Shown here: positions 1-64,000 of the stretch, in pieces
How the letters are laid out: every line of letters starts with the position of its first letter
How positions within the stretch are numbered: position 1 is the first letter of the stretch
Assembly: GCA_024640315.1 (NCBI GenBank)
Contig: JAHEFF010000006.1
Span: 10,169-74,168, forward strand
From: Woeseiaceae bacterium
Lineage (GTDB): Bacteria > Pseudomonadota > Gammaproteobacteria > Steroidobacterales > Woeseiaceae
DNA length: 64,000 nucleotides
Direction of reading: 5' to 3'
Translations under genes and position numbers: made by a program
The notes under the pieces: generated by a model
Told to the model about the DNA's origin: nothing
Database searches by the model: none
The model's input: the letters and a program-made list of their open reading frames with translations, nothing else

Positions 1-386
1 GCTTTGAGTCCGGCTGCAACTTCCGCGACTCGTTGCCGCAATTCGTCAAAACTGATTTCACGACGAACTCCGTTTTCACCCCAGAATACGATCGCGGCAC
101 TACTACCTCGGTGGCGAAGCAGGTGTGCCGCAAAGCTGATCTCGCCGTCACCGTAAAAGGTCGCCGTCGTTATGTCGCCAGGCTGCTCGAATACCGTACT
201 GGCTCTTTTTGAAAACTCTACGCCGCCGAAATCGCAAACAGCCTCCCAGAACTCCGCCACGTTTTCGATGGACCATTTGTGCAGGTCCGCGTAATGGTGG
301 TGGCCTTGCGCCGTCATGAATTGGTACATGGCGCTTTGTTCCAACCTCTCCCTGGCGGGCGTCCACAAAATGGGATTACCAGTCAC
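1..386 (-). CDS. acetoacetyl-CoA synthetase (acetoacetate--CoA ligase), N-terminal fragment running off the window edge
   Basis: Not in the ORF track because it is edge-truncated. My translation of the minus strand gives (M)TGNPILWTPARERLEQSAMYQFMTAQGHHHYADLHKWSIENVAEFWEAVCDFGGVEF...AAIVFWGENGVRREISFDELRQRVAEVAAGLK. This is the PLWTP ... WS.E...FW.AVWDF N-terminus typical of acetoacetyl-CoA synthetases. Start set at GTG 386 (in-frame stop near 469). ATG 329 is an alternative. Confidence 0.7.
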   Translation of the reverse strand, partial: MTGNPILWTPARERLEQSAMYQFMTAQGHHHYADLHKWSIENVAEFWEAVCDFGGVEFSKRASTVFEQPGDITTATFYGDGEISFAAHLLRHRGSSAAIVFWGENGVRREISFDELRQRVAEVAAGLK

Positions 387-469
387 ATTCGTTGCCTTTT
401 TTGTTAGGTGGTGCAGTATCCGGACAGAGGCCGGTGAATTCGCCGGTCCCTCATCAGGGGAATCCAATT

Positions 470-1459
470 ATGAAAGATTTAATGCAGGCAGTCTCTATCC
501 GCGAGCCGGGGGCTCCCGAGGTATTGCAGCCTGTGACTGTTCCCGTGCCTGAATTGGGAGAATTTGACGTACTGGTTGAAGTATCAGCGGCGGGGGTGAA
601 CCGGCCGGATATCCTGCAACGACTGGGTATGTACCCGGTCCCCGCAGATGCCAGCCCGCTCCCTGGCCTGGAGGTTGCGGGCAAAGTGGTCGCTCGGGGC
701 AAGGCAGCGAGCCGCTGGCAGGAAGGCGACAAGGTCATGGCGCTGACGCACGGCGGCGGCTACGCGGAGTACTGCCGCGTTAACGAAAACCACTGTCTGG
801 CGATGCCGGGTTCTCTTTCATTTACCGAAGCAGCCGCTGTGCCGGAGACTTTTTTTACGGTCTGGTACAACGTCTTCATGCGCGGCGATCTTCGGGCGGG
901 AGAAACGCTACTTGTCCACGGAGGCTCGAGCGGTATTGGCACTACCGCGATTCAAATCGCCAAAGCAAAAGGCGCCAGGGTTGTCGTAACCGCAGGTACA
1001 GATAATAAATGCCGGTTTTGCGAGGAGCTCGGTGCCGATCACGCGATCAATTACAGAACGAACGACTGGGAGAAGGAAGTCACGGATCTGACCAGCGCGA
1101 CTGGCGTGGATGTCGTGCTGGACATGGTAGCCGGGCCCTACATGCAAAAGAACATGAACGTGCTTGGACGCGATGGCCGCTATGTCATCATCGCCTTTTT
1201 GCAAGGCCCGAAAGCCGACCTGGATATGCGGCAGGTCTTAAGCAAGCGACTCACGATAACAGGATCGACACTTCGCCCACAGACCGTTGCAGAAAAAGCC
1301 GCGATCGCTGCTGAGATTTCGCAGCACGTACTCCCCATGCTTGAAACCGGCAAAGTAAGGCCCATAATCCACGCTACCTTTCCGCTCGTTGACGCTCGTA
1401 TCGCCCACGAACTGATGGAAAGCAGTTCGCACATGGGCAAAATCGTTCTGCAAACCTGA
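470..1459 (+). CDS. NADPH:quinone oxidoreductase (zeta-crystallin / medium-chain dehydrogenase family)
   Basis: Track ORF 392..1459 trimmed to in-frame ATG 470 (MKDLMQAVSIREPGAPEVLQ), with GGGGA about 10 nt upstream. Trimming removes the overlap with the divergent gene. Has the Rossmann motif VHGGSSGIGTTAIQIAK and the C-terminal SSHMGKIVL typical of Qor-like MDR proteins. Confidence 0.85.
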   Translation: MKDLMQAVSIREPGAPEVLQPVTVPVPELGEFDVLVEVSAAGVNRPDILQRLGMYPVPADASPLPGLEVAGKVVARGKAASRWQEGDKVMALTHGGGYAEYCRVNENHCLAMPGSLSFTEAAAVPETFFTVWYNVFMRGDLRAGETLLVHGGSSGIGTTAIQIAKAKGARVVVTAGTDNKCRFCEELGADHAINYRTNDWEKEVTDLTSATGVDVVLDMVAGPYMQKNMNVLGRDGRYVIIAFLQGPKADLDMRQVLSKRLTITGSTLRPQTVAEKAAIAAEISQHVLPMLETGKVRPIIHATFPLVDARIAHELMESSSHMGKIVLQT

Positions 1460-1473
1460 TTCGAGGACCCCCC

Positions 1474-2052
1474 GTGAACCTGACCTGGATCCTGATCGTT
1501 GTTGTCGTCGGCATAAGTGGCGCACTGCTTGTGTTTCGCGACAAGGTTCGTGGCAGGTCAATCCCGGATGACCTGAAGCCGGGCAAACCCTTGCCCGCGT
1601 TCGTCGCGGTTGACGAAAATGGTGGGCCGCTCTCGTCGACTGACCTGCGTGGGCGACCTTCGGTTCTGCTGTTCGTGCGTGGAACCTGGTGCCCGTTCTG
1701 CAGTAAACAGGTTCAGAACCTGACCAGATTCTATAAAGAGATCAACGAATCCGGCGCCCATCTCATCCTGATCACGCCAAAGCCGCTGGAAACCACCCGG
1801 CGCGTCGCCGATTTCTTCGATGTGAAATTCGAGTTCTGGCTGGACGAGTCCCTGGCCATCGGCAGGCAACTCGGGCTCGTGCAGGAAACCGGCGTTCCTG
1901 AAGAATATAGCCGTGAGTATGGGCGCGACACATTGTGGCCTGCGTCTTTGATTGTCGACAGCGATGGCATCATCCGCCATACCGCACTTTCCCGATTTAT
2001 CGCCGATCGGCCCGACCCGGAAAAACTGCTGAGGATTGTCCGGGAGCTGTAA
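1474..2052 (+). CDS. membrane-anchored thioredoxin-fold redoxin (AhpC/TSA-TlpA-like)
   Basis: 192 aa with an N-terminal TM helix (WILIVVVVGISGALLVF) and the CxxC motif WCPFC after LLFVRGT. GTG start 14 nt after the qor stop. Confidence 0.75.
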   Translation: MNLTWILIVVVVGISGALLVFRDKVRGRSIPDDLKPGKPLPAFVAVDENGGPLSSTDLRGRPSVLLFVRGTWCPFCSKQVQNLTRFYKEINESGAHLILITPKPLETTRRVADFFDVKFEFWLDESLAIGRQLGLVQETGVPEEYSREYGRDTLWPASLIVDSDGIIRHTALSRFIADRPDPEKLLRIVREL

Positions 2053-2132
2053 TTTCTACGTGCGGCCGGAAAAGCTTCTGGCGTTCCTCGAAAAACTGTA
2101 AAGTGGCCGGAAACAAGGACTAAGGGGCCCAC

Positions 2133-3770
2133 ATGAGCTTCAGATGTGTAGTGACCACTTTCGTTATCTTTGCGCTCGCTCAGTCAGCAGGCGCCGCATC
2201 CCAAACCGGACGACCGAACATCCTGTTGATCGTTGCCGACGACCTCGGCTACGCCGATCTCGGCGTCTATGGCAGCGATATCAATACGCCCAACATCGAT
2301 CAGCTGGCCGCAGAGGGGATCCTGTTTACCCAGTTTCACACAGCTCCGCTATGCGAACCGACCCGCGCCATGCTCCTGAGTGGCAATAACAATCATGTTG
2401 CCGGTGTTGCCGCTCAGTCCTACGTCGGCGTTGCCGGCGTGCCGTCTGAACATATCCCGGGCGTACCGCTTGCGGGTTACGAGAACCAGCTATCGGATCG
2501 GGTTGTACCTTTCCCGAAGCTGTTACAGGGTGCCGGCTACGATACCTACAGCGTCGGCAAATGGCACCTCGGCCTTGAACTGGAAAACAGCCCGTACGCA
2601 GCCGGGTTCAGCCGCTCATTCAACCTGCTGCAGGGTGCAGGCACGCACTTCGACGACAAGGGTTACTACGAGGGTGGATCGCTCTATCGCGAGGGGCAAG
2701 AGCTCGCAGAGTATCCGACGGGCCGTTATTCAACCGAGTTCTATACTGACAAGTTGCTGGAGTACATTGAAGCGGATCGTGATAGCGGGAAACCGTTCTT
2801 CGCCTTCGCCGCCTATACCTCACCACATTGGCCGATGCAGGTTCCGGATGACTACCTGGATTTGTACGCCGGCCACTATGACGACGGCTACGATTCTCTT
2901 CGCGAACGCCGGTTCGATTCGCTCAAGGAAGCAGGAATTATTCCCCTTGATTCCCAGCTGCCACCGCGAAATGACCGTAATACGCCATGGCAGCAGCTCA
3001 CAGCCGAAGAACAAAGAATCGAGTCGCGAAAAATGGAGCTTTACGCGTCAATGGTGGACAACCTGGATGACCATGTTGGTCGGTTAATCGGCTATCTGAA
3101 GGACAAAGATCTTTACAACAATACGCTGATCATTTTCATGGCTGACAATGGTGCCGCTGCTGAAGATTTTTATAACGGCGGCCCGTACCAGGACTATCTT
3201 CGGGCGACCTTCGACAACAGCTATGAAAAGATGGGCACAGCTGACTCGTTCGTCTCCTACGGGCCACAGTGGGCTGAGGCGGGCTCAGCTCCTTTCCAGA
3301 AGCATAAGGGCTATACGCGCGAAGGCGGAATGGTCGCGCCAATGATCATTGCCGGCCCGGGAGTGGCAGCGTCAGGCGTCATTGACCCGACTTATGCCAC
3401 CGTGATGGATCTCGCGCCCACATTTCTTCAAATCGCGGGCGCCGACTACCCGAACGATGGCTCGGTAAAACCCATGCTTGGGGAAAGCATGAATGACTTC
3501 CTTGCGGGAGACTCCGATGCCATACACGATGATGATTACATCACCATCCTCTCGCATCGCGGCCGGTCATTTGTCAGACAGGGGCCATGGAAGATCGTGA
3601 CAACGACGGGACCATTTGACGAATCCAATTTCGAACTGTTCAACGTGGTGGCCGACCCGGGCGAAATGCACAACCTCGCGGAAGCCGAACCGGAAAAGAT
3701 GGCGGAGCTGATAGGTATCTGGCGCGTGAAACGAAAGGAAATGGGCATCATTCTGCCCGAAGACCTTTAG
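2133..3770 (+). CDS. arylsulfatase (Cys-type, formylglycine-dependent), secreted
   Basis: 545 aa with signal peptide (FALAQSAGAAS). Has NILLIVADDLGYADLG and the C-x-P-x-R FGly motif in APLCEPTRAMLLSG, plus GKWHLG. Paralogous to 57257..58942. Confidence 0.9.
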   Translation: MSFRCVVTTFVIFALAQSAGAASQTGRPNILLIVADDLGYADLGVYGSDINTPNIDQLAAEGILFTQFHTAPLCEPTRAMLLSGNNNHVAGVAAQSYVGVAGVPSEHIPGVPLAGYENQLSDRVVPFPKLLQGAGYDTYSVGKWHLGLELENSPYAAGFSRSFNLLQGAGTHFDDKGYYEGGSLYREGQELAEYPTGRYSTEFYTDKLLEYIEADRDSGKPFFAFAAYTSPHWPMQVPDDYLDLYAGHYDDGYDSLRERRFDSLKEAGIIPLDSQLPPRNDRNTPWQQLTAEEQRIESRKMELYASMVDNLDDHVGRLIGYLKDKDLYNNTLIIFMADNGAAAEDFYNGGPYQDYLRATFDNSYEKMGTADSFVSYGPQWAEAGSAPFQKHKGYTREGGMVAPMIIAGPGVAASGVIDPTYATVMDLAPTFLQIAGADYPNDGSVKPMLGESMNDFLAGDSDAIHDDDYITILSHRGRSFVRQGPWKIVTTTGPFDESNFELFNVVADPGEMHNLAEAEPEKMAELIGIWRVKRKEMGIILPEDL

Positions 3771-4816
3771 GCTGCGCTGGCGATTATCTTCCGCGCCTGC
3801 GCATCCGCCACAACGTTGGTTGGTTGCCCGGTCGCCGCAGATTCCTTGAATATGTCTGTCAGCCGGGGACCGATCGCCGCAATCCGATCGAACACCTCTT
3901 CGTCGGTGGCATCAGCGTAATATTCGCTGGCAACGTTGATAATTCCACCACCATTAATGACGTAGTCCGGCGCATACAGGATGCCGGCGTCGTGCAGTCG
4001 CTGTCCGTCTTCGAGCGTTTCAAGCTGGTTGTTTGCACCGCCGGCAATAATGGCCGACTTCAGTCGCGGAATCGAATGCTCATTCAGGATTGCCCCAAGC
4101 GCACAAGGCGCAATCACATCCACATCCTGTGAAAGAAGCTCATCCAGCCCGACACCTGTTGCACCAAATTCATCGGCGACCCGCTGGACTCTCTCGCCGT
4201 CAATATCAGCAACAATCAACTTTGCACCAGCTTCGTGCAGGTATTGGCAGAGAAAATAGCCGACGTGACCGACACCCTGCACCGCGACAGTCAGCCCGTT
4301 AACGCTTTCATTGCCGAGTTTGAAACGAACTGCCGCTTCTATGCCGGTGAAAATGCCGAAGGAAGTCTTTGGTGAAGGATCGCCGCCTGCCTGACCGCCC
4401 TGCTGCGCAAGGCCGGCGACGTACTTTGTCGTTTTAGCAACCTTCTCCATGATTTCTACGCTCATGCCAACATCTTCTGCTGTCACGTAGTCCCCGTTTA
4501 ACTGGCCAACAAATTCGCCGTAACGTTCATACAGGGCATCGGTGCCAACGAAGCCCTCGGACTTCATAATAACGGCCTTGCCGCCACCAAACTTCAGGCC
4601 CGCCATCGCATTCTTGTAACTCATACCCTGGGACAGCCTCAGGGCGTCATGAAGTGCTTCATCGTCGTTTGCGTACGACCAGAGACGCGTTCCACCCGCT
4701 GCCGGACCCAATGCGGTGGAGTGAATCGCGATGATTGCCTTGAGGCCCGTGTTTGCGTCGTGACAAAAAACGACGCGTTCGTGGTTATCGAACGCGGAAT
4801 CATCAAATGCGGCCAT
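3767..4816 (-). CDS. Glu/Leu/Phe/Val dehydrogenase family protein (leucine-dehydrogenase-like)
   Basis: 349 aa. Contains GPAAGGTRLW, KFGGGKAVI and the NAD Rossmann AVQGVGHVGYFL. Stop overlaps the convergent sulfatase stop by 4 nt. Confidence 0.85.
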   Translation of the reverse strand: MAAFDDSAFDNHERVVFCHDANTGLKAIIAIHSTALGPAAGGTRLWSYANDDEALHDALRLSQGMSYKNAMAGLKFGGGKAVIMKSEGFVGTDALYERYGEFVGQLNGDYVTAEDVGMSVEIMEKVAKTTKYVAGLAQQGGQAGGDPSPKTSFGIFTGIEAAVRFKLGNESVNGLTVAVQGVGHVGYFLCQYLHEAGAKLIVADIDGERVQRVADEFGATGVGLDELLSQDVDVIAPCALGAILNEHSIPRLKSAIIAGGANNQLETLEDGQRLHDAGILYAPDYVINGGGIINVASEYYADATDEEVFDRIAAIGPRLTDIFKESAATGQPTNVVADAQARKIIASAA

Positions 4817-4934
4817 GGTAGTCCTTGTTGCCTTTCGGCTGGTTCGTTACAGGCGATACTTTTCGCTCCGGCGCGCGGATTCTAGCACCGACGCCGCTCA
4901 AGGTCATTTGCGGTATCACCTCAGTCGTACAGCG

Positions 4935-5630
4935 TCAGAACGGTACGTTAACTGCCTTGCAAAGAAACTGCATGTACGGTGTGGCCGCCTTAAATGCGGT
5001 TTCGACTTTCTGTTGAAATCGGGGTTGCAGCGCGTCATCCAGTGACATGGTCTTAACGGCTATAAAGTCCTTGCGCTTGATATCCTCAATCTGCGGATGG
5101 TCCTTGTCGAAGCCGCGCGGCGGTCGGCTGAGCGTCTCGCCGCCCAGGCGGAAATTGCGCCTGAAACTCTTGTCGTCACGACACCGTTCCCACTCAAGCG
5201 GCTTGGCGGAAATCCGCTCGCGAATTCCGCGCAGTGCATCCGGAGCCGGACGCCACATACCTGCGCCCAGGAATACTTCGTCAGGATCGATGTGCACATA
5301 GTAGCCTGGCGCGTGTACATCCCGTGCCTGCTCGTGTCGAAACTGAATCCCGATGTTCGTCTTGTATGGCGTCTTGTTCTTCGAAAAACGGGTATCGCGA
5401 TAAACGCGCATCAGCGAACCACCCATGCGTTTCGGGATTGCAGTGAAGTGCGGAGCAAATTCCGCCAAAGGATCCTGCATAGCCTGTATGAAGCGCAGCG
5501 CTACATCGAGCACCTGCTCTTCGTAGCGCGATTTGTTTTCATTGAACCAGTCGCGATTATTGTTCGCTTTCAGCTCATGCAGAAACTTCAGAGATTCCGG
5601 CGTAAACGACGCATATCGGTTGCCTGCCAT
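4935..5630 (-). CDS. TIGR02453/DUF2461 family protein
   Basis: Track ORF 4935..5711 trimmed to MAGNRYASFTPESLKFLHELKANNNRDWF. YRDTRFSKNKTPYKTNIGIQF is characteristic of the family. Confidence 0.8.
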   Translation of the reverse strand: MAGNRYASFTPESLKFLHELKANNNRDWFNENKSRYEEQVLDVALRFIQAMQDPLAEFAPHFTAIPKRMGGSLMRVYRDTRFSKNKTPYKTNIGIQFRHEQARDVHAPGYYVHIDPDEVFLGAGMWRPAPDALRGIRERISAKPLEWERCRDDKSFRRNFRLGGETLSRPPRGFDKDHPQIEDIKRKDFIAVKTMSLDDALQPRFQQKVETAFKAATPYMQFLCKAVNVPF

Positions 5631-5640
5631 ACTTGCTCTC

Positions 5641-6024
5641 TCAACATTTTTCTGTGCCCGCCTTCGGATGCGGGTACATATCGGTTTCATCCTCGCCAAC
5701 GCGCGGCGCAAGGCAGGCGAAATCTTTTTCTATGAGGATCTTCAATTGACCACCGTCGCCCAGACCTTGTTCCCCCTTGATCGACACCGCTTCTGAATCG
5801 GCCCAACTCTCGATATCCAGTTTAGGTACGCGAACCGTCAACACGTTGTTCGATATATGGGCTTCGGGCTTAACGGTTGCGGGCGAGCTTTCGAGGACAT
5901 AATCGAAAGAGTTGGTGCCCGCAAATCGCACGCGCCCCCGGACCAGGCCATCCGAGCTGACGGTATCGACCTCGGTACGTGTCAGGCGCAGGCGGATCGA
6001 ATCATCGAGCAGACGAAGCTTCAA
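5641..6024 (-). CDS. conserved hypothetical protein (127 aa)
   Basis: Intact ORF with coding-like composition, 10 nt upstream of the DUF2461 gene. MKLRLLDDSIRLRLTRTEV... resembles small uncharacterised DUF proteins, but I cannot name the family with confidence. Confidence 0.55.
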   Translation of the reverse strand: MKLRLLDDSIRLRLTRTEVDTVSSDGLVRGRVRFAGTNSFDYVLESSPATVKPEAHISNNVLTVRVPKLDIESWADSEAVSIKGEQGLGDGGQLKILIEKDFACLAPRVGEDETDMYPHPKAGTEKC

Positions 6025-6137
6025 TTGAAATCCTCTTCATTTTGTTATTTGCGGCATTTAAGCACGAAACGCATGAGGCCAAAAACCAATTAACCGGTGC
6101 GGCCGGTAAATGAGATGATGGCTTGACGGAACGGAAC

Positions 6138-8429
6138 CTACAGGGTTTGTAGCAAATTCTGGACGGGCGGAACATTCGGGTAAACCTTGTCAAGATCTGC
6201 GGCGATGGTCCGGGCTTCTTCTGTGCGGCCCTGGTCACGAAGCATGGTCGCGAGTGCCCAGCTGATGTCGAAGTCACCCGGAAACTGATCTTTAATGCTG
6301 TGCAAATAGTCAATCGCCGCATCCGCTTCACCCAGCGAATTAAGTGCAACGGCATAGACATAGGCGAATCTTGCGTTTTCAGGCTGCAATTCGGCAGCGG
6401 AACGGAGTTCCGCGAGTCCGTCCTGCTGCCGGGCGTCGCGAACCAGCAGCAAACCAAGCGAGTGATGGTACGCGGCCTCGTCCGGGCTGATTTCAAGTCC
6501 TTCGCGAAGCAACGCCTCGGCATCACCATCCCGACTCGTCCGTCGAAACAGGTCGGCAAGATTCGCTCGCGGACTGACTGCTTCGGGTTCCATTCGTAAT
6601 GCTGTACGAAACGCCGCTTCGCCGAGGCTTGCATCCCCTGATTCGACCAGCAGGTTTCCGAGGTTGATGTGCGACTCCGGTCGTTCTTGAATGGCCAGCA
6701 TGGAATCTTTCAGTTCCTGCTCTGCAACCCTGAATGCCCCCTCAAAGCGAATATGCAGCTGCTGGCGCATTGGTGAGATAACGCGGGCCGCTTCAATTCG
6801 AATAGTGCGAATGCGATCTGACAGTAGCGGCGCCGCCCAATCGACCTGTAATTCCTGTTGCAGGCCAGGCAGTGCGCGCAGAGCACCCAGGCGCACAAAC
6901 GGATCAGCGCTTTGTATTGAGGTCTGGATCACCTGGGCGACCTGCTGCGAATACGGTGGTCGCAACAAGCTAAGCGCGGTGCCACGGGCAATGCCCGGAA
7001 AATCGTTGTTGCCGATGGCCGCAATCAAGGGCTGATTGCCGCCACCGGTTCTGCCGGCATGAATTGCAAAGCCGTAGTGATCGCGAAAGTCATCGCCGCC
7101 GTACCAATCACTCACAGTCTCTGCCGCCCATTCGGCGTCCTGATCACTGTGGCACTGGTTGCACGCATTCGGCGAACCGGTGGCAATGGTCAGATCCGGG
7201 CGCGGAATTCTGAAGCTGTGGTCCCGGCGACCATCGACCACCATGAAGTCGCGAGAAACCATGTGGCAGTCAACGCAGGCAACTGATTCAACAGGATGGT
7301 TGTGATGTTCGGAGCTGTCAAACCGCGTCGGCAAATGGCAGGTCGCACAAACTGCACTGGGCTCCGGCCCGGTACGCAGCGTAGCCGAGTGTGGCTCATG
7401 ACAGTCACTACAGGATACGCCGGCCTGGTACATTCGGCTTTGCATGAAAGAACCGTATACGTACACCTCCTCCCGAATCTGACCGTCCGCAAAGTACAGT
7501 CGGTCCTCCAGCAGGGACGGCGAGTGCGTGTCCATCAGGGGTTTATCGAATTCGTACTCAGCAGCCGTGATGCCGCGGCGTGAATGGCAGCGGCCGCAAG
7601 CCTCCGGCTGAATCGGCGGGCGCATGCGAAGCTCGCTACGCGCAGCAATTCCCGTATCAGGATTCATCTGCCAGGTCGCCCGCCCCGCATCATCAAGATC
7701 CGTCAGAAGGCCCGCGCGGCTTCCAAAATCGTCACGTTCTGCCTGCGAGATGTGAACCGATGCGGGCCCATGACAACCTTCGCAGCCAACGCTTATTTCA
7801 GACCAGGTCGTATCAAATGAGTCGGTATCCGCGCTGTAATTTTTTTCAAGATTGGTGGAATGACATTCGGCGCACATGTAATTCCAGTTCTGCTCCCGAC
7901 CGGTCCAGTGAAGCTCGTCCCGGTGATCAATCCTTTCGTCAGGGTAGATATGAAACCAGCGCTGCCCACCGTCTTCGTCCGGCCGGCTGTCCCAGGCAAT
8001 GGGCAGGGTCTGCAACTTGCCGCCCGGAAACTCAACCAGGTATTGCTGTAAAGGGACAACACCAAACACGTATTTGACGGGGAAATCCTGCAGATTGCCA
8101 TTCTGGTCATCCGTCCGAACGTAGTAAGTGCCATTGCGTTCGCTGAACGTACTCGTCGTGCCAAAATAGCGGAACTCGACGCCTGAAAAATCACCCAGAA
8201 CGCTGCTCTCTGTTGCATGTTGCATAGCGAGCTCATGGTGGGAATCTCGCCATGCATCAAACTGTTCCTGGTGGCACGCCGCACAGGTGTCCGAACCGAC
8301 ATAGGACGGCGGCTGGTCGTCGGCCACGACGGAGGGTTGTTCGGCAGGGCCGCACCCGACCAGGATCAGGAGTAAAAGTTGAATAGAAAAATGACGCACG
8401 GGGACCTGCGCAACACTTGATACAAACAT
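6138..8429 (-). CDS. octahaem c-type cytochrome fused to a C-terminal TPR domain, lipoprotein
   Basis: Eight CxxCH motifs: CAACH, CAECH, CEGCH, CGRCH, CSDCH, CATCH, CVDCH, CNQCH. The C-terminal ~300 aa has TPR-like repeats. Trimmed to M30 (MFVSSVAQ...LLLLILVGC lipobox) from track ORF 6138..8516. Confidence 0.85.
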   Translation of the reverse strand: MFVSSVAQVPVRHFSIQLLLLILVGCGPAEQPSVVADDQPPSYVGSDTCAACHQEQFDAWRDSHHELAMQHATESSVLGDFSGVEFRYFGTTSTFSERNGTYYVRTDDQNGNLQDFPVKYVFGVVPLQQYLVEFPGGKLQTLPIAWDSRPDEDGGQRWFHIYPDERIDHRDELHWTGREQNWNYMCAECHSTNLEKNYSADTDSFDTTWSEISVGCEGCHGPASVHISQAERDDFGSRAGLLTDLDDAGRATWQMNPDTGIAARSELRMRPPIQPEACGRCHSRRGITAAEYEFDKPLMDTHSPSLLEDRLYFADGQIREEVYVYGSFMQSRMYQAGVSCSDCHEPHSATLRTGPEPSAVCATCHLPTRFDSSEHHNHPVESVACVDCHMVSRDFMVVDGRRDHSFRIPRPDLTIATGSPNACNQCHSDQDAEWAAETVSDWYGGDDFRDHYGFAIHAGRTGGGNQPLIAAIGNNDFPGIARGTALSLLRPPYSQQVAQVIQTSIQSADPFVRLGALRALPGLQQELQVDWAAPLLSDRIRTIRIEAARVISPMRQQLHIRFEGAFRVAEQELKDSMLAIQERPESHINLGNLLVESGDASLGEAAFRTALRMEPEAVSPRANLADLFRRTSRDGDAEALLREGLEISPDEAAYHHSLGLLLVRDARQQDGLAELRSAAELQPENARFAYVYAVALNSLGEADAAIDYLHSIKDQFPGDFDISWALATMLRDQGRTEEARTIAADLDKVYPNVPPVQNLLQTL

Positions 8430-8545
8430 CGCGGAGCTTAAGGGCAGCCTCTTATTGGTTGGTCTTTCCGGTCTCATCCTGACACCGGGCTGCCGCGTCG
8501 GGCTGGCTGGCGGCAATTGAGCTTCAGCGCGCCAGACAACATTGA

Positions 8546-8758
8546 CTATTCGGCGATGACGTTTTCCGCCTGGGGTCCCTTTTGTCCCTGTGTCACTTCC
8601 ATCGACACTTTCTGACCTTCTTTAAGAGTTTTGAATCCTTCCATCTGAATCGCGCTGTGATGAACAAATACATCCTGTCCACCTTCACGCTCAATGAATC
8701 CAAATCCCTTGTCGTCGTTGAACCATTTGACGGTTCCGCTGATTCTTTCGCCTGCCAT
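8546..8758 (-). CDS. cspA: cold-shock protein, CspA family
   Basis: 70 aa with [15 protein letters not shown] (RNP1) and VFVHHSAI (RNP2). Confidence 0.95.
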
Positions 8759-9008
8759 ATCTACCTCTAGATTAAACCCACCGGTGGCAACCGGTGTTTA
8801 CTTGTGCCCGCTTACTGCGAGCTGCGCACATATTAACCGCAAATTGCCGGAACGCCCAAAATTTTAGGCGTCACCGCATAACAAAATCTGCGATGACGAC
8901 GAATTTACCGGAAAATTTAGGCTTTGCGCGGTAGTTGAAACATAAAGTAATTGAGACGCCAGACCCTAATTGATTAAATTTGGATTCCCCGACGCGCAGA
9001 ATTGAATA

Positions 9009-10181
9009 TCAGCGCTTGCGAATATACTCATCGCTCAGCTTGTTCACCGAGTTGCACCCCATAAGTGCCATGGTCAGACCAACTTCGGACCGGAGTATGC
9101 CCAGCGCGTGCTCGACGCCTTTTTGACCACCTGCAGCCAGGCCAAACAAATAGCCCCTGCCGATACTGCACGCATTCGCGCCCAGTGCCAGGGCCTTAAC
9201 GACATGGTTGCCGCGCCGCACACCCCCGTCGCAGATAATCTCCAACTTGTCCCGCAGCGCGTCGGCGATGGGTGCAATGCAATCGACAGGCGCCGGCGCC
9301 GACTCGAGCTGCCTGCCACCGTGATTCGACAACATGACGGCGGTCGCGCCGGAATCAACAGCCTTGCGGGCATCCGCGACGGTCTGGATACCCTTAATCA
9401 CCAACGGCCCACCCCACTGACTTGCCAGCCATTCAACGTCCTTCCAGCCAAGCGTTCGGTCGAACTGGCTGTTAACGTATGCCATGACACCTTCGTTAAT
9501 CTCAGTGGCGACGCCAGGGCTGCTGGTGACGTTCACCATATCGAAACCGCCGTTGAAGATGGCACGAATGGTCCAGGGAAAATGCCGCAGATAGCTAAGC
9601 ACGCTGCGCACCCTGAGCTTGGGTGGTATACCGAATCCTGTCACCAGGTCACGCTCGCGATTGCCGGCCACTTGCGTATCCACGGTCAGGCAAAGTGCTT
9701 TGTACTCGCTTGCCTTGCAGCGTTCGACGAAATCCCTGGTGATACCGCGATCCTTAAATACATAGACCTGGTACATCTTAGGTCCGTTCGAAGCCGCGGC
9801 AACATCCTCAATTGTCGTCGTCGCTAACGTGGACAAGCTGTAAATGGTGCCAAAATTCTCCGCTGCACGGACAACCGCCGGTTCCTTGTCATGATGAAAT
9901 AGTCGCGAGGCGCCGGTCGGTGCCAGAAACACCGGCCAGTCTATCTCCTGCCCAAGCACTGTAGTTTTCAGATCGATATGGCTGATGTCATTGAGTTGCG
10001 TGGGAAGCAACTCGTAGTCGTCAAAGGCTGACGTATTACGCCGCAGGGAAATTTCGTCGTCGGCGCCACCGTCCATGTAATTGAAAATCGGCCATGGCAG
10101 TTTGCGTTTTGCCAGCTTGCGGAGATCAGCAATGTTATGGCAGTCGGAGAGTCTCCTTGCAGCTATTTTTTCACGTCGCAT
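9009..10181 (-). CDS. FMN-dependent alpha-hydroxy-acid dehydrogenase (L-lactate dehydrogenase LldD / mandelate dehydrogenase family)
   Basis: 390 aa. Has the family motifs SNHGGRQLE, the GGVRRG...KALALGA tail and the N-terminal DYELLP-type region. Confidence 0.9.
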   Translation of the reverse strand: MRREKIAARRLSDCHNIADLRKLAKRKLPWPIFNYMDGGADDEISLRRNTSAFDDYELLPTQLNDISHIDLKTTVLGQEIDWPVFLAPTGASRLFHHDKEPAVVRAAENFGTIYSLSTLATTTIEDVAAASNGPKMYQVYVFKDRGITRDFVERCKASEYKALCLTVDTQVAGNRERDLVTGFGIPPKLRVRSVLSYLRHFPWTIRAIFNGGFDMVNVTSSPGVATEINEGVMAYVNSQFDRTLGWKDVEWLASQWGGPLVIKGIQTVADARKAVDSGATAVMLSNHGGRQLESAPAPVDCIAPIADALRDKLEIICDGGVRRGNHVVKALALGANACSIGRGYLFGLAAGGQKGVEHALGILRSEVGLTMALMGCNSVNKLSDEYIRKR

Positions 10182-10764
10182 GTCGTTTCAGCTTCCCGCG
10201 TTTCCACAAACGATAGATTTCAAGACAAAGAAGAATAGCAAAGTGGATGAGTCCCGGTATGAAATCGAATGCAACGAAAATCCAGTGTGCAAAAACGAGC
10301 AACGCGGCCACGTAGACCCAGCGATGAATCTTCTTCCAGGTTCGCCTGAGCGCCCGTACGGACGCGTCATTGCTGGTGGTCGCAAGAACAATGAATATCA
10401 GGAAGGCGACCCAACCCGTCCACATGGCAAAGTCTGCAGCCTCTTCGACAATCAAAGCGAGACTTGCCTTCCTGTCCAGGTACACCCACGTATGCAGCAA
10501 GGCGTAGCCGAACGATGCGACGCCGAGGTAACGACGGCGGTGAAGCAACCAATTCGGCCAGCGGGCTTTTGAGAACATCAGGCGCAATGGCGTGATCGCC
10601 ATTGCCAGCATCAGAAGCCTGGTCGAAAACTCGCCGGTGATATGGATCACTTCGCCATAGAAAAGTTCTTCGGCCCGCCACGCATTGATCAGCCCAACCG
10701 CCGGGAGACCCAGAAGAAGCCACAGGAAGTACTTCGAATTCAGTATGTTGGTCAGCACTTTCAT
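10171..10764 (-). CDS. ferric-reductase-like transmembrane haem-b protein (MsrQ/YedZ-like)
   Basis: 197 aa with about 5-6 TM helices. Shows conserved His-containing helices (LLHTWVY, VFAHWIF) and overall similarity to E. coli MsrQ as I remember it. Its stop region overlaps the start of the LldD-like gene by 11 nt. Confidence 0.78.
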   Translation of the reverse strand: MKVLTNILNSKYFLWLLLGLPAVGLINAWRAEELFYGEVIHITGEFSTRLLMLAMAITPLRLMFSKARWPNWLLHRRRYLGVASFGYALLHTWVYLDRKASLALIVEEAADFAMWTGWVAFLIFIVLATTSNDASVRALRRTWKKIHRWVYVAALLVFAHWIFVAFDFIPGLIHFAILLCLEIYRLWKRGKLKRHAT

Positions 10765-10831
10765 TCAGCCGACAATATAGAGGCAATTGCACGGGAGAAC
10801 GACAAGAATTGCCAGTAGCATCGACTGGTTA

Positions 10832-10860
10832 TTGACCCGCTCCAGTGCCGCTCTTAATAT
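10832..10860 (+). promoter_or_regulatory. sigma70-type promoter candidate (TTGACC-N17-TAATAT) for the HhH gene
   Basis: -35 TTGACC at 10832..10837, an exact 17-nt spacer, -10 TAATAT at 10855..10860. About 40 nt upstream of ATG 10902, which has AAGGA at 10889. Confidence 0.5.
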
Positions 10861-10901
10861 GCCCGCAATCGCAACCCGCGCCGATCATAAGGATTCACAC
10901 A

Positions 10902-11348
10902 ATGCAGCACCACCTGTCAATTCTCCGGACCGCCCTGGCGGTCTCTTTTCTCTCGGTATCCACTGCTGCGTTCGCAGACGGCATACTGGATGCGAACACT
11001 GCAACGGTCGAGGAAATGGCCGGGCTGCCGCATATGGATGAATATATCGCAGGAGCCATCGTCAGCAATCGACCGTATGCAACGATCGGTGCACTGCATG
11101 AGTTACTTGGTGCCGACCTCGATGATGACCAGTTGACCGAACTGTATGCTTATTTGTTCGTGCCAATCAATCTCAATACTGCCGACGAAACGCATATCCT
11201 GTTGATACCGGGCGTTGGCAAGCGTATGGCGCATGAATTCGAGGAGTATCGTCCATATTCGAGCATCGAGCAGTTCCGGCGTGAAATGGCTAAGTATGTT
11301 GACGAGGCCGAGGTGGCGCGCCTCGAGCAATACGTCACGCTTGATTAG
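10902..11348 (+). CDS. secreted helix-hairpin-helix (ComEA-like) DNA-binding domain protein
   Basis: Track ORF 10845..11348 trimmed to MQHHLSILRTALAVSFLSVSTAAFA (signal peptide). Two HhH-like units: DANTATVEEMAGLPHM and NLNTADETHILLIPGVGKRMAHEF. Confidence 0.7.
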   Translation: MQHHLSILRTALAVSFLSVSTAAFADGILDANTATVEEMAGLPHMDEYIAGAIVSNRPYATIGALHELLGADLDDDQLTELYAYLFVPINLNTADETHILLIPGVGKRMAHEFEEYRPYSSIEQFRREMAKYVDEAEVARLEQYVTLD

Positions 11349-11784
11349 AACTGGTGCCGCATTCTGACGTCCGCCAGGAATGTGACAGACGCTTCTCGAT
11401 TTGTAACGGGAGACGAAAAATGGCGCAACTGGCCGTGTTCGGACCTGGCCCGGTGCCAAAGACAATCGCAGCAATGGCATACCAGACAGTACCGGTCAGC
11501 AACGTTGATCCGTTGTGAAGAGTGACCGGAAAACTACCAGGCCAGCCTGAACATGTTTCGCATCAGTGCAAATCGATATCCGAAAGACCAGAGGTAGGAT
11601 GGTTTCGGGGTGAATCAGCCTTGACCGATTCGGTTCAGCACTGATGCAGTGGCCAGCGCACCAAGTTTCTTCGTAATAGATAAGTTATCCCGCATTCAGC
11701 GCAGGTAAAACTGCGGAATATACCTAGGCCTTTCTTTGATACCATTGCCACCCGGCAGTTTTTCATACAAGAACAAAAGAAGAA

Positions 11785-12810
11785 GTGGACACGAATTCGG
11801 CTGAAAAAAATCGCAGAATCGCGCAGTGGTTGCTGCTCTGCTGCGCGCTTGTCTTTGTCATGGTTGTGCTCGGCGGAGTCACACGACTGACAGGATCGGG
11901 CTTGTCCATGGTTGATTGGCGGCCAATCACGGGGTTTCTGCCACCGATGACTGATGAGGCGTGGCAGAAAACCTTCGAGATGTACCAGGCAACGCCGGAA
12001 TTCCAGAAGGTCAATTCGCAGATGGACGTGCACGACTTCAAAGGCATTTTCTGGCTTGAATTTCTTCACCGCCTGCTGGGTCGCACGATCGGCATTGTCT
12101 TCCTGGTCCCTTTCCTGTTCTTCGTGTGGCAAGGCCATATCCGCCGCAATGAATGGCTAAAGTATGGAACCATGTTTGTGCTTGGCGGCATGCAGGGCGT
12201 GCTTGGCTGGTACATGGTCAAGAGTGGTCTCGTCGACGATCCGCATGTCAGCCAGTACCGGCTAACGGCCCACCTTATTGCAGCGTTCATGATCTACGCC
12301 TATATGTTCTGGGTCGCCCTGTCTTTGCTCTTTCCGCCCTCTGGCGACAAAGCGCATCCCTGGTACGGCAAAATACTGGCACTGACATCATTGATTACAC
12401 TGACCGTCGTCTCGGGCGGATTTGTCGCCGGGCTGAAAGCCGGCAAGGTCTACAATACTTTTCCGATGATGGGCGAATACTGGGTGCCGCCAGGTTTGAT
12501 GGCGCTCGAGCCGTGGTGGAAAAATCTTTTCGACAACATCGCGACCGTTCAGTTTGACCATCGCTTACTTGCAATCACAACGTTCACGCTCATCGTGATT
12601 TTCTGGCTGCGCATACCAAAAGGTGACTTGCCGGAACGGGCCAGAAAGGGTGTGAATGCCCTGCTTCACACGGGAATACTGCAGGTGGCGTTAGGCATCG
12701 CAACGCTACTTCTCGTTGTGCCAATTCCACTGGCCGCCGCGCACCAGGGCGTCGCAATGATCTTGTTTACGGTTGCGCTGTTCCTGACCCACTCGCTACG
12801 GCGACTGTAG
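11785..12810 (+). CDS. ctaA: haem A synthase (COX15/CtaA family)
   Basis: 341 aa, polytopic, GTG start. Contains LGGVTRLTGSGLSMVDWRP and HR..G / HQ motifs typical of COX15/CtaA. Confidence 0.85.
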   Translation: MDTNSAEKNRRIAQWLLLCCALVFVMVVLGGVTRLTGSGLSMVDWRPITGFLPPMTDEAWQKTFEMYQATPEFQKVNSQMDVHDFKGIFWLEFLHRLLGRTIGIVFLVPFLFFVWQGHIRRNEWLKYGTMFVLGGMQGVLGWYMVKSGLVDDPHVSQYRLTAHLIAAFMIYAYMFWVALSLLFPPSGDKAHPWYGKILALTSLITLTVVSGGFVAGLKAGKVYNTFPMMGEYWVPPGLMALEPWWKNLFDNIATVQFDHRLLAITTFTLIVIFWLRIPKGDLPERARKGVNALLHTGILQVALGIATLLLVVPIPLAAAHQGVAMILFTVALFLTHSLRRL

Positions 12811-12866
12811 ATCCAGCCTCACTCCGATCGGCCATACCGACTGGCCTGAACATGGCAGGCCGAAAG

Positions 12867-12882
12867 TGTGACTCAGTTCACA
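12867..12882. promoter_or_regulatory. perfect CRP/Vfr-type palindrome TGTGA-N6-TCACA
   Basis: TGTGActcagtTCACA read directly from the sequence. Lies in the 194-bp intergenic region about 125 bp upstream of the lipoprotein ATG at 13005. Confidence 0.45.
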
Positions 12883-13004
12883 TTTGCCAAAATGCCGGGA
12901 ATCGCAGTTCAGCACTTTGCCTGGCCATTACGTCAAATTCGCAGGAGCGACCCTTATTCACAGGCGTATAAGTTGATGAAATTAAATATAAAGAGCTTAT
13001 TGCC

Positions 13005-13871
13005 ATGTTTAATCGTCCCCTCTCCCTTGCACTGCTGGCTGGCGCCCTGACCACGGGCTGTTCAGACGTTGAGCCACCCTACCTGATGGTGCCAGCGCCG
13101 CTGCAGCCTTTGGCATCGCAACCGGCGCCCGCGCCGGAACCGGAGCCCGAGCCCGAGCCAGAGCCAGTGACGCCGGCCGACGTCGCCGGAACCTGGTACA
13201 GCAGAACCGAGAAAAACGCGGTCAACTGCGACGCTGGCGAATTCATTGACGCACAGACAATTGTCATTACGCAGGACGACACCGAAATCACGATGCTGGC
13301 GTCCACCGGGGACATGTTTGCTGGCACAGTGAACGGCGACATCGTCGAATGGAGCGGCAGCTACCCTGAACGCGGAGGAACGTCTGACTTTACCTCAGCG
13401 ACCCTGGTGTTCTCAGCCGACTCGGGCGCCGGAAACGCAGCGTGGACGTGGTCAAACGGAACAGAGTCCTGCAATGGAACGATGGCTATCAGCGCCAAAC
13501 GAGACGCTGCAACCCAGGAATCCGACAGCAACAGTCGCCCCAAGATCGCGGATCCATTCGAATTTGTCGACAACGTCGCGTTTTTCAAAGGCTCACTGGG
13601 GGTCGGATTAGACCGCGATGACTACTATACCTTCACCGCCACCAGCGACGCCGTAGTGCAGGCCGAGTTATCTCACTTCGATACACTGTCGACAGATCTC
13701 GATCTCATCCTGCTCGATGAGAGTCTTGTCGAGATTGCGATTTCGAGCTACGCCGACCGGTTTGAAATGATCGACGCACCTGTCCAGGCAGGCGTGAAGT
13801 ATTACATCAAGGTCGAATCCCGATCCATATCAGGCGCACAATCGTACAACCTCACCGTCGACATCAATTAG
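13005..13871 (+). CDS. lipoprotein with (Pro-Ala/Pro-Glu) linker and a C-terminal pre-peptidase (PPC)-like beta-sandwich domain
   Basis: Lipobox LAGALTTGC. Linker PAPAPEPEPEPEPEP. The C-terminal DDYYTF...DLDLILLDESL...KYYIKVES...YNLTVDI matches the PPC-domain pattern. Confidence 0.7.
   Translation: MFNRPLSLALLAGALTTGCSDVEPPYLMVPAPLQPLASQPAPAPEPEPEPEPEPVTPADVAGTWYSRTEKNAVNCDAGEFIDAQTIVITQDDTEITMLASTGDMFAGTVNGDIVEWSGSYPERGGTSDFTSATLVFSADSGAGNAAWTWSNGTESCNGTMAISAKRDAATQESDSNSRPKIADPFEFVDNVAFFKGSLGVGLDRDDYYTFTATSDAVVQAELSHFDTLSTDLDLILLDESLVEIAISSYADRFEMIDAPVQAGVKYYIKVESRSISGAQSYNLTVDIN
13122..13166 (+). repeat. in-frame low-complexity tandem repeat encoding PAPAPEPEPEPEPEP
   Basis: ccg gcg ccc gcg ccg gaa ccg gag ccc gag ccc gag cca gag cca, read directly. 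Confidence 0.9.
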
Positions 13872-13899
13872 TCGCTCGATTTCTTTCGCTGTGAACGCT

Positions 13900-13925
13900 A
13901 TTGCGCCACCTTCGGGTGGCGCAAT
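13900..13925 (+). terminator. stem-loop terminator candidate after the lipoprotein gene
   Basis: attgcgccacc-ttcg-ggtggcgcaat: a perfect 11-bp stem with a 4-nt loop, 29 nt after the stop. Only a weak T tract (ttcgtt) follows. Confidence 0.5.
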
Positions 13926-14007
13926 TCGTTAGAATCTCCCACGGAACCTGCATCGGCCAACCGAGCCTCAGCTACGGTTAATACCGATTGGGGATAACGG
14001 TGGATTA

Positions 14008-15420
14008 ATGGAGCATTCGGCCATGAGCAAAGCGAAATCACAGGAAATCTGCTTCGATCCGGAGCTGGTCAAACGCTATGATGGCCGGGGCCCGCGTTAT
14101 ACGTCCTATCCCACCGCACTGCAGTTTGAAGACGCTTTCACGGCCGCTGACTATCGGCGCATTGCAGAAGCCAGCAATGACTCCGACCGACCGCTATCGC
14201 TTTACGTACATATTCCATTCTGCAAGACGCTTTGCTACTACTGCGCTTGCAACAAGATCGTTACGCGAAATGCCGAACGCGTGCAGAAGTATATGCGGCA
14301 CCTCGGTCAGGAAATCGACATGCAGTCGGCTTTGTTTGACCGCAATCGCAAGATTGAGCAACTGCATTTCGGCGGGGGCACGCCGACCTACCTGAACGAG
14401 ACCGAGTTGCGAGCGTTGATGGCGCATCTTCGAACCGCATTTAACTTCGATGAAAGCGACGCCCGGGAATTCTCTATAGAGGTTGACCCACGTACGGTTA
14501 ATACGCAAATGATGGGTGTGCTCGCCGAGCTGGGATTTAACCGGCTTAGCCTTGGCATCCAGGACTTCGACGAGAACGTCCAGCGTGCGGTCAACCGGGT
14601 TCAGTCGGCCGATGATGTCGACGGCCTTGTCTGGGACGCAAGAGACAACCGATTCAAGTCAATCTCCTTCGATCTGATTTACGGCCTGCCGCATCAGTCC
14701 GTTGCGACTTTTGACAAAACACTCGATATCGCTCTCGAAATGCGACCGGACCGGCTCGCAATTTATAACTACGCCCACCTGCCGGCCCGCTTCAAAGGTC
14801 AGCGAATGATCAATGACGCCGACATCCCGGATCCGCAGACGAAGCTGGAGATCCTGCATCACACCATCGATAAACTCGCGAATTCCGAATACGTCTATAT
14901 CGGCATGGATCATTTCGCGTTGCCAGGGGACGACCTCGTCAAGGCCCAGGAGAATGGCACCCTGCAGAGAAATTTCCAGGGCTACTCTACGCATGGTGGC
15001 TGCGACCTGATCGGCCTTGGCGTCAGTGCGATCGGCAGCATCGGAAATGCATTTATGCAAAACACGCCATCGACGATCGAATACGAAACCCTGCTTCACG
15101 AGGGCAACCTGCCGATTAAGCGTGGCCTGGAAGTCGACGACGACGATCTGCTTCGGGCGGACGTCATTAAGCAACTCATGTGCTACGACCGGCTGAATTT
15201 CGCCACCTTTAATGCAAACAACGGCATTGAGTTTCGAGACTACTTCGATGATGAACTAGCGCGCCTCGAACCGCTTGCCGAAGATGGACTGATTGCGTTG
15301 GACGAAAACGCAATCACTATCACGCCGAAAGGGCGCCTGCTGCTTCGCAGCATCGCCATGATCTTTGACCGGCACCTGAGCCGGGCCGAGAACGACGGTC
15401 GATTTTCAAAAGCGATCTGA
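14008..15420 (+). CDS. hemN: oxygen-independent coproporphyrinogen III oxidase (radical SAM)
   Basis: 470 aa. Has YVHIPFCKTLCYYCACN (CxxxCxxC), GGGTP and the RGPRYTSYPTA N-terminal motif. ATG 14023 is an alternative start. Confidence 0.92.
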   Translation: MEHSAMSKAKSQEICFDPELVKRYDGRGPRYTSYPTALQFEDAFTAADYRRIAEASNDSDRPLSLYVHIPFCKTLCYYCACNKIVTRNAERVQKYMRHLGQEIDMQSALFDRNRKIEQLHFGGGTPTYLNETELRALMAHLRTAFNFDESDAREFSIEVDPRTVNTQMMGVLAELGFNRLSLGIQDFDENVQRAVNRVQSADDVDGLVWDARDNRFKSISFDLIYGLPHQSVATFDKTLDIALEMRPDRLAIYNYAHLPARFKGQRMINDADIPDPQTKLEILHHTIDKLANSEYVYIGMDHFALPGDDLVKAQENGTLQRNFQGYSTHGGCDLIGLGVSAIGSIGNAFMQNTPSTIEYETLLHEGNLPIKRGLEVDDDDLLRADVIKQLMCYDRLNFATFNANNGIEFRDYFDDELARLEPLAEDGLIALDENAITITPKGRLLLRSIAMIFDRHLSRAENDGRFSKAI

Positions 15421-15504
15421 TAGACTGCGCCCTGCAGTTCACACTCTGACGACCTGTTTCACTATGTGGAAGTGGTCTGCGCCCTCACCAATAAGAATTG
15501 AATT

Positions 15505-17184
15505 ATGACCAACGTACCTTCGGATATAGAAATCGCGCAAGCTGCGAGCAAGAAACACATTAACGACATCGCCGCGAGACTGGATCTCCAGCCCGACGAC
15601 ATTATTCCCTACGGGCACGATAAGGCGAAGATCAGCTATGACTTTCTGAGCACACTTGACGGCAAAAAAGACGGCAAGCTGATTCTTGTTACGGCCATAT
15701 CTCCCACGCCGGCAGGCGAAGGCAAAACAACCACCACAGTCGGCCTCGGTGACGGCCTGAACGCGATTGGCAAAAACGCTGTCATGTGCCTTCGTGAACC
15801 GAGCCTCGGCCCCTGCTTCGGCATGAAAGGTGGTGCCGCGGGTGGCGGCTACGCACAGGTCGTGCCGATGACCGATATCAACTTGCATTTTACCGGTGAC
15901 TTCCACGCAATCGGTGCAGCACACAACCTGCTGTCGGCAATGATCGACAACCATATGCACTGGGAGAACCAGCTCAATATCGATCCGAGGCGCGTGACAT
16001 GGCGGCGCGTTATGGATATGAACGAAAGGGCTCTGCGTACGATTACTTCCGGCCTCGGCGGTTTTCATAACGGCGTCGTACGCGAGGCCGGATTCGATAT
16101 CACAGTTGCCTCGGAAATCATGGCTTGTTTCTGTCTCGCTAACGATCTCGAAGATCTGCGCAACCGCATTGGAAATATCACGATTGGCTATACGCGCGAT
16201 AAAAAACCCGTTCAGGCACGCGCGCTCAAAGCAGAAGGTGCGATGACGGCACTGCTTCGCGACGCGCTACAGCCCAACCTCGTCCAGACGCTGGAGAACA
16301 ATCCGGCGCTGATGCACGGCGGACCATTTGCCAATATCGCCCACGGCTGCAATTCGGTCATTGCGACCAGGACTGCCCTGAAGCTGGCGGACTACGTTGT
16401 GACGGAGGCGGGATTTGGCGCTGATCTTGGCGCAGAGAAGTTCCTGGACATCAAATGCCGAAAAGCCGGCTTGCATCCCGACGCGATTGTGCTGGTTGCC
16501 ACCACGAAAGCACTGAAAATGCATGGCGGCATTGCGAAAAGCGACCTGAAAGGCGAGAACGTCGATGCCATCAAAAAGGGCTGTGCCAACCTTGGTCGGC
16601 ACATCAGGAACCTGGGCCAGTTTGGCGTACCTGTCACAGTCGCGATCAACCACTTCGTAACTGACACGGATGCGGAACACAAGGCTATCAGGGATTTCTG
16701 TGCGGAATACGGGGTGAGTTGTAACGTGTCTTCACACTGGGAACATGGCGGCAAAGGTGCCATTCCCCTGGCTGAAGCCGTGGTCGATCTTGTTGAAAAC
16801 CAGACATCCCAGTTTCGCCCCCTGTACATGGACGACGTGCCTCTTTGGGACAAAGTTCGGCGTATCGCGCGATCGATTTACGGCGCGGAGGACATCATTG
16901 CCGATAAGAAAGTACGCGCCCAGTTCGCCGAGTTCCAGGAACAAGGCTACGGACACTACCCGATCTGCATGGCGAAGACGCAATACAGCTTCTCGACCGA
17001 TCCGCAGTTGCTCGGCGCACCGGAAGGCCACGACGTGCCAATTCGCGAGATTCGACTTGCGACCGGCGCCGAATTCCTGGTCGTTATTTGCGGTGAAATC
17101 ATGACGATGCCGGGCCTCCCGCGCGCTCCCGCAGCTGAACAGATCAGTGTGACCGACAAAGGGCGCATAACGGGACTTTTCTGA
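15505..17184 (+). CDS. fhs: formate--tetrahydrofolate ligase
   Basis: 559 aa. Contains [33 protein letters not shown] and a C-terminal PG.P..P.A motif. Confidence 0.95.
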
Positions 17185-17195
17185 AGAGACAAAAT

Positions 17196-18515
17196 ATGCG
17201 CAGCAAAACCTGTCAGGCCTTCCTGACCACGATCCTTGTCCTCGTCGCGGCCAACGCCGTCGCAGCCGGTGAAGCGCAAAAGCGTTGGGAGCGAATGAAC
17301 CAGATTCGGCTGGAAAAGTTCGATCTCGTGTTGCCGGAGGTCATGCGGGAAAACAACGTCGACATGTGGATCACGGTCAACCGGGAGGGCTTTGAAGATC
17401 CCTTAACCGAAGACTTCGGCAAGGGATATGTCGGCTCGTATGGATATTACGTGTTCACTGATCGCGGCGATGGCCGAATCGAACGGGCCATTCTCGGCGT
17501 TGGCACCGCACTCGTCGAAGACAACGGCGCCTATGACATCATCGGCGATGCAGCAGAGCTGAAGGCGTTCGTCGAAGAACGCAACCCTCAATCGATTGCT
17601 CTCAATTACGCACGCAATATCGGCGCGGCTGACGGTCTTAGCTACACAAGCTTCCAGAAATTGTCTGAGGAACTCGGCGCGAAGTACGCAGAGCGATTTG
17701 TATCCGCCGAAAAACTGGCCTCGGACTTCCGCTCGCGCCGGGTTGCCTCGGAAATTGCTGCATTTGCCTGGGCCGGTGAGATGTCACGCAATATCGCCGA
17801 GCGCGCTTTTTCAAATGAGGTCATCACGCCCGGAAAAACCACACTCGCCGATGTCGCCTGGTGGATGCGGGAACAGCAATTCGAAAACAGCCTGGGCACG
17901 TCGTTCGGCATGCCGTCGGTCTACATTACGGGCCCGGACGGCTTCGTTGCATTGTCCAATGATCATGTTATTCAGCGTGGCGACTTCCTGGCCATCGACT
18001 GGGGCGTGGGCTACCTGAACTTCTACACCGACATGAAGCGCCACGCCTATGTGCTCAAAGAGGGAGAAACGCGTCTTCCCGCAAGCATCCAGAAGGCTTT
18101 CGATAATGGGCGAGCAGTCCGCGATATTCTAAAGGGCAACATCAAAGCTGGCCGAACGGCTGGTGAAACTTACAATTTGCTGAATGAAAAAATCAATGCG
18201 TCTGGCTTCAAAGTGATGGAGACTTTCAATCAGCCTACAGAGGATCCTGACATCGTCGATGTCATCATAGGTTGCCATTCGGTAGGCAATCTCGGCCACG
18301 GCATCGGCCCATCAATCGCGTGGTTCAACCCCGAACGCATGACATACGTCATTCAGCCGACTAACATGTTCTCAATTGAGCTGTTCGCGTATACCGCCAT
18401 TCCCGAGTGGGGTGGCAAAAAGCTCAGAATACCGCTGGAAGATGACGCAATCGTCACCGAACGCGGCGTAGAATGGCTGTACCCGGTTAATCAGAAGGTG
18501 CTCCTGATTCGATAG
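17196..18515 (+). CDS. secreted M24-family metallopeptidase (Xaa-Pro aminopeptidase-like)
   Basis: 439 aa with signal peptide (ILVLVAANAVAAG). Pita-bread fold motifs DFLAIDWGV, HSVGNLGHGIGPS and SIELF. Confidence 0.8.
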   Translation: MRSKTCQAFLTTILVLVAANAVAAGEAQKRWERMNQIRLEKFDLVLPEVMRENNVDMWITVNREGFEDPLTEDFGKGYVGSYGYYVFTDRGDGRIERAILGVGTALVEDNGAYDIIGDAAELKAFVEERNPQSIALNYARNIGAADGLSYTSFQKLSEELGAKYAERFVSAEKLASDFRSRRVASEIAAFAWAGEMSRNIAERAFSNEVITPGKTTLADVAWWMREQQFENSLGTSFGMPSVYITGPDGFVALSNDHVIQRGDFLAIDWGVGYLNFYTDMKRHAYVLKEGETRLPASIQKAFDNGRAVRDILKGNIKAGRTAGETYNLLNEKINASGFKVMETFNQPTEDPDIVDVIIGCHSVGNLGHGIGPSIAWFNPERMTYVIQPTNMFSIELFAYTAIPEWGGKKLRIPLEDDAIVTERGVEWLYPVNQKVLLIR

Positions 18516-18543
18516 GCACCAGGCCGACAGTGCGAGGGAAAAC

Positions 18544-19608
18544 ATGAAAATCAAATCGAGTTTTTACGCCATTGTCGCGACCTTGTTTTACGCGATACCC
18601 GTGTCTGCGCACCATTCTTTTGCAACACACTACGACGCCAGCAATATCGTCGAGATCTCCGGCGTTCTCTCGGAAGTCAAAATGCGCAGCCCGCACTCTT
18701 TCTTCGCGGTTGACGTTACCAACGAAAACGGTGAAGTCGAAACCTGGGAAGTCGAAGCGCACGCGGTGCCGCTTCTTAGAAGACTCGGCATCAACCGCGA
18801 TACATTGAAAGTGGGTGACGGCGTCACCATTCGCGGCCCCCGTAGCCGGAAACCGGAGAAGCTCCTTCTGTTCGGCGCACAGATTGATACGGCAAGTGGC
18901 GAGTCATTCGAGATGCTGAATTCAATCCGCCGCGCACCAGAGGAAAAGATTACCGACAAGCGCGAAGGCGTGACTGGCGTCGACCGTCTGACCGGCAAGT
19001 GGTTGACATTCATCACGGGCCAGGTCATCGCCGATTCGCCGATGCCTTTGACGGAGGCTGGCCTCCAGGCAAGGCGCGATTTCGACCTGCGCAAGAACTC
19101 CTCATCCGAGTGCGTTCCGCCCAACCTGCCATCGCTGTTGATGATTCCCTATATCTACGATATTTCGCGCAGCGGCGACATGATCAATATTTTTCATGAG
19201 TATTCAAAAGTCCGTCGCGCGGTGATTTTAGATGCCAAAGTCAGCAATATCACGGACCCGATGTACGGTGGCCGCACCGGTCGCTACGAAAACGACACAT
19301 TGATCATCGAATCAACCGGGTTTCCCGCCATGCCGGCAGGCCTGGCGTCCGGCTGGGACCCAAACGGCAATGGCGCGGACATTCCATCCAGCCCGCAAAA
19401 GAAACTGGTCGAGCAATATACGGTCAACGAGGATGGCTCGCAGATGACGATTCGTTACACAGTTTCGGACCCTGTGTACCTGACGGAGCCGTATACCGCC
19501 GAAATCCCGTTTTACCGCATGAAGGATGATGAGCCGATACAAGACTTCACCTGTGACGCCGAAATTGCATCACGATCGACGAGCAATGCCGTTGTGCCAA
19601 AGAACTAA
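18544..19608 (+). CDS. secreted protein: DUF6152-like N-terminal domain fused to a ~220-aa domain of unknown function
   Basis: Signal peptide ending VSAHHSFATHYD, then SGVLSEVKMRSPHSFFAVDV (the DUF6152-type start as I remember it). The remainder has no motif I recognise. Confidence 0.6.
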   Translation: MKIKSSFYAIVATLFYAIPVSAHHSFATHYDASNIVEISGVLSEVKMRSPHSFFAVDVTNENGEVETWEVEAHAVPLLRRLGINRDTLKVGDGVTIRGPRSRKPEKLLLFGAQIDTASGESFEMLNSIRRAPEEKITDKREGVTGVDRLTGKWLTFITGQVIADSPMPLTEAGLQARRDFDLRKNSSSECVPPNLPSLLMIPYIYDISRSGDMINIFHEYSKVRRAVILDAKVSNITDPMYGGRTGRYENDTLIIESTGFPAMPAGLASGWDPNGNGADIPSSPQKKLVEQYTVNEDGSQMTIRYTVSDPVYLTEPYTAEIPFYRMKDDEPIQDFTCDAEIASRSTSNAVVPKN

Positions 19609-20106
19609 TCAGATGTAGATGATGATCGTATTCAGCGTTGCATCACAGTTGATGATGTCGACTCGCTTGGATCTGATCTTGTAGCGGTCTCCGTCCCTGA
19701 CAAGTTCGTGCGTGTACTTGCCAGCGTATGGCGTTTGTTTGTCGCGGTAGTACAGGAAACAGTGAAAGTTCGACGTCACCGTGCAATCACCTGACTTCTC
19801 ATCCAGTTCCCGGACCTGAACATTTGAGATAATGTGTGACGCGCGAACATCATAGTCCTTGGACGCTGCAGCCGGGTGTACGAAATTTCGTCGTCTCACC
19901 TCCATAAGCACGCGATCATCATAGAAAAGCGAGATGTGCGTGTGCGGATCTTCCTGGTCAGGAATCGCCGGCATCCAGTAGGTACCATCCTCTGTGTAGA
20001 GATTGATCCAGGCGTCGAGGTCCGGCCGGTCGAGACAAGCGGCTTCCTGGTAGAGTAGCTGCTCTATTTCGCGGATCTTCTCGTTACTTGTAATGACGGC
20101 GGTCAT
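19609..20106 (-). CDS. aromatic-ring-hydroxylating oxygenase, beta subunit
   Basis: 165 aa with NTF2/SnoaL-like fold and a small-subunit pattern (LLYQEAACLD...W..LYTEDGTYWMP...FVHP). 1 nt downstream of the alpha subunit. Confidence 0.85.
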   Translation of the reverse strand: MTAVITSNEKIREIEQLLYQEAACLDRPDLDAWINLYTEDGTYWMPAIPDQEDPHTHISLFYDDRVLMEVRRRNFVHPAAASKDYDVRASHIISNVQVRELDEKSGDCTVTSNFHCFLYYRDKQTPYAGKYTHELVRDGDRYKIRSKRVDIINCDATLNTIIIYI

Positions 20107-20107
20107 C

Positions 20108-21406
20108 TCACGCGGCCTCCGTCATGTACTCTCGCCAGGCACTGAACTGCGTCCTGACGTCGAGGTCACTGGTTCCCTTGCCGACCATCCGGTCTTCCAG
20201 CTTTTCATCCCGGGCAAAATTTCGGTGCATCTCGATCCAGTCGGAAGCCTGCGACTGCAAACCTTCCTGCATGCGGAAATAGGCAGTGAGATCATCCGGG
20301 CCAACCATCGAACCATTGGAATTTATCAATCGCGAATAAAGCAGCGTTCGTTTCAGCATGGAATCCGGCGCGCCCTTTAGCCGGAATGACCAGGTCTCGA
20401 TGATGGTCTTGTTGTAGGCAATGGGTCGCACGACGCGAATGTTCTGCACCGCGGACTTGATCGTCAACGACGGGTAGTAGAGCGTATTGTGCGTGTTAAA
20501 GGAAAGGATCTCCTGCATCCTCTCTTTGCCATAGGCCTTCAACATCGCGGCTTCATACTCAGGATCCAGCGTGTATTTCGCGTGAATACTCGTCTTGCCG
20601 CCATCGTAGTGGTGGCCGAACCTGAAACCGGTGATGCCGGTTTCCTCAAAGGTTTCATACGATGCGCCAAATGGCGGAATGATTTCAGCTTCGTCGCGGC
20701 GCGGCGAGCCTTCCGGCAGTGTCTTTATATAGTCGAGCGCCGATTCGACCACCGAGCGATGCACAATCATCGGGTGCATTGTGTCATTCAGATTCTCGAT
20801 GAACATCTTCCAGTTACACTCGTGCTCATAACGCAAGACACCACCCGCCGCTTCGACTTCCCCTTCCGGCGCCCGATCACACAAGTTGTCCATGACATCG
20901 GCAGCGCCACCCATCCACGTGCGAAGGTCGGGAGGATTCGGATTCATCGTCGCGAATACGAAGCCGCGAAAGCTCTCGGACGTCATTTTCTGCATACTGT
21001 ATTGCGGATCGTCCTTGTCGAAATCAGTACCGTCATAGCCCTGCAAGTGCGGCACGCCCAATAATTTTCCGTCCAGACGATAGCGCCAGCCGTGATAGCA
21101 ACAACGAAAGGCCGGGATCTTGCCACATGGCCGGTCGACCAGTTTCGCTCCTTTGTGACCACAACGGTTGTGCAGAACGTGCACGTCATTGTCGTTGTCC
21201 CGGACCATGACGACCGGTACTTTGCCGTAGTTGAGCGTCATGTAACTGCCCTTCTCGGGCACCTGGCTTTCGTGCCCGATGTAGATCCAGGCATTCGCCC
21301 AGATTCGTTCCATTTCCAGGTCGAAGATCTCGGGGTCGGTATAAAGACTTCGGTGCACCTTCGTCGGCTGCACCATGTCGGCAATTTGCTGTTCCGTGTA
21401 ACTCAT
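20108..21406 (-). CDS. Rieske non-haem-iron aromatic-ring-hydroxylating oxygenase, alpha subunit
   Basis: 432 aa. Rieske motif CGHKG...CCYHGWRY and mononuclear-iron motif NLNDTMHPMIVH. Confidence 0.9.
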   Translation of the reverse strand: MSYTEQQIADMVQPTKVHRSLYTDPEIFDLEMERIWANAWIYIGHESQVPEKGSYMTLNYGKVPVVMVRDNDNDVHVLHNRCGHKGAKLVDRPCGKIPAFRCCYHGWRYRLDGKLLGVPHLQGYDGTDFDKDDPQYSMQKMTSESFRGFVFATMNPNPPDLRTWMGGAADVMDNLCDRAPEGEVEAAGGVLRYEHECNWKMFIENLNDTMHPMIVHRSVVESALDYIKTLPEGSPRRDEAEIIPPFGASYETFEETGITGFRFGHHYDGGKTSIHAKYTLDPEYEAAMLKAYGKERMQEILSFNTHNTLYYPSLTIKSAVQNIRVVRPIAYNKTIIETWSFRLKGAPDSMLKRTLLYSRLINSNGSMVGPDDLTAYFRMQEGLQSQASDWIEMHRNFARDEKLEDRMVGKGTSDLDVRTQFSAWREYMTEAA

Positions 21407-21420
21407 TGCTGGGTCCTCAT

Positions 21421-23811
21421 TTATTTCTGCAGCACTTCACCACGCGCCACTGCGATCGCCAGCGCTTCGCTGGGGTTCGGCGGCTTGGCTGCGCTGCGCA
21501 ATTCAAGCATTTCCTCATTTGCTTTCGCTGCCAGGATCTCCGCCATGAATTTCCCGGACGAGTACTGGGGCGCCCAATACTGATTCGAATATCCATAATG
21601 CGCCGCTGCTTTTAGTACAAAGTGGGGTTCGTTCATGATGGAACGACCCAATGCGACGATGTCGGTTCGACCGGCGGCAACCAGGGTGTTCGCCTGGTCA
21701 GCCGAGGTAATATTGCCAGCGACAATAGTTGGAATGCCGACTTCATTTCTGATCTGGTCGGAAAACGGCGCCTGGAACATGCGCCCATAGATCGGATCCT
21801 CATCCTTGGTAACCTGACCTGTCGACACGTTAATGATGTCGATTCCGGCATTCTTCACCATCGTTGCCACAGCGAGCATGTCGTCCTCAGACAGCCCGCC
21901 ATCGACCCAGTCGGTTGCCGAAATTCGTACCGACATTGGCTTGTCCGCAGGCCATGCCGCGCGCATCGCCGTAACAACGCGAAGCGGAAACTTCATGCGA
22001 CTGTCGATATCGCCGCCAAACTCATCGTCACGTCGATTGGTGCAAGGACTGATGAAGCTCGACAACAGGTAACCATGCGCCAGGTGGACTTCGATCATAT
22101 CGAAGCCTGCCCGCGCGGCGTTTTCTGCCGACTTCACAAAAAGTTCGGTGACGGCGTCCATGTCCTCGCCCGTCATCTCTCGCGGCACAACACTGTGTTT
22201 GAGATAGGGAAGCGGTGATGGCGCAATGATTTCCCAGCCGCCTGCCGGCAGAGGCTCGTCAATGCCACCTTTCCAGGGAACGCAGGTCGCGCCTTTGCGG
22301 CCGGCGTGGCCAATTTGCGCACAAATCTTCGCCTTGCTGTTTTTATGAACAAAATCAACAATATGACGCCATTTTTCGGTCTGCTCAGGGCTCCAGATAC
22401 CGGCGCATCCAGGGGTGATTCGCCCGTCCGGCGCCACACAAATCATTTCGGTATTCAGCAAACCCGCGCCACCGACCGCGCGCGCTCCGTAATGCATAAG
22501 GTGCCATTCTGTCGGCATGCCGTCTTCCGCACAGTACTGCGCCATCGCAGACAACTGGAACCGATTCTCGACCCGCATGTTGCCGATTTTGAACGGCTGG
22601 AACACTGGCACAGTCGGGTTTTCCGTATCGATGTCATGAAAACCCGTCGTTGCCTTGGCGTGACCGGCGAACCACTTATCCATCCTCTCTATGTAGTCCG
22701 GATCCCTGAGCCTGAGGTTTTCATACGTCACGCGTTTCGCCCGACACATCATATTGAACGTGAACTGCTCGGCTTCCTGCGTGCCACCATAACGGTCGAT
22801 GTGTTCGAACCAGCTGAGGGACACCACAGCGGTTCTCTGCAGGCGGTCGGCCTCATCCTTGCGAATGTTCTGATACATTTCGAGTGCTTTTTGCACGTCA
22901 TTGCCACACTGAGCGAAATATCCGGCGAGTGCGATGGCATCTTCCATCGCCAGTTTCGTACCGGAACCGATGCTGAAGTGTGCGCTGCGCACCGCGTCGC
23001 CCATCAGTACGATGTTCTTGTAGAAAAGACGTTCATTGCGGACGACCGGAAACGTGCGCCAAACTGATCGATTCGTAACAATCGGGTAGCCATCGAGATC
23101 GTCTTTGAACAATTCTTCGCAGTAGGCCCTGGTGTCCTCCTCGGTCGCATGTTCCATACCGGCGGCAGCCCAGCTATTTTCACTTGTCTCAACGATCCAT
23201 GTCGTCGTGCCCTCTTCGTAGCGATAGGCATGCGCCCACCACCAGCCATGTTCGTTCTTGCGGAAGATAAACTCGAAATCATCAATTGGCTTGGACGTCG
23301 CAAGCCAACAGAACTTGTTGGCACGCCAGTCCATCGTCGTGCCAAATTCGTCCTGGTACTTCTCACGCAGAATCGACGTAATACCGTCGCCGGCAACGAC
23401 GAGATCGTATTCATCCGTATGCAAATCATCGACATCGGTGATATCTGTGTTGAACCTGATGTTGACGCCGAGTTCGTCACAGCGATCGTGAAAGATATTG
23501 AGCAGCTTCAGCCGGGACATGCCGCAGAAGCCGTGCCCTTGCGAATTCACGGTCTTACCATGAATCTTTGTGTCAATACCGCCCCAGTAAGCGAACTGTT
23601 CGACAATCCGTTTGTAACTTGCGGCGTCGGCTTCCATGAATCCACGCAGTGTCTCATCCGAAAACACCACGCCGAATCCCCAGGTTGAATCGCGGTCCCC
23701 CCGTTCGATAACCGTAATGTCATGCGACGGATTCGCTTTCTTCATCAGGATCGAGAAATAAAGTGATGACGGACCGCCACCGAGACAAAGAATTTTCAAA
23801 CCATCAGCCAT
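21421..23811 (-). CDS. bifunctional FAD aromatic hydroxylase :: Old-Yellow-Enzyme reductase (2-aminobenzoyl-CoA monooxygenase/reductase / salicylyl-CoA 5-hydroxylase type)
   Basis: 796 aa. N-terminal half: ILCLGGGPSSLYF (FAD dinucleotide fold) and GDAVRSAHFSIGSGTKLAMEDA. C-terminal half: OYE/TIM-barrel NADH:flavin oxidoreductase (HLMHYGARAVGGAGL, EVHLAHGYLL, GRS..N/EP). Confidence 0.85.
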   Translation of the reverse strand: MADGLKILCLGGGPSSLYFSILMKKANPSHDITVIERGDRDSTWGFGVVFSDETLRGFMEADAASYKRIVEQFAYWGGIDTKIHGKTVNSQGHGFCGMSRLKLLNIFHDRCDELGVNIRFNTDITDVDDLHTDEYDLVVAGDGITSILREKYQDEFGTTMDWRANKFCWLATSKPIDDFEFIFRKNEHGWWWAHAYRYEEGTTTWIVETSENSWAAAGMEHATEEDTRAYCEELFKDDLDGYPIVTNRSVWRTFPVVRNERLFYKNIVLMGDAVRSAHFSIGSGTKLAMEDAIALAGYFAQCGNDVQKALEMYQNIRKDEADRLQRTAVVSLSWFEHIDRYGGTQEAEQFTFNMMCRAKRVTYENLRLRDPDYIERMDKWFAGHAKATTGFHDIDTENPTVPVFQPFKIGNMRVENRFQLSAMAQYCAEDGMPTEWHLMHYGARAVGGAGLLNTEMICVAPDGRITPGCAGIWSPEQTEKWRHIVDFVHKNSKAKICAQIGHAGRKGATCVPWKGGIDEPLPAGGWEIIAPSPLPYLKHSVVPREMTGEDMDAVTELFVKSAENAARAGFDMIEVHLAHGYLLSSFISPCTNRRDDEFGGDIDSRMKFPLRVVTAMRAAWPADKPMSVRISATDWVDGGLSEDDMLAVATMVKNAGIDIINVSTGQVTKDEDPIYGRMFQAPFSDQIRNEVGIPTIVAGNITSADQANTLVAAGRTDIVALGRSIMNEPHFVLKAAAHYGYSNQYWAPQYSSGKFMAEILAAKANEEMLELRSAAKPPNPSEALAIAVARGEVLQK

Positions 23812-23822
23812 CTACTTCACCG

Positions 23823-24548
23823 CTACAGCGAGAGCGAGCCAAGACTCGCGCCCCCACATACGAAAAGACATTGTCCCGTGACGAAGCCGTTGTCGGGCGC
23901 CGCAAGAAACATAACCGCTCTCGCGACATCGTCAGCACGACCCAGGCGCCTCACTGGCAAACCTCTGGCAATTTGTTCGGCCTTGTCGCTGTCTTCCGGA
24001 ACAACATCCGTAAACATGTCTGTCAAGATAGGCCCGGGGGCGACAGCGTTGACCGTAATGCCGTGCTGGCCAAGCTCCATGGCCCAGGTCCGAACCAATC
24101 CTATTTGCGCAGCCTTGGTCGCCGAGTAGGACGTGCGTGTCTCGAGCCCCAGCATGGCACGTGACCCGATGATGACGATTCGGCCAAAACCGGCACGTTT
24201 CATGGCATCAAGCACACCCTGCGTCAACACTATGCTTGCTGACAGGTGCAGGTTCGTCAGGTACTGCAGGTCCTCAAGCTGCACATCTTCAATGAGGTTT
24301 GGCCGGATCACACCGGCGTTGTGTACGAGCGTCGTAATGTCGTACTGGCCGGCAAGTTCTGCGATGGCTTCCTTTGTCGCCTCAACGTCGGCAAGGTCGA
24401 CCGGATGATCAATCAGTCGCTCATGGCTGCTTTCTGATCCCCGGCGGGAAAGGTTTAGAACGACATACCCATCCTCCAGCAAATGCTGGCAGATGCTCTT
24501 CCCTATCCCGGCGCTAGCGCCGGTTACCAGTGCAATTTTTTCGCTCAT
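23823..24548 (-). CDS. short-chain dehydrogenase/reductase
   Basis: Track ORF trimmed to MSEKIALVTGASAGIGKS, whose ATG overlaps the upstream stop as ATGA. Has NAG and YSATKAA catalytic motifs. Confidence 0.85.
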   Translation of the reverse strand: MSEKIALVTGASAGIGKSICQHLLEDGYVVLNLSRRGSESSHERLIDHPVDLADVEATKEAIAELAGQYDITTLVHNAGVIRPNLIEDVQLEDLQYLTNLHLSASIVLTQGVLDAMKRAGFGRIVIIGSRAMLGLETRTSYSATKAAQIGLVRTWAMELGQHGITVNAVAPGPILTDMFTDVVPEDSDKAEQIARGLPVRRLGRADDVARAVMFLAAPDNGFVTGQCLFVCGGASLGSLSL

Positions 24549-25336
24549 GCAGCACTCCTGTCGACCAGGGCCAGCACGCGCAGCGGGCTTCCGGAACCGT
24601 TTTTTATTTTTAGCGGCGGGCACACAAGAATCGCTCCGGTCGGTGGCAGCTCATCAAGATTGGCCAGGCACTGCAATCCGTATTTGCCGGCACCATGCAA
24701 CAAATAGTGCGCGGGGTACGGTGGCGACAGATGGGTCGCCTGACCAGCATCTGTTCCCACCGTTTCTGTACCGAAGCCAATGATCTTGCGTTCCTCGACG
24801 AGGAGTTTTACCGCATCTCCGGTCGGACCCGGTGTATGCGCGCCATCATCGCGCATGTTCAGGTATTCTGCGCCGGATCGCTTGGACCAGTCGGTGCGCA
24901 TCAGCACCCAACTCCCCTCCGGTATGACACCGTGTGTTTGTTCCCAGGCGACGATGAATTCCGGCGTCAGCAAAAAGTCTTCATCGTCGGCCGATTCCTG
25001 CGAACAATCGATCACACATACAGGGCGGACAAAAGCGTCGGCCGGAATGCTGTCCACGGCGGCATCGGGAAGATCCTTGCCGGAAATCCAGTGAATAGGT
25101 GCATCAAAATGCGTGCCCGTATGTTCGCTACAGGTAAAGTTGCGCCAGTACCACGCAGGACCTCGCTCATCGTAACGAGACACTTCTTCGACACGAAAAC
25201 GGGCGCATTGCCCAAATTCCGGTGGCAACACGATGACCGGAAAGTCCGGGTCCAGCGTGTGCGTCAGGTCGACGGTTACGATGCTGCCGCTCGTTAGTGC
25301 ACCAGCAAGCGCCTGCAGTGCATTCGTTTCATTCAT
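24545..25336 (-). CDS. cyclase-family metal hydrolase (kynurenine formamidase / isatin hydrolase family)
   Basis: 263 aa. The HTGTHFDAPIHW motif (HxGTHxDxPxH) is diagnostic for the putative-cyclase/KynB fold. Confidence 0.85.
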   Translation of the reverse strand: MNETNALQALAGALTSGSIVTVDLTHTLDPDFPVIVLPPEFGQCARFRVEEVSRYDERGPAWYWRNFTCSEHTGTHFDAPIHWISGKDLPDAAVDSIPADAFVRPVCVIDCSQESADDEDFLLTPEFIVAWEQTHGVIPEGSWVLMRTDWSKRSGAEYLNMRDDGAHTPGPTGDAVKLLVEERKIIGFGTETVGTDAGQATHLSPPYPAHYLLHGAGKYGLQCLANLDELPPTGAILVCPPLKIKNGSGSPLRVLALVDRSAA

Positions 25337-25338
25337 AT

Positions 25339-26595
25339 TTACATGCCCTGGTTGATTTGGGTCAGTTCTCTTTCGAGAACAAATGGGTCCTCTTTGTAGC
25401 GCCGCACAACGTCTTCAGCGACCGGGCCGAGCGTTACATTTTCGATGCCCTGGGTCAGCGCATGAATGACCGTGTCGGCAAGCCGTTGCGGTGTCACTTT
25501 GGGTGGCGGCAACGGCTGACGCCACGATTCCTCCAGCGGACCAAACAGCACATTGATCACTTTGACACCGCTGCCCGCAAACTCGCCACGCAGGCACTGG
25601 CTGAGCGAGAGCGCCGCCGCCTGGCTTGCCGAGGTCGTGCCATATACAGGCCAGTTGGAGAGAGAGTAAACCGACAACAGGTTAACCCAGGCGCAAGCGC
25701 TGTTATCACCGTCTGCGCCGCGCGCTTTCATGCCGGGCCCAAATGCCTGAATCAGCCGCATCAACCCAAAGTAGTTTGTCTCCATCTCGTCGCGGGCCAG
25801 GGTGACGCCGTGCCGCTGCATAACGGATCCCGGACGGACGTATTCAGCAGTATTGATAAGGATGTCTGCCTTGTCTCCCATCTCTGCGGCCAGTTCGTTG
25901 ACCGAAATTGTATCGGTGATATCGAGCGGCATAATCTCGACGCCGGGAATCGCTTCAAGTGCCTCGCTGCCCTCGTACGGCCGCCATTTCTCGGCAATGC
26001 CAACGAAGATCCGGGTAGCACCGGCGTCAGCGAGCGCCTTGACCATGCGCTGGCCGAGTTCGGTACGCCCGTCGGTGACGAGCGCACGACGGTACTTGGG
26101 ATTACAGGTCAGCGCTCGCAGTTGTCGATCGTCTGCCATGTTCGGTGTCTCCTTTTCGGGTAGCGCCAGCATGACGCCCTGCCCGGATTTATCGGTTCGG
26201 GCAATCATTCTCACCCGTTCGAATTCGCCCACGTCGCCATGAATGTGCGCCAGCACGGTCGGCCCGGCATCGAGCTGAATGGTGCCAATGCGCCACGGCA
26301 TTCTTTCGCGGAAATAGGAATTGACGCTGGTTCGAAGCGTTGTCTCGGAAATCAGCTTGCCGCCATCAGGGATGTCCCGCCATTCGAGTTCCATCGACCA
26401 GCACTTCGGGCAAACTTCGCGCGCGGGATAAGTAACGTGCTCACATTCGGCACAAACCTGCAGCGCGAATCGCCCTTCCGCTGCCGCCAATGTAAATGCA
26501 ATCGCCTTGCGACTGCGCGCATACGGCGGCAGCGTCGGCGAGTTCGTGCGTTTTTGCGGGTCCTTCTTGGGCGGTCGCTTGAGCGCGTCAGTCAT
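25339..26595 (-). CDS. DUF35 (Zn-ribbon + OB fold) fused to a degenerate SDR-like domain
   Basis: Trimmed to MTDALKR (ATGA overlap with the upstream stop). N-terminal part: CAECEHVTYPAREVCPKC four-Cys ribbon plus OB region. C-terminal part: Rossmann-like ALVTDGRTELG, with VYGTTSASQAAAL where SDRs carry Y-x-x-x-K. Confidence 0.75.
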   Translation of the reverse strand: MTDALKRPPKKDPQKRTNSPTLPPYARSRKAIAFTLAAAEGRFALQVCAECEHVTYPAREVCPKCWSMELEWRDIPDGGKLISETTLRTSVNSYFRERMPWRIGTIQLDAGPTVLAHIHGDVGEFERVRMIARTDKSGQGVMLALPEKETPNMADDRQLRALTCNPKYRRALVTDGRTELGQRMVKALADAGATRIFVGIAEKWRPYEGSEALEAIPGVEIMPLDITDTISVNELAAEMGDKADILINTAEYVRPGSVMQRHGVTLARDEMETNYFGLMRLIQAFGPGMKARGADGDNSACAWVNLLSVYSLSNWPVYGTTSASQAAALSLSQCLRGEFAGSGVKVINVLFGPLEESWRQPLPPPKVTPQRLADTVIHALTQGIENVTLGPVAEDVVRRYKEDPFVLERELTQINQGM

Positions 26596-27812
26596 GTCCG
26601 CCCCAGTATCGCTGCGCCGGAACAAAGCCCGCGATCGAAATTAATAATGCCAAAGCCGGATACCGCGGCGTATTGCGCGTCGGGAACCGCATTCTGCTCT
26701 GCACCGCCGGTTAGCTGCCTGATCGCCTCGACCAGGCCGAGGAAACCTCCGGCTGCGCCTGCCTGGCCAACCGACAACTGACCACCCGAGGTATTGTGCG
26801 GAAACGTGCCATCGTAAGTGAATGTATTGGACTGAATGAATTCGCTGACAGATCCCTTCTCGCAAAAGCCAAGATCCTCCATCTGCATCGCACTGATGAC
26901 CGGGTAATCATCATACGTCTGCAACAGGTCAACATCCCCGGGACTGATGCCGGCCATGCTCCAGAATTCATCCTTGTCCAGCGCCCAGCCACCACGAATC
27001 TGTACCGGATCGTCGGGATATGAGTTGTGTCGCTCCACGGTGGAGAGAATGTGCGCATACGGCAGGTTTTGTGCCCTCGCATCCTCTTCGCGCATAACGA
27101 GGTAAGCTTCCGCGCCAGCACAGGGCATGACGCAGTCGTACAGCACAATCGGGTCAGCTATCAGCCTGGCGCTCATGTATTCGTCCAGCGTCAGCGGCTT
27201 CTTCATCATCGCGTGCGGATATTTCAGCGCATTGTCGCGCTGGGCGACGCACAGCTTGCCAAAGTCTTCCCGCTTGACGCCATAGGCGTCCATGTAGCGG
27301 CTGGTCATCAGCGAGAAACTGCCGTTCGGCCCACCTGAGCCATACGGATACGAAGCATCCTGGGAAAACCGGCTGAAGGTGGTCAGCATCGCTCGAAATG
27401 AGTCAACGTGATTGGTATCGCCCGAGATACAGGCAACGACGCTGGCATCGCCGGACTGCACAGCCCTGGCGGCACGCCGCAAGGTAATCACGCCCGATGC
27501 GCCACCGGTCGGCACGTGATCGAGCCAGCGCGGCGTAAGCCCGAAATGCTGCGTCAAACCTGCGGCGGTATCAGGAAACAAGGTGAACGACGAAACGCAC
27601 AATCCGTCCACATCGTCGGCACCCAGCCCGCTTTGCTTGCCAAGGTCAGATAACACTCTCGCAAGCCACCAGTGGGCAGGCTCAGGCGAATACCGCTCAT
27701 AAGGAACGCTTGCGGGTGCGGTCACCACCACACCCTCATATCCCGAACGATGTTTGACTGAATTTCGCACTACATCCTTTTTCTTTTCTTGAATTCCCTG
27801 AGATCGGCGCAT
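26592..27812 (-). CDS. thiolase-fold protein of the SCP-x/Ltp type lacking the thiolase catalytic residues
   Basis: 406 aa with the typical SCP2-thiolase scaffold (NTSGGQLS.G...G). By-eye alignment shows GGASG in place of the nucleophile CxxG, YDDY in place of HDCF and GQA in place of GHP. The start is uncertain: 27812 overlaps the ligase gene by 43 nt, and GTG 27770 is an alternative. Confidence 0.8.
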   Translation of the reverse strand: MRRSQGIQEKKKDVVRNSVKHRSGYEGVVVTAPASVPYERYSPEPAHWWLARVLSDLGKQSGLGADDVDGLCVSSFTLFPDTAAGLTQHFGLTPRWLDHVPTGGASGVITLRRAARAVQSGDASVVACISGDTNHVDSFRAMLTTFSRFSQDASYPYGSGGPNGSFSLMTSRYMDAYGVKREDFGKLCVAQRDNALKYPHAMMKKPLTLDEYMSARLIADPIVLYDCVMPCAGAEAYLVMREEDARAQNLPYAHILSTVERHNSYPDDPVQIRGGWALDKDEFWSMAGISPGDVDLLQTYDDYPVISAMQMEDLGFCEKGSVSEFIQSNTFTYDGTFPHNTSGGQLSVGQAGAAGGFLGLVEAIRQLTGGAEQNAVPDAQYAAVSGFGIINFDRGLCSGAAILGRT

Positions 27813-29365
27813 TCTTTTTTCGCGATGCGGTCGCGTGCCATCTGCTTGATTTCACCACGACTCACTTTCTGCGAAGCAGTCAGCGGCAGCTCTGGCACAA
27901 ACGCGATGTAACCAGGCACCTTGAAGTATGTCAGATGCTTCATACAATGATCGAAGATTTTGCGGGCATCCGCGCCTTTCTCATTGATAATAAAGGCAAA
28001 AACCTCATCGCCCCGGATCTCGTCAGGCACCGCACAGACCGCGCAGCCGATCACGTCGGAGCTTTGCAGAAGCACCGCTTCGACCTCGACCGCAGCGATG
28101 TTCTCACCGCTTCGTCGAATGACATTCTTGCGCCGGTCGACGAAGTAGAGAGAGCCGTCGTCACCTTCGCGGACAACATCTCCCGTGTGCCACCAGCCAC
28201 CCTTCCAGCCTTTCTCGGTCGCTTCAGGGTCCTTGTAATAGCCGCTGAAGAATCTCTTCCTGGGGTCGTCGCCTTTTGCTCGAACCAGCAGTTCTCCGGC
28301 TTCACCGGCCGGCACGTCTTCGTCCTGCTCATCCACGACACGGTAGTCCATCGAATCGATTGGCGGACCGATGCAACGACTGCCAACGTGCCGCGGATCT
28401 TTGTACGCAATGGTCATCCCGCCGGCGCCCGACTCCGTCATAGCCCAGGCCTCGATCAACGGTACGCCGAATCGTTTTTCGAACACACCCTGGTGTTTCG
28501 GGTCAGATCCGGGACCAAAACAAAATTTGATCTGCCCCGAAAAATCGTCGCGATCATCTTCCGGCAGTGTGAGCAGAATTGCCGTCATCACGCCCAGGCA
28601 ATGAATGATAGTTGCCTTTTCTTCGCGAACCGTTTGCCACCAGGTGCGCGGGTGGAAACGATCTAATTGGATTACGCAGCCGCCAGAAAGCATCATCGCC
28701 GGGAATGACGTGCACAGCGCGTTCATGTGATTTGGCGGCAGCGGCGTCATCAGCCGGTCGTCCTTATCCATGCTGCAGATTCCACCGAGTCCGACGTACC
28801 AGTCCCCCAACGCCAGAAAATACTCGTTCGACAGCATACAACCCTTGGGTTTACCGGTCGTACCGGAGGTGTACAGCAATGCGGCTTCTGCAGACAAGTC
28901 GGGCCTGGCAAGCTTCGCGGCGCCCACACTGCCAGTCAGGTCGGATTCGGCGATGACTTCGCAAATGTCCAGCCCGGCAAATCGTTCGCCGTACTCGGGC
29001 AGCGCAACGAGCAGCCGGCTGTCACTGTGACCGACGATATGCAGAAGCTCATCGTCACTCGCGCCGGAGTTTAAGGGCACAATGCTGACGCCCAGCGCAT
29101 TCAGCGCAAGCAGGTGAAGATAAACCTCAAGGCGACTGTCGAAGGCCAGCGCAACCCGGTCGCCGGGCTCGAGGCGTCTTGCCGCGTAGCCGACGATCAA
29201 CTGGCCGACCCGGGTTCTTGTTTCTTCGTATGAGTATTCGATCGCGGAGTCTGAATAAGCCTTTGCACTGTCAGCGGGCACACGAAGAAAGGACCGCGGA
29301 CCATACTCCTCAACAGCCCGTTCGAACGCCTGATATACGCTGTGCTGTTCCGCGACTGATCCCAT
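27770..29365 (-). CDS. AMP-forming acyl/aryl-CoA ligase
   Basis: Has LYTSGTTGKPKGCM, TGD and a C-terminal K motif. Trimmed to MGSVAEQ, so that TGATG overlaps the upstream stop by 1 nt. Confidence 0.9.
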   Translation of the reverse strand: MGSVAEQHSVYQAFERAVEEYGPRSFLRVPADSAKAYSDSAIEYSYEETRTRVGQLIVGYAARRLEPGDRVALAFDSRLEVYLHLLALNALGVSIVPLNSGASDDELLHIVGHSDSRLLVALPEYGERFAGLDICEVIAESDLTGSVGAAKLARPDLSAEAALLYTSGTTGKPKGCMLSNEYFLALGDWYVGLGGICSMDKDDRLMTPLPPNHMNALCTSFPAMMLSGGCVIQLDRFHPRTWWQTVREEKATIIHCLGVMTAILLTLPEDDRDDFSGQIKFCFGPGSDPKHQGVFEKRFGVPLIEAWAMTESGAGGMTIAYKDPRHVGSRCIGPPIDSMDYRVVDEQDEDVPAGEAGELLVRAKGDDPRKRFFSGYYKDPEATEKGWKGGWWHTGDVVREGDDGSLYFVDRRKNVIRRSGENIAAVEVEAVLLQSSDVIGCAVCAVPDEIRGDEVFAFIINEKGADARKIFDHCMKHLTYFKVPGYIAFVPELPLTASQKVSRGEIKQMARDRIAKKECADLREFKKRKRM

Positions 29366-30819
29366 CAGTCGGGCACCTCCCAATGCGGGGGTAACAAACG
29401 GCGTTTTCCGTCACTGGACAAGGAAACGCCGGGCGCGTCCTTGTCCTCGCGATCCCACAATTCGCAGGTAACCTGCTTGTGCCTGGTATCGAGGGCCTCG
29501 CAGTAGTTTGAATAGATGCAGACCCTGACCTGGTCTCCGTAACCAAGCCGCATTTTCAGGAACCAGTCCGGATCCGCAATTGACTGTCTTGCAGAGCCTA
29601 TGATGTCAGCCTCACCGGCCTGCAGTATTCGCTCTGCCTCGACGAAGCCGTGAATGCCGCCTGCGACGACTACCGGCGTTTCGTAACCAGCCTCTCTGAT
29701 CGCGCGCCGCACCTGGGCCGTCGCGGGAAGATTGCGGCCGAAAGGGCCTTTCTCGTCAGAAATGTACTGCGGCATGCATTCGTAACCGCTCTGGCCTGTG
29801 TACGGATAAGCCGCCGCCCCTACCTTCGGCTGTTTCGCGTCCTCGAATTTGCCACCGCGCGACAGTGACAGGAAATCCATGCCAGCTCTCGCAAACTCCA
29901 CGCCGAAATATGCCGCGTCATCTGCCACCGAACCCCGCTCGATAATTTCGTCGGCGAGAAAACGGCAGCCCACAACGTAGTCGTCGCCAGTGGCTTGCCG
30001 CACAGCACGGTATACCTCAATCGGCAGGCGCGCGCGACCTGCAAGATCACCACCATAGCCGTCGTCGCGAGTGTTGCGCGCTGAAAGGAATGAGGCCATC
30101 GTATAAGCGTGAGCAAAGTGCAGCTCGACACCATCGAAACCCGCCTTTTGTGCACGCACTGCTGCATCGGCAAAAAGGCGTGGAAGCGTCTGCGGAAGGT
30201 CCCTGATGTGAGGTAAATCAGTATCGGTCACGCGCTCCCGGTAACCCTGTGCATAGCTCTCGTACTCGCGCCGGCTGAGTGCCTCGACGAGAGCCTCATC
30301 CGTCAGCTCCAGAAGTTTTTCGCGAATCTCTTCGTCGGTAAATTTGTTGTAGAAATACGCGCGATGTTCGTCAGTGATTTTAAGGTAACGCTCGAAGTAC
30401 TTCTCGGCTGTCGGCCGGCGGTTGATGCGCAGGAAGTCGATGATCTGAATGAAGAGCTTCGTTTCACCTTCACTGGCTTCGCGAACCGCTTCTACCAGTT
30501 CCTGTAGTCCGGGAATAAAACGGTCATCGCCGATCCGGAGTAATGGCCCGCTGGGGACATCGCGAATACCGGTCGCCTCGACGACAATAACGCCGGGCTT
30601 GCCTTCTGCGTAACGGCGGTACCAGTCGAGCACATCCGACGTGATCATGCCATCTTCCGTCGCGCGCCAGGGTACCATCGCCGGGACCCAGGTTCGTTGC
30701 GACAACCGGGTCGGCCCGATCGCGACAGGGCTGAACAACTTCGATGCAGCAGCCTCTTCTGCTGTCGGCCACGGACCCGGCTGTGGTTTGTATTTGATTC
30801 TTTCTTTTGGTCGCCACAT
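29365..30819 (-). CDS. NADH:flavin oxidoreductase (Old Yellow Enzyme / 2,4-dienoyl-CoA-reductase N-terminal-domain type)
   Basis: 484 aa. Contains GVELHFAHAYTMASFLS and a GG.GR.RL-type motif. A C-terminal Cys-containing stretch (CIYSNYCEALDTRHKQVTC) resembles an incomplete FadH Fe-S motif. Confidence 0.82.
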   Translation of the reverse strand: MWRPKERIKYKPQPGPWPTAEEAAASKLFSPVAIGPTRLSQRTWVPAMVPWRATEDGMITSDVLDWYRRYAEGKPGVIVVEATGIRDVPSGPLLRIGDDRFIPGLQELVEAVREASEGETKLFIQIIDFLRINRRPTAEKYFERYLKITDEHRAYFYNKFTDEEIREKLLELTDEALVEALSRREYESYAQGYRERVTDTDLPHIRDLPQTLPRLFADAAVRAQKAGFDGVELHFAHAYTMASFLSARNTRDDGYGGDLAGRARLPIEVYRAVRQATGDDYVVGCRFLADEIIERGSVADDAAYFGVEFARAGMDFLSLSRGGKFEDAKQPKVGAAAYPYTGQSGYECMPQYISDEKGPFGRNLPATAQVRRAIREAGYETPVVVAGGIHGFVEAERILQAGEADIIGSARQSIADPDWFLKMRLGYGDQVRVCIYSNYCEALDTRHKQVTCELWDREDKDAPGVSLSSDGKRRLLPPHWEVPD

Positions 30820-30827
30820 CGTATCGA

Positions 30828-31607
30828 TTAGTCCCGGGAACCGGTCTCCTGTAATTGCGCTTCGAATGAACCCCTGATGTAGTCCGGTATCCGGATGGAC
30901 TCAAATCCGTCATCCAGCATTTGCACAAAAACGACCACCTGTTCGTTTTCAACGAGGCACTCCTCGTTGCTGACCAACCAGCTTTTGAATGTCATGGACC
31001 GGTCGCCGATCTTGACGGGACGAAGCCAGATCGAAACGGATTCGCCAACCGCAGGGAGCCTCCTGACACGCGTATTGAACTGAACGGTTGGGATGCCGAC
31101 TTTGCGTTCGACGTGCAATTCATTAAACGGCACATCAAGCGTGGCTTCGAACCACTCCTCAATTGCCTGGTTCAAAAGCTCGAAGTACCGTGACAACTGC
31201 ATGCATCCGGTCCGACCCGAGGACCACTCGCCGACAACTTCCGGTTCCGTTATGAAAGCTACGGCGTTTTGCCGGTGCGCATCAGCCGCTAGTTCACTGT
31301 GGGTTTCCAGCGGGCGCATCGAAAAACAGTCGTTGCCGTTCATCCGGCCTGTCACGGACCAGCCACCGGACTTTGAATCGGCGTCAACAGCGATACTGAT
31401 CTGGTCACCGAGCCGGTTTGGTTTCAGAAATTGCGTCTTGATTGCTGTGGGCGTTCCCGCAAATGGCACATCAGCGAAATGGCGAAAGATCATCTCGAAA
31501 TATCGTGGATAAAAGACGATGCCGGCCGGATCCACCTGGGGAAATCGGATCGTCACCACGCGCTCCGCCAGTCGGGGCATTTGCTCGCCTTTACTGTTTG
31601 CAGTCAC
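30828..31607 (-). CDS. tandem hot-dog (4HBT-type) acyl-CoA thioesterase
   Basis: 259 aa with two repeats of the 4HBT pattern (VDPAGIVFYPRYFEM..., LSRYFELLNQAIEEWF...). GTG start at 31607. ATG 31580 (MPRLAERV) is an alternative. Confidence 0.68.
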   Translation of the reverse strand: MTANSKGEQMPRLAERVVTIRFPQVDPAGIVFYPRYFEMIFRHFADVPFAGTPTAIKTQFLKPNRLGDQISIAVDADSKSGGWSVTGRMNGNDCFSMRPLETHSELAADAHRQNAVAFITEPEVVGEWSSGRTGCMQLSRYFELLNQAIEEWFEATLDVPFNELHVERKVGIPTVQFNTRVRRLPAVGESVSIWLRPVKIGDRSMTFKSWLVSNEECLVENEQVVVFVQMLDDGFESIRIPDYIRGSFEAQLQETGSRD

Positions 31608-31627
31608 AACAGCCCTGAACCGCCTCT

Positions 31628-31647
31628 TGTTTTCTTATGTTTTCTTG
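31628..31647. repeat. tandem 10-bp direct repeat TGTTTTCTTA/TGTTTTCTTG in the thioesterase-MarR divergent intergenic region
   Basis: Read directly, 9/10 identical units, 21-40 nt from the thioesterase GTG. Function unknown; possibly an operator or UP-like element. Confidence 0.4.
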
Positions 31648-31780
31648 TTTGCCCGGCAATTATTATAAACTTAAAATAACTCAGTGTAAAAAATCGATCA
31701 TGACTTATTTGAGGTTCGCAATTGCTTTCCCGCCACGATATTATTGGCGCCGCCACTCCTGCCAGAGAACGTGTATCTCC

Positions 31781-32251
31781 ATGAATCAAAAAGAAAAAAT
31801 ACCAAGCAAGGGCGACTCGAGAACCAAGGAATCCATACGAACCTGGCTGCGACTCTTGTCCTGCGAGACGGTCATCGAGCAGCAATTGCGCTCTCTTTTC
31901 AGGACCAATTTTTCGGTCACCCTGCCTCAATTCGACGTACTGTCCGAACTTGAGCGGACAGGCGAGCAGATGACGATGTCCGAGCTCTCAAGAGAACTCA
32001 TGGTCTCTAACGGCAACGTGACCGGCGTCATCGACCGGCTGGAGAAAAACGGCTTTGTCACCAGGACCCGCGCAGAACACGACCGTCGCGTCCAGTATAT
32101 TGAGCTGACGCCAAAGGGCCTTGGCGAATTCAATGAAATGGCCCGACATCATGCCTCCTGGCTCGATGATATGCTTTCAGATTTGTCGATGAACGACATG
32201 GCAAGTCTGCAGCAATTGCTTCTCAAAACGAGGAGCTCTGCCGGTAAGTAA
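31781..32251 (+). CDS. MarR-family transcriptional regulator
   Basis: Track ORF 31637..32251 trimmed to MNQKEKIPSKG. Winged-helix core LPQFDVLSELERTGEQMTMSELSRELMVSNGNVTGVIDRLEKNGFV.R..EHDRR. Confidence 0.85.
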   Translation: MNQKEKIPSKGDSRTKESIRTWLRLLSCETVIEQQLRSLFRTNFSVTLPQFDVLSELERTGEQMTMSELSRELMVSNGNVTGVIDRLEKNGFVTRTRAEHDRRVQYIELTPKGLGEFNEMARHHASWLDDMLSDLSMNDMASLQQLLLKTRSSAGK

Positions 32252-32292
32252 TTTGTCACAACTCCGTCCCCGCCAGATGTTTGGAGATCGAT

Positions 32293-32700
32293 TCACCTGG
32301 CGCGATCAACTGCCCGGGGAATAATGGCGGTCGACTCAATTTCGATCATCGCGTTTGGCTCAACGAGGCCTGTCACACCCACAACCGCCATCGCGGGAAA
32401 ATTCTTGCCCATGACGTCCCTGTAGGTTCGACCGATGCCGGGAAGATTATTCCGGTAATTTTCGAGGTCAGTGACATACCAGGTCATTCGCACGACATGC
32501 TCGGGACCGGCGTCCGCTTCTGCGAGGACCGCGACCGTGTTCCTGAGCGTTTGTTCCAGTTGTTCAACGAAGTCATCCGGAAACTCTCCTTTTTCATTCC
32601 AGCCAATCATGCCGGCCACGTGGACCTGCTGTCCGCTGGCAAGAATTCCATTTGAATATCCGCTTGGCCTTGACCATCCCTGCGGTAGTAAATGCTTCAT
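32293..32700 (-). CDS. ridA: RidA/YjgF-family enamine/imine deaminase
   Basis: 135 aa. GYSNGI...HVAGMIG...PAMAVVGV..L.....IEIE pattern of the YjgF/RidA fold. ATGA overlap with the ACAD stop. Confidence 0.88.
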
Positions 32701-33860
32701 TGATTGTTTCCACTGTAGGTTTGTCTTGCGATGATAATTTTCTGCACTTCGCTCGCGCCTTCATAGATTCGTAGAGCACGAATTTCGCGATAGAGGCTTT
32801 CTGCCATGTTGCCCTTTGTGACGCCCTTTCCACCGTATAGCTGTACTGCCCGGTCGATTATTTTTTGCGCCGCCTCAGTCGCATAGAGTTTTGCCATCGC
32901 CGCTTCGCGCGTGACCCGATCCTGGTAGCAGTCTTTCGCCCACGCAGACCTGTAAACCAGCAGCGCGCTTGCATCGATCTCAGTCGCCATGTCGGCAACG
33001 GCGCTTTCCGTCATTTGCAACGCGGCGAGCGGCGCTCCGAAAATTTGCCGGGTAGTCGTATGTTGCAGCGCTTCATCCAGCGCACGCCTGGCGAAGCCCA
33101 AAGCAGCGGCCGCAACGGTGGTGCGAAACACATCCAGTGTCGCCATTGCGACTTTGAAACCTTCACCTGCAGCGCCAATCATTGCCGAGTTCGGGACACG
33201 GCAGTCATTGAACGAGAGCGTTGCCAGGGGATGTGGCGCAATCGTCTCGATACGCTCCGTGATCGAAAGACCCGGATTATTTGCATCAACAATGAAAGCA
33301 CTCAGGCCTCGGGCACCTGGCGCTTCCCCGGTACGCGCAAAGACGCAATAGAAGTCAGCGATTCCGCCGTTCGAAATCCAGGTCTTCGCGCCATTGAGAA
33401 CGAATTCGTCCCCTGCCGCTACAGCGGTTGTCGCCATCGCCCCAACATCGGAGCCCGCTTCAGCCTCCGACAATGCAAACGCTGCAATCGTTTTGCCTGC
33501 GGCCACGCCTGGCAGGTAGTTCCTGCATTGTTCATCCGTACCGAAAAGCGAGATCGGGCCGCTACCAAGACCCTGCATTGCAAAAGAAAAGTCGGCCAGG
33601 CCTGAGTGATATCCGAGAGTCTCCCGGCACAATGCAAGACTTCTCACATCGAGTTTATCTGCGGCGCCACCCCATTCGGCAGGAACGCAATTTCTGAGAA
33701 TCCCGGCCTTTCCAAGATCAACCACCAGTGAGCGGCATAATTCGTCGACGTCGCCATCGTGGCTGAACACTTGCTGCCCACACCAGTCATCGAGGCCGGC
33801 CTTCAATTTGCGATGGCTGTCCTCCAGGAATGGCCAGTCGAGATAACTTTTGTCACTCAT
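32697..33860 (-). CDS. acyl-CoA dehydrogenase
   Basis: Trimmed to [11 protein letters not shown]; the Arg-rich 41-aa extension in the track overlaps the upstream gene. Has GSDVGAM, WISNGG and the catalytic-base region [17 protein letters not shown]. Confidence 0.9.
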
Positions 33861-33864
33861 TGCA

Positions 33865-34671
33865 TCAGTCGCCTTCGAAGTCCGGTTTTTCCTTGTTGAC
33901 GAACGCTTTGTACGCGCGTTCGAAATCAGCCGTCTGCATGCAGATTGCCTGTGCCTGGGCCTCTGCCTCGATTGCTTCGTCAATCGACATGTCCCACTCT
34001 ACGTTGAGCTGATTCTTCGTCATGCCGTGCGCGAAATTTGGACCGGCTGCGAGTTTTGCCGCCGACGTCAACGAATGCGTCATTAATTCTTGCGGCTCGG
34101 CCAGTGCGTTGAACCAGCCCCAGCGCTCGCCCTCCGCGGCGCTCATCGAACGGCCCGTGAACAGAAGTTCGGACGCCCTGCCCTGACCGATGATTCTCGG
34201 CAAGATTGCACAGGCACCCATGTCAGCCCCGGCAAGTCCGACGCGGGTAAAGAGAAACGCCGTTTTTGATCGCGGCGTCCCATAACGAAGATCGCATGCC
34301 ATCGCGATCGCCGCGCCGGCACCGGCACATATTCCATCGATAGCACCGATTACGGGTTGCGGACAATGTCGAATTGCTTTGACCAGGTCGCCCGTCATGC
34401 GGGTAAACTGAAGCAGACCCTTCATATTCATTTTCGTCAACGGACCGATGATTTCGTGCACATCACCGCCTGAGCAGAAGTTCTCACCGGCGCCGGTGAT
34501 GACGACAGCTTTCACCTCGTTGTTCGACACCAGTGAACGAAACGTATCCCGGAGTTCGGCATAGGAATCGAACGTCAGGGGATTCTTTCGCTCCGGTCTG
34601 TTCAACGTGACTGTTGCGACACCGCTGCCGTCAAGTTGCCACAAAAAATGCTCGGGATTGATAGTAGTCAT
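33865..34671 (-). CDS. enoyl-CoA hydratase/isomerase (crotonase fold)
   Basis: 268 aa. Contains [16 protein letters not shown] and [19 protein letters not shown] (oxyanion-hole motifs). Confidence 0.9.
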
Positions 34672-34678
34672 TGTGTTC

Positions 34679-35434
34679 TCACGTTACTTCGCCGCCTGCG
34701 ATAGCGATCGCCTGTCCGTTCATCGATTCCTGCCTGCACAACCAGATCACCGTGTCCGCGACCTCTTCAGGTAATATCAGGCGTCCCTGAGGGTTGGTGC
34801 TCACCAGGTTGGCCAGCGCCTCTTCCCGGCTACGCCCCGTGGTTCTGGCGATATTGTCGAGGGCTTGCTGCACGATATCGGTATCCGTATATCCGGGACA
34901 CACCGCATTCACCGTAATCCCTTTTCTTGCGTACTCGGCGGCCAGCGCACGGGTGAGCCCGATTACGCCGTGTTTCGCTGCGCAGTATGCCGCTACATAG
35001 GCGGCACCCTTCAGCGCCGCTACGCTTGCCACATTGACAATTCGACCGCTGCCTTTTTCGAGCATGCCGCCGATTGCTGCCCTGGTGCAGTTGTAGACGC
35101 CTGTCAGGTTGACGGCCAGCGTTCTGTCCCACAACTCGTCATCCATTTTTGCAAAAGGCATCGCCTCGGCGACGCCAGCATTATTGACGAGTATGTCGAT
35201 CGTGCCGTTCAGGTTGGTCGCTGCAGCAAAGGCGGCCGCAACTTGCTGCCGATCCGTAACGTCTGCCGCCTGGCTTGATACGCCCAGCTCGGTCGCTTTT
35301 GCAGCGAGCTTCTCGCGGCTTCTGCCAACGATGGTCACCACGGCACCTTTGTCGACGAAGACCCTGGCTATCGCTGCCCCAATGCCGCTGCCACCACCCG
35401 TCACCAGCGCATGCCTGCCCTCATACCAGCTCAA
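34679..35434 (-). CDS. SDR, 3-hydroxyacyl-CoA-dehydrogenase-like
   Basis: 251 aa. Has [12 protein letters not shown] and YCAAKHG. Confidence 0.87.
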
Positions 35435-35480
35435 GCGAAATGCTCCAGCTTGATGGTCGCCAAATGCCCTCTGAAGTTAG

Positions 35481-36977
35481 TCATCCATTTGCCTCCAGTG
35501 CTGCCATTGTCTCGTCAAATACCCTGCCTTGCTCATCAGCCAGGGCCGCGCGATGTAGTCGCCGCACCGCGTCGGCATTTTTTGTCGCGGCTGCTGCACC
35601 AACGGTGGCCAGGTACCGGGTCCGGCCCCGCTCGTAGGTTTCGCCATAGCCCTTTACGATTTCAATGCAACGCGCAACAGACAGCGCATAATCGTAGTCA
35701 TCACAAACTGCCGCCGTCACTTTGTCCAGCCAGTCATCAATAAAGATCTTTTGCTGCTTGTACCTGTACGTCGTGCGTCGAATTCGTTTCATTTTCGACA
35801 GCATGTACAAAAACAGGAAACCCGAAATGCTCGTGGTGGAAATATTGCGGCCCTTGCGAAAAAACGGCGCCAACATTTTCCGAAGCAGAGCCGACCGGAG
35901 AATCATCGACCCAAGGAAAGACGGCAAGGCATCGCAGAACTCCTCGATTCTCGGATGAAAATATTCAACAACACGAACCGGCTGGTCATCCCCTGCGGCG
36001 ACGTGCTTGCGAATCCGATCGAATCTTTCGCGCCGTGTTTTCAGGTCCGCGACGCGAATCGTATCCTCGTATGACATTTGCAGTGCCAACTGCCGGGCAA
36101 CCTCCGCTGTCAGCGCATAGTCAAAGTCTGCGTTGTCGGCCTGAACGAATGCGCCGAGCGCGTCCAGATAGTCGTTGGCATAGCGAATGTCCTGATAATC
36201 CAGCGTTCTCAAGGCGCCATGCAGGGCTATATCTCGAACTGCCTCAGGTAATTCTGCTTTGACACGTTCTGCCAGCGCCCGACCACTGGGGCCACGAGGA
36301 CTCGCCTTTTCAATCGCAATGACCGGGTCCTGCACGGGCGCCTCATTGACCCCGTCGAAACCGGCGGCAAAGCCGCGCAGGTTCGATTCGACCGCTTTGC
36401 CCATTCTCCGAATTGTCTCTTCAAAAGCCTGCCGGTCGAACGGCAGCGCACCACTTGCTGCGATGGCGCCCAGCAACACCGAACTGATCACGCTTCCGGT
36501 TTCGTCAGCGGCCTTTTGCATATCGAAGCAAACGAATTGCTTCGAGGCTCGCACCGCAACATCGGCGACTCTGGATAAATCCATAATGCCGTCACCCAGC
36601 GCTTCCTTCTCCGGCATCGAATAAACCCGATGGCTGCTGGCAATGAGGGTGGTCGCGTTCGGTGTAACAAATCCTTTCTCGATGGCACGCCCGGTTTCTG
36701 CCATTTCGCCGGCAATGACCAGGTCGACATCACCCGGAACGGGATACGGTGTAAAGACAGGCAACTGCCCGGCAACACGCGCGGCTTCCTGTGGAAACAT
36801 TTCGACACAATAGACTGTGGCCCCGGTTCGCTGCGCCACACCGGCAACATACGTCGATTGGGCTATGTAGCCATTCGCCTCTGCCGTTTCGACCAGCCAC
36901 CCGGTAAGGACGCCGCCGCCCTGGCCGCCGAGCGCCAGCATCGCGACTGATATCGGCCGCTCGCGATTCGTATCCAT
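35481..36977 (-). CDS. iorB: indolepyruvate (arylpyruvate) ferredoxin oxidoreductase, beta subunit
   Basis: Trimmed to MDTNRERPISVAMLALGGQGGGVL, a start 1 nt overlapping the iorA stop. About 498 aa, the long proteobacterial IorB type. Confidence 0.85.
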   Translation of the reverse strand: MDTNRERPISVAMLALGGQGGGVLTGWLVETAEANGYIAQSTYVAGVAQRTGATVYCVEMFPQEAARVAGQLPVFTPYPVPGDVDLVIAGEMAETGRAIEKGFVTPNATTLIASSHRVYSMPEKEALGDGIMDLSRVADVAVRASKQFVCFDMQKAADETGSVISSVLLGAIAASGALPFDRQAFEETIRRMGKAVESNLRGFAAGFDGVNEAPVQDPVIAIEKASPRGPSGRALAERVKAELPEAVRDIALHGALRTLDYQDIRYANDYLDALGAFVQADNADFDYALTAEVARQLALQMSYEDTIRVADLKTRRERFDRIRKHVAAGDDQPVRVVEYFHPRIEEFCDALPSFLGSMILRSALLRKMLAPFFRKGRNISTTSISGFLFLYMLSKMKRIRRTTYRYKQQKIFIDDWLDKVTAAVCDDYDYALSVARCIEIVKGYGETYERGRTRYLATVGAAAATKNADAVRRLHRAALADEQGRVFDETMAALEANG

Positions 36978-39109
36978 CAGGCGGCCCTCAATCGTCGCCG
37001 ATCGGCCCGATTTTGCAGCCAACCGATGAATTTTTTCCGCAGGTTCCACAGGAACACATCGAAAGCACCGGGATTAAATATGATCTCCGCCTTGTAAAAT
37101 GACGGGCAGAGCACTGCTTCATGGGCGACCTCGCCGCAATTGCCGCAACCTACGCAGCTATTGTCCACAAAGGACACGGGCTGCCGTTTCAATGGATCCG
37201 GGTTTGGTTTGACGGTCAACGACGGACAACCACTCAGACGAATACAGGCGTGATCACCCGTACAGGTATCCTCGTCAACGCCAAATCTTTCCCTGACCAC
37301 TCGCTTGCCGTCACCGACTGCTTTTGCGAATAGTGGTTTCTCCCGACGCTGCTTGTTGAGCATGCATTCGGACTGCGCCACCAGCACCTTCGGCCCCGTA
37401 CCTTTCTGCGTCACCGCCTCTTTGAGCGCCTTACGCATCTCGCCAATGTCGTAAGTCCGAACAGTCTTCGTCCACTTGACGCCAATGCCCTGCACCGCTT
37501 TCTCAATCGGGTGCTGCGTGCTTCGACCCTCGGCCTCGCCCTTGCTGGAAAGCAGGTCCTGCCCGCCAGTTGCCGCCGAGTAATTATTGTCAACGACGAT
37601 TGTCAGGCCATCACTTTGGTTGAATACGGCATTGCCAATGCCGCTGGTCAGGCCGTTATGCCAGAACCCACCGTCGCCCATGATTGAAATTGCAGGCCTG
37701 TCGCTTTCCGTATTGAAAGCGGAAGCTCCCGCGGCGCCAAGGCCGTAACCCATCGTGGTATTGCCGATATTGAACGGCGGCAGGATCGAAAACAGGTGGC
37801 AGCCAATGTCAGCGCTGACATGAAATTCACCCATCTCCTGCTGCAACATCTTGAGACTGGCAAACACAGGCCTCTCGGGACAACCCGTACACAGACCTGG
37901 CGGCCGCGGCGGTACGTACCCGTCTATCTCGCTGATGAAGCCGGCAATCTGCTGCATCGGGTCTTCGGGCGGCTTGAAGAAAACCTGATGCTGTTCGAGG
38001 AAACCGACTAGGCCACTGCGCAAAACCTGGATCGTATATTCACCCGCCATTGGAAATACGTCTTTGCCGACCAGGACCGTCGACGAATCCGCGCGGCGTA
38101 ACATACTGCCGACAGACTGCTCGATATAATTTGGCTGACCTTCCTCAATCAGCAATACCGCGTTCTTGCCACGACAGAACGATACAACCTCATCGTCAAT
38201 CATCGGATAAGTGACGTTCATTACGTAGATCGGTATGTCGGAGTTGCCGTAGGTATCAGAGAGTCTCAGGCGCTCGAGCGTGCGAATCAGTGAATTGTAC
38301 AAGCCACCTTGCACAATGATGCCCACATCATCCCGGCCACCTTCAAAGTGCTCGTTCAATCCGTTGGCTTTGATGTATTCAATCGCTGCTGGCCAGCGCT
38401 TGTGGACCTTCTCCTGTTCATGCACAAACGACGCTGGCGGCAGAACGATACGCTCCAGATCTCGCTTTGGATTCTCCAGGGCGTCCCGCAAAGACGGCGA
38501 TGGCCGAACGTTGTCTTTCGCGATAAAGCGCCCGTGAACGTGGCAGGAGCGAATGCGCATTTGCAGAAACACCGGCGTGTTACTCGCTTCTGACAATTCG
38601 AACGCTTGCCCGACGGCTTTGACAATGCTCGGCACATTGGGCCGGGGATCAATGAGCCACATCTGACTCTTCATAGCGAACGCGTGGGTACGCTCCTGCA
38701 TGATGCTGGAGCCCTCGCCATAATCTTCACCGACGATGAATACAACACCGCCCGTCACCCCGCCCGATGCCAGGTTCGCCAATGCGTCGCTGGCCACATT
38801 GGTACCGACTGTCGATTTGAATGTCACGGCGCCACGCAGGGGGTAGTTGACAGACGCCGCCGCCATCGCCGCGGCAGCGGCTTCGTTGGCACTGGTCTCG
38901 AAATGTATACCGAGTTCGCCGAGAATTTCCTCGGCGTCTGACAGGACGTCCATCAGGTGTGAAATGGGTGAACCCTGGTAGCCACCAACGTAGGCAACGC
39001 CGGACTCCAGCAGCGCCTTGGTAATCGCAAGAATACCTTCACCGGCGAATTCCTCGCCGGCTCCGATCCGCAATTTTTCTACTTCTTTTCGGAAGGAGCG
39101 TTCAGCCAA
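36977..39109 (-). CDS. iorA: indolepyruvate (arylpyruvate) ferredoxin oxidoreductase, alpha subunit (TPP, 4Fe-4S)
   Basis: 710 aa, TTG start giving (M)AERSF. Has the TPP motif GDGGFWHNG and ferredoxin-type Cys clusters CTGC.ERP and CVGCGNCGEV. Confidence 0.9.
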   Translation of the reverse strand: MAERSFRKEVEKLRIGAGEEFAGEGILAITKALLESGVAYVGGYQGSPISHLMDVLSDAEEILGELGIHFETSANEAAAAAMAAASVNYPLRGAVTFKSTVGTNVASDALANLASGGVTGGVVFIVGEDYGEGSSIMQERTHAFAMKSQMWLIDPRPNVPSIVKAVGQAFELSEASNTPVFLQMRIRSCHVHGRFIAKDNVRPSPSLRDALENPKRDLERIVLPPASFVHEQEKVHKRWPAAIEYIKANGLNEHFEGGRDDVGIIVQGGLYNSLIRTLERLRLSDTYGNSDIPIYVMNVTYPMIDDEVVSFCRGKNAVLLIEEGQPNYIEQSVGSMLRRADSSTVLVGKDVFPMAGEYTIQVLRSGLVGFLEQHQVFFKPPEDPMQQIAGFISEIDGYVPPRPPGLCTGCPERPVFASLKMLQQEMGEFHVSADIGCHLFSILPPFNIGNTTMGYGLGAAGASAFNTESDRPAISIMGDGGFWHNGLTSGIGNAVFNQSDGLTIVVDNNYSAATGGQDLLSSKGEAEGRSTQHPIEKAVQGIGVKWTKTVRTYDIGEMRKALKEAVTQKGTGPKVLVAQSECMLNKQRREKPLFAKAVGDGKRVVRERFGVDEDTCTGDHACIRLSGCPSLTVKPNPDPLKRQPVSFVDNSCVGCGNCGEVAHEAVLCPSFYKAEIIFNPGAFDVFLWNLRKKFIGWLQNRADRRRLRAA

Positions 39110-39330
39110 GTCTCGACACCGTTATTGCCAATATCCGGCACCATGATAGACCACTGTCGGGTTCGCGCGGTCTTTGTAGCGTAATCGACGTCAAAGCGGT
39201 CCAGGTACATGGGTGCGATCGCTTCACCGCAGATGCCTGGAAAGATCGGGATCAGCATAACATTTTAAGGTTAAAATATCAGTCGACTGCCATCGTCATT
39301 ATCCCGCCCTGATCGCATAAGGCTTTGTTT

Positions 39331-40632
39331 TTACTTACGTTCGTCAATGACACGAACCGCCTTGCCTTCCGATCGCGCCACTTCACCGGGTTCGCAGACG
39401 TCGATTGTGGCGCTAACACCGACATAGTCCTTGATACCTTTTTTCAGTTCTCTCGCAACCGCGGCAGAATCGGCATCGGCAGCCTCGACCGTTTTTTCAA
39501 CCTGCACCGTGATGACATCGAGCTGGCCGTCCCGGGCAACTCGAATCTGGTAGTGCGGAGCCAATGCGCTGACCGCCAGCACCCGCTCCTCGATCTGCGT
39601 CGGGAACACGTTAACGCCTCGGATGATCAGCATGTCATCACTGCGGCCTGTGATCTTGTCCATGCGGCGCATGGTGCGCGCAGTGCCCGGCAACAATCGC
39701 GTCAGATCGCGAGTGCGGTAACGAATGATCGGCAACGCCTCTTTAGACAGCGACGTAAAGACGAGCTCACCCATTTCGCCATCCGGCAAAGGCTCTCCGG
39801 TTTCCGGATTGATAATCTCGGGATAGAAATGATCTTCCCAGATCGTGGGCCCGTCCTTCGTTTCGATACATTCGTTGGCCACGCCCGGGCCGATGACTTC
39901 GGACAGGCCGTAGATATCGACTGCATCGAGGCCACAGCGTTCTTCGATTTCCTTGCGCATTGCATCACCCCAGGGTTCGGCACCAAAAATACCGACCTTG
40001 AGTGAGCACTTCGCACAATCCAGTCCCTGGCGCTCGAACTCGTCCGCAATGTTCAACATGTAAGAAGGTGTCACCATGATGATGTCGGGCTCGAAGTCAT
40101 GGATGAGCTGCACTTGCTTCGGCGTCTGCCCGCCCGACATCGGTATGACCATCGCCCCGAGTTTCTCTGCACCATAGTGCGCACCGAGACCACCGGTGAA
40201 GAGGCCATAACCGTACGCCACGTGAACTTTGTCGTCCGGACCACCGCCACTGGCGCGAATCGAGCGCGCAACGACGGTCGCCCAGGTCTCGATGTCATTC
40301 CTGGTGTAGCCGACTACTGTCGGCTTGCCGGTGGTTCCACTGGACGCGTGTATGCGAACAACGTCTCGCTGTGGAACGGCGAACATGCCAAACGGATAGG
40401 CCTGGCGCAGGTCATCTTTAACCGTGAAAGGAAACTTCGCGAGATCTTCGAGCGAACTGAGATCAGCTGGTGAAACGCCTGCCTGCTCACACTTGACGCG
40501 GTAAGGCGCAACGTTTTCGTAGGTATGTCGAATCGACCATTTCAGTCGTTCGAGCTGCAGGCCTCTTAATTCATCGACACTCGCTGTCTCAATGGGCTCG
40601 AGCTCGCCAGGATTGGGGACACGATTGACCAC
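39331..40632 (-). CDS. paaK: phenylacetate--CoA ligase family (arylacetate-CoA ligase)
   Basis: 433 aa. Contains SSGTTGKPTVVGYT, the YGLSE region and a C-terminal IDERK-type tail, which matches PaaK architecture. Confidence 0.9.
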   Translation of the reverse strand: MVNRVPNPGELEPIETASVDELRGLQLERLKWSIRHTYENVAPYRVKCEQAGVSPADLSSLEDLAKFPFTVKDDLRQAYPFGMFAVPQRDVVRIHASSGTTGKPTVVGYTRNDIETWATVVARSIRASGGGPDDKVHVAYGYGLFTGGLGAHYGAEKLGAMVIPMSGGQTPKQVQLIHDFEPDIIMVTPSYMLNIADEFERQGLDCAKCSLKVGIFGAEPWGDAMRKEIEERCGLDAVDIYGLSEVIGPGVANECIETKDGPTIWEDHFYPEIINPETGEPLPDGEMGELVFTSLSKEALPIIRYRTRDLTRLLPGTARTMRRMDKITGRSDDMLIIRGVNVFPTQIEERVLAVSALAPHYQIRVARDGQLDVITVQVEKTVEAADADSAAVARELKKGIKDYVGVSATIDVCEPGEVARSEGKAVRVIDERK

Positions 40633-40644
40633 AATTCTCTCCGT

Positions 40645-43026
40645 CTAGTAATGCAGGGTTACTTCTGATTGTTTGTTGGCTTCTACTTCATCGGCATAGA
40701 ACCACACCCTTTTCCTGTCAAACCGATAATACATCTCAAACTGGTCGTCGTAATGCGCTCCTTTTGTACCGTCGGGCGAAATAAAGGCGCTCTGGCCCGG
40801 CGGCGTGACTTCCCAGGCAACGATCGCATCACGTTGCATCACGATCATGTTATTTTCCGTGCCACGGTTCTGCTCCATTGGGGCAACCATCAGTTCGTCT
40901 TCACCTGCCTGCGGTATCCCGAGGAAGTTGCGCGTGGAAAACGGGCGCTTCGCGACCGGCAAGCGAAGCTCTGCCAGTGCCTGCCCCTTTTCTTCCGTCA
41001 GCTGCCTCACCGCATCACGCAAGGCGGCTTCAACGACGTCATTGGCGGATTCGCCATTCAGGATATCGATTTTGGCTCTGCCCTCGAGCGCTTCGACTAT
41101 CGCCTTGAGCCCGGCCGGTATATTGGTGCCGGCGCCGGTCGGCACATCTGCCGTGGGATAACCCGATGCCGCGAAATACGGGTAGGCAGCGCCAAGGTCG
41201 TCGCTCAGAACCCGCTCGTTCAACGCCCCAATGAATGTCCGGAAGATAGCCGTTGCAGCCTCATCGTAAAAACCGTCCGCATCACCATCGCGCGATGACC
41301 GATTCCAGGCTTGCAAGATGTCATTGGCTTCGCGCAAACGCGCATTGTCGGACGAGCTGGCAGCAACTTCGATCAACGGCAGGAAGTAACGAGCGTATAT
41401 ATCTGCATACGAGCTGCTCTTGATTACCGCCCAGGCTTCGTCCGCTGTGAATTTATCCTTCCCGGACAATTCCTGCTGCAGGAACTCGACGCGATCCGCA
41501 GCAGACCAGCTGTAGAAGAAAAAGTCCGGGTTCATGACGCCATGACCCGGCTTGTTGTTCCAGTTAGCAAGAAAATCCGAGACCGGGTTCAGCACATGTG
41601 GATTCGCCAGCTGAACAGACTGGCGACCTTGCCAGTCCATGGTGCCGTCGCCTTTAACCGGAAAGCGGTTGTCATGTCCGGCAGCACGCTGCGGGAACTG
41701 GCCACCGTGAAAGTAACCTATATTGCCATCGACGTCGGCGAAATACATGTTGACGTTAATCGCCGATTTTTCCGCTTCGACTTTCCACTGCTCCCAGTCG
41801 GGAACCCATGTTGCATAGAGCCACGCCAGGAGCGTATCAAGCTCGCCACCGTCCCACGACCGGTGCTTCGCGTAGGCCACCCTGGCGTCATGATCCAGCC
41901 GAATGATCGGGCCATGCACCGAGCGGTAGACCTCGTGATCTACGTCCTCGCCGTTACGCACCTTGATTCGCTCAACGCGATGCTCGAGGTCAACATAGTC
42001 GCCATCGTAAAGATACTGTTCGGGATTCGCCGGATTCAATTGTTCAGCAAATATGTCGACGATATCGCTGGCACCCCAGGTGCTTCCCCATGAAATGGTC
42101 TTGTTGTGCCCGAACATGACCATCGGATAGCCGAATGGTGTGTTGCCGACCACGTCTATGCCGGGACCATGCATTCCGACCGAGTAAACGTAAGATGGAC
42201 TGAACCAGCCGAACTGTGGGCCGTTGATCAGGATCGACCCGCCGTCGACCAGCTTATCTCTGCCAATAACGTAGCAATTGCTGAAACCGGACGTGACCGG
42301 AGCGGCAAACACGTTTTCTAACTCAAGTCCCGGCACTTCGCTCATGCCCGCCGAAGCAAGCGAATCGGGAGCACGGCGCGACCAGTCTGCTCGTGGAATC
42401 GTGGTCGGTGCATTATCCGTGAATCGTGGATTTAGCAAATCAAACAGGTCGAGAGCAGCTTGGCGACCGTGTTGTTTTTCCAATGCCGCCAGTATTGCGG
42501 CGTTCTCGAGTTCGGTATTGTAGTCCCCGTATCGATTATTCATCGTGCCGATAAAGATCATAGCGACGTCGTAGGCGGTCCAGTCTGCCGGCGAGAAATC
42601 GAGGTCGATAAACTGCTTCGGCATCAGCGTATCGGGCGACTTATAGATCTCGTTTAGCCACGAATTGACACCTGCAGCATATCCCTCGAACACGTCGAGA
42701 TCGTTCTGCTTGAGCTCATTCAGCTGGCGTTGGATCGACGCAGGATCAAAAAGCGCCCGCGTGTTTTTATCGTAATCGAGGTGCTCCGGCCCGAGCACTT
42801 CCGCCACCGTGCCCTGAGTACTCCGCCGCGACATCTCCATCTGGAACAGACGGTCCTGGGCAATCGAGTACCCGTAGCCGTAATAAAGACCGAAAGTATC
42901 GTCCGCATAGATGTGCGGCGTTCCATAGTCGTCCCGGACGATACGCACATAATTTGGATTTCTTGCTGTATTGACAGTGCAGGCTGCCAGCACGAGCAAC
43001 GTAGCTATTGTGATTATTTTCTTCAT
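40645..43026 (-). CDS. penicillin/AHL-acylase family Ntn-hydrolase, lipoprotein
   Basis: Trimmed to MKKIITIATLLVLAAC (lipobox). Has RDDYGTPHIYADD, AQDRLFQME and the beta-chain N-terminal nucleophile context GFSNCYVIG. Confidence 0.9.
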   Translation of the reverse strand: MKKIITIATLLVLAACTVNTARNPNYVRIVRDDYGTPHIYADDTFGLYYGYGYSIAQDRLFQMEMSRRSTQGTVAEVLGPEHLDYDKNTRALFDPASIQRQLNELKQNDLDVFEGYAAGVNSWLNEIYKSPDTLMPKQFIDLDFSPADWTAYDVAMIFIGTMNNRYGDYNTELENAAILAALEKQHGRQAALDLFDLLNPRFTDNAPTTIPRADWSRRAPDSLASAGMSEVPGLELENVFAAPVTSGFSNCYVIGRDKLVDGGSILINGPQFGWFSPSYVYSVGMHGPGIDVVGNTPFGYPMVMFGHNKTISWGSTWGASDIVDIFAEQLNPANPEQYLYDGDYVDLEHRVERIKVRNGEDVDHEVYRSVHGPIIRLDHDARVAYAKHRSWDGGELDTLLAWLYATWVPDWEQWKVEAEKSAINVNMYFADVDGNIGYFHGGQFPQRAAGHDNRFPVKGDGTMDWQGRQSVQLANPHVLNPVSDFLANWNNKPGHGVMNPDFFFYSWSAADRVEFLQQELSGKDKFTADEAWAVIKSSSYADIYARYFLPLIEVAASSSDNARLREANDILQAWNRSSRDGDADGFYDEAATAIFRTFIGALNERVLSDDLGAAYPYFAASGYPTADVPTGAGTNIPAGLKAIVEALEGRAKIDILNGESANDVVEAALRDAVRQLTEEKGQALAELRLPVAKRPFSTRNFLGIPQAGEDELMVAPMEQNRGTENNMIVMQRDAIVAWEVTPPGQSAFISPDGTKGAHYDDQFEMYYRFDRKRVWFYADEVEANKQSEVTLHY

Positions 43027-43035
43027 TTTTTCAGG

Positions 43036-43068
43036 AAAAAAAAGGGTGCATTGCTGCACCCTTTTTAT
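43036..43068 (-). terminator. strong intrinsic (bidirectional-looking) terminator after the TBDR gene
   Basis: aaaaaaaa-gggtgca-ttgc-tgcaccc-ttttt. On the minus strand the GC stem is followed by eight T. It sits 21 nt after the TBDR stop, and its T-tract ends 9 nt before the acylase ATG. Confidence 0.7.
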
Positions 43069-43088
43069 ATACCAGCTTTCACCGTGGA

Positions 43089-45347
43089 TCAGAAGTTCAC
43101 CAATGCAGTGACACCGACTGTCATCGGATCACTCCAGACACCGATGGACCCCGGACCAATGCGATACGAGTGCTTGATATAAACCTCGTCTGTAAGGTTC
43201 TTGCCCCACAGCGTCAATTCATAGCGGTCCTCGGGAGATACCCAGCGAACGCTCGCATGGAGCAGGTTGGCTTCCTCGATAATTGTTTCGGTATTGGTCA
43301 CAAAGTCGACATGCTGATCGTCCGTATGACTGTACTGTGCGCGGAAATTCCAGTCGCCGTTGCGGGATGTCATGTCGTAGTTGGCGACGATATTGTAGGA
43401 GTTCTTCGGTGACTGGCGAAGCGGAAAACCGGAGAAATCCTGCGGTCCGGTAGCTGTGTTCAGCGTCAGGCCGCTAACTTCCGAATCGAGGTAAGCGTAG
43501 TTACCGGAGAGCGAGAAATTCTCTGTCGCGACCCAGTAGAAATCGACTTCGAGACCCTTGATGTCCGAGCTACCGATGTTAGTCGTTTGGAAAGTGCCGA
43601 ATGCCGACCCGGGTACCGGGCCAAAGCGCACAACCTGCAAATCGGTGTAGTCCATGAGGAACAACGACGCGTTGAGCCGCAAGGTGTTATCGGCGAAGTC
43701 ACCCTTCATGCCGATTTCGTAGTTGATGACGTCCTCTGGTTCAACCGGATTGCTTGCGGCCGCCTCGACACCCTGCGAGCCTGCAAACCCGCCGGACTTG
43801 TAACCCGTCGATACGGTACCGTAATACATCACGTCACCGCCCGGATTGAATTGCGCCGATACCATCGGAGAGAAATCCGTCCAGCTGTTCGAAGTCGCTA
43901 TGCCGAATGTTTCCGCGATAATACTGAGGCTGCCGCCGACACCCGCACATTCCGGGAAGTTGGGGAATCCCGCAGCCGCGCGGTCCGCCTCGTCCATACC
44001 GCAGTTGACTGCGGTCGCGGCATAGTCACGTTCATCCCGGGTCCAGCGTCCACCGAACGACAGTGTCCAGGCGTCATTGATGTCCCAGTTTGCATGACCA
44101 TAAGCCGCATAACTGGTGGTTTCGTTTTCGGTCTTTGTGTACTCATTGCCGAGCGTGGTCTGGCCATTCGCCGTCGTATAATTGGCAAGCTTGAACTGCT
44201 CGGGACGCCAGGTTTCTTCAGTCAAATAGTAGAGACCGCCCACCCACCGAACCGGGCCGTCGCCCGTCGATGTCCAGCGGAATTCCTGGGAGAATGTATC
44301 GATTTCCTCGTCGATGGCATCGACGACGTCGACACCCCAGTTGCCATTCGGTACGTCAGAGCCGCCTCCGGCGGGTGCGCCGATCGAAGGCATTTCCCAG
44401 CTCGACTTCGTGTTACGAACACCGGTGATCGTTGTCAATATGCCCGATTCGAAATCGATGTCACCCTGCAGGCTAAGGCCGGAGCCTTCGCGTTTTGAAA
44501 AACCAATCAATGGTGATGCGTTCGTGCCGGGTCGTCCTGCACCCAGGGCAGTTGCGGCACCGATGTAGTCGAAATTACCGTTTGCGATTGGAGCTCTGCC
44601 CATGTCGGTACGCTCGTCGTCCCAGGTATCGGCTGACATGAACCACTCAGACGAATCGAGTTCGAGAAGCAATTGCCCGCGAATGGACGTAAAGTCCTCG
44701 TCCTGCACATCCATTTCGCGATGCGTATTCCGGACAAACCCGTCATGCTCACGGTGATTCACAACGATCTTGCCTGAAAGCGTCTCCGTCAGCCCACCTG
44801 TGATCAGGCCCTGGTAACGCAGAATTCCTTCATTGCCGACTGTTACTGCAGCCTTGCCGCCTAATTCATTTTCCGGCCGCGAGGTGACGACATTGATGGC
44901 ACCTCCAACAGCATTTCGTCCGAACAGGGTTCCCTGCGGGCCCTTCAGGACTTCGACGCGGTCCAGGTCAAACAGGTCGAAGTTGATGCCTGCCTGGCGA
45001 CCGATGTAGACGCCGTCGAGAAACAAAGCAACGGAGTTATCAAGCCCGGCGCCATCGTCGACAGACCCGACACCACGCATCGAAATGTATGCCTGACCCG
45101 GTGCGAACTCGGCGAAAGCCATTCCGGGCGTATTGAGTGCGACGGTCGTAGCATCAAAAATACCTGCCGCTGCGAGCTCTTCCGAGCCGATCGCGGTTAC
45201 CGCGATTGGCACATCCTGGATACTCTCTTCGCGATGCGTCGCGGTTACGACGATTTCTTCGAGCTGCTGTGCCATGGTCGGCGCCGACAATGTCAACGTT
45301 GCAGCACATGCCATCGACAGGCCTGTTATCTGGTTCTTCCCAATCAT
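43089..45347 (-). CDS. TonB-dependent receptor
   Basis: 752 aa with signal peptide, plug motifs (EEIVVTATHREESIQDVP, RVEVLKGPQGTLFGRN) and a C-terminal aromatic residue (..LVNF). Confidence 0.92.
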   Translation of the reverse strand: MIGKNQITGLSMACAATLTLSAPTMAQQLEEIVVTATHREESIQDVPIAVTAIGSEELAAAGIFDATTVALNTPGMAFAEFAPGQAYISMRGVGSVDDGAGLDNSVALFLDGVYIGRQAGINFDLFDLDRVEVLKGPQGTLFGRNAVGGAINVVTSRPENELGGKAAVTVGNEGILRYQGLITGGLTETLSGKIVVNHREHDGFVRNTHREMDVQDEDFTSIRGQLLLELDSSEWFMSADTWDDERTDMGRAPIANGNFDYIGAATALGAGRPGTNASPLIGFSKREGSGLSLQGDIDFESGILTTITGVRNTKSSWEMPSIGAPAGGGSDVPNGNWGVDVVDAIDEEIDTFSQEFRWTSTGDGPVRWVGGLYYLTEETWRPEQFKLANYTTANGQTTLGNEYTKTENETTSYAAYGHANWDINDAWTLSFGGRWTRDERDYAATAVNCGMDEADRAAAGFPNFPECAGVGGSLSIIAETFGIATSNSWTDFSPMVSAQFNPGGDVMYYGTVSTGYKSGGFAGSQGVEAAASNPVEPEDVINYEIGMKGDFADNTLRLNASLFLMDYTDLQVVRFGPVPGSAFGTFQTTNIGSSDIKGLEVDFYWVATENFSLSGNYAYLDSEVSGLTLNTATGPQDFSGFPLRQSPKNSYNIVANYDMTSRNGDWNFRAQYSHTDDQHVDFVTNTETIIEEANLLHASVRWVSPEDRYELTLWGKNLTDEVYIKHSYRIGPGSIGVWSDPMTVGVTALVNF

Positions 45348-45421
45348 TCTATTACCCCGAAAACAATTTTGATTACAATTTGGACTGCCAATATTTAATA
45401 GTTAAAGCAATCGACCAAGAA

Positions 45422-45451
45422 ATGATACGGAATGCGTCAACGCGCAATCAA
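45422..45451 (-). promoter_or_regulatory. sigma70-type promoter candidate (TTGATT-N18-TATCAT) in the AT-rich 209-bp region upstream of the TBDR
   Basis: Hexamers read on the minus strand. This is the only clearly AT-rich intergenic stretch in this part of the window. Confidence 0.3.
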
Positions 45452-45556
45452 CTATGTATCAGATTGGAATCGACGCTTGACCTTAACTCGTTATTAATCA
45501 GTAAATTAGAATATAATTGTTGCAACTGTAACGACGCTGGTTACGCTTGTTTTGCG

Positions 45557-47032
45557 CTAGGGCCGCGCAGCGAACTCGAAAATCTGCTCGAGCGCCCTGG
45601 CGACCGCGAGCAGATCCCGGTCCGACCCTTCCGGGCCGTCGATTTCGATGCCCACGGGCAAGCCGCCAGCGGTCAGACCGATTGGCAGGCTGATTCCCGG
45701 CAATGCGGCAATACTCGCCGGATCCGTATTGTGAATGTAGGTCGGAAACGTCGGTACCTGTTCGCCATTCAGCTCGACCGATTCCTGGCTGCCTTCGATC
45801 GACCTGGCGGGCAACAAGGTCGTTGGAAAAATCATGCCATCGAGATCATTCTCATCGAAGTATTTGCGAAACATGCTGCGCATTTCTTCTCGTGCAGACA
45901 GGGCGTTCCTGTAAACCGGTTCCGGCACCTGCCCTTCGACGGTACCGAGCATTTGAAACAAGCCCTGTACATCGGGGCTTGCTGCAGCCGCACCTATCGC
46001 CGCGAAGTCCTTGCCGGTTTTGTACCGCTCAAGATAAGCCGGAAGATCAGCCACAACCTCGTACAAAGCGATCGGAAACGCACTTTGTGTATTTAGCCCG
46101 CCAACATCGCCAGGCTCCACGTCAACAAGCGTTACCCCGGCATCGCGCAACTTGCTGAGTGCCGCTTCGACGGCTGCTGACAGCGACTCATCGACATTTT
46201 CAAAGTAATAGTCTCGGGCAACACCGAGGCGTATATCCGTCGGCGATTTCATTGCAATGCTCGCGCCGCCCGGTTCGACGACCTGGTCCATAAGGATCAC
46301 GTCGGCGACATTCCTTGCGATGATTCCTACTGTGTCGCGGGTATGCGATATCGGCGTGACAGCGGACGAGTCATAGCGATCCGTGCTTGGGCGAAATCCG
46401 ACAACGCCCGTCAGCGCAGCCGGGATGCGCACCGAACCGCCGGTGTCGGTGCCAAGACCAGCCGGCGCCAGTCCGGCAGATATCGCAGCAGCCGTGCCAC
46501 CGCTGCTGCCGCCGGCAAACAAAGACGTATCGAACGGATTCGCAACGGCTCCATAAGCCGCGTTGTCGCTGGTGATACCGAATGCCAACTCGTGAAGATT
46601 GGTCTTGGCAAGAATGATTGCCCCGGCGTCGCGCAAAGCAGCGACCGCCGGACTATCGGCAGCGGGCGTAAAATCTGCCAATCCGGGCGTGCCGGCAGTA
46701 TTCTTCAGTCCTGCGACGTGAATATTGTCCTTTACGACCAACGGGATACCGTGCATCGGTCCCAGCACATTGCCCTGGCTTCGCATTTCGTCGAGTTCAA
46801 GCGCACGTTTCATCGCGCCGTCTGCATCGATGGTAATGAAAGCGTTCAAACCATCGGCCTCCGTCGCACGACGCAGTAGTTCAGTAACAATCGCAACGCT
46901 CGTGGTTTCACCCGCTCCCAGCATGGCAGCCAGCTCCGTTGCAGCCGGATAGTCGGGCACGGGTTTCATCACCTGTTCCTCGGCACAGCCGAACATCAGC
47001 GCTGCCATTGCCAGTAAAGAAATATTCTTCAT
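45557..47032 (-). CDS. amidase-signature family amidase, lipoprotein/periplasmic
   Basis: 491 aa. Lipobox LMFGC and amidase signature GGSSGGTAAAISAGLAPAGLGTDTGGSVRIPAA. Confidence 0.9.
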   Translation of the reverse strand: MKNISLLAMAALMFGCAEEQVMKPVPDYPAATELAAMLGAGETTSVAIVTELLRRATEADGLNAFITIDADGAMKRALELDEMRSQGNVLGPMHGIPLVVKDNIHVAGLKNTAGTPGLADFTPAADSPAVAALRDAGAIILAKTNLHELAFGITSDNAAYGAVANPFDTSLFAGGSSGGTAAAISAGLAPAGLGTDTGGSVRIPAALTGVVGFRPSTDRYDSSAVTPISHTRDTVGIIARNVADVILMDQVVEPGGASIAMKSPTDIRLGVARDYYFENVDESLSAAVEAALSKLRDAGVTLVDVEPGDVGGLNTQSAFPIALYEVVADLPAYLERYKTGKDFAAIGAAAASPDVQGLFQMLGTVEGQVPEPVYRNALSAREEMRSMFRKYFDENDLDGMIFPTTLLPARSIEGSQESVELNGEQVPTFPTYIHNTDPASIAALPGISLPIGLTAGGLPVGIEIDGPEGSDRDLLAVARALEQIFEFAARP

Positions 47033-48588
47033 GAATTCTCGCCTGTTTCACTTCTGACCAATTGCGCAGAATACGCAGCACGATCAATTTGTGCTCGAGC
47101 ACTATTGTCCGCGACGGATACCAGGATCGTCACAGCAAATGCAGCAGCAACTGAAAATAATGTGGGATAGGCGTACGGAAATATCGCCACCTTGTTACCC
47201 AGCACATTGACCCAGACCGTCGGGCTAAGGACCACCAGTACAATAACCACAACGAGCCCCGTCACGCCGCCTGCAACAGCACCCCGGGTCGTCAGGCCTC
47301 GCCAGAAAAGCGCAAGAAATATTGCCGGGAAATTAACACTCGCGGCAATAGCCAGCGCGATCGTTGATAACACTGCAACATTGACGTTCTTGAACAGAAC
47401 GCTCATGCCGATAGCAATTGCGCCAATAATGACGGTGGCAATTCGCGACACCCTGACTTCGGCGTCGTCGGAAATATCGCCCTTGCGGATGACGCGGGCA
47501 TAGAAATCATGGGCCACGGCGGCCGATGCAGACAGGAGAATTCCCGCAACGACGGCGAGAATAGTGGCGAATGCGACCGCCGCAATAAGACCAAAGAAGA
47601 TCTCGCCACCAACCAGCCGCGACAGGTAAATGGAAACCATGTTGACGCCACCACTGATCCGCCCTGCGTCGTCGACATACTCCGGCTGGCCAATCAGCAA
47701 CGCGATCGCTCCTATCCCGACGATCATGATTGCAGCTTGAAAATAACCAATAATAACAACCGCATAGCCAATGGATCGACGTGCCTGCCTGGCGTCGGGC
47801 ACAGTAAAAAAGCGCATCAACACGTGCGGCAGGCCCGCTGTTCCACAGATAAATGCCAGGCCCAGCGACACAACGCTGATCGGGTCACTGTAGAGAACCC
47901 CCGGCTGAAATATACCTTTGCCCCTCGGATGCGCGTCGCTGGCACTCCGGAAAAGCGAATCGATGCTAAAGCCGAACTTCGATAAGACGAGCACCAGCAG
48001 CACGGTACCTCCGGCGAGCAACAAAACCGCCTTGGTGACCTGAACCCATGTCGTCGCCAGCATGCCGCCGAACACCACGTAAATCGTCATCAGCGTGCCG
48101 ACAATCAGTACCGCACCCAAATAAGGAATATTAAAAAGCGTTTCGATCAGGGAGCCGGCTCCGACCATCTGCGCGATCAGGTACGGTATCGCCACCGTCA
48201 GCGTTCCGGCGGCTGCAAGCACTCGCATTCGTTCCGGCTGCAGGCGAAAAGCAACAACATCTGCAAATGTATAGCGACCGAGGTTGCGCATTCGGTCCGC
48301 AAACGCGAAAAGAATGAATGCCCAACTGACGGTAATCGCCACCGTGTAGAGCATCGCATCGGCGCCGCCAATGAATGCGAGGCCGGTCAGGCCGAGAAAC
48401 GTCGCCGCCGACATGAAATCGCCTGCCAGCGCGAGACCATTCTGGAAGCCGGTGATTTTTCCGCCCGCCGTGTAAAACTCACCGGCGGAATGCGTTTTCT
48501 TTGCGGCCCACCAGGTAATGAACAGACTCAGCGATACGAATGCAACGAATACGACGATCGCCGTGACGTTTGTGCCACCGCCGATCAT
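47029..48588 (-). CDS. sodium:solute symporter (ActP-like monocarboxylate permease)
   Basis: 519 aa, about 13 TM. FYTAGG...GLALAGDFMSAATFLG is typical of ActP-type SSS. ATGA coupling on both sides. Confidence 0.88.
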   Translation of the reverse strand: MIGGGTNVTAIVVFVAFVSLSLFITWWAAKKTHSAGEFYTAGGKITGFQNGLALAGDFMSAATFLGLTGLAFIGGADAMLYTVAITVSWAFILFAFADRMRNLGRYTFADVVAFRLQPERMRVLAAAGTLTVAIPYLIAQMVGAGSLIETLFNIPYLGAVLIVGTLMTIYVVFGGMLATTWVQVTKAVLLLAGGTVLLVLVLSKFGFSIDSLFRSASDAHPRGKGIFQPGVLYSDPISVVSLGLAFICGTAGLPHVLMRFFTVPDARQARRSIGYAVVIIGYFQAAIMIVGIGAIALLIGQPEYVDDAGRISGGVNMVSIYLSRLVGGEIFFGLIAAVAFATILAVVAGILLSASAAVAHDFYARVIRKGDISDDAEVRVSRIATVIIGAIAIGMSVLFKNVNVAVLSTIALAIAASVNFPAIFLALFWRGLTTRGAVAGGVTGLVVVIVLVVLSPTVWVNVLGNKVAIFPYAYPTLFSVAAAFAVTILVSVADNSARAQIDRAAYSAQLVRSETGENS

Positions 48589-48881
48589 CGGTGTTTATCC
48601 TGCTCGAGTGCCTCGTCCGCCTCAAGCCGATTCACCACACGGACATAGACCATTGAAAGCACGATTGACATCGCAATGATCAAAAACCCGACCGCCATGC
48701 CCCAGGGAAGCGCGATGCCCATGAAGGGTGCCGCATACGCTTCAGCGAAATAGATGCCGCCGATTCCCCAAACAAGGTAGGCGCCGATCAACAAACCGGA
48801 TAGTCCCCAGCGCCACCGGCTGCGGCGGACGAGAAGTCTCTGAAATTCCGGATCCTTAAGTAGTTCCGTCTCTCCGCCCAT
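48585..48881 (-). CDS. DUF485 (YjcH-like) inner-membrane protein
   Basis: 98 aa with two TM helices and FQRLLVRRSRWRW. It is the usual partner immediately upstream of ActP-type symporters. Confidence 0.85.
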   Translation of the reverse strand: MGGETELLKDPEFQRLLVRRSRWRWGLSGLLIGAYLVWGIGGIYFAEAYAAPFMGIALPWGMAVGFLIIAMSIVLSMVYVRVVNRLEADEALEQDKHR

Positions 48882-48894
48882 TGATCCCTCGCTT

Positions 48895-49341
48895 TTAGTT
48901 ATTTTTTGTCAGCTCGGCTGCCAGCAATGGTAGCTCATCGGCCAGGCTGTTGAGGATAAGTTCACGCGCTGCGGCGGGATCAGGTTCAGGATCGTCTCTT
49001 AACGAGGCCACTTCCGCTTCGGTAAACGGCTCAAACCGGTCGGGCAACTGACCCTCACTGTAAGTCTGTAACAACCAGTTCATCAGCTCGGCGATTTCGC
49101 TGTCACTCAAAGCAGACCTCGACACACCAGGCACCCGGATCAGGAAGTCCCTTCCCTCTTGCGAGTGAAGGAAGTAACCGGAGAAATCTTTAATCGGTGG
49201 CACCCTGCCTTCGAAGCCAGCGGCCTCCGGCAAATGACATCCCTGGCAATGCAACATGAAATTTACCTCTGCACGCCGGTCATCGGCGAGCGCACAGCTG
49301 CCCAGCAGCGCAACGAGGACTGTCAGTCGGGCTAGGGCCAC
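48895..49341 (-). CDS. monohaem c-type cytochrome (paralogue of 49332..49832)
   Basis: 148 aa, GTG start, signal peptide. Single CQGCH, followed by LPEAAGFEGRVPPI...GRDFLIRV, which is shared with the neighbouring cytochrome. Confidence 0.75.
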   Translation of the reverse strand: MALARLTVLVALLGSCALADDRRAEVNFMLHCQGCHLPEAAGFEGRVPPIKDFSGYFLHSQEGRDFLIRVPGVSRSALSDSEIAELMNWLLQTYSEGQLPDRFEPFTEAEVASLRDDPEPDPAAARELILNSLADELPLLAAELTKNN

Positions 49342-49832
49342 TTGTCGCCGTGCTTGCTGACCAACTCACTTCTGAGCTGACCGGCACCTGCCGGACTCTT
49401 CTGCGTAATGCCAGCCTGAACCTTTTCGACTTCTTCCGCGGCAAATGGCTCGATCCCGGATGAATCCGCATCATTTAGCTCGAAGACGACGTAGTTAAGC
49501 GCTGCCGCAATATCATCTGCTGACATTGCGCCCGTGTTGCCTGCCATAACACCGAAGTATTGCATGCCGTCGACCTTTATCGTGCCCATGAGACCGTAGG
49601 TCACCACGGTGATGAGATAGTCACGCCCACCCTCCAGTCCCGCAATCGTTGCCGCCCGATTCCTGATCGGCGGAAAAGCACCGGGCACGCCAGCGCCATC
49701 AGGCAGATGGCAAGCCGAGCACGTCGCGAAAGCGTCGGCGCTGTATTCGCCTGAACTTTCGTCCGCAACCGACAAGCGCCCGATCGAAATCGCAAGCCAG
49801 CCCGCTACTACAATCCAGAGAAAGCGTTTCAT
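49332..49832 (-). CDS. monohaem c-type cytochrome
   Basis: Trimmed to MKRFLWIVVAGWLAISIG (ATGA overlap with the light-chain stop). Single CSACH, followed by LPDGAGVPGAFPPI...GRDYLITV. Confidence 0.8.
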   Translation of the reverse strand: MKRFLWIVVAGWLAISIGRLSVADESSGEYSADAFATCSACHLPDGAGVPGAFPPIRNRAATIAGLEGGRDYLITVVTYGLMGTIKVDGMQYFGVMAGNTGAMSADDIAAALNYVVFELNDADSSGIEPFAAEEVEKVQAGITQKSPAGAGQLRSELVSKHGDKWP

Positions 49833-50353
49833 TCGTCGAGCGCCGCGCCGATGACAATCGCAGTCGAGCAGTGATAAGTATTGCTGCTCGTGCCAAGGCA
49901 CCAATTGAGGTCATTGGAAACGCGCGGGTTGTATACCGGCCGATCACCTTCATTCCGCTGACAGAGGCAGTTGCCGCAGGACGACTTACCGCAGCAGTCG
50001 TTGTACGAAATGATATAGCTCTTGCCATCCACCGGGTTCTCGCAGGTACCGATCCAGGTAATCGGTGACATTTCGGTTCCTGGTGGGCAGGAATTCATCG
50101 AACCACCGCAGCAGCCGCAAAGAAAACCATCGATCGCACAGTAGCGCCAGTACTCGCAGCTTGCAGGATCACCCTCTTCCCGGGGAGCAGGGTTTTCCTG
50201 CGATCGGGCAACGGGAAGAAGCGGTACGGTGACGGCACCACCGACAACCACGCCTGCCACTTTGCCAAGGAAACCGCGCCTCGACGTTTTTTGCGAAATA
50301 CTGCGTGCAGTATTTTCCGCTGTCTTATCAAGCCATCCATCCAGCCATTTCAT
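49829..50353 (-). CDS. mauA: TTQ-dependent amine dehydrogenase, light (small) subunit
   Basis: 174 aa. Tat-like leader SRRGFLGKVAG and Cys-rich core CEYWRYCAIDGFLCGCCGG..CPPGT..SPITWIGTCENP..DCCGK..NDLNWCLG. Both TTQ tryptophans are conserved relative to MauA/AauA as I recall them. Confidence 0.9.
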   Translation of the reverse strand: MKWLDGWLDKTAENTARSISQKTSRRGFLGKVAGVVVGGAVTVPLLPVARSQENPAPREEGDPASCEYWRYCAIDGFLCGCCGGSMNSCPPGTEMSPITWIGTCENPVDGKSYIISYNDCCGKSSCGNCLCQRNEGDRPVYNPRVSNDLNWCLGTSSNTYHCSTAIVIGAALDE

Positions 50354-50373
50354 GATTTCAGTCCTCAGTTCTC

Positions 50374-51510
50374 TTATTCTGCGCCGTACAGCATCAGCAC
50401 CGTTTCGGCGGCGAAGTTGTTGAGTGTTCTCTGGTACTCGCCACTTTTGGCAGTGTATATATCCAGTTCGAGATTGACATTCGTGACCAGCAACAAAGGA
50501 TCGTCATCGTTTGTCATTCCCATGCTGATGGCAGGCAGCTGCAATTCGATGCGGTCGACGCGACGTTTATTCTCGACGTCAAATACCCACACCTCCGTGC
50601 CCGGGTCCTTGTGCGACCCTTCGTAGCCATCAGGATGCATCAATACATACATCCGGCCGTCGGAATCTCTCTCGGTCACCTGGATGCCGCCGGGTCGCCA
50701 TCCCTCGTCACCGTCGCCAAGCAATGACCATTCCCGACCCACTTCCGGTTCCGAGCCATTCAGATCAACAGGAACGACGCGACCAAGAAAAGTCGGAAAA
50801 TAGGCAACACCATCAATCATTACCGCTTTCTCCATGATCGGATCGTTGTTCGCGTCGAAGAACACGCCGGTCCTGGCAGTTGATGCCTGCTCACCGTTTT
50901 CATCGAGTTGTACGCTCATCATTGAACCATCGGTGCACAACGACGCAAAAGCGCGTCCCGCCATCGGGTAAACCAGCGAGCAACCCGGAATTGGTATTTC
51001 CGCAAGGAACTCACGATTGACGATGTCGACCACTGAAACCGATGTCGCCGGCGTGAAGTTATAAATCAACGCCAGCTTTTCGTCGTCCACCAACTGGAGG
51101 TGGTAATTCGTCGGCATGGCGCTTGCACGTTTTGGCGGGATCACAACCTCGCCAATCGGCGCCAGATTGTCCTTGCCATAGATCGTCAGTACGTCCGTGC
51201 GTTCACCGCGCGACCCCCGTGAACGAAAGGTCTCGAGAATGTACATCTCGGGCCGGGTGGTCGCCTGGGTGAACTGCGCTATGAATGCGCCATTGAATAT
51301 GCCTTTAACGCGCGTCGCCGCATCATCCGATTCCGCATCAAGCACGTAAAACTTGCCATCGCTCATGTGAAAGAAAGCCACGTCGTGGGCAATAATCCAG
51401 TGTGCCGGCCATGGCGCCGGCAAGGTCTGAATCACGCCCGTTGGTTCGGGCTGAACCTGCCCGAACGCCGACGACGAGAATATCACTGTCAATAATATTA
51501 ATTGTTTCAT
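50374..51510 (-). CDS. mauB: TTQ-dependent amine dehydrogenase, heavy (large) subunit, 7-bladed propeller
   Basis: Has RGERTD, GWRPGG and overall colinearity with MauB. Start chosen at MKQLILLTVIFSSSAFG (51510, 4 nt after the ALDH stop). The track start 51528 is the alternative. Confidence 0.87.
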   Translation of the reverse strand: MKQLILLTVIFSSSAFGQVQPEPTGVIQTLPAPWPAHWIIAHDVAFFHMSDGKFYVLDAESDDAATRVKGIFNGAFIAQFTQATTRPEMYILETFRSRGSRGERTDVLTIYGKDNLAPIGEVVIPPKRASAMPTNYHLQLVDDEKLALIYNFTPATSVSVVDIVNREFLAEIPIPGCSLVYPMAGRAFASLCTDGSMMSVQLDENGEQASTARTGVFFDANNDPIMEKAVMIDGVAYFPTFLGRVVPVDLNGSEPEVGREWSLLGDGDEGWRPGGIQVTERDSDGRMYVLMHPDGYEGSHKDPGTEVWVFDVENKRRVDRIELQLPAISMGMTNDDDPLLLVTNVNLELDIYTAKSGEYQRTLNNFAAETVLMLYGAE

Positions 51511-51514
51511 GATG

Positions 51515-52933
51515 TTATGCCGCTGCATTGATTATCTTGATCGAGGTATATGCCGCCAGTCCCTCCTCGGCGAACTCAACACCAAGGCCCGAGCACTTAA
51601 TGCCGCCAAACGGAACATGCGGTTGAATCTCGGCATGCTTGTTGATGAATACGGTGCCCGCTTCAAGTCGCGCCGCGACCCTTGCACACTCATCCGCATC
51701 CGATCCCCATACCGATGCATCGAGACCGAAGTCGAGTGCATTTGCACGCTCGATCGCATCGTCGATATCGGTGTAGGTGATGATCGGCAGCACAGGCCCG
51801 AACTGTTCCTCGTCCACCAGGCGAACGCCGTCTGATATACCGGTTACGAAAGTCACCGGGTAGAAATAGTTGGGGCCTCCTGTCGGCTCGCCGCCTGTGA
51901 CACAGGTGCCGCCATTCGCCTTGGCGTCTTCGACCAATTCGATGACACGCTTGAACTGGCGCTCATTCTGCAGTGGCCCGAGAATGCTGCCCTCATCCAT
52001 GCCGTCGCCCATCGGAATATTCGCCGCAAACCCGGACAATGCTGCCACCGTCGCGTCGAGATCATCCTCGTGTACATAAAGTCGTTTCAGTGCCCCACAG
52101 GTCTGACCCGAGTTGATCATCGAGCCAAAGAACAGGCCTTCCGCAAACTTCGCGGGATCTTCCCCAGGCAGCAAGATGCCGGCATCGTTGCCGCCAAGCT
52201 CCAGTGTCACTGGCGTGACGCCTTCCGCCGCGCTGGCCATGACCTTTTTGCCGGTCGCGATGGAGCCGGTGAAGACGATCTTGTCGATACCTTCATGGGT
52301 CGTCAGTTCGGCACCAAGTTCGTCGCCACCGGAAACCACGTTGACCAGGCCCGGCGGCAAGACTTCGTTAAACAACTCAATCATTCGCAACGTGCTAAGC
52401 GGCGTGAACGGAGACGGTTTGATGACGACTGTGTTGCCCGTTCGAATCCCGGGAACGATATGCCAGATTGCGATGATCAGGGGCCAGTTCCACGGAGTGA
52501 TCGAGCCAACAACACCGAGCGGGACTCGTTTCTGGATCACATGCCGTTCATCACTGTCCTCGATGACTTTGTCGGGCAAACTCAATGAACCGGTATATCC
52601 CGCCCAACCGGCACAACCACCCATTTCGAACCTTGAACCAATGCCACCAAGCGGTTTGCCCTGCTCTTTGGTCAGTAACACCGCAAGCTCATCGGCGTGC
52701 TCGGTACAAACGCCGGCAATCGCATTGCAGGCGTTCACGCGTTCTTCTTCGCTGGAAAAGCGCCAGGACTTGTAAGCCTTGGCTGCTGCAGCAATTGCCT
52801 TGTCCAGGTGTTTTTTTGTGCCTACAGGTGCCTGACCGACGACCTCTTCTGTGTTTGCGGGGTTTCGAACATCCACGTAGGAATCCGCGGTTACGGTCTC
52901 CCCACCAATTGTCATCTCGTATTTCTTACTCAT
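51515..52933 (-). CDS. NAD(P)+-dependent aldehyde dehydrogenase
   Basis: 472 aa. Contains FTGS...GKKV, LELGGND and GQTCGALKRLYV (catalytic Cys). Confidence 0.92.
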   Translation of the reverse strand: MSKKYEMTIGGETVTADSYVDVRNPANTEEVVGQAPVGTKKHLDKAIAAAAKAYKSWRFSSEEERVNACNAIAGVCTEHADELAVLLTKEQGKPLGGIGSRFEMGGCAGWAGYTGSLSLPDKVIEDSDERHVIQKRVPLGVVGSITPWNWPLIIAIWHIVPGIRTGNTVVIKPSPFTPLSTLRMIELFNEVLPPGLVNVVSGGDELGAELTTHEGIDKIVFTGSIATGKKVMASAAEGVTPVTLELGGNDAGILLPGEDPAKFAEGLFFGSMINSGQTCGALKRLYVHEDDLDATVAALSGFAANIPMGDGMDEGSILGPLQNERQFKRVIELVEDAKANGGTCVTGGEPTGGPNYFYPVTFVTGISDGVRLVDEEQFGPVLPIITYTDIDDAIERANALDFGLDASVWGSDADECARVAARLEAGTVFINKHAEIQPHVPFGGIKCSGLGVEFAEEGLAAYTSIKIINAAA

Positions 52934-52946
52934 TTCGCACCTCGTT

Positions 52947-53960
52947 TCAGTGATTCAAATAATCTTCAGCAAGCTCGCAGGCTGCCGCCAGGATCATCGG
53001 CGTTAGCTCTCTCGCTGTTTCCGTCTCTTGGCGGGTATGTACCCACCCAATGTATGTAAAGCCGCGCGCCAGGAAAAAGAGCGGCAGCATTTCCAGTTCT
53101 TCATCGGTCAGTCGCCGACGTTTTCTGTAGCCGGCAATCAGCGCATCTTTTGCCTGCTGGAAGTACGATTCCTCTTGAATGAAATAGAGGGATGTCGCAA
53201 GTTCAAAAAGGTGCCAACCGAAACCGGCATCATCGAAATCGATCAGGCGCACTTCGTTGCCATCGACCATGACATTTTCCGGCGCGAAATCCGCATGGAT
53301 CATGCTGTAGTTATCCGGTGATTTCGCCAGGGCACTGAGATCCTGAAAGACCCGGTCGCGGCCGCGTTGCAGCATTTCGGTCTCTGATTTCGATGCGGCC
53401 GCCAGGTTCCAGAATTGCCCCCAGAAGGGATTCTCGCCTGCCAGTCCTTCGGCATCCCAGGCGTGGCGGACAAATCCCTCCGGCAACCGCCATGACGTTG
53501 CCTGGTTGTGAACTCTCGCCGCAAGTTCGCCAATGGCGCCGTAAGTCGATTCGACCTCGGCGATATCCGCGACGCCCTCTTCAACCGAGCCGAGTTGCTT
53601 GCCGTCGATCCATTCGAACAGGTCGATTTGCAGCGTGCCCGGCAGAGTGTCGCCCGAATAGTCGACAAACAGATCGCCCGACAGCGCCGGAATGACATTC
53701 GGCACCAGGACACCTGATTCCGACAGCGCCTGCATCCATTGCAGCTCGGAGCGCAATTCGTCGTCGGTGTGGTAGCCGTGCCGGTGCAAACGCAGCGCCG
53801 CCCTGAAGTCGTCCTTTTCCACCTTGAATACCGCATTTTCGCGATGCTTGATCAGCTTGAGCGAAGCACCGCTGAGACCCCATTGTTGCAGCGCGTCGTG
53901 GCCGGCAAGTTCGAGTCGTCTCACCCGTTGCTCAGGCGTCAGTTTAAAGAAATCAGTCAT
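52947..53960 (-). CDS. APH/homoserine-kinase-type-II fold small-molecule kinase (amino-alcohol kinase candidate)
   Basis: 337 aa. Catalytic loop HADFAPENV (HxDxxxxN) and metal-binding IDFDD. Confidence 0.85.
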   Translation of the reverse strand: MTDFFKLTPEQRVRRLELAGHDALQQWGLSGASLKLIKHRENAVFKVEKDDFRAALRLHRHGYHTDDELRSELQWMQALSESGVLVPNVIPALSGDLFVDYSGDTLPGTLQIDLFEWIDGKQLGSVEEGVADIAEVESTYGAIGELAARVHNQATSWRLPEGFVRHAWDAEGLAGENPFWGQFWNLAAASKSETEMLQRGRDRVFQDLSALAKSPDNYSMIHADFAPENVMVDGNEVRLIDFDDAGFGWHLFELATSLYFIQEESYFQQAKDALIAGYRKRRRLTDEELEMLPLFFLARGFTYIGWVHTRQETETARELTPMILAAACELAEDYLNH

Positions 53961-55237
53961 ACCGCCGCCATCACTTCGTCGAGAGTTGCTGCCAGAAAAT
54001 CCGCGTTATCTTTGGAGAAACACAGTGGCGGTCGTAGCTTCAGCACGTTGTCGTGCTCACCTATCTTGCTCATCAGCACACCCTTGTGGCGCATTGCATT
54101 GACGATAGTCCGCGCCTTGTCTGCCGCTGGCTCCTTAGTCTCGCGATCGTTGACCAGGTCTATACCGAAGAACAGGCCACTCCCGCGAACGTCGCCGATC
54201 ATGTCGTGCCGGCTTTGGAGTTCTTTGAATTTTTCAAGCACGTAGTCACCGACTTCAGCTGCATTGGCGACAAGTCCTTCGTCGTCGATGACGTCCAGAA
54301 CTGCCATTGCTACGGCGCAGGAAACAGGGTTGCCGCCGAACGTATTGAAATACATCTCGTGACGTCGATAGTTGTCGAGCAATTCTCCCCTTGCGACCAC
54401 CCCGGAGACAGGGTGGCCGGCACCCATGGGTTTACCGAGTGTGACAATATCCGGAATAACGCCGCTTTCTTCATAGCCCCACCAGCGCCCGGTACGACCG
54501 AAACCCGACTGGACTTCGTCCGCGATATAAACGCCACCGGCCGCGTGAACGTAGTCGATCGCTTTGCGCATATAGCCGTCCGGAATGTTTGGCAAGCCTT
54601 CGTTCGCAAAAATAGGACAGGCAATCATGCCTGCGAGCTTGATTCCGTTGGCTTCCAGGGAGTTGATCGCTGTTTCGATCTCGTCGGCATACACATCGGC
54701 CAGCGCTTCGCCTTCCAGGCCGTCGGCCGCACGATATGAATCGGGCCAGGACACCATGCGAATATTGTCGCCATAGCCACCAACCGGTTCGAATATGGAG
54801 CTGAGCTGCGCAACTGCCGTTGTATTGCCGTGGTAGGTCGCGTTGGTACAAATAAAACCCTCACCACCTGAATTTACCCGGGCGATCCGCAGAGCAAGAT
54901 CGTTTGCTTCACTACCCGTGCAAGCGATCGCGACGCGATCGAGGCCGTCATCAAACTTGTTGAGCAGACATTCTGCGTAGTCGAGTATGTTTTCGTGCAA
55001 ATAACGCGTATGCGTGTTGAGCGTACCTGCCTGCGCGCAAAGCGCTCCGACAACACGTGGATGGCAATGACCGACACAGGGCACATTGTTATAGCAGTCG
55101 AGATATTTGTTTCCGTCCGCATCGTGCAACCAGACGCCCTCGCCCCTGACGAGGTGAACCGGGGCGTCATAGAACAGGGGGTTGCCCGGCCCGAGGAGCC
55201 GTTCCCGTCGCTCGACCAGTTCCTGCACATTCGTCAT
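53957..55237 (-). CDS. class-III aminotransferase-fold PLP enzyme, AGXT2L-like (O-phospho-amino-alcohol phospho-lyase candidate)
   Basis: Trimmed to MTNVQELVERR; the 68-aa Arg-rich extension in the track overlaps the SDR gene. Has IADEVQSGFGRTG and PDIVTLGKPMGAGHP (PLP lysine). Confidence 0.87.
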   Translation of the reverse strand: MTNVQELVERRERLLGPGNPLFYDAPVHLVRGEGVWLHDADGNKYLDCYNNVPCVGHCHPRVVGALCAQAGTLNTHTRYLHENILDYAECLLNKFDDGLDRVAIACTGSEANDLALRIARVNSGGEGFICTNATYHGNTTAVAQLSSIFEPVGGYGDNIRMVSWPDSYRAADGLEGEALADVYADEIETAINSLEANGIKLAGMIACPIFANEGLPNIPDGYMRKAIDYVHAAGGVYIADEVQSGFGRTGRWWGYEESGVIPDIVTLGKPMGAGHPVSGVVARGELLDNYRRHEMYFNTFGGNPVSCAVAMAVLDVIDDEGLVANAAEVGDYVLEKFKELQSRHDMIGDVRGSGLFFGIDLVNDRETKEPAADKARTIVNAMRHKGVLMSKIGEHDNVLKLRPPLCFSKDNADFLAATLDEVMAAV

Positions 55238-55238
55238 G

Positions 55239-56051
55239 TCAGGAAGATCCCTCCAGGTCCTTGATGCCTTCCATTTCTTCAAGAAACACCGGGCTCTCCG
55301 GCAAGGTTGAACCGCCGTCGATACAAATCGTCTGCCCGGTGATGTAACGCGCCTCGTCGCTGGCGAGATAGAGCATGCAATAAGCGATGTCCTCCGGCGC
55401 ACCCATGTAGCCGCTCGGAATATATTTCGCCATCTGTGCAAGTCCTTCCTCGTCCGCCAGCAATTCCATCGCAGCGGTCCGGATATACCCCGGCTCTACA
55501 CCGTTGACGGTTATGTTCTCGCGCGCCAGCTCCAGCGCCGCCGTTTTAATGAATGCGTTCATGCCACCTTTGGATGCGGCATAGTAGGAAGTGCCCGGCA
55601 TCGCCACTCGCGGACCGGTAACAGACGACGTAAACAGGAGCCGGCCACCGCCACGTTTCCTGAAATGCGGGATCACGGCTTTTGAAAACCGGAAGCAGGC
55701 TTTCAGGTTCACCGACAACACGGTTTCGAGATCCTCTTCGTTGTAGGAATCGACCGGTCCGCCGAGGAACGATGCCGCGTTGTGCAACATGATGTCGACA
55801 CCGCCCCATTTGTCGACGGTTTCAGCTACGGCGCGGTCGACGCTCGCGACATCACCGATATCGATACCACACAATTCCGCTTCGCCACCGGACGCGCGAA
55901 TGTCATCGACAGTTCGCTGTCCGTTTTCCGGTGTGCGATTGACCACCATGACCCTGGCCCCGGCGCTGGCAAAAACCCGCGCAATTCCGGCGCCGATGCC
56001 CTGACCGGAACCCGTCACGATCGCTATTTTTCCACTGAGATCTGCAAACAT
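55239..56051 (-). CDS. short-chain dehydrogenase/reductase
   Basis: Trimmed to MFADLSGKIAIVTGSGQGIG. Has NAAS and YAASKGG. Confidence 0.87.
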   Translation of the reverse strand: MFADLSGKIAIVTGSGQGIGAGIARVFASAGARVMVVNRTPENGQRTVDDIRASGGEAELCGIDIGDVASVDRAVAETVDKWGGVDIMLHNAASFLGGPVDSYNEEDLETVLSVNLKACFRFSKAVIPHFRKRGGGRLLFTSSVTGPRVAMPGTSYYAASKGGMNAFIKTAALELARENITVNGVEPGYIRTAAMELLADEEGLAQMAKYIPSGYMGAPEDIAYCMLYLASDEARYITGQTICIDGGSTLPESPVFLEEMEGIKDLEGSS

Positions 56052-56055
56052 ACTG

Positions 56056-57252
56056 TTAATCCGTAACGGCGGCGGCCGCACCAAATGTTTTTGACTGCAT
56101 CAGTACCGGCGGCAATATCAATAGCAGGCTGAGAACGAAGAGGCCTGCACCGAACCAGTTGACGTTGATGTACTCGCCTTCCGAAATGACGGATGCGGCA
56201 AGTGCGGGACCAATCGCAAGTCCGACCATCTGCATGGCGACGGCATACACAACAACCCTGCCACGCCGGTCGAAACTGGCCATCGCGCCGAGGAGAAAGG
56301 GATGGGTCATGTTCCAAAGGAAGTTATAGACACCGACAGCCAGTGCAAAGACGATAAATTCGAAGGTGCCGAAAAGAAAATACAGACAAAGTGCACCGCC
56401 AAGAATACCGACTGTCAATGGAATCGAACGACCGACCTGATGGGCAATGACTGCCGCAAGTAATGCGCCACCGATGCCGGCAAATTGCGAAATCATGAGC
56501 CCGTTGGCAACCGCCTGCTCGCTCAGGCCGCCGGAAACGCCGATGAGGAATAAATACGCCCAGACAACGCCCTGCGCCATGAAATACGCGAGCATTGCGA
56601 ATAGCGCCAGGCCTTTCATTTGCGGCGACAGGTTGACCGCGTCCGCCTCCACATGTGCGTCGACCTCACCCGATACCGGGAAGTTTCTGATGAATGGAAC
56701 TGCCGCGAGCGGAAACAGCGCGAAGAACCAGATCACACCGTTAAAGCCGAACAGCTCATACGCGGTTGGCATTGCCCAAAGCACAATAGCGCCATAGGTG
56801 AGCACCCACATAATCAGAAAGCCAAAGTTTCGATCGGGGTTTTTGGTTAAACCCACAGCAGCAAAACTTAGTGACACAAGACTGCCGGCACCCAGCCCTG
56901 CGATGAACCTGAGTGCAACAAAAGCGTTGAGGTCAGTGCTCACCGTGCAGAGAAGGTTTGCCAGAAACATCACAAGCAGCGACCAGAAAACGACTTTTCG
57001 CCAGTTCACACGATGCGCCACAAAAGTCATCAGTATGGTCGTTGCGGCGAGGCCAAACATTTCTGCCGATGCGACATACCCTGCGCCCTGATCGTCGAAT
57101 CCGAGATACACGACCAGGCCCTGCACAAATCCCGGCTGCACGATAAATACTTCAGGCGCGATGACACCGACGAGGAACATGCTGAACAAGGCGCCTCGTG
57201 AATTGAGGTCCACCGGGTGGTCGTTAGCGAAAACCCTGTTAAGTATCGCCAT
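56056..57252 (-). CDS. MFS transporter
   Basis: 398 aa, about 12 TM. Paralogue of 61417..62589 (shared QPGF[VI]QGLV.YLG and SAEMFGLA). Confidence 0.85.
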   Translation of the reverse strand: MAILNRVFANDHPVDLNSRGALFSMFLVGVIAPEVFIVQPGFVQGLVVYLGFDDQGAGYVASAEMFGLAATTILMTFVAHRVNWRKVVFWSLLVMFLANLLCTVSTDLNAFVALRFIAGLGAGSLVSLSFAAVGLTKNPDRNFGFLIMWVLTYGAIVLWAMPTAYELFGFNGVIWFFALFPLAAVPFIRNFPVSGEVDAHVEADAVNLSPQMKGLALFAMLAYFMAQGVVWAYLFLIGVSGGLSEQAVANGLMISQFAGIGGALLAAVIAHQVGRSIPLTVGILGGALCLYFLFGTFEFIVFALAVGVYNFLWNMTHPFLLGAMASFDRRGRVVVYAVAMQMVGLAIGPALAASVISEGEYINVNWFGAGLFVLSLLLILPPVLMQSKTFGAAAAVTD

Positions 57253-57256
57253 CGTC

Positions 57257-58942
57257 CTAGTAGCCGCTTACCCAGTCGGGAATAATCACGTTGTTCGCCT
57301 TTGAATACTCTTCCCACATTGCTTTTAACGCGGCAACGGTCTCCGGATGATCAAGCGAGACGTCATTCGATTCGCCCGGGTCTTCATCAATATTAAAAAG
57401 CTGCCAGTCGTCATTGCCATATGGCGCAGGCATGTGAACGAGTTTCCATTCGCCGCGTCGGATAACGCGTTTGCCAAATAGTTCCATCCCCGTCACCCGA
57501 TCCCTGGCAGCCGAACTCTCACCGCGCAGAATTGGCAGGAACGATTGCCCTGTCATCGGCTCGATGGGTCGACCCTGGTATTCATTGCCCGGATGCCTGA
57601 CGTCGGCGATTTCGAGAATTGTTGGCGTAATATCCTTGATGAATACGAATTCATCGACGAGTTCCGGCTCCCCGACCAGGCTCGGTAAACGGACAAATGC
57701 GGCAACACGAGTACCACCTTCTGTCGGGAATGCTTTGTGCAAGCGAAATGCTGGTGAGCCCGCATTCGCCCAGTTCGGCCCGTACAGAACATAGGAGCCC
57801 GGTCGTCCCATCGCCTCGTAACTAAAGTCATGGGTCGAATCTATTGTCTTGCGGATATCCGGAAACAGATCCATTGACCAGGTTTCATCGAGATCATGGC
57901 CCTCCGGACCATTGTCGGACAGGAAAATGATCACCGTATTGTCGAGTTTGCCGCTCTCTTCGAGGTAATCGATCAGGCGCCCTGTATGCCGATCGACTTC
58001 GTTGATCATCGCGGCATAGATCTCCATCGCTCGCATTTCTGTCTTTTGCTGTGCAGTGGTTAGCTCGTCCCACGGCCTTTCCTTGGGCGAACGAGCGCTG
58101 CGACGTGCATCAGCCGGGACAATTCCCATTTCCTTCAGGCGTTCGAGACGGGCATCTGCAATCGCGTCATAGCCTGAATCGTATCTCCCCGCCTGCCGCG
58201 CAATCGCATCATCCGGCGCCTGCAGCGGCCAGTGTGGTGCGGTAAACGACAGATAGCCGAAGAAAGGTTGCTCCGGCTCACTGTCATCACTCAGGTACCG
58301 GATCATCTGATCAACGTAGTATTCTGTTGAATAGTCAAAATCGCCCGGCAAGGCGTCCAGTTTGACGCCGTCTTGCGAATAGTTTGCCTTGACGTCGGGC
58401 GAAGGCGCGTAGGCCGGCCGCATGTCCCCGAAGTGACTCGCGCCACCGGTATCAAGAACGAAAGATCGCTCAAAACCGCGATACGCAGCACCTTTGCCAA
58501 CACCGGATCCGAGGTGCCACTTGCCTGTCATGTAGGTGCGGTAGCCGGCGTCTTGCAGCAACGTTGGCAACGAAACAACGCGCTCGTTCAGAAAACCTTC
58601 ATAGCCTGGCTGCCCTGTCTGATTGGGAGCCAGTTCCTCGAGCATATTTCCAAGCCCGGCAAGATGTGAATCAACACCGGTCAGCAGCATCGACCGACTT
58701 GGTGAGCATGTGGACGCGGCATGAAAGTTGGTAAATCGAATGCCTTCAAGTGCGAGACGATCGAGATTTGGCGTTGCGATCTCGCCACCGAAGCTGCCGA
58801 GATCAGAAAAACCCATATCGTCGACAACGATGAGCAATATGTTGGGCCGATCCGGAGCGGCGTCAGGCGATACCGTTTCCGGGCCCTCGCCCATACAGGC
58901 GGCCAGAAGAAGAATGATCGATAACTGAATTAGACGTCGCAT
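57257..58942 (-). CDS. arylsulfatase (Cys-type), lipoprotein
   Basis: 561 aa. Lipobox ILLLAAC, NILLIVVDDMGFSDLG, the FGly motif STCSPSRSMLLTG, and GKWHLG. Confidence 0.9.
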   Translation of the reverse strand: MRRLIQLSIILLLAACMGEGPETVSPDAAPDRPNILLIVVDDMGFSDLGSFGGEIATPNLDRLALEGIRFTNFHAASTCSPSRSMLLTGVDSHLAGLGNMLEELAPNQTGQPGYEGFLNERVVSLPTLLQDAGYRTYMTGKWHLGSGVGKGAAYRGFERSFVLDTGGASHFGDMRPAYAPSPDVKANYSQDGVKLDALPGDFDYSTEYYVDQMIRYLSDDSEPEQPFFGYLSFTAPHWPLQAPDDAIARQAGRYDSGYDAIADARLERLKEMGIVPADARRSARSPKERPWDELTTAQQKTEMRAMEIYAAMINEVDRHTGRLIDYLEESGKLDNTVIIFLSDNGPEGHDLDETWSMDLFPDIRKTIDSTHDFSYEAMGRPGSYVLYGPNWANAGSPAFRLHKAFPTEGGTRVAAFVRLPSLVGEPELVDEFVFIKDITPTILEIADVRHPGNEYQGRPIEPMTGQSFLPILRGESSAARDRVTGMELFGKRVIRRGEWKLVHMPAPYGNDDWQLFNIDEDPGESNDVSLDHPETVAALKAMWEEYSKANNVIIPDWVSGY

Positions 58943-58951
58943 CGCAGGATC

Positions 58952-58982
58952 GGAACGGGAGCACGGATAGTGCCCCCGTTCC
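58952..58982 (-). other. GC-rich intercistronic stem-loop between the TBDR and sulfatase genes
   Basis: ggaacggg-a-gcac-ggata-gtgc-c-cccgttcc: 8+4 bp with one mismatch. No T-tract. It ends 9 nt before the sulfatase ATG. Confidence 0.4.
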
Positions 58983-59002
58983 TTCAGTCTTTCTGCCCTC
59001 GA

Positions 59003-61345
59003 CTAGAACGACAAACGTGCGGTAAGACCGAACATGACCGGCGGCGCATAAAACGTTGTCACGCCAAGGTCACCGAGGTCCAGCGAATACATTTTGTAGG
59101 TCTCATCGGTGAAATTCCGGACCCACGCCGTCGCACTGAATCGCTCTGAGTCACTCATATAAGTGAGACGGGCATTCGAGACGTTGTACGCTTTCTGCAC
59201 CGTGCCGGTTCCGTTCGTTACCTCGAGGAACTGGTCATCGTTCCAGTTACCGTCGATCTGGGCCGCAATATTGCCCCCCAGGGCGTCGAAGTTATAACGG
59301 ATCAGGTAGTTGAAGCTGAGTGGCGGCGCATTCGGAAACTCGACATTGTTGATGTCAGCCGGCGAAGGTGCTCCACCAACCGGCGAATTAACGCCGGCAA
59401 TTCTGTCAACTTCGGTATCCATGACGGCGGCACCAAGCATGATGTCCCAGTTGTCCGTCGGGAACAGGTACCACTCGATTTCGCCGCCGACCGCCGATGC
59501 ATCGGAGTTGCCGACAAACGGACCGCCACCGGCCAGCGAGAATGCCTGGTAGTCTTGGTAGTCGTAGTAATAAACCGTCGCATTCAGGCGCGAACGCTCA
59601 AAGTCGGACTTGAATCCCGCCTCGTAAGCAAGTACGACTTCCTCATTGTGACGGAAGTTAACCTCCGAGATATTGGCGCCGACACCAGTGGACCAGTTGC
59701 CGCCCTTGATGCCACGGTTGACGGAACCGAAGATAATGGTCGCATCCGAGAGCTGGTAATTGAGCGCAAGACGTCCGGCCCAGTCGCCATAGTCAATCTC
59801 GTCGACACCCGGATTCAGGGCTGCTCGTGCAGCGCTGGACTCGACAAGCAGGGCGGTCGGATTGAAATTATCCCTGAAGAAGATCTGCTGATTGATATCC
59901 TTGTCGTCCTGCGACCAGCGGAGGCCCGCGGTCAGAGTCAGGCTATCCGACAGATCGAAATCCGTCTGGCCGAATATTGACCAGTTCCTCGAATTGAGCA
60001 GGTACAACTGGTCGCTGACGGCACCTTCAAAACCGTTGAACGGATTAGCGGTCGGTATACCCGTTTCGACACCACCTGCCGCGAGCACCTTGCCTGCAAT
60101 CAGCAGGTTGCCGAACGCGGGAGCACCGGTCACCGTTGTACCGTTGTCACCTTCGATGTCCATATAGAAGGCGCCAACCTGCCAGCGTGATTTGTCAGTG
60201 TCGCCGGACCAGCGAAGCTCCTGCGACCATTGTGAGTAGTCGATAAAAGTCTGGAATGTCAGGATCGGCACAGCAAGTGCGTCTCCGTCTTCGTCATAGA
60301 ATTTATCGATGCCCAGGTAATTGGTAATCGAGGTGAACTCAGTCCCGTTGTCCATCGAGTAGTCAAAGCGCGCAGTCAGGCTGGTCTGCTCACGATTCAG
60401 AATACCGGGATGCTCCGCGTAGTTAAGGTGCTCGTCCGTAATCTGGCCGAACAAATCGATGACGCCGGGGCTGGTTACGGCCCTGCCGTACTGGTCCGTC
60501 GGGCACAATCCGTTTGCATCCAGCTCGCAGTTCTCGAAGACGTAGCCTCCTGTCGGGACGTCATTGTCCTCGGCATACTTAACCCAGAAGTTGCCCTGCA
60601 ACTTGTCGGAGAAATCGACCTGCATCGTTGCACGGAGGCCGTACCCGTCCGCACCACCGATGTCCTGTCCGCTGCCCGGGAACAGGAGCGGCCCGCCACC
60701 CGGCAGGAATGTATCGACGGACTCAACGTAGCCATCCATCTCCGACCAGCGGCCGGCAACCCTGGCGCGGACGTTGTCGCTCAGGCTCCCGCCTACCGCG
60801 AATTCGAGACCTGTGCGGCCGTAATCACCCACCTCGGCCTCGACATAGCCATTGGTATCCTCGTCGGAGGCATCCTGGCTGATGTAATGAATCAGACCAC
60901 CCGTCGCGTTGCGGCCAAACAGCGTGCCCTGCGGGCCACGCAATACCTCGACGCGCTTCATGTCGAACATCTGCCCGCTTATGCCATTCATTGATGCCAC
61001 ATAGGCATCATCCATGTATACGGCGATCGGCCCTTCCAGGTTATCGGTGAAAGAGTTCTGCGAGATACCGCGAATGTTGAAAATCGTCAGGTTCGGCGAC
61101 CAGGCATTCAATGACAGCGCCGGAATCTGCTGCGTGATTTCCGTGAAGTCCTTGATGCCAAGCGCATTCAGCTGATCGCCGGTCAGCGCCGTTACAGAAA
61201 TCGGAATCTCCTGGAGATTCTGTTCCCGTTTCTGCGCCGTAACGACCACTTCCTCAAGTATCTGGGCCGAGCCACTTGCCGGTAATCCGACCGCTGCAAT
61301 TGCCGCGAACAATATCGACGGCTTCCATAGGTTGTTAACTTTCAT
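59003..61345 (-). CDS. TonB-dependent receptor
   Basis: 780 aa with signal peptide, plug motifs (EEVVVTAQKREQNLQEIP, RVEVLRGPQGTLFGRN) and a terminal ..RLSF. Confidence 0.92.
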   Translation of the reverse strand: MKVNNLWKPSILFAAIAAVGLPASGSAQILEEVVVTAQKREQNLQEIPISVTALTGDQLNALGIKDFTEITQQIPALSLNAWSPNLTIFNIRGISQNSFTDNLEGPIAVYMDDAYVASMNGISGQMFDMKRVEVLRGPQGTLFGRNATGGLIHYISQDASDEDTNGYVEAEVGDYGRTGLEFAVGGSLSDNVRARVAGRWSEMDGYVESVDTFLPGGGPLLFPGSGQDIGGADGYGLRATMQVDFSDKLQGNFWVKYAEDNDVPTGGYVFENCELDANGLCPTDQYGRAVTSPGVIDLFGQITDEHLNYAEHPGILNREQTSLTARFDYSMDNGTEFTSITNYLGIDKFYDEDGDALAVPILTFQTFIDYSQWSQELRWSGDTDKSRWQVGAFYMDIEGDNGTTVTGAPAFGNLLIAGKVLAAGGVETGIPTANPFNGFEGAVSDQLYLLNSRNWSIFGQTDFDLSDSLTLTAGLRWSQDDKDINQQIFFRDNFNPTALLVESSAARAALNPGVDEIDYGDWAGRLALNYQLSDATIIFGSVNRGIKGGNWSTGVGANISEVNFRHNEEVVLAYEAGFKSDFERSRLNATVYYYDYQDYQAFSLAGGGPFVGNSDASAVGGEIEWYLFPTDNWDIMLGAAVMDTEVDRIAGVNSPVGGAPSPADINNVEFPNAPPLSFNYLIRYNFDALGGNIAAQIDGNWNDDQFLEVTNGTGTVQKAYNVSNARLTYMSDSERFSATAWVRNFTDETYKMYSLDLGDLGVTTFYAPPVMFGLTARLSF

Positions 61346-61416
61346 TTTTCTTTCCCCCCGAACCGGGTTGTTAGGTTCATAAACAAAATATCAATCAAAT
61401 ACAAAAAACTATCCCA

Positions 61417-62589
61417 TCAGAAATTTTGCGCCTGCCGTTGGGCCAGTATGCCCGGTAGTATAACGATTGCAGATATGACGAAAAGCACCACGCCTGTTGT
61501 ATTGACGAGATCGTAACCACCTTGTGTCAAAAGCTGAGCCGCAACATACGGTCCGATCGCGTAACCGACGAATTGCATCGAAACGCCATGGACAACGATG
61601 CGCCCCCGATGATCGAATTCCGCAAGTGTCGCCAGCAGGTACGGCATGCTCAGGTTCCACAGAAAGTTAAATCCACATACCGCCAGCCAGAAACCCGCTG
61701 ACTCCAGATGACCGACGAGCACATAGATGCTGGCAGCACCGCCGAAAATCCCGACCATGAGCGGCTTCAGCCTGCCGAAACGAGACTCGAACACAACGGC
61801 AAGAAATGCGCCCGCAATACCGAGAAACTGTGACGCGACCAGCGCATTGGCAACAGCCTGTTCTTCCATCCCCGCCTCGAGGCCAACCAGGAACAGGTAG
61901 GCCCAGACAATGCCGACTGCGACGTTATATATAAGTATGGCGACGAGCGAGATATTCTTGATCGCCGACTTGTAGTGCTTTTCATTTCCGGAATCGATAT
62001 GCGCCGCACCGGAGTCAGGTAAAAACCGGATGAAATACATTGCCGATGCACAAAAGAGCCCGAAAAACGCCAGCACACCATTCATACCAACGAGATGATA
62101 GGCGCTTGGCATTAGCAGCAGGCCGACCGCACCATAGATCAGCACCCAGCTGACAATGAAGCCGAAGTTCCTGTCGGTTCGTTCGGTCAGTCCAGCCATG
62201 GTAAAAGTAAGAGAGATCAAGCCACCGGATCCGAGCCCCGTAATGAAGCGGATGATACCAAGCGTCTGCGGGTCGCTTTGGCCCATCGAGGCGAAATTGC
62301 CAAACATACATACGGCAGCACACAGAACGAGAACGTTTCGCCATGTGACGCGCTCGGCGAACAGGCTCAGTAACACGGTCGTGGTTGCGAGGCCGAACAT
62401 TTCGGCAGCGGCAATCTGGCCGGCCTGTTGCTCTGTCATTCCGAGATATTCAACCAGCCCCTGGATAAAGCCGGGCTGCAGAATGAAAACACAAGGACCG
62501 ACGACGGCGAGGTAAACAATCGCGACAATACAGCGACGACTGTTGACGTCGATTACCGCGTTCTTGTCACCGGTCAGGACTGCAAGCAT
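61417..62589 (-). CDS. MFS transporter
   Basis: Track ORF (TTG 62679) trimmed to MLAVLTGDKNAV, with AAGGA 6 nt upstream. About 12 TM. Paralogue of 56056..57252. Confidence 0.83.
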   Translation of the reverse strand: MLAVLTGDKNAVIDVNSRRCIVAIVYLAVVGPCVFILQPGFIQGLVEYLGMTEQQAGQIAAAEMFGLATTTVLLSLFAERVTWRNVLVLCAAVCMFGNFASMGQSDPQTLGIIRFITGLGSGGLISLTFTMAGLTERTDRNFGFIVSWVLIYGAVGLLLMPSAYHLVGMNGVLAFFGLFCASAMYFIRFLPDSGAAHIDSGNEKHYKSAIKNISLVAILIYNVAVGIVWAYLFLVGLEAGMEEQAVANALVASQFLGIAGAFLAVVFESRFGRLKPLMVGIFGGAASIYVLVGHLESAGFWLAVCGFNFLWNLSMPYLLATLAEFDHRGRIVVHGVSMQFVGYAIGPYVAAQLLTQGGYDLVNTTGVVLFVISAIVILPGILAQRQAQNF

Positions 62590-62672
62590 GTCTGTCCTTG
62601 CTAAGAGGCACCCTGAATCGCTCGCAGGGCGAATACAATCTGATGAGATTCTATGAGTTTGGCTTAAAAATA

Positions 62673-62701
62673 TTGACAATTCACGGCAATTTTTTGATAA
62701 A
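62673..62701 (+). promoter_or_regulatory. sigma70-type promoter candidate (TTGACA-N17-GATAAA) for the AraC-family gene
   Basis: A consensus -35 and a 4/6 -10, 34 nt upstream of ATG 62735, in the 145-bp divergent region. A second ATTGAC copy occurs at 62701..62706. Confidence 0.3.
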
Positions 62702-62734
62702 TTGACTCAAATCTATTTTAAGCGTTAAACATAG

Positions 62735-63802
62735 ATGATTCCCAGGCAACCCACCGTTACCAGCAGGACCGAGCCGACGATCTCCTACCCCTTCGTCACG
62801 GCACTTTGCGATGCGGTCGGTGATGCCGAGCCGGTTGTGCGGGATGGCTTGCAGCACTTCGAACTCACTGAGCTGGCCGAGGATGTAACCCGTGTGCCAC
62901 TAAAGCGTTACATCGGGCTTTTCGAATGGCTGGCCGACAAACTGGATCGGCCGTACCTGGGACTGGAGCTTTCGCAACAAACCGGGCCCGAAACCCTGGG
63001 CGCTATCAGCTACATGTTTCTGGGTTCACGAAACCTTGAAATGGCGATCAGGAATTTCAGCAACTATCTCCTGGCGGTGCAGGACAATTCCCATATGTAC
63101 CTGGGTATCGATGGCGAATACGCCTTTCTCGATTATGGCATCCTTGATCACCGCATCACCCACCGCCGCCAGGATAGCGAGTATTCGATCGGTTACGTCT
63201 GGCGACTAATCCAGATTTTCGCTGCCAACTCGATTGGCCTGACCATGGTGGAGTTCGAGCACGACCGGCCAAAAGAAGGCGACAGTCCGTTTCGCCGCTT
63301 CTTTGGCGCTCCGGTATTATTCGGCCGCCGCGCAAATCGGCTGCACTTTCGAACAGAAGCGCTGTTGACGCCGTCACGCTCGGGCGACCCGCACCTGTTC
63401 CCCATCCTTGAAGCGCACATGCGGGACCTCGTTGCCCGTGCCGAGTCGATAGAGTCATTTTCAGACCAGGTCAGATCCCGGCTTAACCACGATGCACTTG
63501 GCAACGGCTTGCGGGCTGCCGCGATTTCAGCACAACTTGGCATTTCGCCAGCCACATTACATCGCCGACTAGGCAATGAGGGAACGAGTTTCAAGAATCT
63601 CCACGACGAGGCAGCCAAGGATCTCGCGAGCTTTCTGATGTCGCAGAAAAGCCTGTCCGTTGCAACCATCGCAAGGCGACTCGGCTATGCAGAGACTGCT
63701 TGCCTTACGCGCGCATTTCATCGTTGGTTCGGAATGTCGCCACGGAACTATAGAAAATCCCTGCAGCAAGAAACGAAACAACAGACCGGGGCAGGTTCTT
63801 AA
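62735..63802 (+). CDS. AraC-family transcriptional regulator with an N-terminal ligand-binding (Arabinose_bd-like) domain
   Basis: 355 aa. The C-terminal double HTH reads ISAQLGISPATLHRRL...SVATIARRLGYAETACLTRAFHRWFGMSPRNYR. Confidence 0.88.
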   Translation: MIPRQPTVTSRTEPTISYPFVTALCDAVGDAEPVVRDGLQHFELTELAEDVTRVPLKRYIGLFEWLADKLDRPYLGLELSQQTGPETLGAISYMFLGSRNLEMAIRNFSNYLLAVQDNSHMYLGIDGEYAFLDYGILDHRITHRRQDSEYSIGYVWRLIQIFAANSIGLTMVEFEHDRPKEGDSPFRRFFGAPVLFGRRANRLHFRTEALLTPSRSGDPHLFPILEAHMRDLVARAESIESFSDQVRSRLNHDALGNGLRAAAISAQLGISPATLHRRLGNEGTSFKNLHDEAAKDLASFLMSQKSLSVATIARRLGYAETACLTRAFHRWFGMSPRNYRKSLQQETKQQTGAGS

Positions 63803-64000
63803 CCACGGGAAATAGTGCCGTCTTCCAGCCACTCGTCAAAGATTGACAGGACAGTATCCGCGAAAGCTTTGTCATTGATGTGAGCATCGATTTCAACGAG
63901 CCTGACGGGTTGCCTGACCAGGCTACGGATGGCTGCGGCGAACGACTCGAGTCCTTCCTCATCGCGAAACGGTCCGCCCTCTTTGTCCCATTCATCGATG
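63799..64000 (-). CDS. hypothetical protein, C-terminal fragment entering from the window edge
   Basis: My translation gives ...DEWDKEGGPFRDEEGLESFAAAIRSLVRQPVRLVEIDAHINDKAFADTVLSIFDEWLEDGTISRG*. Composition is coding-like. The stop overlaps the AraC stop convergently. The track ORF 63705..63995 is in a different frame. Confidence 0.45.
   Translation of the reverse strand, partial: IDEWDKEGGPFRDEEGLESFAAAIRSLVRQPVRLVEIDAHINDKAFADTVLSIFDEWLEDGTISRG

Follow-up and report, generated by a model that had tools for sequence, protein, structure and literature searches.

A putative Woeseiaceae locus for auxin breakdown, merged with a CoA-dependent anthranilate pathway

What compound does a run of tightly packed genes at positions 19609–31607 of a Woeseiaceae contig act upon? 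Within the window (the whole stretch of DNA analysed, 64 kb in length), the list of open reading frames and Pfam matches place here ten tightly packed, co-directional genes on the minus strand and a divergent MarR gene. An earlier note on this DNA had described an eleven-gene operon; the domains that it named and the tight packing stand, but ten genes run in one direction and the regulator diverges from them. Its gene junctions (8 nt, a 1-nt overlap, a 1–43-nt overlap, ATGA, 2 nt, ATGA, 11, 14 and 1 nt) were reproduced when recalculated from coordinates and from the ATG starts inside the translated frames. A chance run of open reading frames is ruled out because the identical gene order recurs in at least 12 other genomes, at 59–94% amino-acid identity.

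The earlier note took anthranilate or a related benzoate as the primary substrate; we infer indole-3-acetate (indole-3-acetic acid, IAA) instead. In the reading that we consider likely, 19609–31607 would be the distal operon of a two-operon locus of ∼21 kb (19609–40632). In this DNA, as in three further contigs from Woeseiaceae, the other operon, IorA-IorB-SDR-ECH-ACAD-RidA, forms one tight unit; loci L085–L087 keep it. The locus probably represents the iad locus, known from bacteria that break down the plant hormone auxin, in a Woeseiaceae-like form from marine sediment that has merged with the CoA-dependent anthranilate (ACMR) pathway; its overall course would plausibly run from IAA to isatinate, on to anthraniloyl-CoA and then to dearomatisation. 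All genes given below with coordinates lie on the minus strand except the MarR gene.

A probable route from indole-3-acetate to isatinate

Judged by sequence, seven of the ten genes (Rieske alpha and beta, AMP-forming ligase, Cys-less thiolase, DUF35::SDR-like fusion, cyclase and SDR) are the IadD/E/F/G/H/I/J set. The canonical iad operon of Roseibium has the order MarR/C-D-E-F-G-H-I-J, and IadF to IadJ are 44–72% identical to it. The known pathway leads from IAA to isatin and then isatinate, with genes assigned to steps by Jiang et al. 2025. For example, the top PDB matches of IadD, the predicted IAA 2,3-oxygenating Rieske alpha subunit (20108..21406; Pfam Rieske and Ring_hydroxyl_A), are to Variovorax IadD (7yls_B and 9o71_A, 426 bits), with biphenyl dioxygenase next at 153 bits. 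Identity to the characterised Variovorax enzyme is only 44%; the four Rieske ligands, the three Fe ligands and the full set of nine IAA-pocket residues (Lys and Arg among them) are kept. These 16 functional residues, taken from PMC10374108, are kept in 82 of 82 homologues save for one exception at one site, whereas a non-iad Variovorax paralogue differs at two pocket positions. The beta subunit, IadE (19609..20106; Ring_hydroxyl_B; 37% identity to Roseibium IadE), comes after IadD in every locus with sequence reaching that far.

Might this set work on some other arylacetate, in the style of ibuprofen (ipf) degradation? The ipfABDEF genes belong to the families found here (Rieske alpha and beta, CoA ligase, SCPx-like thiolase and DUF35), and both a PaaK and a penicillin-amidase-like acylase lie close by. 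We give this idea very little credence, since the complete IAA pocket argues against it, as does the isatin hydrolase within the operon, which would be without a role in a catechol-forming ipf-type route. For IAA as the substrate, homology to characterised enzymes suggests that IadDE would begin by oxygenating it at C2–C3. There is no IadC reductase in the whole 64-kb window, and IadC is missing from 79 of 80 related loci; the oxygenase is therefore without a known reductase, and no electron donor for IadDE is encoded here.

Removal of the side chain would follow. IadJ (23823..24548; Pfam adh_short; 47% identity to Roseibium IadJ), with a probable ATG start at 24548 and a longest open reading frame to 24623, carries TGASAGIG, NAG and YSATK motifs and is predicted to be active; Variovorax IadJ produces dioxindole-3-acetate, and by homology to characterised enzymes the protein here would form the same compound by dehydrogenating the hydrated product. 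On similar grounds, IadF (27770..29365, probable ATG start at 29365, longest frame to 29383; AMP-binding and AMP-binding_C) would make the CoA thioester of dioxindole-3-acetate. Full-length comparison gives IadF 44% identity to its Roseibium counterpart, against just 26% to the ligase of the Ralstonia ACMR cassette, and no aryl-carboxylate ligase model ranks among its top NCBIfam matches. Thiolases have a nucleophilic Cys motif at the site where IadG (26592..27812; Thiolase_C_1; 66% identity to Roseibium IadG) has G-G-A-S-G, residues 103–107, and the PDB matches of this thiolase-fold protein include the Ltp2 aldolase 6ok1 (119 bits). IadH (25339..26595, probable ATG start at 26595, longest frame to 26625; zf-ChsH2, OB_ChsH2_C and adh_short; 56% identical to Roseibium IadH) fuses a DUF35 zinc-ribbon/OB part to a degenerate SDR-like domain; the catalytic Tyr, the Lys and the Gly-rich motif are absent from that domain in all 20 fused homologues, and in 46 loci the DUF35 part stands alone. 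We infer that IadG is the retro-aldolase partner of IadH, and that together the two would cleave off the side chain as acetyl-CoA, probably by retro-aldol chemistry, to leave isatin.

IadI (24545..25336; Pfam Cyclase) matches isatin hydrolase A of Labrenzia aggregata (LaIHA; 5nna/5nnb) with 445 bits and 72% identity over 254 ungapped residues. LaIHA is an assayed isatin hydrolase (PMC6117287), and the protein that occupies the IadI position in the Roseibium iad operon shares 96% identity with it. By homology, then, IadI would open the ring of isatin to give isatinate.

These assignments bear directly on the earlier proposal, in which the 537-aa ligase converts free anthranilate, salicylate or an ortho-substituted benzoate to an aryl-CoA, the FAD-monooxygenase::OYE fusion dearomatises it, and the thiolase/DUF35 proteins, the OYE and the thioesterase form the lower pathway. 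The fusion's membership of the ACMR/SdgC family and the adjoining cassette-type SDR, ECH, ACAD, RidA and MarR genes are in keeping with such a route. We nevertheless think it very improbable: IadF–J and IadD/E have their orthologues here in the ligase, thiolase, DUF35::SDR-like protein, cyclase, SDR and Rieske subunits, whose order is kept in loci without the fusion within 10 kb of IadD, and the cyclase is an isatin hydrolase. The ligase, far closer to Roseibium IadF than to the cassette enzyme, is not an aryl-carboxylate ligase dedicated to the fusion. All seven of these proteins, the aldolase-like thiolase IadG among them, act upstream of anthranilate and not in the lower pathway for which that thiolase had been a candidate.

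The fusion and the anthranilate cassette

The 796-aa fusion (21421..23811; FAD_binding_3 and Oxidored_FMN) is in our assessment an anthraniloyl-CoA monooxygenase/reductase of the ACMR / salicylyl-CoA 5-hydroxylase family. Its match to NF006101, a model named for salicylyl-CoA, aligns profile positions 1–763 of 768 and at 1040 bits falls just under the NCBI cut-off of 1078; close homologues are named anthraniloyl-CoA monooxygenase by JGI, and identity to the Ralstonia cassette enzyme is 47%. This full-length, member-like match upholds the earlier assignment to the 2-aminobenzoyl-CoA monooxygenase/reductase type. The operon is not, however, built around the fusion, as had been supposed: seven of its genes make up the IadD–IadJ set, and the fusion is an insertion, carried by some 25 of the 80 related loci.

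In Ralstonia the intact cassette reads ACMR-SDR-MarR-ECH-ACAD-ligase-thioesterase-RidA, whereas here its genes are dispersed in the window, at 47–69% identity. The fusion, the adjoining SDR-ECH-ACAD-RidA genes and MarR match this separate cassette at the level of sequence, and the tandem thioesterase probably does as well. The adjoining genes encode a RidA-family candidate enamine/imine deaminase (32293..32700; Ribonuc_L-PSP; 50% identity to its Ralstonia counterpart), an acyl-CoA dehydrogenase (32697..33860; Pfam ACAD domains; 63%), an enoyl-CoA hydratase-family protein (33865..34671; NF006107 at 476 bits, cut-off 330; 69%) and a hydroxyacyl-CoA dehydrogenase-like SDR (34679..35434; adh_short; 57%). 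The earlier view that they belong with the fusion has held up, given this 50–69% identity and their co-operonic placement with it in four loci. The ACAD is 62–65% identical in loci that have it co-operonic with ACMR, and neither the window nor any of the 80 related loci contains an orthologue of the Ralstonia cassette ligase (best match 32.5%). Two observations count against the proposed merger: RidA orthologues also occur in iad loci that lack ACMR within 10 kb of IadD, and in four ACMR-linked loci IorAB, IadF and IadI are all missing within that distance.

The fusion would dearomatise anthraniloyl-CoA, after which RidA may deaminate the enamine and ECH, SDR and ACAD may process the alicyclic thioester. 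Arthrobacter grown on anthranilate contains the ACMR product in hydrolytically deaminated form, as its CoA ester, which fits the RidA step. Or does the fusion act as an SdgC-like hydroxylase only, 5-hydroxylating anthraniloyl-CoA (or salicylyl-CoA) so that the thioesterase frees 5-hydroxyanthranilate (or gentisate) for ring cleavage elsewhere? The name of its best NCBIfam model, salicylyl-CoA 5-hydroxylase, and the thioesterase at the head of the operon are in line with this, as is the formation of 5-hydroxyanthraniloyl-CoA by ACMR under limiting NADH (cited in PMC3534580). We find it improbable in view of the intact OYE half, of the alicyclic-type SDR, ECH, ACAD and RidA that travel with the fusion, and of the 64-kb window, in which no ring-cleavage dioxygenase was found.

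Two further proteins are best read as accessories outside the proposed steps. The stand-alone OYE-family flavoprotein (29365..30819; 484 aa; Oxidored_FMN at residues 27–425, with an insertion of ∼60 residues) ends in CIYSNYC...C, just three Cys of the FadH/TMADH-like cluster motif; it has no close relative among solved structures and is also found, at 61–65% identity, in loci without ACMR within 10 kb of IadD. The tandem hot-dog thioesterase-like protein (30828..31607; 4HBT_2) shows one 4HBT_2 stretch by Pfam and two stretches that match thioesterase 3ck1; it resembles the Ralstonia cassette thioesterase only weakly (24–36%), and our best guess is that it rescues CoA from dead-end thioesters. 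The MarR regulator (31781..32251, plus strand; 156 aa; open reading frame 31637–32251, probable start 31781) is 47–50% identical to that of the Ralstonia cassette, has homologues of 156–157 aa at the same position in L085–L087, and has no IadR structure among its PDB matches; it is a predicted cassette-type regulator.

A predicted bridge through IadAB

How would isatinate become anthraniloyl-CoA? Upstream of the cassette genes lie IadB (35481..36977; POR CoA-binding domain and DUF6537; NF006179 at 615 bits, cut-off 348) and IadA (36977..39109; TPP_enzyme_C/N and Fer4_10, hence TPP and 4Fe-4S; TIGR03336 at 287 bits), the beta and alpha subunits of an IOR-family enzyme, and, 221 nt upstream of IadA, a PaaK-type arylacetate-CoA ligase (39331..40632; TIGR02155 at 709.8 bits, cut-off 646.3), whose role in this pathway is uncertain. 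The usual substrates of IOR enzymes are arylpyruvates. The genes iadA and iadB (iorB/iadB) are IAA-induced markers of iad loci, and the sole 2-oxoacid among published iad intermediates is isatinate. Only in Variovorax strains that over-express iadC-K2 on top of the HS33 deletion, and so lack iadAB, did isatinate build up strongly. We predict that IadAB, as an IOR-type 2-oxoacid oxidoreductase, makes the thioester directly, converting isatinate and CoA to anthraniloyl-CoA and CO2; this step would stand in for the ligase present in ACMR cassettes elsewhere.

An alternative keeps the same iad-plus-ACMR locus and moves IadAB to another substrate: it would make indoleacetyl-CoA from indole-3-pyruvate (from tryptophan), or form an arylacetate/arylpyruvate unit with PaaK, while free anthranilate, formed as in Variovorax, is activated by PaaK or an unlinked ligase. 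The TIGR03336 and NF006179 matches and the family name point to indolepyruvate, the PaaK-IorA-IorB adjacency seen here is kept in L086 and L087, and an indoleacetamide hydrolase-like amidase and an aromatic amine dehydrogenase close by suggest a feeder theme. In addition, Variovorax iadC-K2 without iadAB still gives anthranilate, so IadAB is not needed for anthranilate there. On the other side, IorA and IorB adjoin isatin hydrolase, co-oriented and with IadA directly downstream of it, in 16 complete loci where no PaaK was found within 10 kb of IadD; here IorAB heads the operon bearing the post-ACMR genes; and no ACMR-linked iad locus holds a cassette-type ligase. PaaK-type enzymes activate arylacetates, not benzoates, which counts against PaaK acting on anthranilate. 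We therefore regard this alternative as unlikely, though it deserves serious attention, and favour isatinate as the substrate of IadAB. With that step in place, the merged locus hints at full consumption of auxin without free anthranilate.

Operon anatomy and homology to indole-3-acetic acid degradation genes

The ten co-directional minus-strand genes at 19609-31607 carry the domains listed in the earlier note (ORF table and Pfam scan), and the MarR gene is indeed on the plus strand, its start lying within 31637-32251 (Pfam scan). When the junctions were recomputed from the coordinates and from internal ATG codons in the translations, they agreed with those described: 8 nt, a 1-nt overlap, a 1-43-nt overlap, ATGA, 2 nt, ATGA, 11, 14 and 1 nt. 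The gene order is found again in other genomes at protein identities of 59-94%, so the operon is real and conserved. In the stretch between the MarR gene and the operon, a search for inverted repeats returned a weak 13-nt palindrome only. The assigned function has had to be revised, however: the earlier note read the operon as part of a possible aerobic route for anthranilate or a related ortho-substituted benzoate, whereas homology to IadD-IadJ places seven of the ten genes in the upper part of iad, the aerobic pathway for indole-3-acetic acid (IAA, auxin), from IAA to isatinate, and not in a lower pathway for a dearomatised benzoyl-CoA.

For example, the best PDB match of the Rieske alpha subunit (20108-21406, minus strand) is Variovorax IadD, at 426 bits compared with 153 bits for biphenyl dioxygenase, and IadD and IadE form the oxygenase that starts aerobic IAA degradation in the iad pathway (PMC10374108, PMC12633357). 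Overall identity to Variovorax IadD is 44%; the four Rieske ligands and three iron ligands are identical, and all nine residues of the IAA pocket (N210, L211, H216, H221, F251, H311, K322, R329 and Y362, Variovorax numbering) are conserved. This signature is kept in 82 of the 82 homologues collected, with a single L-to-Q exception. Another candidate iad locus, on the Variovorax paradoxus SPNA7 replicon NZ_CP138514 (L081), was rejected: its PDR-reductase/Rieske alpha/beta trio (13028-15784) is paralogous to C-D-E, shares 43% identity with true IadD (as distant in sequence as window IadD), differs at two pocket positions (F251N, K322H) and has no IadF-I nearby. The trio could be mistaken for iad in sequence searches.

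Since this SPNA7 match is not an iad locus, a plasmid operon of Roseibium (formerly Labrenzia) aggregatum, rather than Variovorax sequences, served as the reference for F-J. It consists of MarR and then PDR-reductase, Rieske alpha, Rieske beta, AMP ligase, thiolase, a 418-aa "SDR", cyclase and SDR, the same canonical order, C-D-E-F-G-H-I-J, as described in Variovorax. The window proteins F, G, H, I and J are 44, 66, 56, 72 and 47% identical to their Roseibium counterparts, and the F-G-H-I-J order is the same. The "cyclase-family hydrolase" (PF04199; 24545-25336), our IadI, matches isatin hydrolase A of Labrenzia aggregata (LaIHA) at 445 bits, with 72% identity over 254 residues ungapped, while kynurenine formamidases score at most 33 bits; isatin hydrolase activity has been measured for LaIHA (PMC6117287). 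The protein in the IadI position of the Roseibium operon (21813-22586 of L082, plasmid NZ_CP045623) is 245/254 (96%) identical to crystallised LaIHA (PDB 5NNA), and a text search of PMC6117287 and PMC12633357 found that neither links LaIHA to an iad-type operon.

Enzymes F to J have published assignments: IadF in the CoA activation of dioxindole-3-acetate, IadG/IadH in removal of the two-carbon side chain, IadI in the amidase step and IadJ in the dehydrogenation that gives dioxindole-3-acetate (Jiang et al.). As the earlier note had observed, the thiolase-fold protein IadG is Cys-less, with GGASG in place of the nucleophilic cysteine motif; its best PDB match is an uncharacterised entry (9myr), and it also matches the Ltp2 aldolase (6ok1, 119 bits). 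IadH (25339-26625, minus strand) is a fused DUF35::SDR-like protein with homologues in L001-L042 and in the Roseibium operon, and a PDB search with it returned no specific functional relative. The CxxC...CxxC zinc ribbon of its DUF35 part is conserved in 20 homologues. The SDR-like half lacks the catalytic Tyr/Lys and the Gly-rich nucleotide motif in 20/20 fused homologues, the Roseibium protein included, and is absent altogether in 46 loci, where the DUF35 part stands alone. These features make it doubtful that IadH is an "alcohol dehydrogenase", as published annotation has it; the SDR-like half is probably a scaffold. The steroid side-chain retro-aldolase Ltp2-ChsH2 likewise pairs a Cys-less thiolase fold with a Cys4 zinc-ribbon/OB DUF35 partner, but there DUF35 is joined to a MaoC hydratase rather than to a degenerate SDR-like domain, and the substrate inferred here would be dioxindole-3-acetyl-CoA.

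By homology to characterised proteins, IadDE would oxygenate IAA (step 1), IadJ would dehydrogenate the hydrated product to dioxindole-3-acetate (step 2), IadF would form its CoA thioester (step 3), IadG/IadH would split off acetyl-CoA to leave isatin (step 4), and IadI would convert isatin to isatinate (step 5). For step 4 we infer retro-aldol chemistry, with Ltp2-ChsH2 as precedent, because a Cys-less thiolase fold and a DUF35 zinc-ribbon partner would here meet a tertiary 3-hydroxyacyl-CoA substrate.

The probable anthraniloyl-CoA cassette and the distribution of the merged locus

The 796-aa fusion (21421-23811) has the architecture originally proposed, with FAD_binding_3 (residues 8-325) and Oxidored_FMN (403-738) on one polypeptide. 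It aligns over its full length with NF006101 (bifunctional salicylyl-CoA 5-hydroxylase/oxidoreductase), the two-domain family of SdgC from Streptomyces sp. WA46, and narrowly misses the equivalog cut-off (1040.4 bits against 1078). In the PDB its N-terminal half matches VioD and its C-terminal half matches OYEs, and close homologues are named anthraniloyl-CoA monooxygenase in JGI. The context differs from that of SdgC, as it would supply an amino- rather than a hydroxy-substituted benzoyl-CoA, and a gentisate pathway was not found among the genes of the 64-kb window.

What, then, belongs with the fusion? Clusters for 2-aminobenzoyl-CoA monooxygenase/reductase (ACMR) in Arthrobacter sp. Rue61a and on the Ralstonia solanacearum megaplasmid share with the window both the FAD-monooxygenase::OYE fusion and its SDR, ECH, ACAD, RidA, MarR and hot-dog thioesterase partners; the abm cluster of Azoarcus evansii is presumably of the same kind. 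An intact cassette on the Ralstonia megaplasmid CP052125 (L083, 14001-22257) reads fusion-SDR-MarR-ECH-ACAD-AMP ligase-thioesterase-RidA. IS elements border it, it turns up in 137 Ralstonia plasmid records, and its host, a plant pathogen, also has a crystallised isatin hydrolase (5NMP). Identities of the window proteins to this cassette fall between 47 and 69% (fusion 47%, SDR 57%, MarR 47-50%, ECH 69%, ACAD 63%, RidA 50%), with a weaker 24-36% for the thioesterase. In the window the cassette genes are dispersed and fall into two operons, where they are mixed with iad genes: the fusion lies between iadJ and iadD, and SDR-ECH-ACAD-RidA come immediately after iadA-iadB in the tightly packed operon upstream. 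Unlike the known clusters, the cassette here lacks the AMP-forming ligase, for which no orthologue was found in the window or in the 80 related loci (best match 32.5%). In Arthrobacter, a verified anthranilate-CoA ligase is carried on a plasmid. The operon's CoA ligase, initially taken for the aryl-CoA ligase of the fusion, is its only class-I ligase and is IadF-like, with 26% identity to the Ralstonia cassette ligase.

Measured against a canonical iad locus, the window has the families IadA, B, D, E, F, G, H, I and J and a regulator of the MarR family, and it keeps the IadD pocket for IAA, the isatin hydrolase step and the F-G-H-I-J order. It departs from that locus in lacking both an IadC reductase and a solute-binding protein/ABC transporter, in placing D-E after F-J instead of before, in carrying the ACMR fusion inside the operon along with a stand-alone OYE and a tandem thioesterase, in co-transcribing IadAB with SDR-ECH-ACAD-RidA, and in its host, a marine-sediment gammaproteobacterium. 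The regulator probably differs as well: a PDB search against solved IadR structures gave generic MarR matches only, and by its sequence the protein looks more like the MarR of the ACMR cassette than like IadR.

To ask how widespread this arrangement is, one genome per species was scanned (185,579 species genomes), yielding 565 confirmed IadD relatives, of which the best 80 were compared. Nearly all of these 80 come from marine Gammaproteobacteria, namely Woeseiaceae, Halieaceae, Luminiphilus, Porticoccaceae and Lysobacterales-like MAGs, plus a few isolates, the nearest being a Woeseiaceae MAG with an IadD identity of 91%. Cultured carriers of ACMR-less types are Elongatibacter sediminis CH-27, Haliea sp. 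E1-2-M8, Kineobactrum sediminis F02 and Parahaliea mediterranea. Almost all of the 80 loci share the core order F-G-(H or stand-alone DUF35)-J-D-E. In 18 loci a full-length fusion immediately precedes iadD, and three or four truncated contigs can be added to these; in four further loci the fusion belongs to a divergent ACAD-ECH-SDR-fusion operon, for a total of roughly 25/80. The arrangement IorA-IorB-SDR-ECH-ACAD-RidA, then MarR, then thioesterase-OYE-F-G-H is kept in three more Woeseiaceae contigs, whose IorB is only 65-69% identical to that of the window.

Two proteins of the operon had been proposed as lower-pathway candidates together with the thiolase. The first, an OYE-family protein of 484 aa, is interrupted by an internal insertion and keeps just three cysteines of the FadH/TMADH-like cluster motif, and a PDB search gave it no close characterised relative and no specific functional relative. 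It is present in iad loci with and without a fusion nearby, and is therefore an accessory of marine iad loci, not of the ACMR cassette. The idea that this OYE replaces IadC was dropped because no complementary distribution with respect to IadC or ferredoxin was seen across loci. The tandem hot-dog protein, in which two stretches match a thioesterase structure as expected from the earlier note, likewise lacks a specific functional relative in the PDB search; our guess is that it is, most simply, a CoA-rescue enzyme.

For the reactions after the fusion (step 8), RidA-type hydrolytic deamination would be followed by ECH, SDR and ACAD. Conservation of the cassette points this way, as does the CoA-ester profile of anthranilate-grown Arthrobacter, which includes the ester of the deaminated ACMR product. 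RidA orthologues also occur in iad loci showing no fusion within 10 kb of IadD, which makes another role for RidA possible, for example hydrating a cyclic imine formed after IadDE.

IadAB and the proposed bridge to anthraniloyl-CoA

The marker genes iadA (36977-39109) and iadB (35481-36977) are present in the window and are named from Pfam and NCBIfam matches to the IOR alpha and beta families. These genes have been used as exclusive markers of iad loci (Conway et al., PMC9613470) and are induced by IAA, and the iad literature examined assigns IadAB no function. We propose that IadAB would oxidatively decarboxylate isatinate with CoA to give anthraniloyl-CoA (step 6). In a literature text search, only the Conway paper (PMC9613470) paired isatinate with anthraniloyl-CoA, and the CoA ester there belongs to the anaerobic iaa route.

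Several lines of reasoning lead to this proposal. Isatinate is the only 2-oxoacid among the published iad intermediates, and IorB has a CoA-binding POR domain. Genomic context is consistent with the same substrate, as an isatin hydrolase gene is followed by co-oriented iorA-iorB in 16 complete loci, mostly from Halieaceae (the spacing in one, L035, is an 18-nt gap and a 4-nt overlap), and as IorAB are co-transcribed with the post-ACMR genes in the window. The ligase has, moreover, been lost from every iad-linked ACMR cassette examined. The hypothetical IadAB reaction would share its chemistry with the phenylglyoxylate:acceptor oxidoreductase (CoA-benzoylating) of Azoarcus evansii, which converts an arylglyoxylate and CoA to an aroyl-CoA and CO2; the subunit make-up of that enzyme differs from that of IadAB.

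Published strains bear on step 6 from both sides. Strong accumulation of isatinate was confined to Variovorax strains in which iadC-K2 was over-expressed in the HS33 deletion background without iadAB, as would be expected if IadAB consumed it, but the same strains still produce anthranilate, which counts against the proposal (Jiang et al.). Also against it, PaaK-IorA-IorB triads, as found in the window and in a further Woeseiaceae contig (L086), are usually read as arylacetate/arylpyruvate units. Weighing these points, we regard it as possible, if somewhat doubtful, that IadAB is an isatinate:acceptor oxidoreductase giving anthraniloyl-CoA directly, such that auxin would be mineralised in CoA-bound form without free anthranilate and the cassette could lose its ligase.

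Electron supply to IadDE raises a related question. No PDR/VanB-type FMN-[2Fe-2S] reductase domain was detected by Pfam in window ORFs of at least 150 aa, and a tblastn search with Roseibium IadC found IadC absent from the window and a PDR-type IadC in 1/80 related loci. A homology search found no ferredoxin homologue in the 64-kb window. Only five loci (L007, L009, L010, L011 and L028, at about 11805-12175) have a 106-aa putidaredoxin-like 2Fe-2S ferredoxin gene immediately after that for IadE, and their organisation is MarR, then ACMR-IadD-IadE-ferredoxin ... IorA-IorB-IadF-IadG; the remaining marine loci, the window included, show neither ferredoxin nor IadC. The possibility that ACMR itself serves as the reductase was rejected because it has no Fe-S centre and is separate from IadDE in four loci. 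A more speculative extension of the isatinate oxidoreductase role is that low-potential electrons from IadAB might feed the reductase-less IadDE.

Possible feeder genes and outlook

A row of genes upstream of IadA (39331-45347, minus strand) encodes PaaK, which passes the TIGR02155 equivalog cut-off, an 804-aa penicillin-amidase/Ntn acylase and a TonB-dependent receptor. Their products might take up and hydrolyse arylacetyl amides or conjugates of auxin; alternatively, the row might reflect an unrelated acyl-homoserine-lactone acylase activity. In L059-L061 (about 13455-17355), loci of the divergent ACAD-ECH-SDR-ACMR type, a PaaK 69% identical to that of the window adjoins a transporter pair (DUF485/SSF) and a PaaZ-like fusion of aldehyde dehydrogenase and MaoC, and may belong to a phenylacetate cluster in those genomes. 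Further along the window are an amidase (45557-47032), which scores 569.7 bits against a cut-off of 532 for the NCBIfam indoleacetamide hydrolase equivalog, preceded by a sodium:solute symporter (47029-48588), and a TTQ-type amine dehydrogenase, represented by both its light and its heavy chain (49332-52933), with cytochrome c and aldehyde dehydrogenase, all on the minus strand. The heavy chain is nearer aromatic amine dehydrogenase (181 bits) than methylamine dehydrogenase (109 bits), and in the Woeseia contigs L086/L087 an ALDH-AADH-DUF485-SSF-PaaK block directly abuts IorA. The amidase could be a feeder, converting indole-3-acetamide to IAA for the iad locus, and the arrangement hints that indole-3-acetamide and arylethylamines may be funnelled towards arylacetates. 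Unrelated to this locus, the window also encodes a 792-aa protein with multihaem cytochrome c motifs and TPR repeats (6138-8516, minus strand) and two sulfatases (2133-3770, plus strand; 57257-61345, minus strand), one next to a TonB-dependent receptor and MFS transporters.

The iad and ACMR modules are each already known; what is new is their merger into a ligase-less, IadC-less, marine locus that is conserved across Woeseiaceae-like genomes. In the iad literature examined, the pathway ends at anthranilate, and iad-like operons were found in only 2/304 marine MAGs in one survey. More generally, operons that look like "aryl-CoA" operons can be composites of two modules, which shifts the choice of substrates to test. 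This one raises testable hypotheses about IadAB, about RidA and about the fate of anthranilate, and from these stems most of its interest, which we consider moderate. The merged locus offers a genomic handle on the role of IadAB, on what becomes of anthranilate after iad, and on the enzymes acting after ACMR. To our knowledge, the enzymes that follow the dearomatising anthraniloyl-CoA monooxygenase/reductase have been a gap since the 1990s.

Woeseiaceae are among the most abundant marine sediment bacteria. Their abundance, together with the marine spread of the closest IadD loci, suggests that auxin turnover may be a common marine trait and not only one of the rhizosphere. If the reading of IadAB is true, auxin would be mineralised by a fully CoA-bound route, with free anthranilate bypassed and the cassette ligase dispensable.

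Follow-up and report, generated by a model that had tools for sequence, protein, structure and literature searches.

Introduction

The iad locus for IAA catabolism is known from Variovorax (Finkel 2020; Conway 2022, PMC9613470; bioRxiv 10.1101/2025.10.25.684584; PMC12852158). Loci of this type are MarR-regulated, with IorA and IorB as marker genes, and R. pomeroyi, which degrades IAA, has a MarR protein that is an IadR. Both iadG and iadH are genetically essential in Variovorax. Single deletion of iadF, iadG, iadH or iadI blocks anthranilate formation and leads to the accumulation of C10H9NO4 (dioxindole-3-acetate), a compound in whose formation IadJ takes part (bioRxiv 10.1101/2025.10.25.684584). 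Isatin and isatinate have been detected in Variovorax, and dioxindole in its cultures. According to the same preprint, dioxindole (C8H7NO2) and not isatin accumulates without IadI, and a "reductive removal" was proposed, which would require a reductase. Databases and the Variovorax papers alike name IadG a ketothiolase and IadH an alcohol dehydrogenase, and the Variovorax iad literature makes no mention of DUF35, of missing catalytic residues or of an aldolase mechanism.

Thiolase-fold proteins that work with a DUF35 partner include true thiolases with a catalytic Cys, namely the benzoylsuccinyl-CoA thiolase BbsAB and the archaeal thiolase/HMG-CoA synthase/DUF35 complex (PDB 7PXP, 6ESQ), in which the partner is obligatory. 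They also include aldolases, such as CtSal-CtShy for the bile-acid side chain in Comamonas testosteroni (PDB 9MYR, PMC12329534) and TcLtp2-ChsH2 for the steroid C17 side chain (PDB 6OK1). Cys304 of CtSal is essential; its replacement by Ala, Ser or His abolishes activity (PMC12329534). Among aromatic CoA pathways, ibuprofen degradation (Sphingomonas Ibu-2 and R. wittichii pIBU218) offers a precedent for a retro-aldolase of thiolase fold with DUF35, namely IpfD-IpfE, described as taking an acyl-CoA side chain off a hydroxyl-bearing ring carbon.

Results

Gene order of the locus

The window is the whole 64,000-nucleotide stretch of Woeseiaceae bacterium DNA that was analysed. It holds the following genes, in which the order iadF-G-H-I-J is that tabulated for Variovorax:

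36977..39109, minus strand: iadA-like indolepyruvate-ferredoxin-oxidoreductase-type 2-oxoacid oxidoreductase, alpha subunit
35481..37049, minus strand: iadB-like indolepyruvate-ferredoxin-oxidoreductase-type 2-oxoacid oxidoreductase, beta subunit
31637..32251, plus strand: iadR-like MarR regulator
27770..29383, minus strand: iadF-like AMP-forming acyl-CoA ligase (Pfam AMP-binding and AMP-binding_C)
26592..27770, minus strand: iadG-like thiolase-fold protein, predicted retro-aldolase (Thiolase_C_1; CtSal 9myr_A the best solved relative)
25339..26595, minus strand: iadH-like fusion of 418 aa, with an N-terminal arm, DUF35 (zinc ribbon and OB fold), a linker and an SDR-fold domain
24545..25336, minus strand: iadI-like isatin hydrolase, 2 nt beyond the end of iadH (E 5e-133 to LaIHA, 5nna_A)
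23823..24548, minus strand: iadJ-like canonical SDR (TGASAGIG, YSATK), with a 4-nt overlap with iadI
21421..23811, minus strand: enzyme of the 2-aminobenzoyl-CoA monooxygenase/reductase (salicylyl-CoA 5-hydroxylase) family, between iadJ and iadD
20108..21406, minus strand: iadD-like Rieske oxygenase alpha subunit
19609..20106, minus strand: iadE-like Rieske oxygenase beta subunit

A penicillin-amidase homologue of iadL is also present in the window, so that the MarR, IorAB, Rieske alpha/beta and penicillin-amidase neighbours are shared with Variovorax as well as the gene order. In the pathway, too, the pair stands where it does in Variovorax, after dioxindole-3-acetate and before isatin hydrolase. 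The order ligase, thiolase-like protein, DUF35-SDR, cyclase and SDR is conserved in 80 loci of Gamma-, Alpha- and Betaproteobacteria; in 68 of the 80 the ligase precedes the pair, and 78 have the iadI-like gene. The iad-type loci of R. aggregatum and R. pomeroyi DSS-3 have this order too, and the latter encodes proteins 58% and 47% identical to IadG and IadH of the window. Together with relatives of the pair from Burkholderiales MAGs, these are the nearest stand-ins for the Variovorax proteins. The iadI-like gene is a close orthologue of isatin hydrolase A, its product being about 75% identical to the isatin-specific LaIHA. In R. aggregatum the gene at the iadI position aligns with LaIHA along its full length (E 2e-174), and the crystallised LaIHA is this gene.

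The window locus differs from that of Variovorax, to which it is likened by synteny and annotation, in belonging to a marine gammaproteobacterium and in being merged with 2-aminobenzoyl-CoA genes. The product of 21421..23811 scores 1040 bits against NF006101 (cutoff 1078), has counterparts in 24 of the 80 loci and probably carries out a downstream step. The case for orthology to IadG and IadH of Variovorax paradoxus CL14 is built from gene order, annotation and comparison with the loci of R. pomeroyi, Roseibium and Bradyrhizobium. We put at about 0.65 the probability that this Woeseiaceae-like marine gammaproteobacterium carries an iad-type locus for IAA catabolism with the pair as its IadG and IadH orthologues and, jointly with this, that the two form a retro-aldolase for dioxindole-3-acetyl-CoA whose SDR domain is structural. 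As iadG and iadH of a described locus, the genes are known and genetically essential.

The thiolase-fold protein

The mechanical ORF of the iadG-like gene covers 26592..27812 on the minus strand. Its start is most likely the GTG at 27770 and not 27812, since this gives the 392 aa found in almost all homologues. An AGGA lies 5 nt upstream of this GTG, with which the TAG stop of the iadF-like gene shares 1 nt. The product has the SCP-x-type thiolase fold (Pfam Thiolase_C_1, E 4e-31; PDB matches 9myr, 4u4e, 7yvy and 6ok1), and the best solved homologue is CtSal (9myr_A, E 1e-49, 31% identity). NCBIfam returns lipid-transfer and thiolase-domain subfamilies, every one under its cutoff. The AlphaFold model of IadG is unusable (pLDDT 56); the catalytic positions were placed by HMM alignments to solved structures and by a MAFFT alignment:

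27495..27509, minus strand: TGGAS, with Gly (27501..27503) at the position of the nucleophilic Cys of thiolases (HMM and MAFFT alignments)
26904..26915, minus strand: YDDY, equivalent to Y302-D-C304-Y of CtSal and YDHF of Ltp2, with the Tyr retained and the Cys replaced by Asp (alignments)
26754..26795, minus strand: NTSGGQLSVGQAGA, with Gln at the position of the GHP His of thiolases, and Q347 and Q352 of CtSal both conserved (alignments)

PTGGASG aligns with EAACASG of an archaeal thiolase, which places Gly at the nucleophile. The counterpart of its GGAS is ACAS in a true thiolase and GGAS/GGGA in CtSal and Ltp2. YDDY occupies the position of the HDCF/YDCY motif, where Y286 (392-aa numbering) is invariant and aligns with Y302 of CtSal and Y294 of Ltp2; GQAG stands at the GHP position. 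The replacement of all three catalytic positions, by Gly, Asp and Gln, was claimed by an earlier note made from the DNA letters, and neither alignment restores a Cys/His/Cys triad. All 75 orthologues have Gly at the nucleophile site, YDDYP and GGQLSxGQAG, and none of the 75 has the nucleophilic Cys, the acid/base Cys or the His. YDDYP is also kept in the sister clade, and the active-site motifs are invariant across all loci, that of the IAA-degrading R. pomeroyi included. The Gly, YDDY and Gln substitutions are features of the family and not chance.

The equivalents of Gly89, Tyr302, Gln347 and Gln352 of CtSal are invariant in the IadG orthologues, whereas Cys304 is replaced by an invariant Asp and the proposed oxyanion-hole Gln161 aligns with Pro. 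IadG and CtSal have in common the thiolase fold, the nucleophile-site Gly, the catalytic Tyr of YDxY and the two active-site Gln, and in each case the DUF35 of the partner is fused to another domain. CtSal acts on a steroid, whereas an aromatic or heterocyclic substrate is predicted for IadG, and the two fall in separate clades of a simple NJ tree. TcLtp2 (29% identity) follows the same chemical logic on a tertiary beta-hydroxyl at a ring carbon and likewise has a DUF35 partner, Gly in place of the Cys and the first Tyr (YDHF); its general acid Tyr344 lies in GEAY where IadG has GQAG, and the His of YDHF corresponds to Asp. IpfD and IpfE share the operon logic of CoA ligase, Rieske dioxygenase, thiolase-like protein and DUF35, but IpfD (28% identity) has YDAF and no GQxG, and IpfE is a stand-alone OB-fold DUF35 protein, about 130 aa long and lacking an SDR. 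BbsAB and the archaeal complex share the SCP-x-type fold; unlike the window protein, they keep the catalytic Cys.

Neither known general acid is present in IadG, with Asp at the position of Cys304 of CtSal and Gln/Ala at that of Tyr344 of Ltp2, and IadG therefore represents a third motif class (YDDY) and not a strict Sal or Ltp2. The Tyr pair flanking the Asp had been compared with the tyrosines of Ltp2. The first Tyr is indeed the known catalytic position; the second is not, and the second catalytic Tyr of Ltp2 is not conserved. From the alignments, the conserved Tyr probably works with the invariant Asp, which would have to take on the role of Cys304.

The DUF35-SDR fusion protein

The mechanical ORF of the iadH-like gene covers 25339..26625 on the minus strand, and the gene begins at the ATG at 26595. 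Its features are:

26592..26595, minus strand: ATGA overlap of the iadH start with the iadG stop
26221..26487, minus strand: DUF35 module (Pfam zf-ChsH2 and OB_ChsH2_C)
26401..26454, minus strand: four-Cys zinc ribbon CAECEHVTYPAREVCPKC
25342..26091, minus strand: SDR-fold domain with degenerate motifs (Pfam adh_short, alignments, AlphaFold2 model)
26053..26076, minus strand: TDGRTELG in place of TGxxxGxG
25621..25635, minus strand: TSASQ in place of YxxxK

The ATGA coupling and the domain fusion had both been noticed by eye. A 4-nt iadG/iadH overlap is found in 58 of 74 related loci, and Pfam assigns residues 37-70 to zf-ChsH2, 72-125 to OB_ChsH2_C and 171-355 to adh_short (E 1e-14). The AlphaFold2 model has a pLDDT of 90.4 and a pTM of 0.91. 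The DUF35 part directly matches its counterpart chains in 6esq and 9myr, though weakly. Its four ribbon Cys are essentially invariant in sets of 81, 117 and 120 IadH relatives, with one Cys-to-Ser among the 120. The ribbon of CtShy is C3H in contrast to the C4 of IadH, and its DUF35 lies C-terminal to a MaoC hydratase whereas that of IadH is N-terminal and fused to the SDR fold. The earlier note did not recall a description of this fusion. Our literature search found no publication that discusses it; the fusion is nevertheless common, occurring in at least 168 species (168 genome matches), and the JGI annotation already reads dehydrogenase/OB-fold protein.

The SDR domain has the Rossmann-type SDR fold but neither TGxxxGxG nor a complete Ser-Tyr-Lys: the Ser is present, Thr stands at the Tyr position and Gln at the Lys position, and no Y-x-x-x-K occurs in the entire protein. 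The three other SDRs in the window have YSATK, YCAAK and YAASK together with TGxxxGIG. The degradation of this domain, already noted by eye, is confirmed. Among the IadH relatives the first Gly of the loop is Asp in 316 of 318 (79/81, 117/117 and 120/120) and Asn in the remaining 2; the second Gly gives way to Glu, Ala or Pro. The Tyr position is occupied by T, F, Y, H or S and the Lys position by Q, E, N, H or K; YSASK is kept by a few relatives (L072), and the Lys is kept in the Burkholderiales branch. The family retains the catalytic Ser and the Asn of NNAG, and overall conservation is 64% for the SDR domain and 64% for DUF35. More distant DUF35-SDR fusions have intact TGASGGIG, NNAG and YCASK. 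The nearest solved relative by sequence (E 8e-29) and by fold (target-normalised TM-score 0.92, rmsd 1.9 Å) is 5U4S, an SDR of Burkholderia cenocepacia in complex with NADP (NCBIfam PRK08264 group). This protein also has no catalytic Tyr (LSASK), but its TGADRGLG and Lys are in place and it binds NADP. In the window domain the corresponding residues are TDGRTELG and Gln, and the fusion to DUF35 is a further difference.

Discussion

Most likely, IadG and the DUF35 part of IadH cleave dioxindole-3-acetyl-CoA to isatin and acetyl-CoA; substrate, product and complex are our inference. IAA would be converted to dioxindole-3-acetate by the Rieske oxygenase IadDE together with the SDR IadJ, as the published genetics show for Variovorax, and the ligase IadF, going by its annotation, would form the CoA thioester. 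In this thioester the beta-carbon is ring atom C3 of the oxindole, and the alcohol there is tertiary. Tertiary alcohols are not open to dehydrogenation; thiolysis is impossible here, since no 3-keto group can be formed. Instead, IadG, with a thiolase fold but no nucleophilic Cys, would perform a retro-aldol cleavage. The conserved Tyr of YDDY may deprotonate the C3 hydroxyl, the C3-CH2 bond would then break to give isatin and the enolate of acetyl-CoA, and the enolate may be protonated by the invariant Asp at the Cys304 position of CtSal. By homology to Ltp2-ChsH2 and Sal-Shy, DUF35 of IadH would clamp IadG and shape the substrate cleft, and the SDR-fold part, having lost its nucleotide-binding and catalytic motifs, would be a conserved structural domain. 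The isatin hydrolase IadI would pull the reaction by converting isatin to isatinate, which in the uncultured Woeseiaceae-like host is probably converted to 2-aminobenzoyl-CoA.

The published names imply an ordinary beta-oxidation pair, with IadG as a ketothiolase (EC 2.3.1.16) and IadH as an alcohol or 3-hydroxyacyl-CoA dehydrogenase, and the fold homology to thiolases and 3-hydroxyacyl-CoA dehydrogenases is real. Such a pair is very improbable, given a thiolase-fold protein devoid of both Cys and the His in all 75 orthologues, an SDR with neither YxxxK nor a Gly-rich loop, and a beta-carbon that cannot be dehydrogenated; moreover, where homologues with a nucleophile-site Gly have been characterised, they are aldolases. 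Quite unlikely, too, is that the same machinery serves another 3-hydroxy-3-substituted acyl-CoA, for example a halogenated or substituted indole acid or an algal oxindole-3-acetate, in a marine sediment bacterium. The locus is rearranged relative to that of Variovorax, with extra ACMR-like, OYE-like, ACAD, ECH and hotdog genes and no adjacent IadC reductase, and its Rieske alpha subunit is just 40-55% identical to those of alphaproteobacterial loci. The extra genes, however, fit further catabolism of 2-aminobenzoyl-CoA, the expected product, and both the closeness of IadI to isatin-specific LaIHA and the motifs that IadG shares with all loci, including that of IAA-degrading R. pomeroyi, argue for the IAA-derived substrate.

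Whether the SDR domain is active bears on the "reductive removal", which an IadG aldolase combined with IadH as a non-canonical NAD(P)H-dependent isatin/dioxindole oxidoreductase would explain. Dioxindole is found in Variovorax cultures and was obtained from strains expressing iadCDEFGH and J without iadI. The motifs kept by the distant fusions imply that the ancestral domain was probably active on something, the conserved Ser and Asn favour the reductase as well, and 5U4S binds NADP though it has no catalytic Tyr. We consider such activity unlikely, as Asp replaces the first loop Gly in essentially all 318 relatives, Glu, Ala or Pro replaces the second, and the Tyr and Lys positions drift freely, which is unexpected for a working active site. 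Since isatin hydrolase is the next enzyme, reduction of isatin would be counter-productive, and host reductases may account for dioxindole once isatin piles up. The SDR domain of IadH is most likely a conserved non-catalytic scaffold, judging from its motifs. A probably non-catalytic SDR had been proposed before, and homology, invariant motifs, synteny and pathway chemistry support it. The same lines of evidence support a cysteine-less C-C lyase in a non-steroid aromatic CoA pathway, the part of the earlier Ltp2-like assignment that stands; its closest characterised relative is CtSal and not Ltp2.

The sequences correct the published annotation of iadG and iadH as "ketothiolase plus alcohol dehydrogenase". 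The locus is known, and IadG is probably a new catalytic variant of thiolase-fold aldolases. More tentatively, and at somewhat less than even odds, proteins of the IadG type may form a third catalytic class of these aldolases, with a Tyr-Asp dyad (YDDY) where Sal has Tyr-Cys and Ltp2 has Tyr-Tyr, and always with a DUF35-SDR, whose SDR would in the auxin branch be a structurally required pseudoenzyme. Such a pseudo-SDR may form part of the substrate cleft, bind the CoA nucleotide or dock the isatin hydrolase, and by docking it the reactive isatin would be channelled. If this is true, side-chain removal in the iad pathway would be the work of a dedicated multi-protein aldolase-hydrolase machine.

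Results

Gene order and start sites

The thiolase-like gene and the DUF35-SDR fusion lie in the following run:

27770..29383, minus strand, CoA ligase (iadF-like), tightly packed with its neighbour
26592..27770 as adopted (mechanical ORF 26592..27812), minus strand, thiolase-like gene (iadG-like), Pfam Thiolase_C_1
25339..26595, minus strand, DUF35-SDR fusion (iadH-like), Pfam zf-ChsH2, OB_ChsH2_C and adh_short
24545..25336, minus strand, cyclase-family gene (iadI-like), matching isatin hydrolase A
23823..24548, minus strand, canonical SDR (iadJ-like), tightly packed with its neighbour

The junctions in this order are -1, -4, +2 and -4 nt, and the sequence at the second confirms the ATGA overlap described in the earlier note. 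Since homologues of the thiolase-like protein are nearly all 392 aa long, and an in-frame GTG at 27770, with AGGA five bases upstream, overlaps the TAG of the ligase by 1 base, the gene is taken as 26592..27770. Thiolase_C_1 is the sole Pfam match in this protein, and the NCBIfam matches of both proteins fall far under the family cutoffs. No paralogue of either protein was found by tblastn in the 64 kb.

Identity of the locus

Relatives of the fusion protein occur in at least 168 species of the genome collection. The best matches are Woeseiaceae MAGs (86-93% identity), followed by Reyranella, Ruegeria, Roseibium, Bradyrhizobium, Rhizobiaceae, Rhodocyclaceae and Burkholderiales; the plasmid collection holds relatives in Roseibium, Ruegeria and Sulfitobacter. 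Across the 80 genome loci compared, the order ligase, thiolase-like gene, DUF35-SDR, cyclase, SDR is nearly universal, with the cyclase present in 78 and the thiolase-like gene in 74, and Rieske oxygenase and IorA/IorB-type genes are frequent neighbours. The cyclase of the window matches isatin hydrolase A of Labrenzia (Roseibium) aggregata (E 5e-133), and the gene at the same position on a R. aggregatum plasmid is a full-length match to the crystallised LaIHA (E 2e-174). Gene order and annotations are those of iadC-D-E-F-G-H-I-J in Variovorax and also those of the R. pomeroyi DSS-3 and R. aggregatum loci. R. pomeroyi is an IAA degrader, and its MarR is classed as IadR. Further homologues in the window are:

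31637..32251, iadR homologue (MarR)
36977..39109, iadA homologue
35481..37049, iadB homologue
20108..21406, iadD homologue
19609..20106, iadE homologue
40645..43059, iadL homologue (penicillin amidase)

Because the locus matches the iad loci and the window holds homologues of iadR, A, B, D, E and L, the pair is IadG plus IadH by gene order, annotation and neighbours. In the window the Rieske alpha and beta genes have no PDR/VanB-type reductase gene (iadC) beside them, in contrast to Variovorax, R. aggregatum and R. pomeroyi. An assignment of the 710-aa and 522-aa neighbours as hydantoinase subunits was rejected, both being of the IorA/IorB type.

Variovorax, Bradyrhizobium and many marine bacteria remove auxin by means of the iad locus, and in plant microbiome models root development is under its control. 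In V. paradoxus CL14, deletion of iadF, iadG, iadH or iadI each stops the formation of anthranilate and leads to accumulation of C10H9NO4, dioxindole-3-acetate (bioRxiv 10.1101/2025.10.25.684584). The functions in this preprint come from annotation only, with IadF as an acyl-CoA synthetase, IadG as a "ketothiolase EC 2.3.1.16" and IadH as an "alcohol dehydrogenase", and the side chain is proposed to be lost by "reductive removal", giving C8H7NO2 (bioRxiv 10.1101/2025.10.25.684584). Isatin, isatinate and dioxindole were detected earlier in Variovorax. The searchable literature on IadG and IadH makes no mention of DUF35, an aldolase or absent catalytic residues, and searches returned nothing relevant on a DUF35-SDR fusion or on IadG as an aldolase. 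The genes are known and the mechanistic reading is new; as far as can be searched, there is no description of the YDDY motif, of the DUF35-pseudo-SDR architecture or of this assignment to the auxin step. The earlier proposal of a cysteine-less lyase of an aromatic pathway with a pseudo-SDR partner is largely right, and incomplete in that the pair was already known as iadG/iadH.

Catalytic positions of IadG

Catalytic positions were placed by HMM alignments to solved structures and by a MAFFT alignment. IadG has Gly (TGGAS) at the position of the nucleophilic Cys of true thiolases, YDDY in place of the HDCF of SCP-x thiolases, and GQAG in place of the thiolase GHP. The replacement of all three positions, first noticed by eye, holds throughout the orthologues: the Gly, YDDYP and GGQLSxGQAG are invariant in 75/75 IadG sequences extracted from the 80 loci. 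Loss of the catalytic residues is a property of the family. An AlphaFold2 model of IadG, built from a shallow alignment of closely related sequences only, reached a pLDDT of 56 and was discarded.

Among solved structures, IadG is best matched by CtSal, a bile-acid side-chain aldolase (9MYR; E 1e-49, 31% identity). CtSal depends on Tyr302 and Cys304 of its YDCY motif; it has Gly in place of the nucleophile, and Gln347 and Gln352 lie on either side of the Cys (PMC12329534). Of these residues IadG lacks only the Cys, which is replaced by an invariant Asp. Against the YDDY of IadG, Sal has YDCY (31% identity), the steroid side-chain aldolase Ltp2 has YDHF plus a distal Tyr (29%), and the ibuprofen retro-aldolase IpfD has YDAF (28%), a stand-alone DUF35 and a context of CoA ligase and Rieske dioxygenase. 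As judged from these motifs, IadG differs from strict members of the Sal/Ltp2 group in the putative general acid residue and shares the other sequence and gene-neighbour features of thiolase-fold aldolases. A rough NJ tree places the YDDY family apart from CtSal, Ltp2 and 4U4E. Given the known systems, IpfD included, the principle of a lyase made of a thiolase-like and a DUF35 protein and serving an aromatic CoA pathway already has a precedent. A second thiolase-like/OB-fold pair was also seen besides ipfDE on R. wittichii pIBU218 (L087:939-4557), with the Ltp2-type motifs GGGGA, YDHF and GEAYIHG; it adjoins an enoyl-CoA hydratase and a CaiB/BaiF CoA-transferase and resembles a further aldolase module that does not belong to steroid catabolism.

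The DUF35 and SDR domains of IadH

The DUF35 part of IadH consists of a canonical C4 ribbon, whose four Cys are essentially invariant in the family, and an OB fold; the 4-nt overlap of iadG and iadH is kept in 58 of 74 loci. The SDR part carries TDGRTELG and TSASQ, with Y-x-x-x-K nowhere in the protein; the other three SDRs of the window have TGxxxGIG plus YSATK, YCAAK or YAASK. The degraded glycine motif and missing Y-x-x-x-K reported earlier are therefore real, and they extend to the relatives family-wide. The family was compared over 318 sequences, of which 81 are genome orthologues and the others come from two database sets of about 120 relatives each. Asp stands at the first glycine position of the loop in 316 of them; T, F, Y, H or S occurs at the Tyr position, and Q, E, N, H or K at the Lys position. 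In the predicted structure of IadH the SDR part is confident (pLDDT 90.4), and the pTM of 0.91 suggests a fixed domain arrangement. The nearest structure to this part is 5U4S, an NADP-bound SDR itself without the Tyr.

Mean identity to the window protein is 64% for the SDR domain versus 64% for the DUF35 domain. The motif positions drift while overall conservation equals that of DUF35, which fits an SDR domain kept for structure and not for redox chemistry. A local pseudogene or artefact as the source of the fusion or the residue loss was rejected, since more than 300 relatives conserve them and both domains are equally conserved. The betaproteobacterial branch of IadH (Rhodocyclaceae/Burkholderiales MAGs L072 and L059; P0438-P0557) reads HGTFSASKAAAH. 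Decay of the SDR domain is unequal between lineages, since this branch keeps the Lys (120/120; Tyr is changed to Phe in 118/120, giving FSASK, and the glycine-loop Asp is invariant) and one Rhodocyclaceae locus retains YSASK, such members being rare. In view of the C8H7NO2 observation of the preprint, the SDR domain may still have some reductase function, most of all in the Burkholderiales branch with its retained Lys and in the rare YSASK members.

For the auxin branch as a whole, loss of SDR chemistry is also suggested by distant relatives. DUF35-SDR fusions at 34-37% identity keep TGASGGIG, NNAG and YCASK, as in the metagenomic sister systems that pair a YDDY gene with such an intact fusion:

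L083:2949-5287, sister system
L084:1279-3668, sister system
L085:4835-7173, sister system

Their upstream partners are GGAS/YDDYP/GQxG proteins with a 4-nt overlap with the fusion. Since the distant fusions keep the SDR motifs and their partners keep YDDY, the two proteins form a wider family, of which the auxin branch appears to have lost the SDR chemistry. The sister loci neighbour either a family-III CoA-transferase with TctABC transporter genes or an AMP-ligase with enoyl-CoA hydratase, and no isatin hydrolase was found in them; they may show the role of the active form of the fusion.

Neighbouring genes

The iad-type locus (19609..43059) is merged with genes resembling the aerobic 2-aminobenzoyl-CoA route. 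Features within and upstream of it are:

21421..23811, FAD-monooxygenase/OYE-reductase fusion (ACMR-like), 2-aminobenzoyl-CoA monooxygenase-reductase/salicylyl-CoA 5-hydroxylase family, 1040 bits versus a cutoff of 1078
29365..30819, OYE-like gene
30828..31607, double hotdog
32697..35434, ACAD, ECH and SDR genes
39331..40632, PaaK-type ligase
43089..45347, TonB-dependent receptor, upstream of the locus
45557..47032, amidase, upstream of the locus
47029..48588, sodium:solute symporter, upstream of the locus

The ACMR-like gene is inserted between iadJ and iadD and occurs in 24 of 80 loci, of Woeseiaceae type only. Its merger into the locus with the accompanying genes suggests that isatinate is converted via IorAB to 2-aminobenzoyl-CoA instead of free anthranilate. 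The genes of 40645..48588 (penicillin amidase, TonB receptor, amidase, symporter) may allow amide conjugates of IAA to be taken up and de-conjugated. A separate cluster at 50374..56084, with a methylamine-dehydrogenase-heavy-chain-like beta-propeller, an aldehyde dehydrogenase, an APH-family kinase, a class-III aminotransferase and an SDR (YAASK), has no relation to IadG and IadH.

Discussion

In the proposed substrate, dioxindole-3-acetyl-CoA, the beta-carbon is C3 of the oxindole, bearing the OH, the aryl carbon, the lactam carbonyl and the CH2. Such a tertiary alcohol cannot be dehydrogenated, leaving a thiolase without a substrate; Ltp2 (C17-OH) and Sal solve the same problem in steroid catabolism. 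IadG would instead cleave the substrate by a retro-aldol reaction to isatin and acetyl-CoA, products that balance C10H9NO4. The invariant Asp of YDDY, at the position of the CtSal Cys, would protonate the enolate. In citrate synthase and malate synthase an Asp donates or accepts the proton at the alpha-carbon of an acetyl-CoA enolate. By homology with ChsH2-Ltp2, Shy-Sal, BbsAB and the archaeal complex, the DUF35 part of IadH is expected to bind IadG and shape its cleft.

Isatin is the substrate of the isatin-hydrolase-type enzyme encoded 2 nt downstream of iadH. Isatin readily undergoes aldol addition, so its hydrolysis probably draws the cleavage forward; this would explain the accumulation of dioxindole-3-acetate in the ΔiadI strain. 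Dioxindole would then be a side product, reduced isatin.

The side-chain removal step of the iad pathway has so far been assigned from annotation alone. If IadG is a retro-aldolase releasing isatin and acetyl-CoA, the step of a ketothiolase plus an alcohol dehydrogenase with reductive removal needs revision, the role of the crystallised isatin hydrolases would be explained, and side-chain removal would be open to direct in vitro testing. The Tyr-Asp solution would join a small set of thiolase-fold aldolases, which are candidate biocatalysts for C-C bonds because isatin aldol adducts are 3-substituted 3-hydroxyoxindoles. IadH would also illustrate clearly how, in nature, an SDR can become a pseudoenzyme domain that is conserved. 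The presence of an iad locus in the abundant Woeseiaceae of marine sediment points to turnover of auxin or indole acids beyond the rhizosphere.

Follow-up and report, generated by a model that had tools for sequence, protein, structure and literature searches.

An array of 15 tightly packed genes lies on the minus strand of a metagenome-assembled genome (MAG) from an uncultured Woeseiaceae bacterium of marine sediment, within the 64,000-nucleotide stretch of DNA that was analysed (the window). The array, its predicted products and the features at its head are as follows, where core and accessory refer to the comparison with relatives described below.

62735..63802, plus strand: AraC-family regulator, QhpR-like, divergent from the array (Pfam Arabinose_bd and HTH_18)
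62590..62734, no strand: divergent control region between the AraC gene and MFS1, with a conserved block
61417..62589, minus strand: MFS1 transporter, accessory, paralogue of MFS2 (MFS_1)
59003..61345, minus strand: TonB-dependent receptor (TBDR), core (Plug and TonB barrel)
58943..59002, minus strand: stable hairpin between the TBDR and sulfatase genes, without a U-tract (folding)
57257..58942, minus strand: Cys-type arylsulfatase lipoprotein, accessory (Sulfatase domain)
56056..57252, minus strand: MFS2 transporter, core (MFS_1)
55239..56051, minus strand: SDR of the amino-ketone/amino-alcohol dehydrogenase type, core (adh_short_C2)
53957..55237, minus strand: amino-alcohol-O-phosphate phospho-lyase of class-III-aminotransferase fold, core (PDB matches)
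52947..53960, minus strand: amino-alcohol kinase of APH fold, core (APH domain)
51515..52933, minus strand: NAD(P)-dependent aldehyde dehydrogenase (ALDH), cytoplasmic, core (Aldedh, 7.6e-132)
50374..51510, minus strand: TTQ amine dehydrogenase heavy chain, accessory (Me-amine-dh_H)
49829..50353, minus strand: TTQ light chain with a Tat leader (Me-amine-dh_L, 4e-53)
49332..49832, minus strand: monohaem cytochrome c 1 (Cytochrom_C, 3e-5; CSACH)
48895..49341, minus strand: monohaem cytochrome c 2 (CQGCH motif, leader ending LLGSC)
48585..48881, minus strand: DUF485 (YjcH-like) membrane protein, core (DUF485)
47029..48588, minus strand: ActP-subfamily monocarboxylate:cation symporter (SSS), core (SSF, 1.4e-96)
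45557..47032, minus strand: amidase-signature lipoprotein of the indoleacetamide-hydrolase type, accessory (Amidase, 7.6e-98)

ORF listing, translation and a script reproduced exactly the 15 genes given in an earlier note on this DNA, with their coordinates and each of the 14 junctions. From the head of the array the junctions are 71, 60, 4, 4 and 1 nt, ATGA, 13, 4 and 20 nt, ATGA, a 10-nt overlap, 13 nt, ATGA and ATGA, with 12 of the 14 at or below 20 nt, and a gap of 209 nt follows the amidase gene. The domain calls also hold, Pfam returning MFS_1 (twice), Plug and TonB barrel, Sulfatase, adh_short, Aminotran_3, APH, Aldedh, Me-amine-dh_H, Me-amine-dh_L, Cytochrom_C, DUF485, SSF and Amidase, together with the divergent AraC. 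The co-directionality of the array is real but does not distinguish it, because every large ORF from 19609 to 62589 bar one is on the minus strand; the distinguishing features are the tight junctions and conserved synteny. Independent operons placed by chance head to tail on one strand of this long co-directional region would account for the common orientation and for a strong hairpin behind the TBDR gene, and consensus promoter and terminator scans were uninformative. Such a fortuitous juxtaposition is nonetheless most improbable, as no gap from the sulfatase to the amidase exceeds 20 nt, five junctions in that stretch overlap, and the gene order persists in another genus, at 47-78% protein identity, and in part in another family.

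Core and accessory genes were distinguished by tblastn comparison of more than 35 related loci, the genomes being non-independent samples and mostly fragmented MAGs. Synteny was not found to dissolve in relatives: an identical 16-gene order is present in G012, of genus g13, and a 10-gene version in G454, from another family, runs TBDR, sulfatase, SDR, phospho-lyase, kinase, ALDH, TTQ heavy chain, TTQ light chain, cytochrome c 2 and MFS. The genes common to every complete array encode the TBDR, MFS2, SDR, phospho-lyase, kinase, ALDH and DUF485/SSS; MFS2 precedes the SDR in 13 related arrays, the DUF485 and SSS genes are paired in 14 and the ALDH is present in 19. Genus g14 has the order TBDR, MFS2, SDR, ALDH, DUF485, SSS, phospho-lyase and kinase, with the sulfatase, TTQ genes and amidase all missing inside the array, and G018 has no TTQ or cytochrome genes between ALDH and DUF485. 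The hydrolase before MFS2 is swapped among lineages, being an arylsulfatase, an alkaline phosphatase with an M20 peptidase (G102, in the sulfatase slot) or none. The amidase gene follows the SSS gene in G081 (both copies), G040, G051 and G012, and is absent from the arrays of G110, G050, G114 and genus g14, while MFS1 stands at the array head only in G110, G051 and G012. The sulfatase, TTQ module, amidase, MFS1 and AraC genes are therefore accessory, being absent from many otherwise complete arrays, and the array is a mosaic of a constant core and modules that come and go. Being dispensable, these accessory modules may act on different substrates and have only the island in common.

At the head of the array, TBDR orthologues of 64-79% identity are present in G050, G114, G012, G051 and G110 and of 44-49% identity in G040, G081 and G088, and genus g14 has a different TBDR, only 31-32% identical. 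MFS1 is 49% identical to MFS2. The AraC gene is divergent and adjoins the array head in all six genomes with an orthologue on an adequate contig, its orthologues standing there in G110, G051, G088, G040 and G081; no orthologue was found in G012, despite its shared gene order. The regulator resembles QhpR, its best NCBIfam model (5.4e-65, 219 bits, under the 250-bit cut-off), far more closely than FeaR, the AraC-family protein mentioned in the earlier note, which scores only 2e-7. Within the control region, three genomes share the block TTGAYAATTC...TTTTTTGATAAT without variation; it may serve as a promoter (TTGACA-17-GATAAA toward the AraC gene), as an operator or as both. The 60-nt gap contains a hairpin with a 13-bp stem and a folding energy of -29.9 kcal/mol (z = -4.4), which none of 200 shuffles matched, bearing out the earlier report of it. 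A hairpin also lies there in G051, G012 and G454, and in the latter two it precedes a T-run and looks like a terminator. The view of the locus as one regulon thus stands in so far as a real unit is kept in relatives, but the hairpin, conserved in position, points to two or more transcription units, or to attenuation, and not to one simple operon.

The enzymes of the core point to amino alcohols. The phospho-lyase has its best PDB match in 5G4I, annotated "phospholyase" (7e-123), followed by the human ethanolamine-phosphate phospho-lyase 6TOR (1.8e-106), with the next matches at 1e-60; its PLP lysine sits in LGKPMG and its best NCBIfam models are fused kinase-aminotransferase proteins. The documented lyases among class-III aminotransferases are phospho-lyases (PMC8154272). 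The kinase gene overlaps that of the phospho-lyase by ATGA, and its product carries HxDxxxxN and IDFDD motifs and matches 6EF6 (1.2e-51; next match 5e-18). The SDR retains TGxxxGIG and YxxxK motifs and is closest to 6CI8/6CI9 (3e-59); 6EF6 and 6CI8 are the aminopropanol kinase and aminopropanol dehydrogenase of M. smegmatis. The ALDH passed no equivalog cut-off, and its similar scores for aminobutyraldehyde, phenylacetaldehyde and betaine-aldehyde dehydrogenases allow no one subfamily to be assigned. What had been called a lyase-like PLP enzyme and a kinase can thus be recognised as the known amino-alcohol kinase/phospho-lyase pair, the core appearing to be a shell-less (microcompartment-less) version of that route. 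The chemistry is established for these enzyme families and would apply to the array as follows. A 1,2-amino alcohol would be taken up, MFS2 being the candidate importer, and interconverted with the amino-ketone by the SDR, if needed; the kinase would phosphorylate the hydroxyl with ATP, the phospho-lyase would remove phosphate and ammonia to yield an aldehyde, and the ALDH would oxidise this to a carboxylic acid.

In this lineage, periplasmic modules would have been added to the core, namely the arylsulfatase, the TTQ dehydrogenase with two cytochromes, and the amidase lipoprotein. The product of the gene between TBDR and MFS2 is predicted to be an AtsA-type arylsulfatase lipoprotein, with lipobox LLAAC, a C-S-P-S-R motif and a full-length match to the P. 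aeruginosa arylsulfatase 1HDH (6.3e-159), as against a far lower score for choline sulfatase. It is accompanied by MFS1 and the QhpR-like regulator at the array head, and FGE genes are sited elsewhere in the genome, outside the array. The putative TTQ chains are nearer to aromatic amine dehydrogenase than to methylamine dehydrogenase (heavy chain 2.3e-52 versus 1.5e-30; light chain 2e-46 against the aromatic enzyme's beta subunit). In the light chain both TTQ tryptophans (TWIGTC, NWC), the DCCG aspartate and the cysteines are kept, behind the Tat motif SRRGFLGK. No mauE or mauD lies in the 20-nt gap between the two chain genes; both are confined to a second TTQ locus, on contig C31, which is followed by a cytochrome 38% identical to cytochrome c 2. 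The latter has no Pfam match and is possibly a lipoprotein, while cytochrome c 1 travels with the TTQ genes. Cleavable-looking leaders can be read in the TTQ heavy chain, the TBDR and both cytochromes and, with the lipoboxes and Tat motif, they agree with the exported and cytoplasmic compartments assigned previously.

These compartments, the tight junctions and the divergent AraC gene conserved in six genomes would suit the linear pathway of the earlier note, in which a single conjugated amine is taken up, loses its sulfate and acyl groups and is oxidised by the TTQ enzyme in the periplasm, with the SDR, PLP enzyme, kinase and ALDH finishing the carbon skeleton in the cytoplasm. That sequence is very unlikely. 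The kinase/phospho-lyase pair deaminates by itself and needs a free amine beside a phosphorylated carbinol, and since TTQ oxidation removes that amine, the two systems cannot follow one another on a single amino group. Moreover, the core occurs without TTQ, sulfatase or amidase genes in many genomes, and in G003 a module of both TTQ chains and cytochromes c 1 and c 2 stands alone without the core. The logic of uptake, de-conjugation and cytoplasmic amine chemistry does fit the swapped hydrolases. In place of the linear order, two parallel deamination branches are proposed, the periplasmic TTQ enzyme acting on amines without a beta-hydroxyl and the cytoplasmic kinase/lyase pair on beta-hydroxy amines, both of which would deliver aldehydes to the single cytoplasmic ALDH. 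On balance, the array would thus seem to be a conserved, modular Woeseiaceae super-operon for organic amine catabolism, with an amino-alcohol core and periplasmic modules, a reading that the sequence comparisons make reasonably probable.

The surroundings of the array bear on its substrate. It is located in an arylacetate/auxin catabolic island with a penicillin-acylase-type amidase, a PaaK-type ligase, IorAB and iad, and G012 keeps the order iad, beta-oxidation-type operon, IorAB, PaaK, acylase, TBDR2 and then the array; PaaA/PaaC are found on contig C92. The iad marker (in 21 of 121 genomes) and the kinase orthologue (in 22 of 121) occur together in 17 genomes, against a chance expectation of about 3.8. 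In 13 of the 22 kinase-positive genomes, no more than 18 kb separates the TTQ light chain from the kinase. Genus g14 has a different linkage order, with a TTQ cluster including mauE/mauD 7-17 kb upstream of the core; in G049 of that genus, the interval contains iad genes and an AraC-type regulator, and a PaaK-type ligase is encoded immediately past the TTQ cluster. The array's own amidase (GGSSGG motif, with MFGC as a loose lipobox) scores 569.7 bits against the indoleacetamide hydrolase model NF005688, above the 532-bit cut-off. Because the array lies in and co-occurs with this island, aryl-ethylamines, aryl-ethanolamines and their O-sulfate or N-acyl conjugates, degraded to arylacetates, are tentatively favoured as substrates, with a probability somewhat short of even.

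An aliphatic role is possible, though rather doubtful, in which the core scavenges ethanolamine and 1-amino-2-propanol or aminoacetone from lipid head groups and threonine breakdown. Acetaldehyde and propionaldehyde would then give acetate and propionate, handled by ActP/YjcH, and the sulfatase, TTQ and amidase modules would serve other nitrogen sources in a shared nutrient-scavenging island and not one substrate family. The SSS protein scores 705.7 bits against the NCBIfam ActP subfamily (cut-off 750) versus 481 bits for MctC. The acetate permease ActP is its nearest match, which accords with acetate or propionate as products no less than with arylacetates. The genome yielded no EutB, so that the kinase/lyase pair could be the sole ethanolamine route, the alkaline phosphatase before MFS2 in G102 would fit phosphoethanolamine, and the dispensability of the accessory modules is in keeping with such a role. 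However, two unrelated TBDR lineages have been recruited at the core head, which is unexpected for amines of 60-75 Da, and the hydrolase inserted in the uptake part is an aryl-type and not a choline-type sulfatase. Of two further phospho-lyase paralogues in the genome, one adjoins a CDP-alcohol phosphatidyltransferase and is the better candidate for head-group turnover. In addition, the TTQ/iad/PaaK linkage recurs in two gene orders and two families, and the core has aromatic oxygenase genes beside it in G012 and a Halioglobus MAG.

Among known systems, the array core shares its enzyme set with the RMM locus (PMC4207490). The characterised homologues of the core enzymes, including the ethanolamine-phosphate phospho-lyases 5G4I and 6TOR along with 6EF6 and 6CI8, all act on small aliphatics (ethanolamine phosphate, 1-amino-2-propanol), which favours the aliphatic role and counts against the preferred explanation of an amine super-operon directed at aryl substrates. 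For the periplasmic branch of that explanation, the pairing of a TTQ enzyme with a cytoplasmic ALDH would have the same topology as TynA and FeaB of E. coli.

The array runs on the minus strand from the gene of a first MFS transporter (MFS1) to that of an amidase, and the gene of a divergent AraC-type regulator lies beyond MFS1 at 62735-63802 on the plus strand. The source genome is a MAG of 85% completeness. The gene map of the earlier note was reproduced exactly from the ORF listing, the translations and a script, and every one of its family calls was borne out by Pfam.

Genes of the array in order from MFS1 (basis: ORF listing, translation and Pfam, except where another is given)
61417-62589, minus strand: MFS transporter (MFS1)
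59003-61345, minus strand: TonB receptor (TBDR)
57257-58942, minus strand: sulfatase
56056-57252, minus strand: second MFS transporter (MFS2)
55239-56051, minus strand: SDR
53957-55237, minus strand: PLP enzyme (phospho-lyase)
52947-53960, minus strand: kinase
51515-52933, minus strand: ALDH (Pfam match, 7.6e-132)
50374-51510, minus strand: TTQ dehydrogenase heavy chain
49829-50353, minus strand: TTQ dehydrogenase light chain
49332-49832, minus strand: cytochrome c 1
48895-49341, minus strand: cytochrome c 2 (CQGCH haem motif; no Pfam match)
48585-48881, minus strand: DUF485 protein
47029-48588, minus strand: SSS symporter
45557-47032, minus strand: amidase

The junctions from MFS1 to the amidase, as computed by script, measure 71, 60, 4, 4, 1, -4, 13, 4, 20, -4, -10, 13, -4 and -4 nt, and an AT-rich gap of 209 nt lies 3' of the amidase gene. 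All large ORFs but one between 19609 and 62589 are on the minus strand; co-directionality alone carries little weight, and the array is defined as a unit by its tight junctions and its synteny. The export signals described earlier were also seen in the translations, namely a lipobox (LLAAC) on the sulfatase, a Tat motif (SRRGFLGK) on the TTQ light chain, the haem motifs CSACH and CQGCH, and MFGC on the amidase. The leader of cytochrome c 2 ends in LLGSC, which resembles a lipobox, and this protein may be membrane-anchored.

By sequence similarity, the four central genes (SDR, phospho-lyase, kinase and ALDH) are assigned to a known amino-alcohol kinase/phospho-lyase route of the RMM type. Members of the kinase family phosphorylate the carbinol of a 1,2-amino alcohol, and the phospho-lyase family eliminates phosphate and ammonia to give an aldehyde. 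The PLP enzyme, which keeps the PLP lysine, matched an Arthrobacter 'phospholyase' (5G4I, 7e-123) and human ethanolamine-phosphate phospho-lyase (6TOR, 1.8e-106) in the PDB, whereas ordinary transaminases scored 1e-60 or weaker. Phospho-lyases are documented as 1,2-eliminating members among the class-III aminotransferases (PMC8154272). The top NCBIfam models for the enzyme are 1000-residue kinase-aminotransferase fusions, which lends independent support to phospho-lyase and kinase working together, and the two genes share an ATGA overlap. The kinase matched PDB entry 6EF6 (1.2e-51) with its catalytic motifs present, and the top PDB matches of the SDR are 6CI8 and 6CI9 (3e-59). The PDB titles shown for these entries are generic; with the backing of a reference list, we take them to be the kinase and the dehydrogenase that act on (S)-1-amino-2-propanol in the RMM microcompartment of M. 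smegmatis. The RMM1/RMM2 loci for aminoacetone and 1-amino-2-propanol are treated by Axen (2014, PMC4207490) and, reportedly, by Mallette and Kimber (2018). In PDB and NCBIfam comparisons of the ALDH, betaine-aldehyde, aminoaldehyde and phenylacetaldehyde dehydrogenases score about alike, and the enzyme thus gives no choice between aromatic and aliphatic substrates. Hydroxy-aminoethylphosphonate ammonia-lyase (PbfA) was ruled out as the identity of the PLP enzyme, with 225 bits against a cut-off of 525. Neither EutB nor the BMC shell protein PF00936 was found in the 85%-complete genome, and the shell protein was likewise not found in the window.

The kinase has thousands of close relatives across metagenomes, and the genome itself holds three phospho-lyase paralogues and two kinases. 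A paralogous set on contig C15 (L043:15-6308) comprises an SDR, an Amidohydro_3 protein, a lyase, an MFS transporter and a kinase. The lyase on contig C98 (L079:5953-14365) has no adjoining kinase, its neighbours being a CDP-alcohol phosphatidyltransferase, a Met-zincin, an SSS symporter and an Amidohydro_3 protein. These two lyases are 46% and 53% identical, and each paralogous set has a hydrolase gene in its vicinity. In three related genomes (G014:C30, G027:C59 and G039:C17) the kinase match falls within open frames of 716-782 residues; some Woeseiaceae may thus have lyase-kinase fusions, comparable to NCBIfam model PRK06148 of 1015 residues.

The reaction established for TTQ dehydrogenases is the periplasmic oxidation of primary amines to aldehydes. 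The array enzyme consists of a heavy-chain propeller, for which aromatic amine dehydrogenase gave 181 bits and methylamine dehydrogenase 110 bits, and a Cys-rich light chain; both cofactor tryptophans are kept in the alignment. The two genes are separated by 20 nt, without mauE or mauD between them. In this genome, mauE and mauD were found on contig C31 only, and it is therefore probable that this locus matures both TTQ enzymes. The C31 locus (L009:6665-12703, minus strand) encodes a canonical heavy chain, MauE, MauD and a light chain, followed downstream by a small cytochrome c-like ORF, an M20 peptidase and an MMPL transporter. As for a MauG-type di-haem maturase, no CCP_MauG-family gene was found near either TTQ locus, the four family-level matches all being on other contigs. 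The array would represent a natural case of a TTQ enzyme sharing maturation genes in trans with a second locus.

The sulfatase may be classed as a Cys-type arylsulfatase resembling AtsA, on the basis of its C-x-P-x-R motif, full-length similarity to AtsA of P. aeruginosa (PDB 1HDH, 6.3e-159) and the presence of FGE in the genome (two genes, on other contigs). Choline sulfatase was ruled out for this protein (97 bits against a cut-off of 433). By family score, the amidase is of the indoleacetamide-hydrolase type, passing NCBIfam model NF005688 with 569.7 bits against a cut-off of 532 and carrying a GGSSGG motif. The SSS symporter, which has its DUF485 partner, scored 705.7 bits against the ActP subfamily cut-off of 750 and 626 against the ActP equivalog cut-off of 1099. 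An atlas search with MFS2 returned only generic 'MFS transporter' clusters.

Comparison with relatives was based on about 45 loci fetched around homologues of the kinase, the TTQ light chain and the AraC regulator in a sample of 121 family and 400 class genomes, onto which the window proteins were mapped by tblastn. The core (TBDR, MFS2, SDR, lyase, kinase, ALDH, DUF485 and SSS) was present in every sufficiently contiguous array. The TTQ module, in the order heavy chain, light chain, cytochrome c 1 and cytochrome c 2, lies between ALDH and DUF485 in nine related loci of eight genomes, the window excluded. The heavy chains within arrays are 57-78% identical to that of the window, as opposed to 32-46% for clusters containing mauE/mauD. 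G012, a genome of another genus, has an identical 16-gene order at 47-78% identity, and the order is partly kept in G454, from another family (TBDR, sulfatase, SDR, lyase, kinase, ALDH, TTQ heavy and light chains, cytochrome c 2 and MFS). The TTQ module is not at the ALDH/DUF485 site in G018 or in genus g14. In g14 the order is TBDR, MFS2, SDR, ALDH, DUF485, SSS, lyase and kinase, with a TBDR of a different lineage (31-32% identical to that of the window) and, 7-17 kb upstream of the core, a co-directional TTQ cluster containing mauE/mauD. In G003, the module stands alone beside a second TTQ cluster with mauE/mauD. Across the sample, a TTQ light chain lies at most 18 kb from the kinase in 13 of the 22 kinase-positive genomes, and light chains occur in 37/121 family genomes versus 14/400 class-wide.

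The sulfatase lies between TBDR and MFS2 in six family genomes besides that of the window (G110, G081, G040, G012, G051 and G088) and occurs in two loci outside the family sample (L015 and G454); it is missing from the arrays of G050, G114 and g14, and is replaced in G102 by an alkaline phosphatase, an M20 peptidase and a DUF6152 protein. The amidase is found 3' of SSS in both copies of G081 and in G040, G051 and G012, while in G110, the closest relative, the genes immediately after SSS encode a PaaK-type ligase and IorA. Two same-genus relatives, G040 and G081, have genes for a SnoaL-like protein and for a flavin amine-oxidase-like protein of 677 residues inserted between TBDR and the sulfatase (L011:2408-4956 and L012:2409-4957), so that these arrays would hold a third amine-oxidising enzyme. 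G081 (5.2 Mb, 4% contamination) carries two lyase-to-amidase copies with near-identical scores on contigs C6 and C18 (L018 and L019), which could be a true duplication, strain heterogeneity or a binning artefact.

The AraC regulator gave QhpR as its top NCBIfam match (5.4e-65, over the ligand and HTH domains), with a score of 219.4 bits that is under the equivalog cut-off of 250. A parallel with FeaR had also been drawn; as a claim of membership it was rejected, since FeaR matches in the HTH region only (2e-7). AraC orthologues of at least 60% identity occur in seven genomes, including that of the window; in the six genomes with an adequate contig the gene is transcribed divergently from whichever gene heads the array (MFS1 or TBDR), and all six arrays contain the sulfatase. 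No orthologue was found in G012, G050, G114, G102 or g14. In G012 the gene of a VanA-like Rieske oxygenase (L045:1613-2695) precedes MFS1 by 54 nt in the same orientation. On its other side, the AraC gene of the window faces a unit of IclR, aminotransferase and ALDH genes with its own regulator. This separate unit, just past the window end (G000:C16:74000-80100, L080), encodes an aminotransferase of class III, the IclR regulator, the ALDH and a metallophosphoesterase, and aminotransferase and ALDH matches also lie beyond the AraC gene in G110 (L048).

The control region between AraC and MFS1 comprises 145 nt (62590-62734). A block invariant in three genomes (window 62590-62734; L048:2260-2403; L049:6407-6528) consists of TTGAYAATTC, about 12 nt and then TTTTTTGATAAT, and may serve the regulator as its own promoter, as its operator or as both. 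The hairpin noted previously in the 60-nt gap between TBDR and sulfatase is present, with a 13-bp stem (-29.9 kcal/mol, z = -4.4). A strong hairpin occurs 3' of the TBDR gene in four lineages, and the copies in G012 and G454 are followed by a T-run and resemble an intrinsic terminator. Termination or attenuation may accordingly separate MFS1 and TBDR from the sulfatase-to-amidase stretch, and this latter stretch, with no gap above 20 nt, would most likely be one transcript. A promoter and terminator scan of 45000-64000 gave counts that were not above shuffles (12 versus 10.4 and 27 versus 20.3), with no match within the intergenic gaps of the array.

Downstream of the array lies an island of a second TonB receptor gene (TBDR2), a gene for a penicillin-acylase-type lipoprotein, a PaaK-type ligase gene, IorAB, a beta-oxidation-type operon and the iad auxin-degradation locus; Pfam domains were obtained for TBDR2 and the lipoprotein. 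PaaK is encoded in the window, and PaaA and PaaC on contig C92. The island is conserved whole in G012 and in part in G081 and G110. An iad marker was found in 21/121 family genomes and a kinase orthologue (at least 50% identity) in 22/121, the two occurring together in 17 genomes versus about 3.8 expected by chance, a descriptive figure as the genomes are related and not independent. In seven genomes they share a contig, 11-62 kb apart. G049 has five iad orthologues and an AraC-type regulator between TTQ cluster and core, with a PaaK orthologue just past the TTQ cluster. The core is flanked by an FAD aromatic hydroxylase gene in a Halioglobus MAG, as it is by the Rieske enzyme gene in G012.

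The TTQ dehydrogenase and the kinase/phospho-lyase pair would form parallel branches, both feeding aldehydes to the single cytoplasmic ALDH encoded between them. The serial pathway of the earlier note is disfavoured on grounds of family chemistry, because the two routes would not be able to act successively on one amino group; the two-branch topology would instead be as with TynA and FeaB of E. coli. As substrates, aryl-ethylamines, aryl-ethanolamines and their conjugates are tentatively favoured, with somewhat less than an even chance of being correct, by the arylsulfatase, the indoleacetamide-hydrolase-type amidase, the TTQ chains resembling aromatic amine dehydrogenase, the TonB receptors and the island context taken together. 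Set against these features, small aliphatic amino alcohols are suggested by the relationships of the core enzymes and by the permease, which is ActP-like; such substrates are possible, if on the unlikely side. Within the aryl reading, a narrower and rather improbable scheme is that aryl-ethylamines with a beta-hydroxyl group (for example octopamine, noradrenaline and phenylethanolamine) would undergo ATP-dependent phosphorylation and elimination by the PLP phospho-lyase to an arylacetaldehyde, while TTQ would take the non-hydroxylated amines; an arylacetaldehyde dehydrogenase would be shared, the periplasmic arylsulfatase and the amidase would unlock conjugates excreted by animals (O-sulfates and N-acyl forms, respectively), and arylacetates would feed the adjacent PaaK and auxin-degradation genes. 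No description of a bacterial phosphorylation/phospho-lyase route for octopamine or noradrenaline was found in the literature.

Every module of the array is of a known kind. The conserved combination was not found described in the literature on Woeseiaceae amine dehydrogenases, sulfatases and gene clusters, nor was a TTQ dehydrogenase lacking mauE/mauD within a shell-less amino-alcohol operon behind a TonB receptor, or an exchangeable periplasmic hydrolase in such an operon. In one conserved unit, the array joins a known cytoplasmic deamination route to active outer-membrane uptake, exchangeable periplasmic de-conjugating enzymes and a TTQ amine dehydrogenase linked to the respiratory chain. 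In marine sediments, Woeseiaceae rank among the most abundant bacteria. If the substrates are aromatic, the array would define a new route by which phenolamine and catecholamine signalling compounds are catabolised, as well as a sediment sink for auxin precursors; if aliphatic, it would provide a route for ethanolamine or aminopropanol independent of B12 and of microcompartments in a globally abundant clade.

Several characterised systems share parts of this arrangement. The logic resembles that of E. coli tynA-feaB-feaR and paa, in which periplasmic amine oxidation to arylacetaldehyde is followed by a cytoplasmic aldehyde dehydrogenase under an AraC-family activator, with onward degradation via PaaK and PaaABCDE. 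Amine oxidation falls in E. coli to the copper amine oxidase TynA and in the array to a cytochrome c-linked TTQ dehydrogenase, and Pfam gave no copper amine oxidase domain among the array proteins. Similarity to FeaR is confined to the HTH region, and the E. coli system is without a kinase/phospho-lyase branch. QhpR, of the AraC type, takes its name from the genes of quinohemoprotein amine dehydrogenase (qhp); no qhpABC genes are present here and the regulator scores below the cut-off. As in the aau and mau systems (aromatic amine dehydrogenase of Alcaligenes faecalis and methylamine dehydrogenase), the array encodes a heavy and a light chain; both TTQ tryptophans are kept, the light chain carries a Tat leader, and the gene of a small cytochrome c follows downstream. 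It differs from them in lacking mauE/mauD between the chain genes, in encoding two cytochromes c in place of a cupredoxin partner, and in having its TTQ module placed inside an amino-alcohol operon. AtsA scavenges sulfur in the cytoplasm, whereas the array sulfatase is a predicted periplasmic lipoprotein within a catabolic array. The DUF485 and ActP-subfamily symporter pair, with its ATGA overlap, is like that of E. coli acs-yjcH-actP; the array contains no acs gene, and, in contrast to the E. coli operon, the pair in the closest relative runs directly into the PaaK-type ligase gene. The RMM1 and RMM2 loci of M. smegmatis and Rhodococcus, which serve aminoacetone and 1-amino-2-propanol utilisation, have the same enzyme set (PMC4207490), namely an SDR amino-alcohol dehydrogenase, an APH-fold kinase, an enzyme of class-III aminotransferase fold and an aldehyde dehydrogenase, with an adjoining permease. 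In contrast to RMM, no BMC shell genes were found in the genome of the array, the regulator is AraC-type and not GntR-type, the ALDH is of the ordinary NAD(P) type, and the row adds a TonB receptor, an arylsulfatase, a TTQ dehydrogenase, ActP/YjcH and an amidase.
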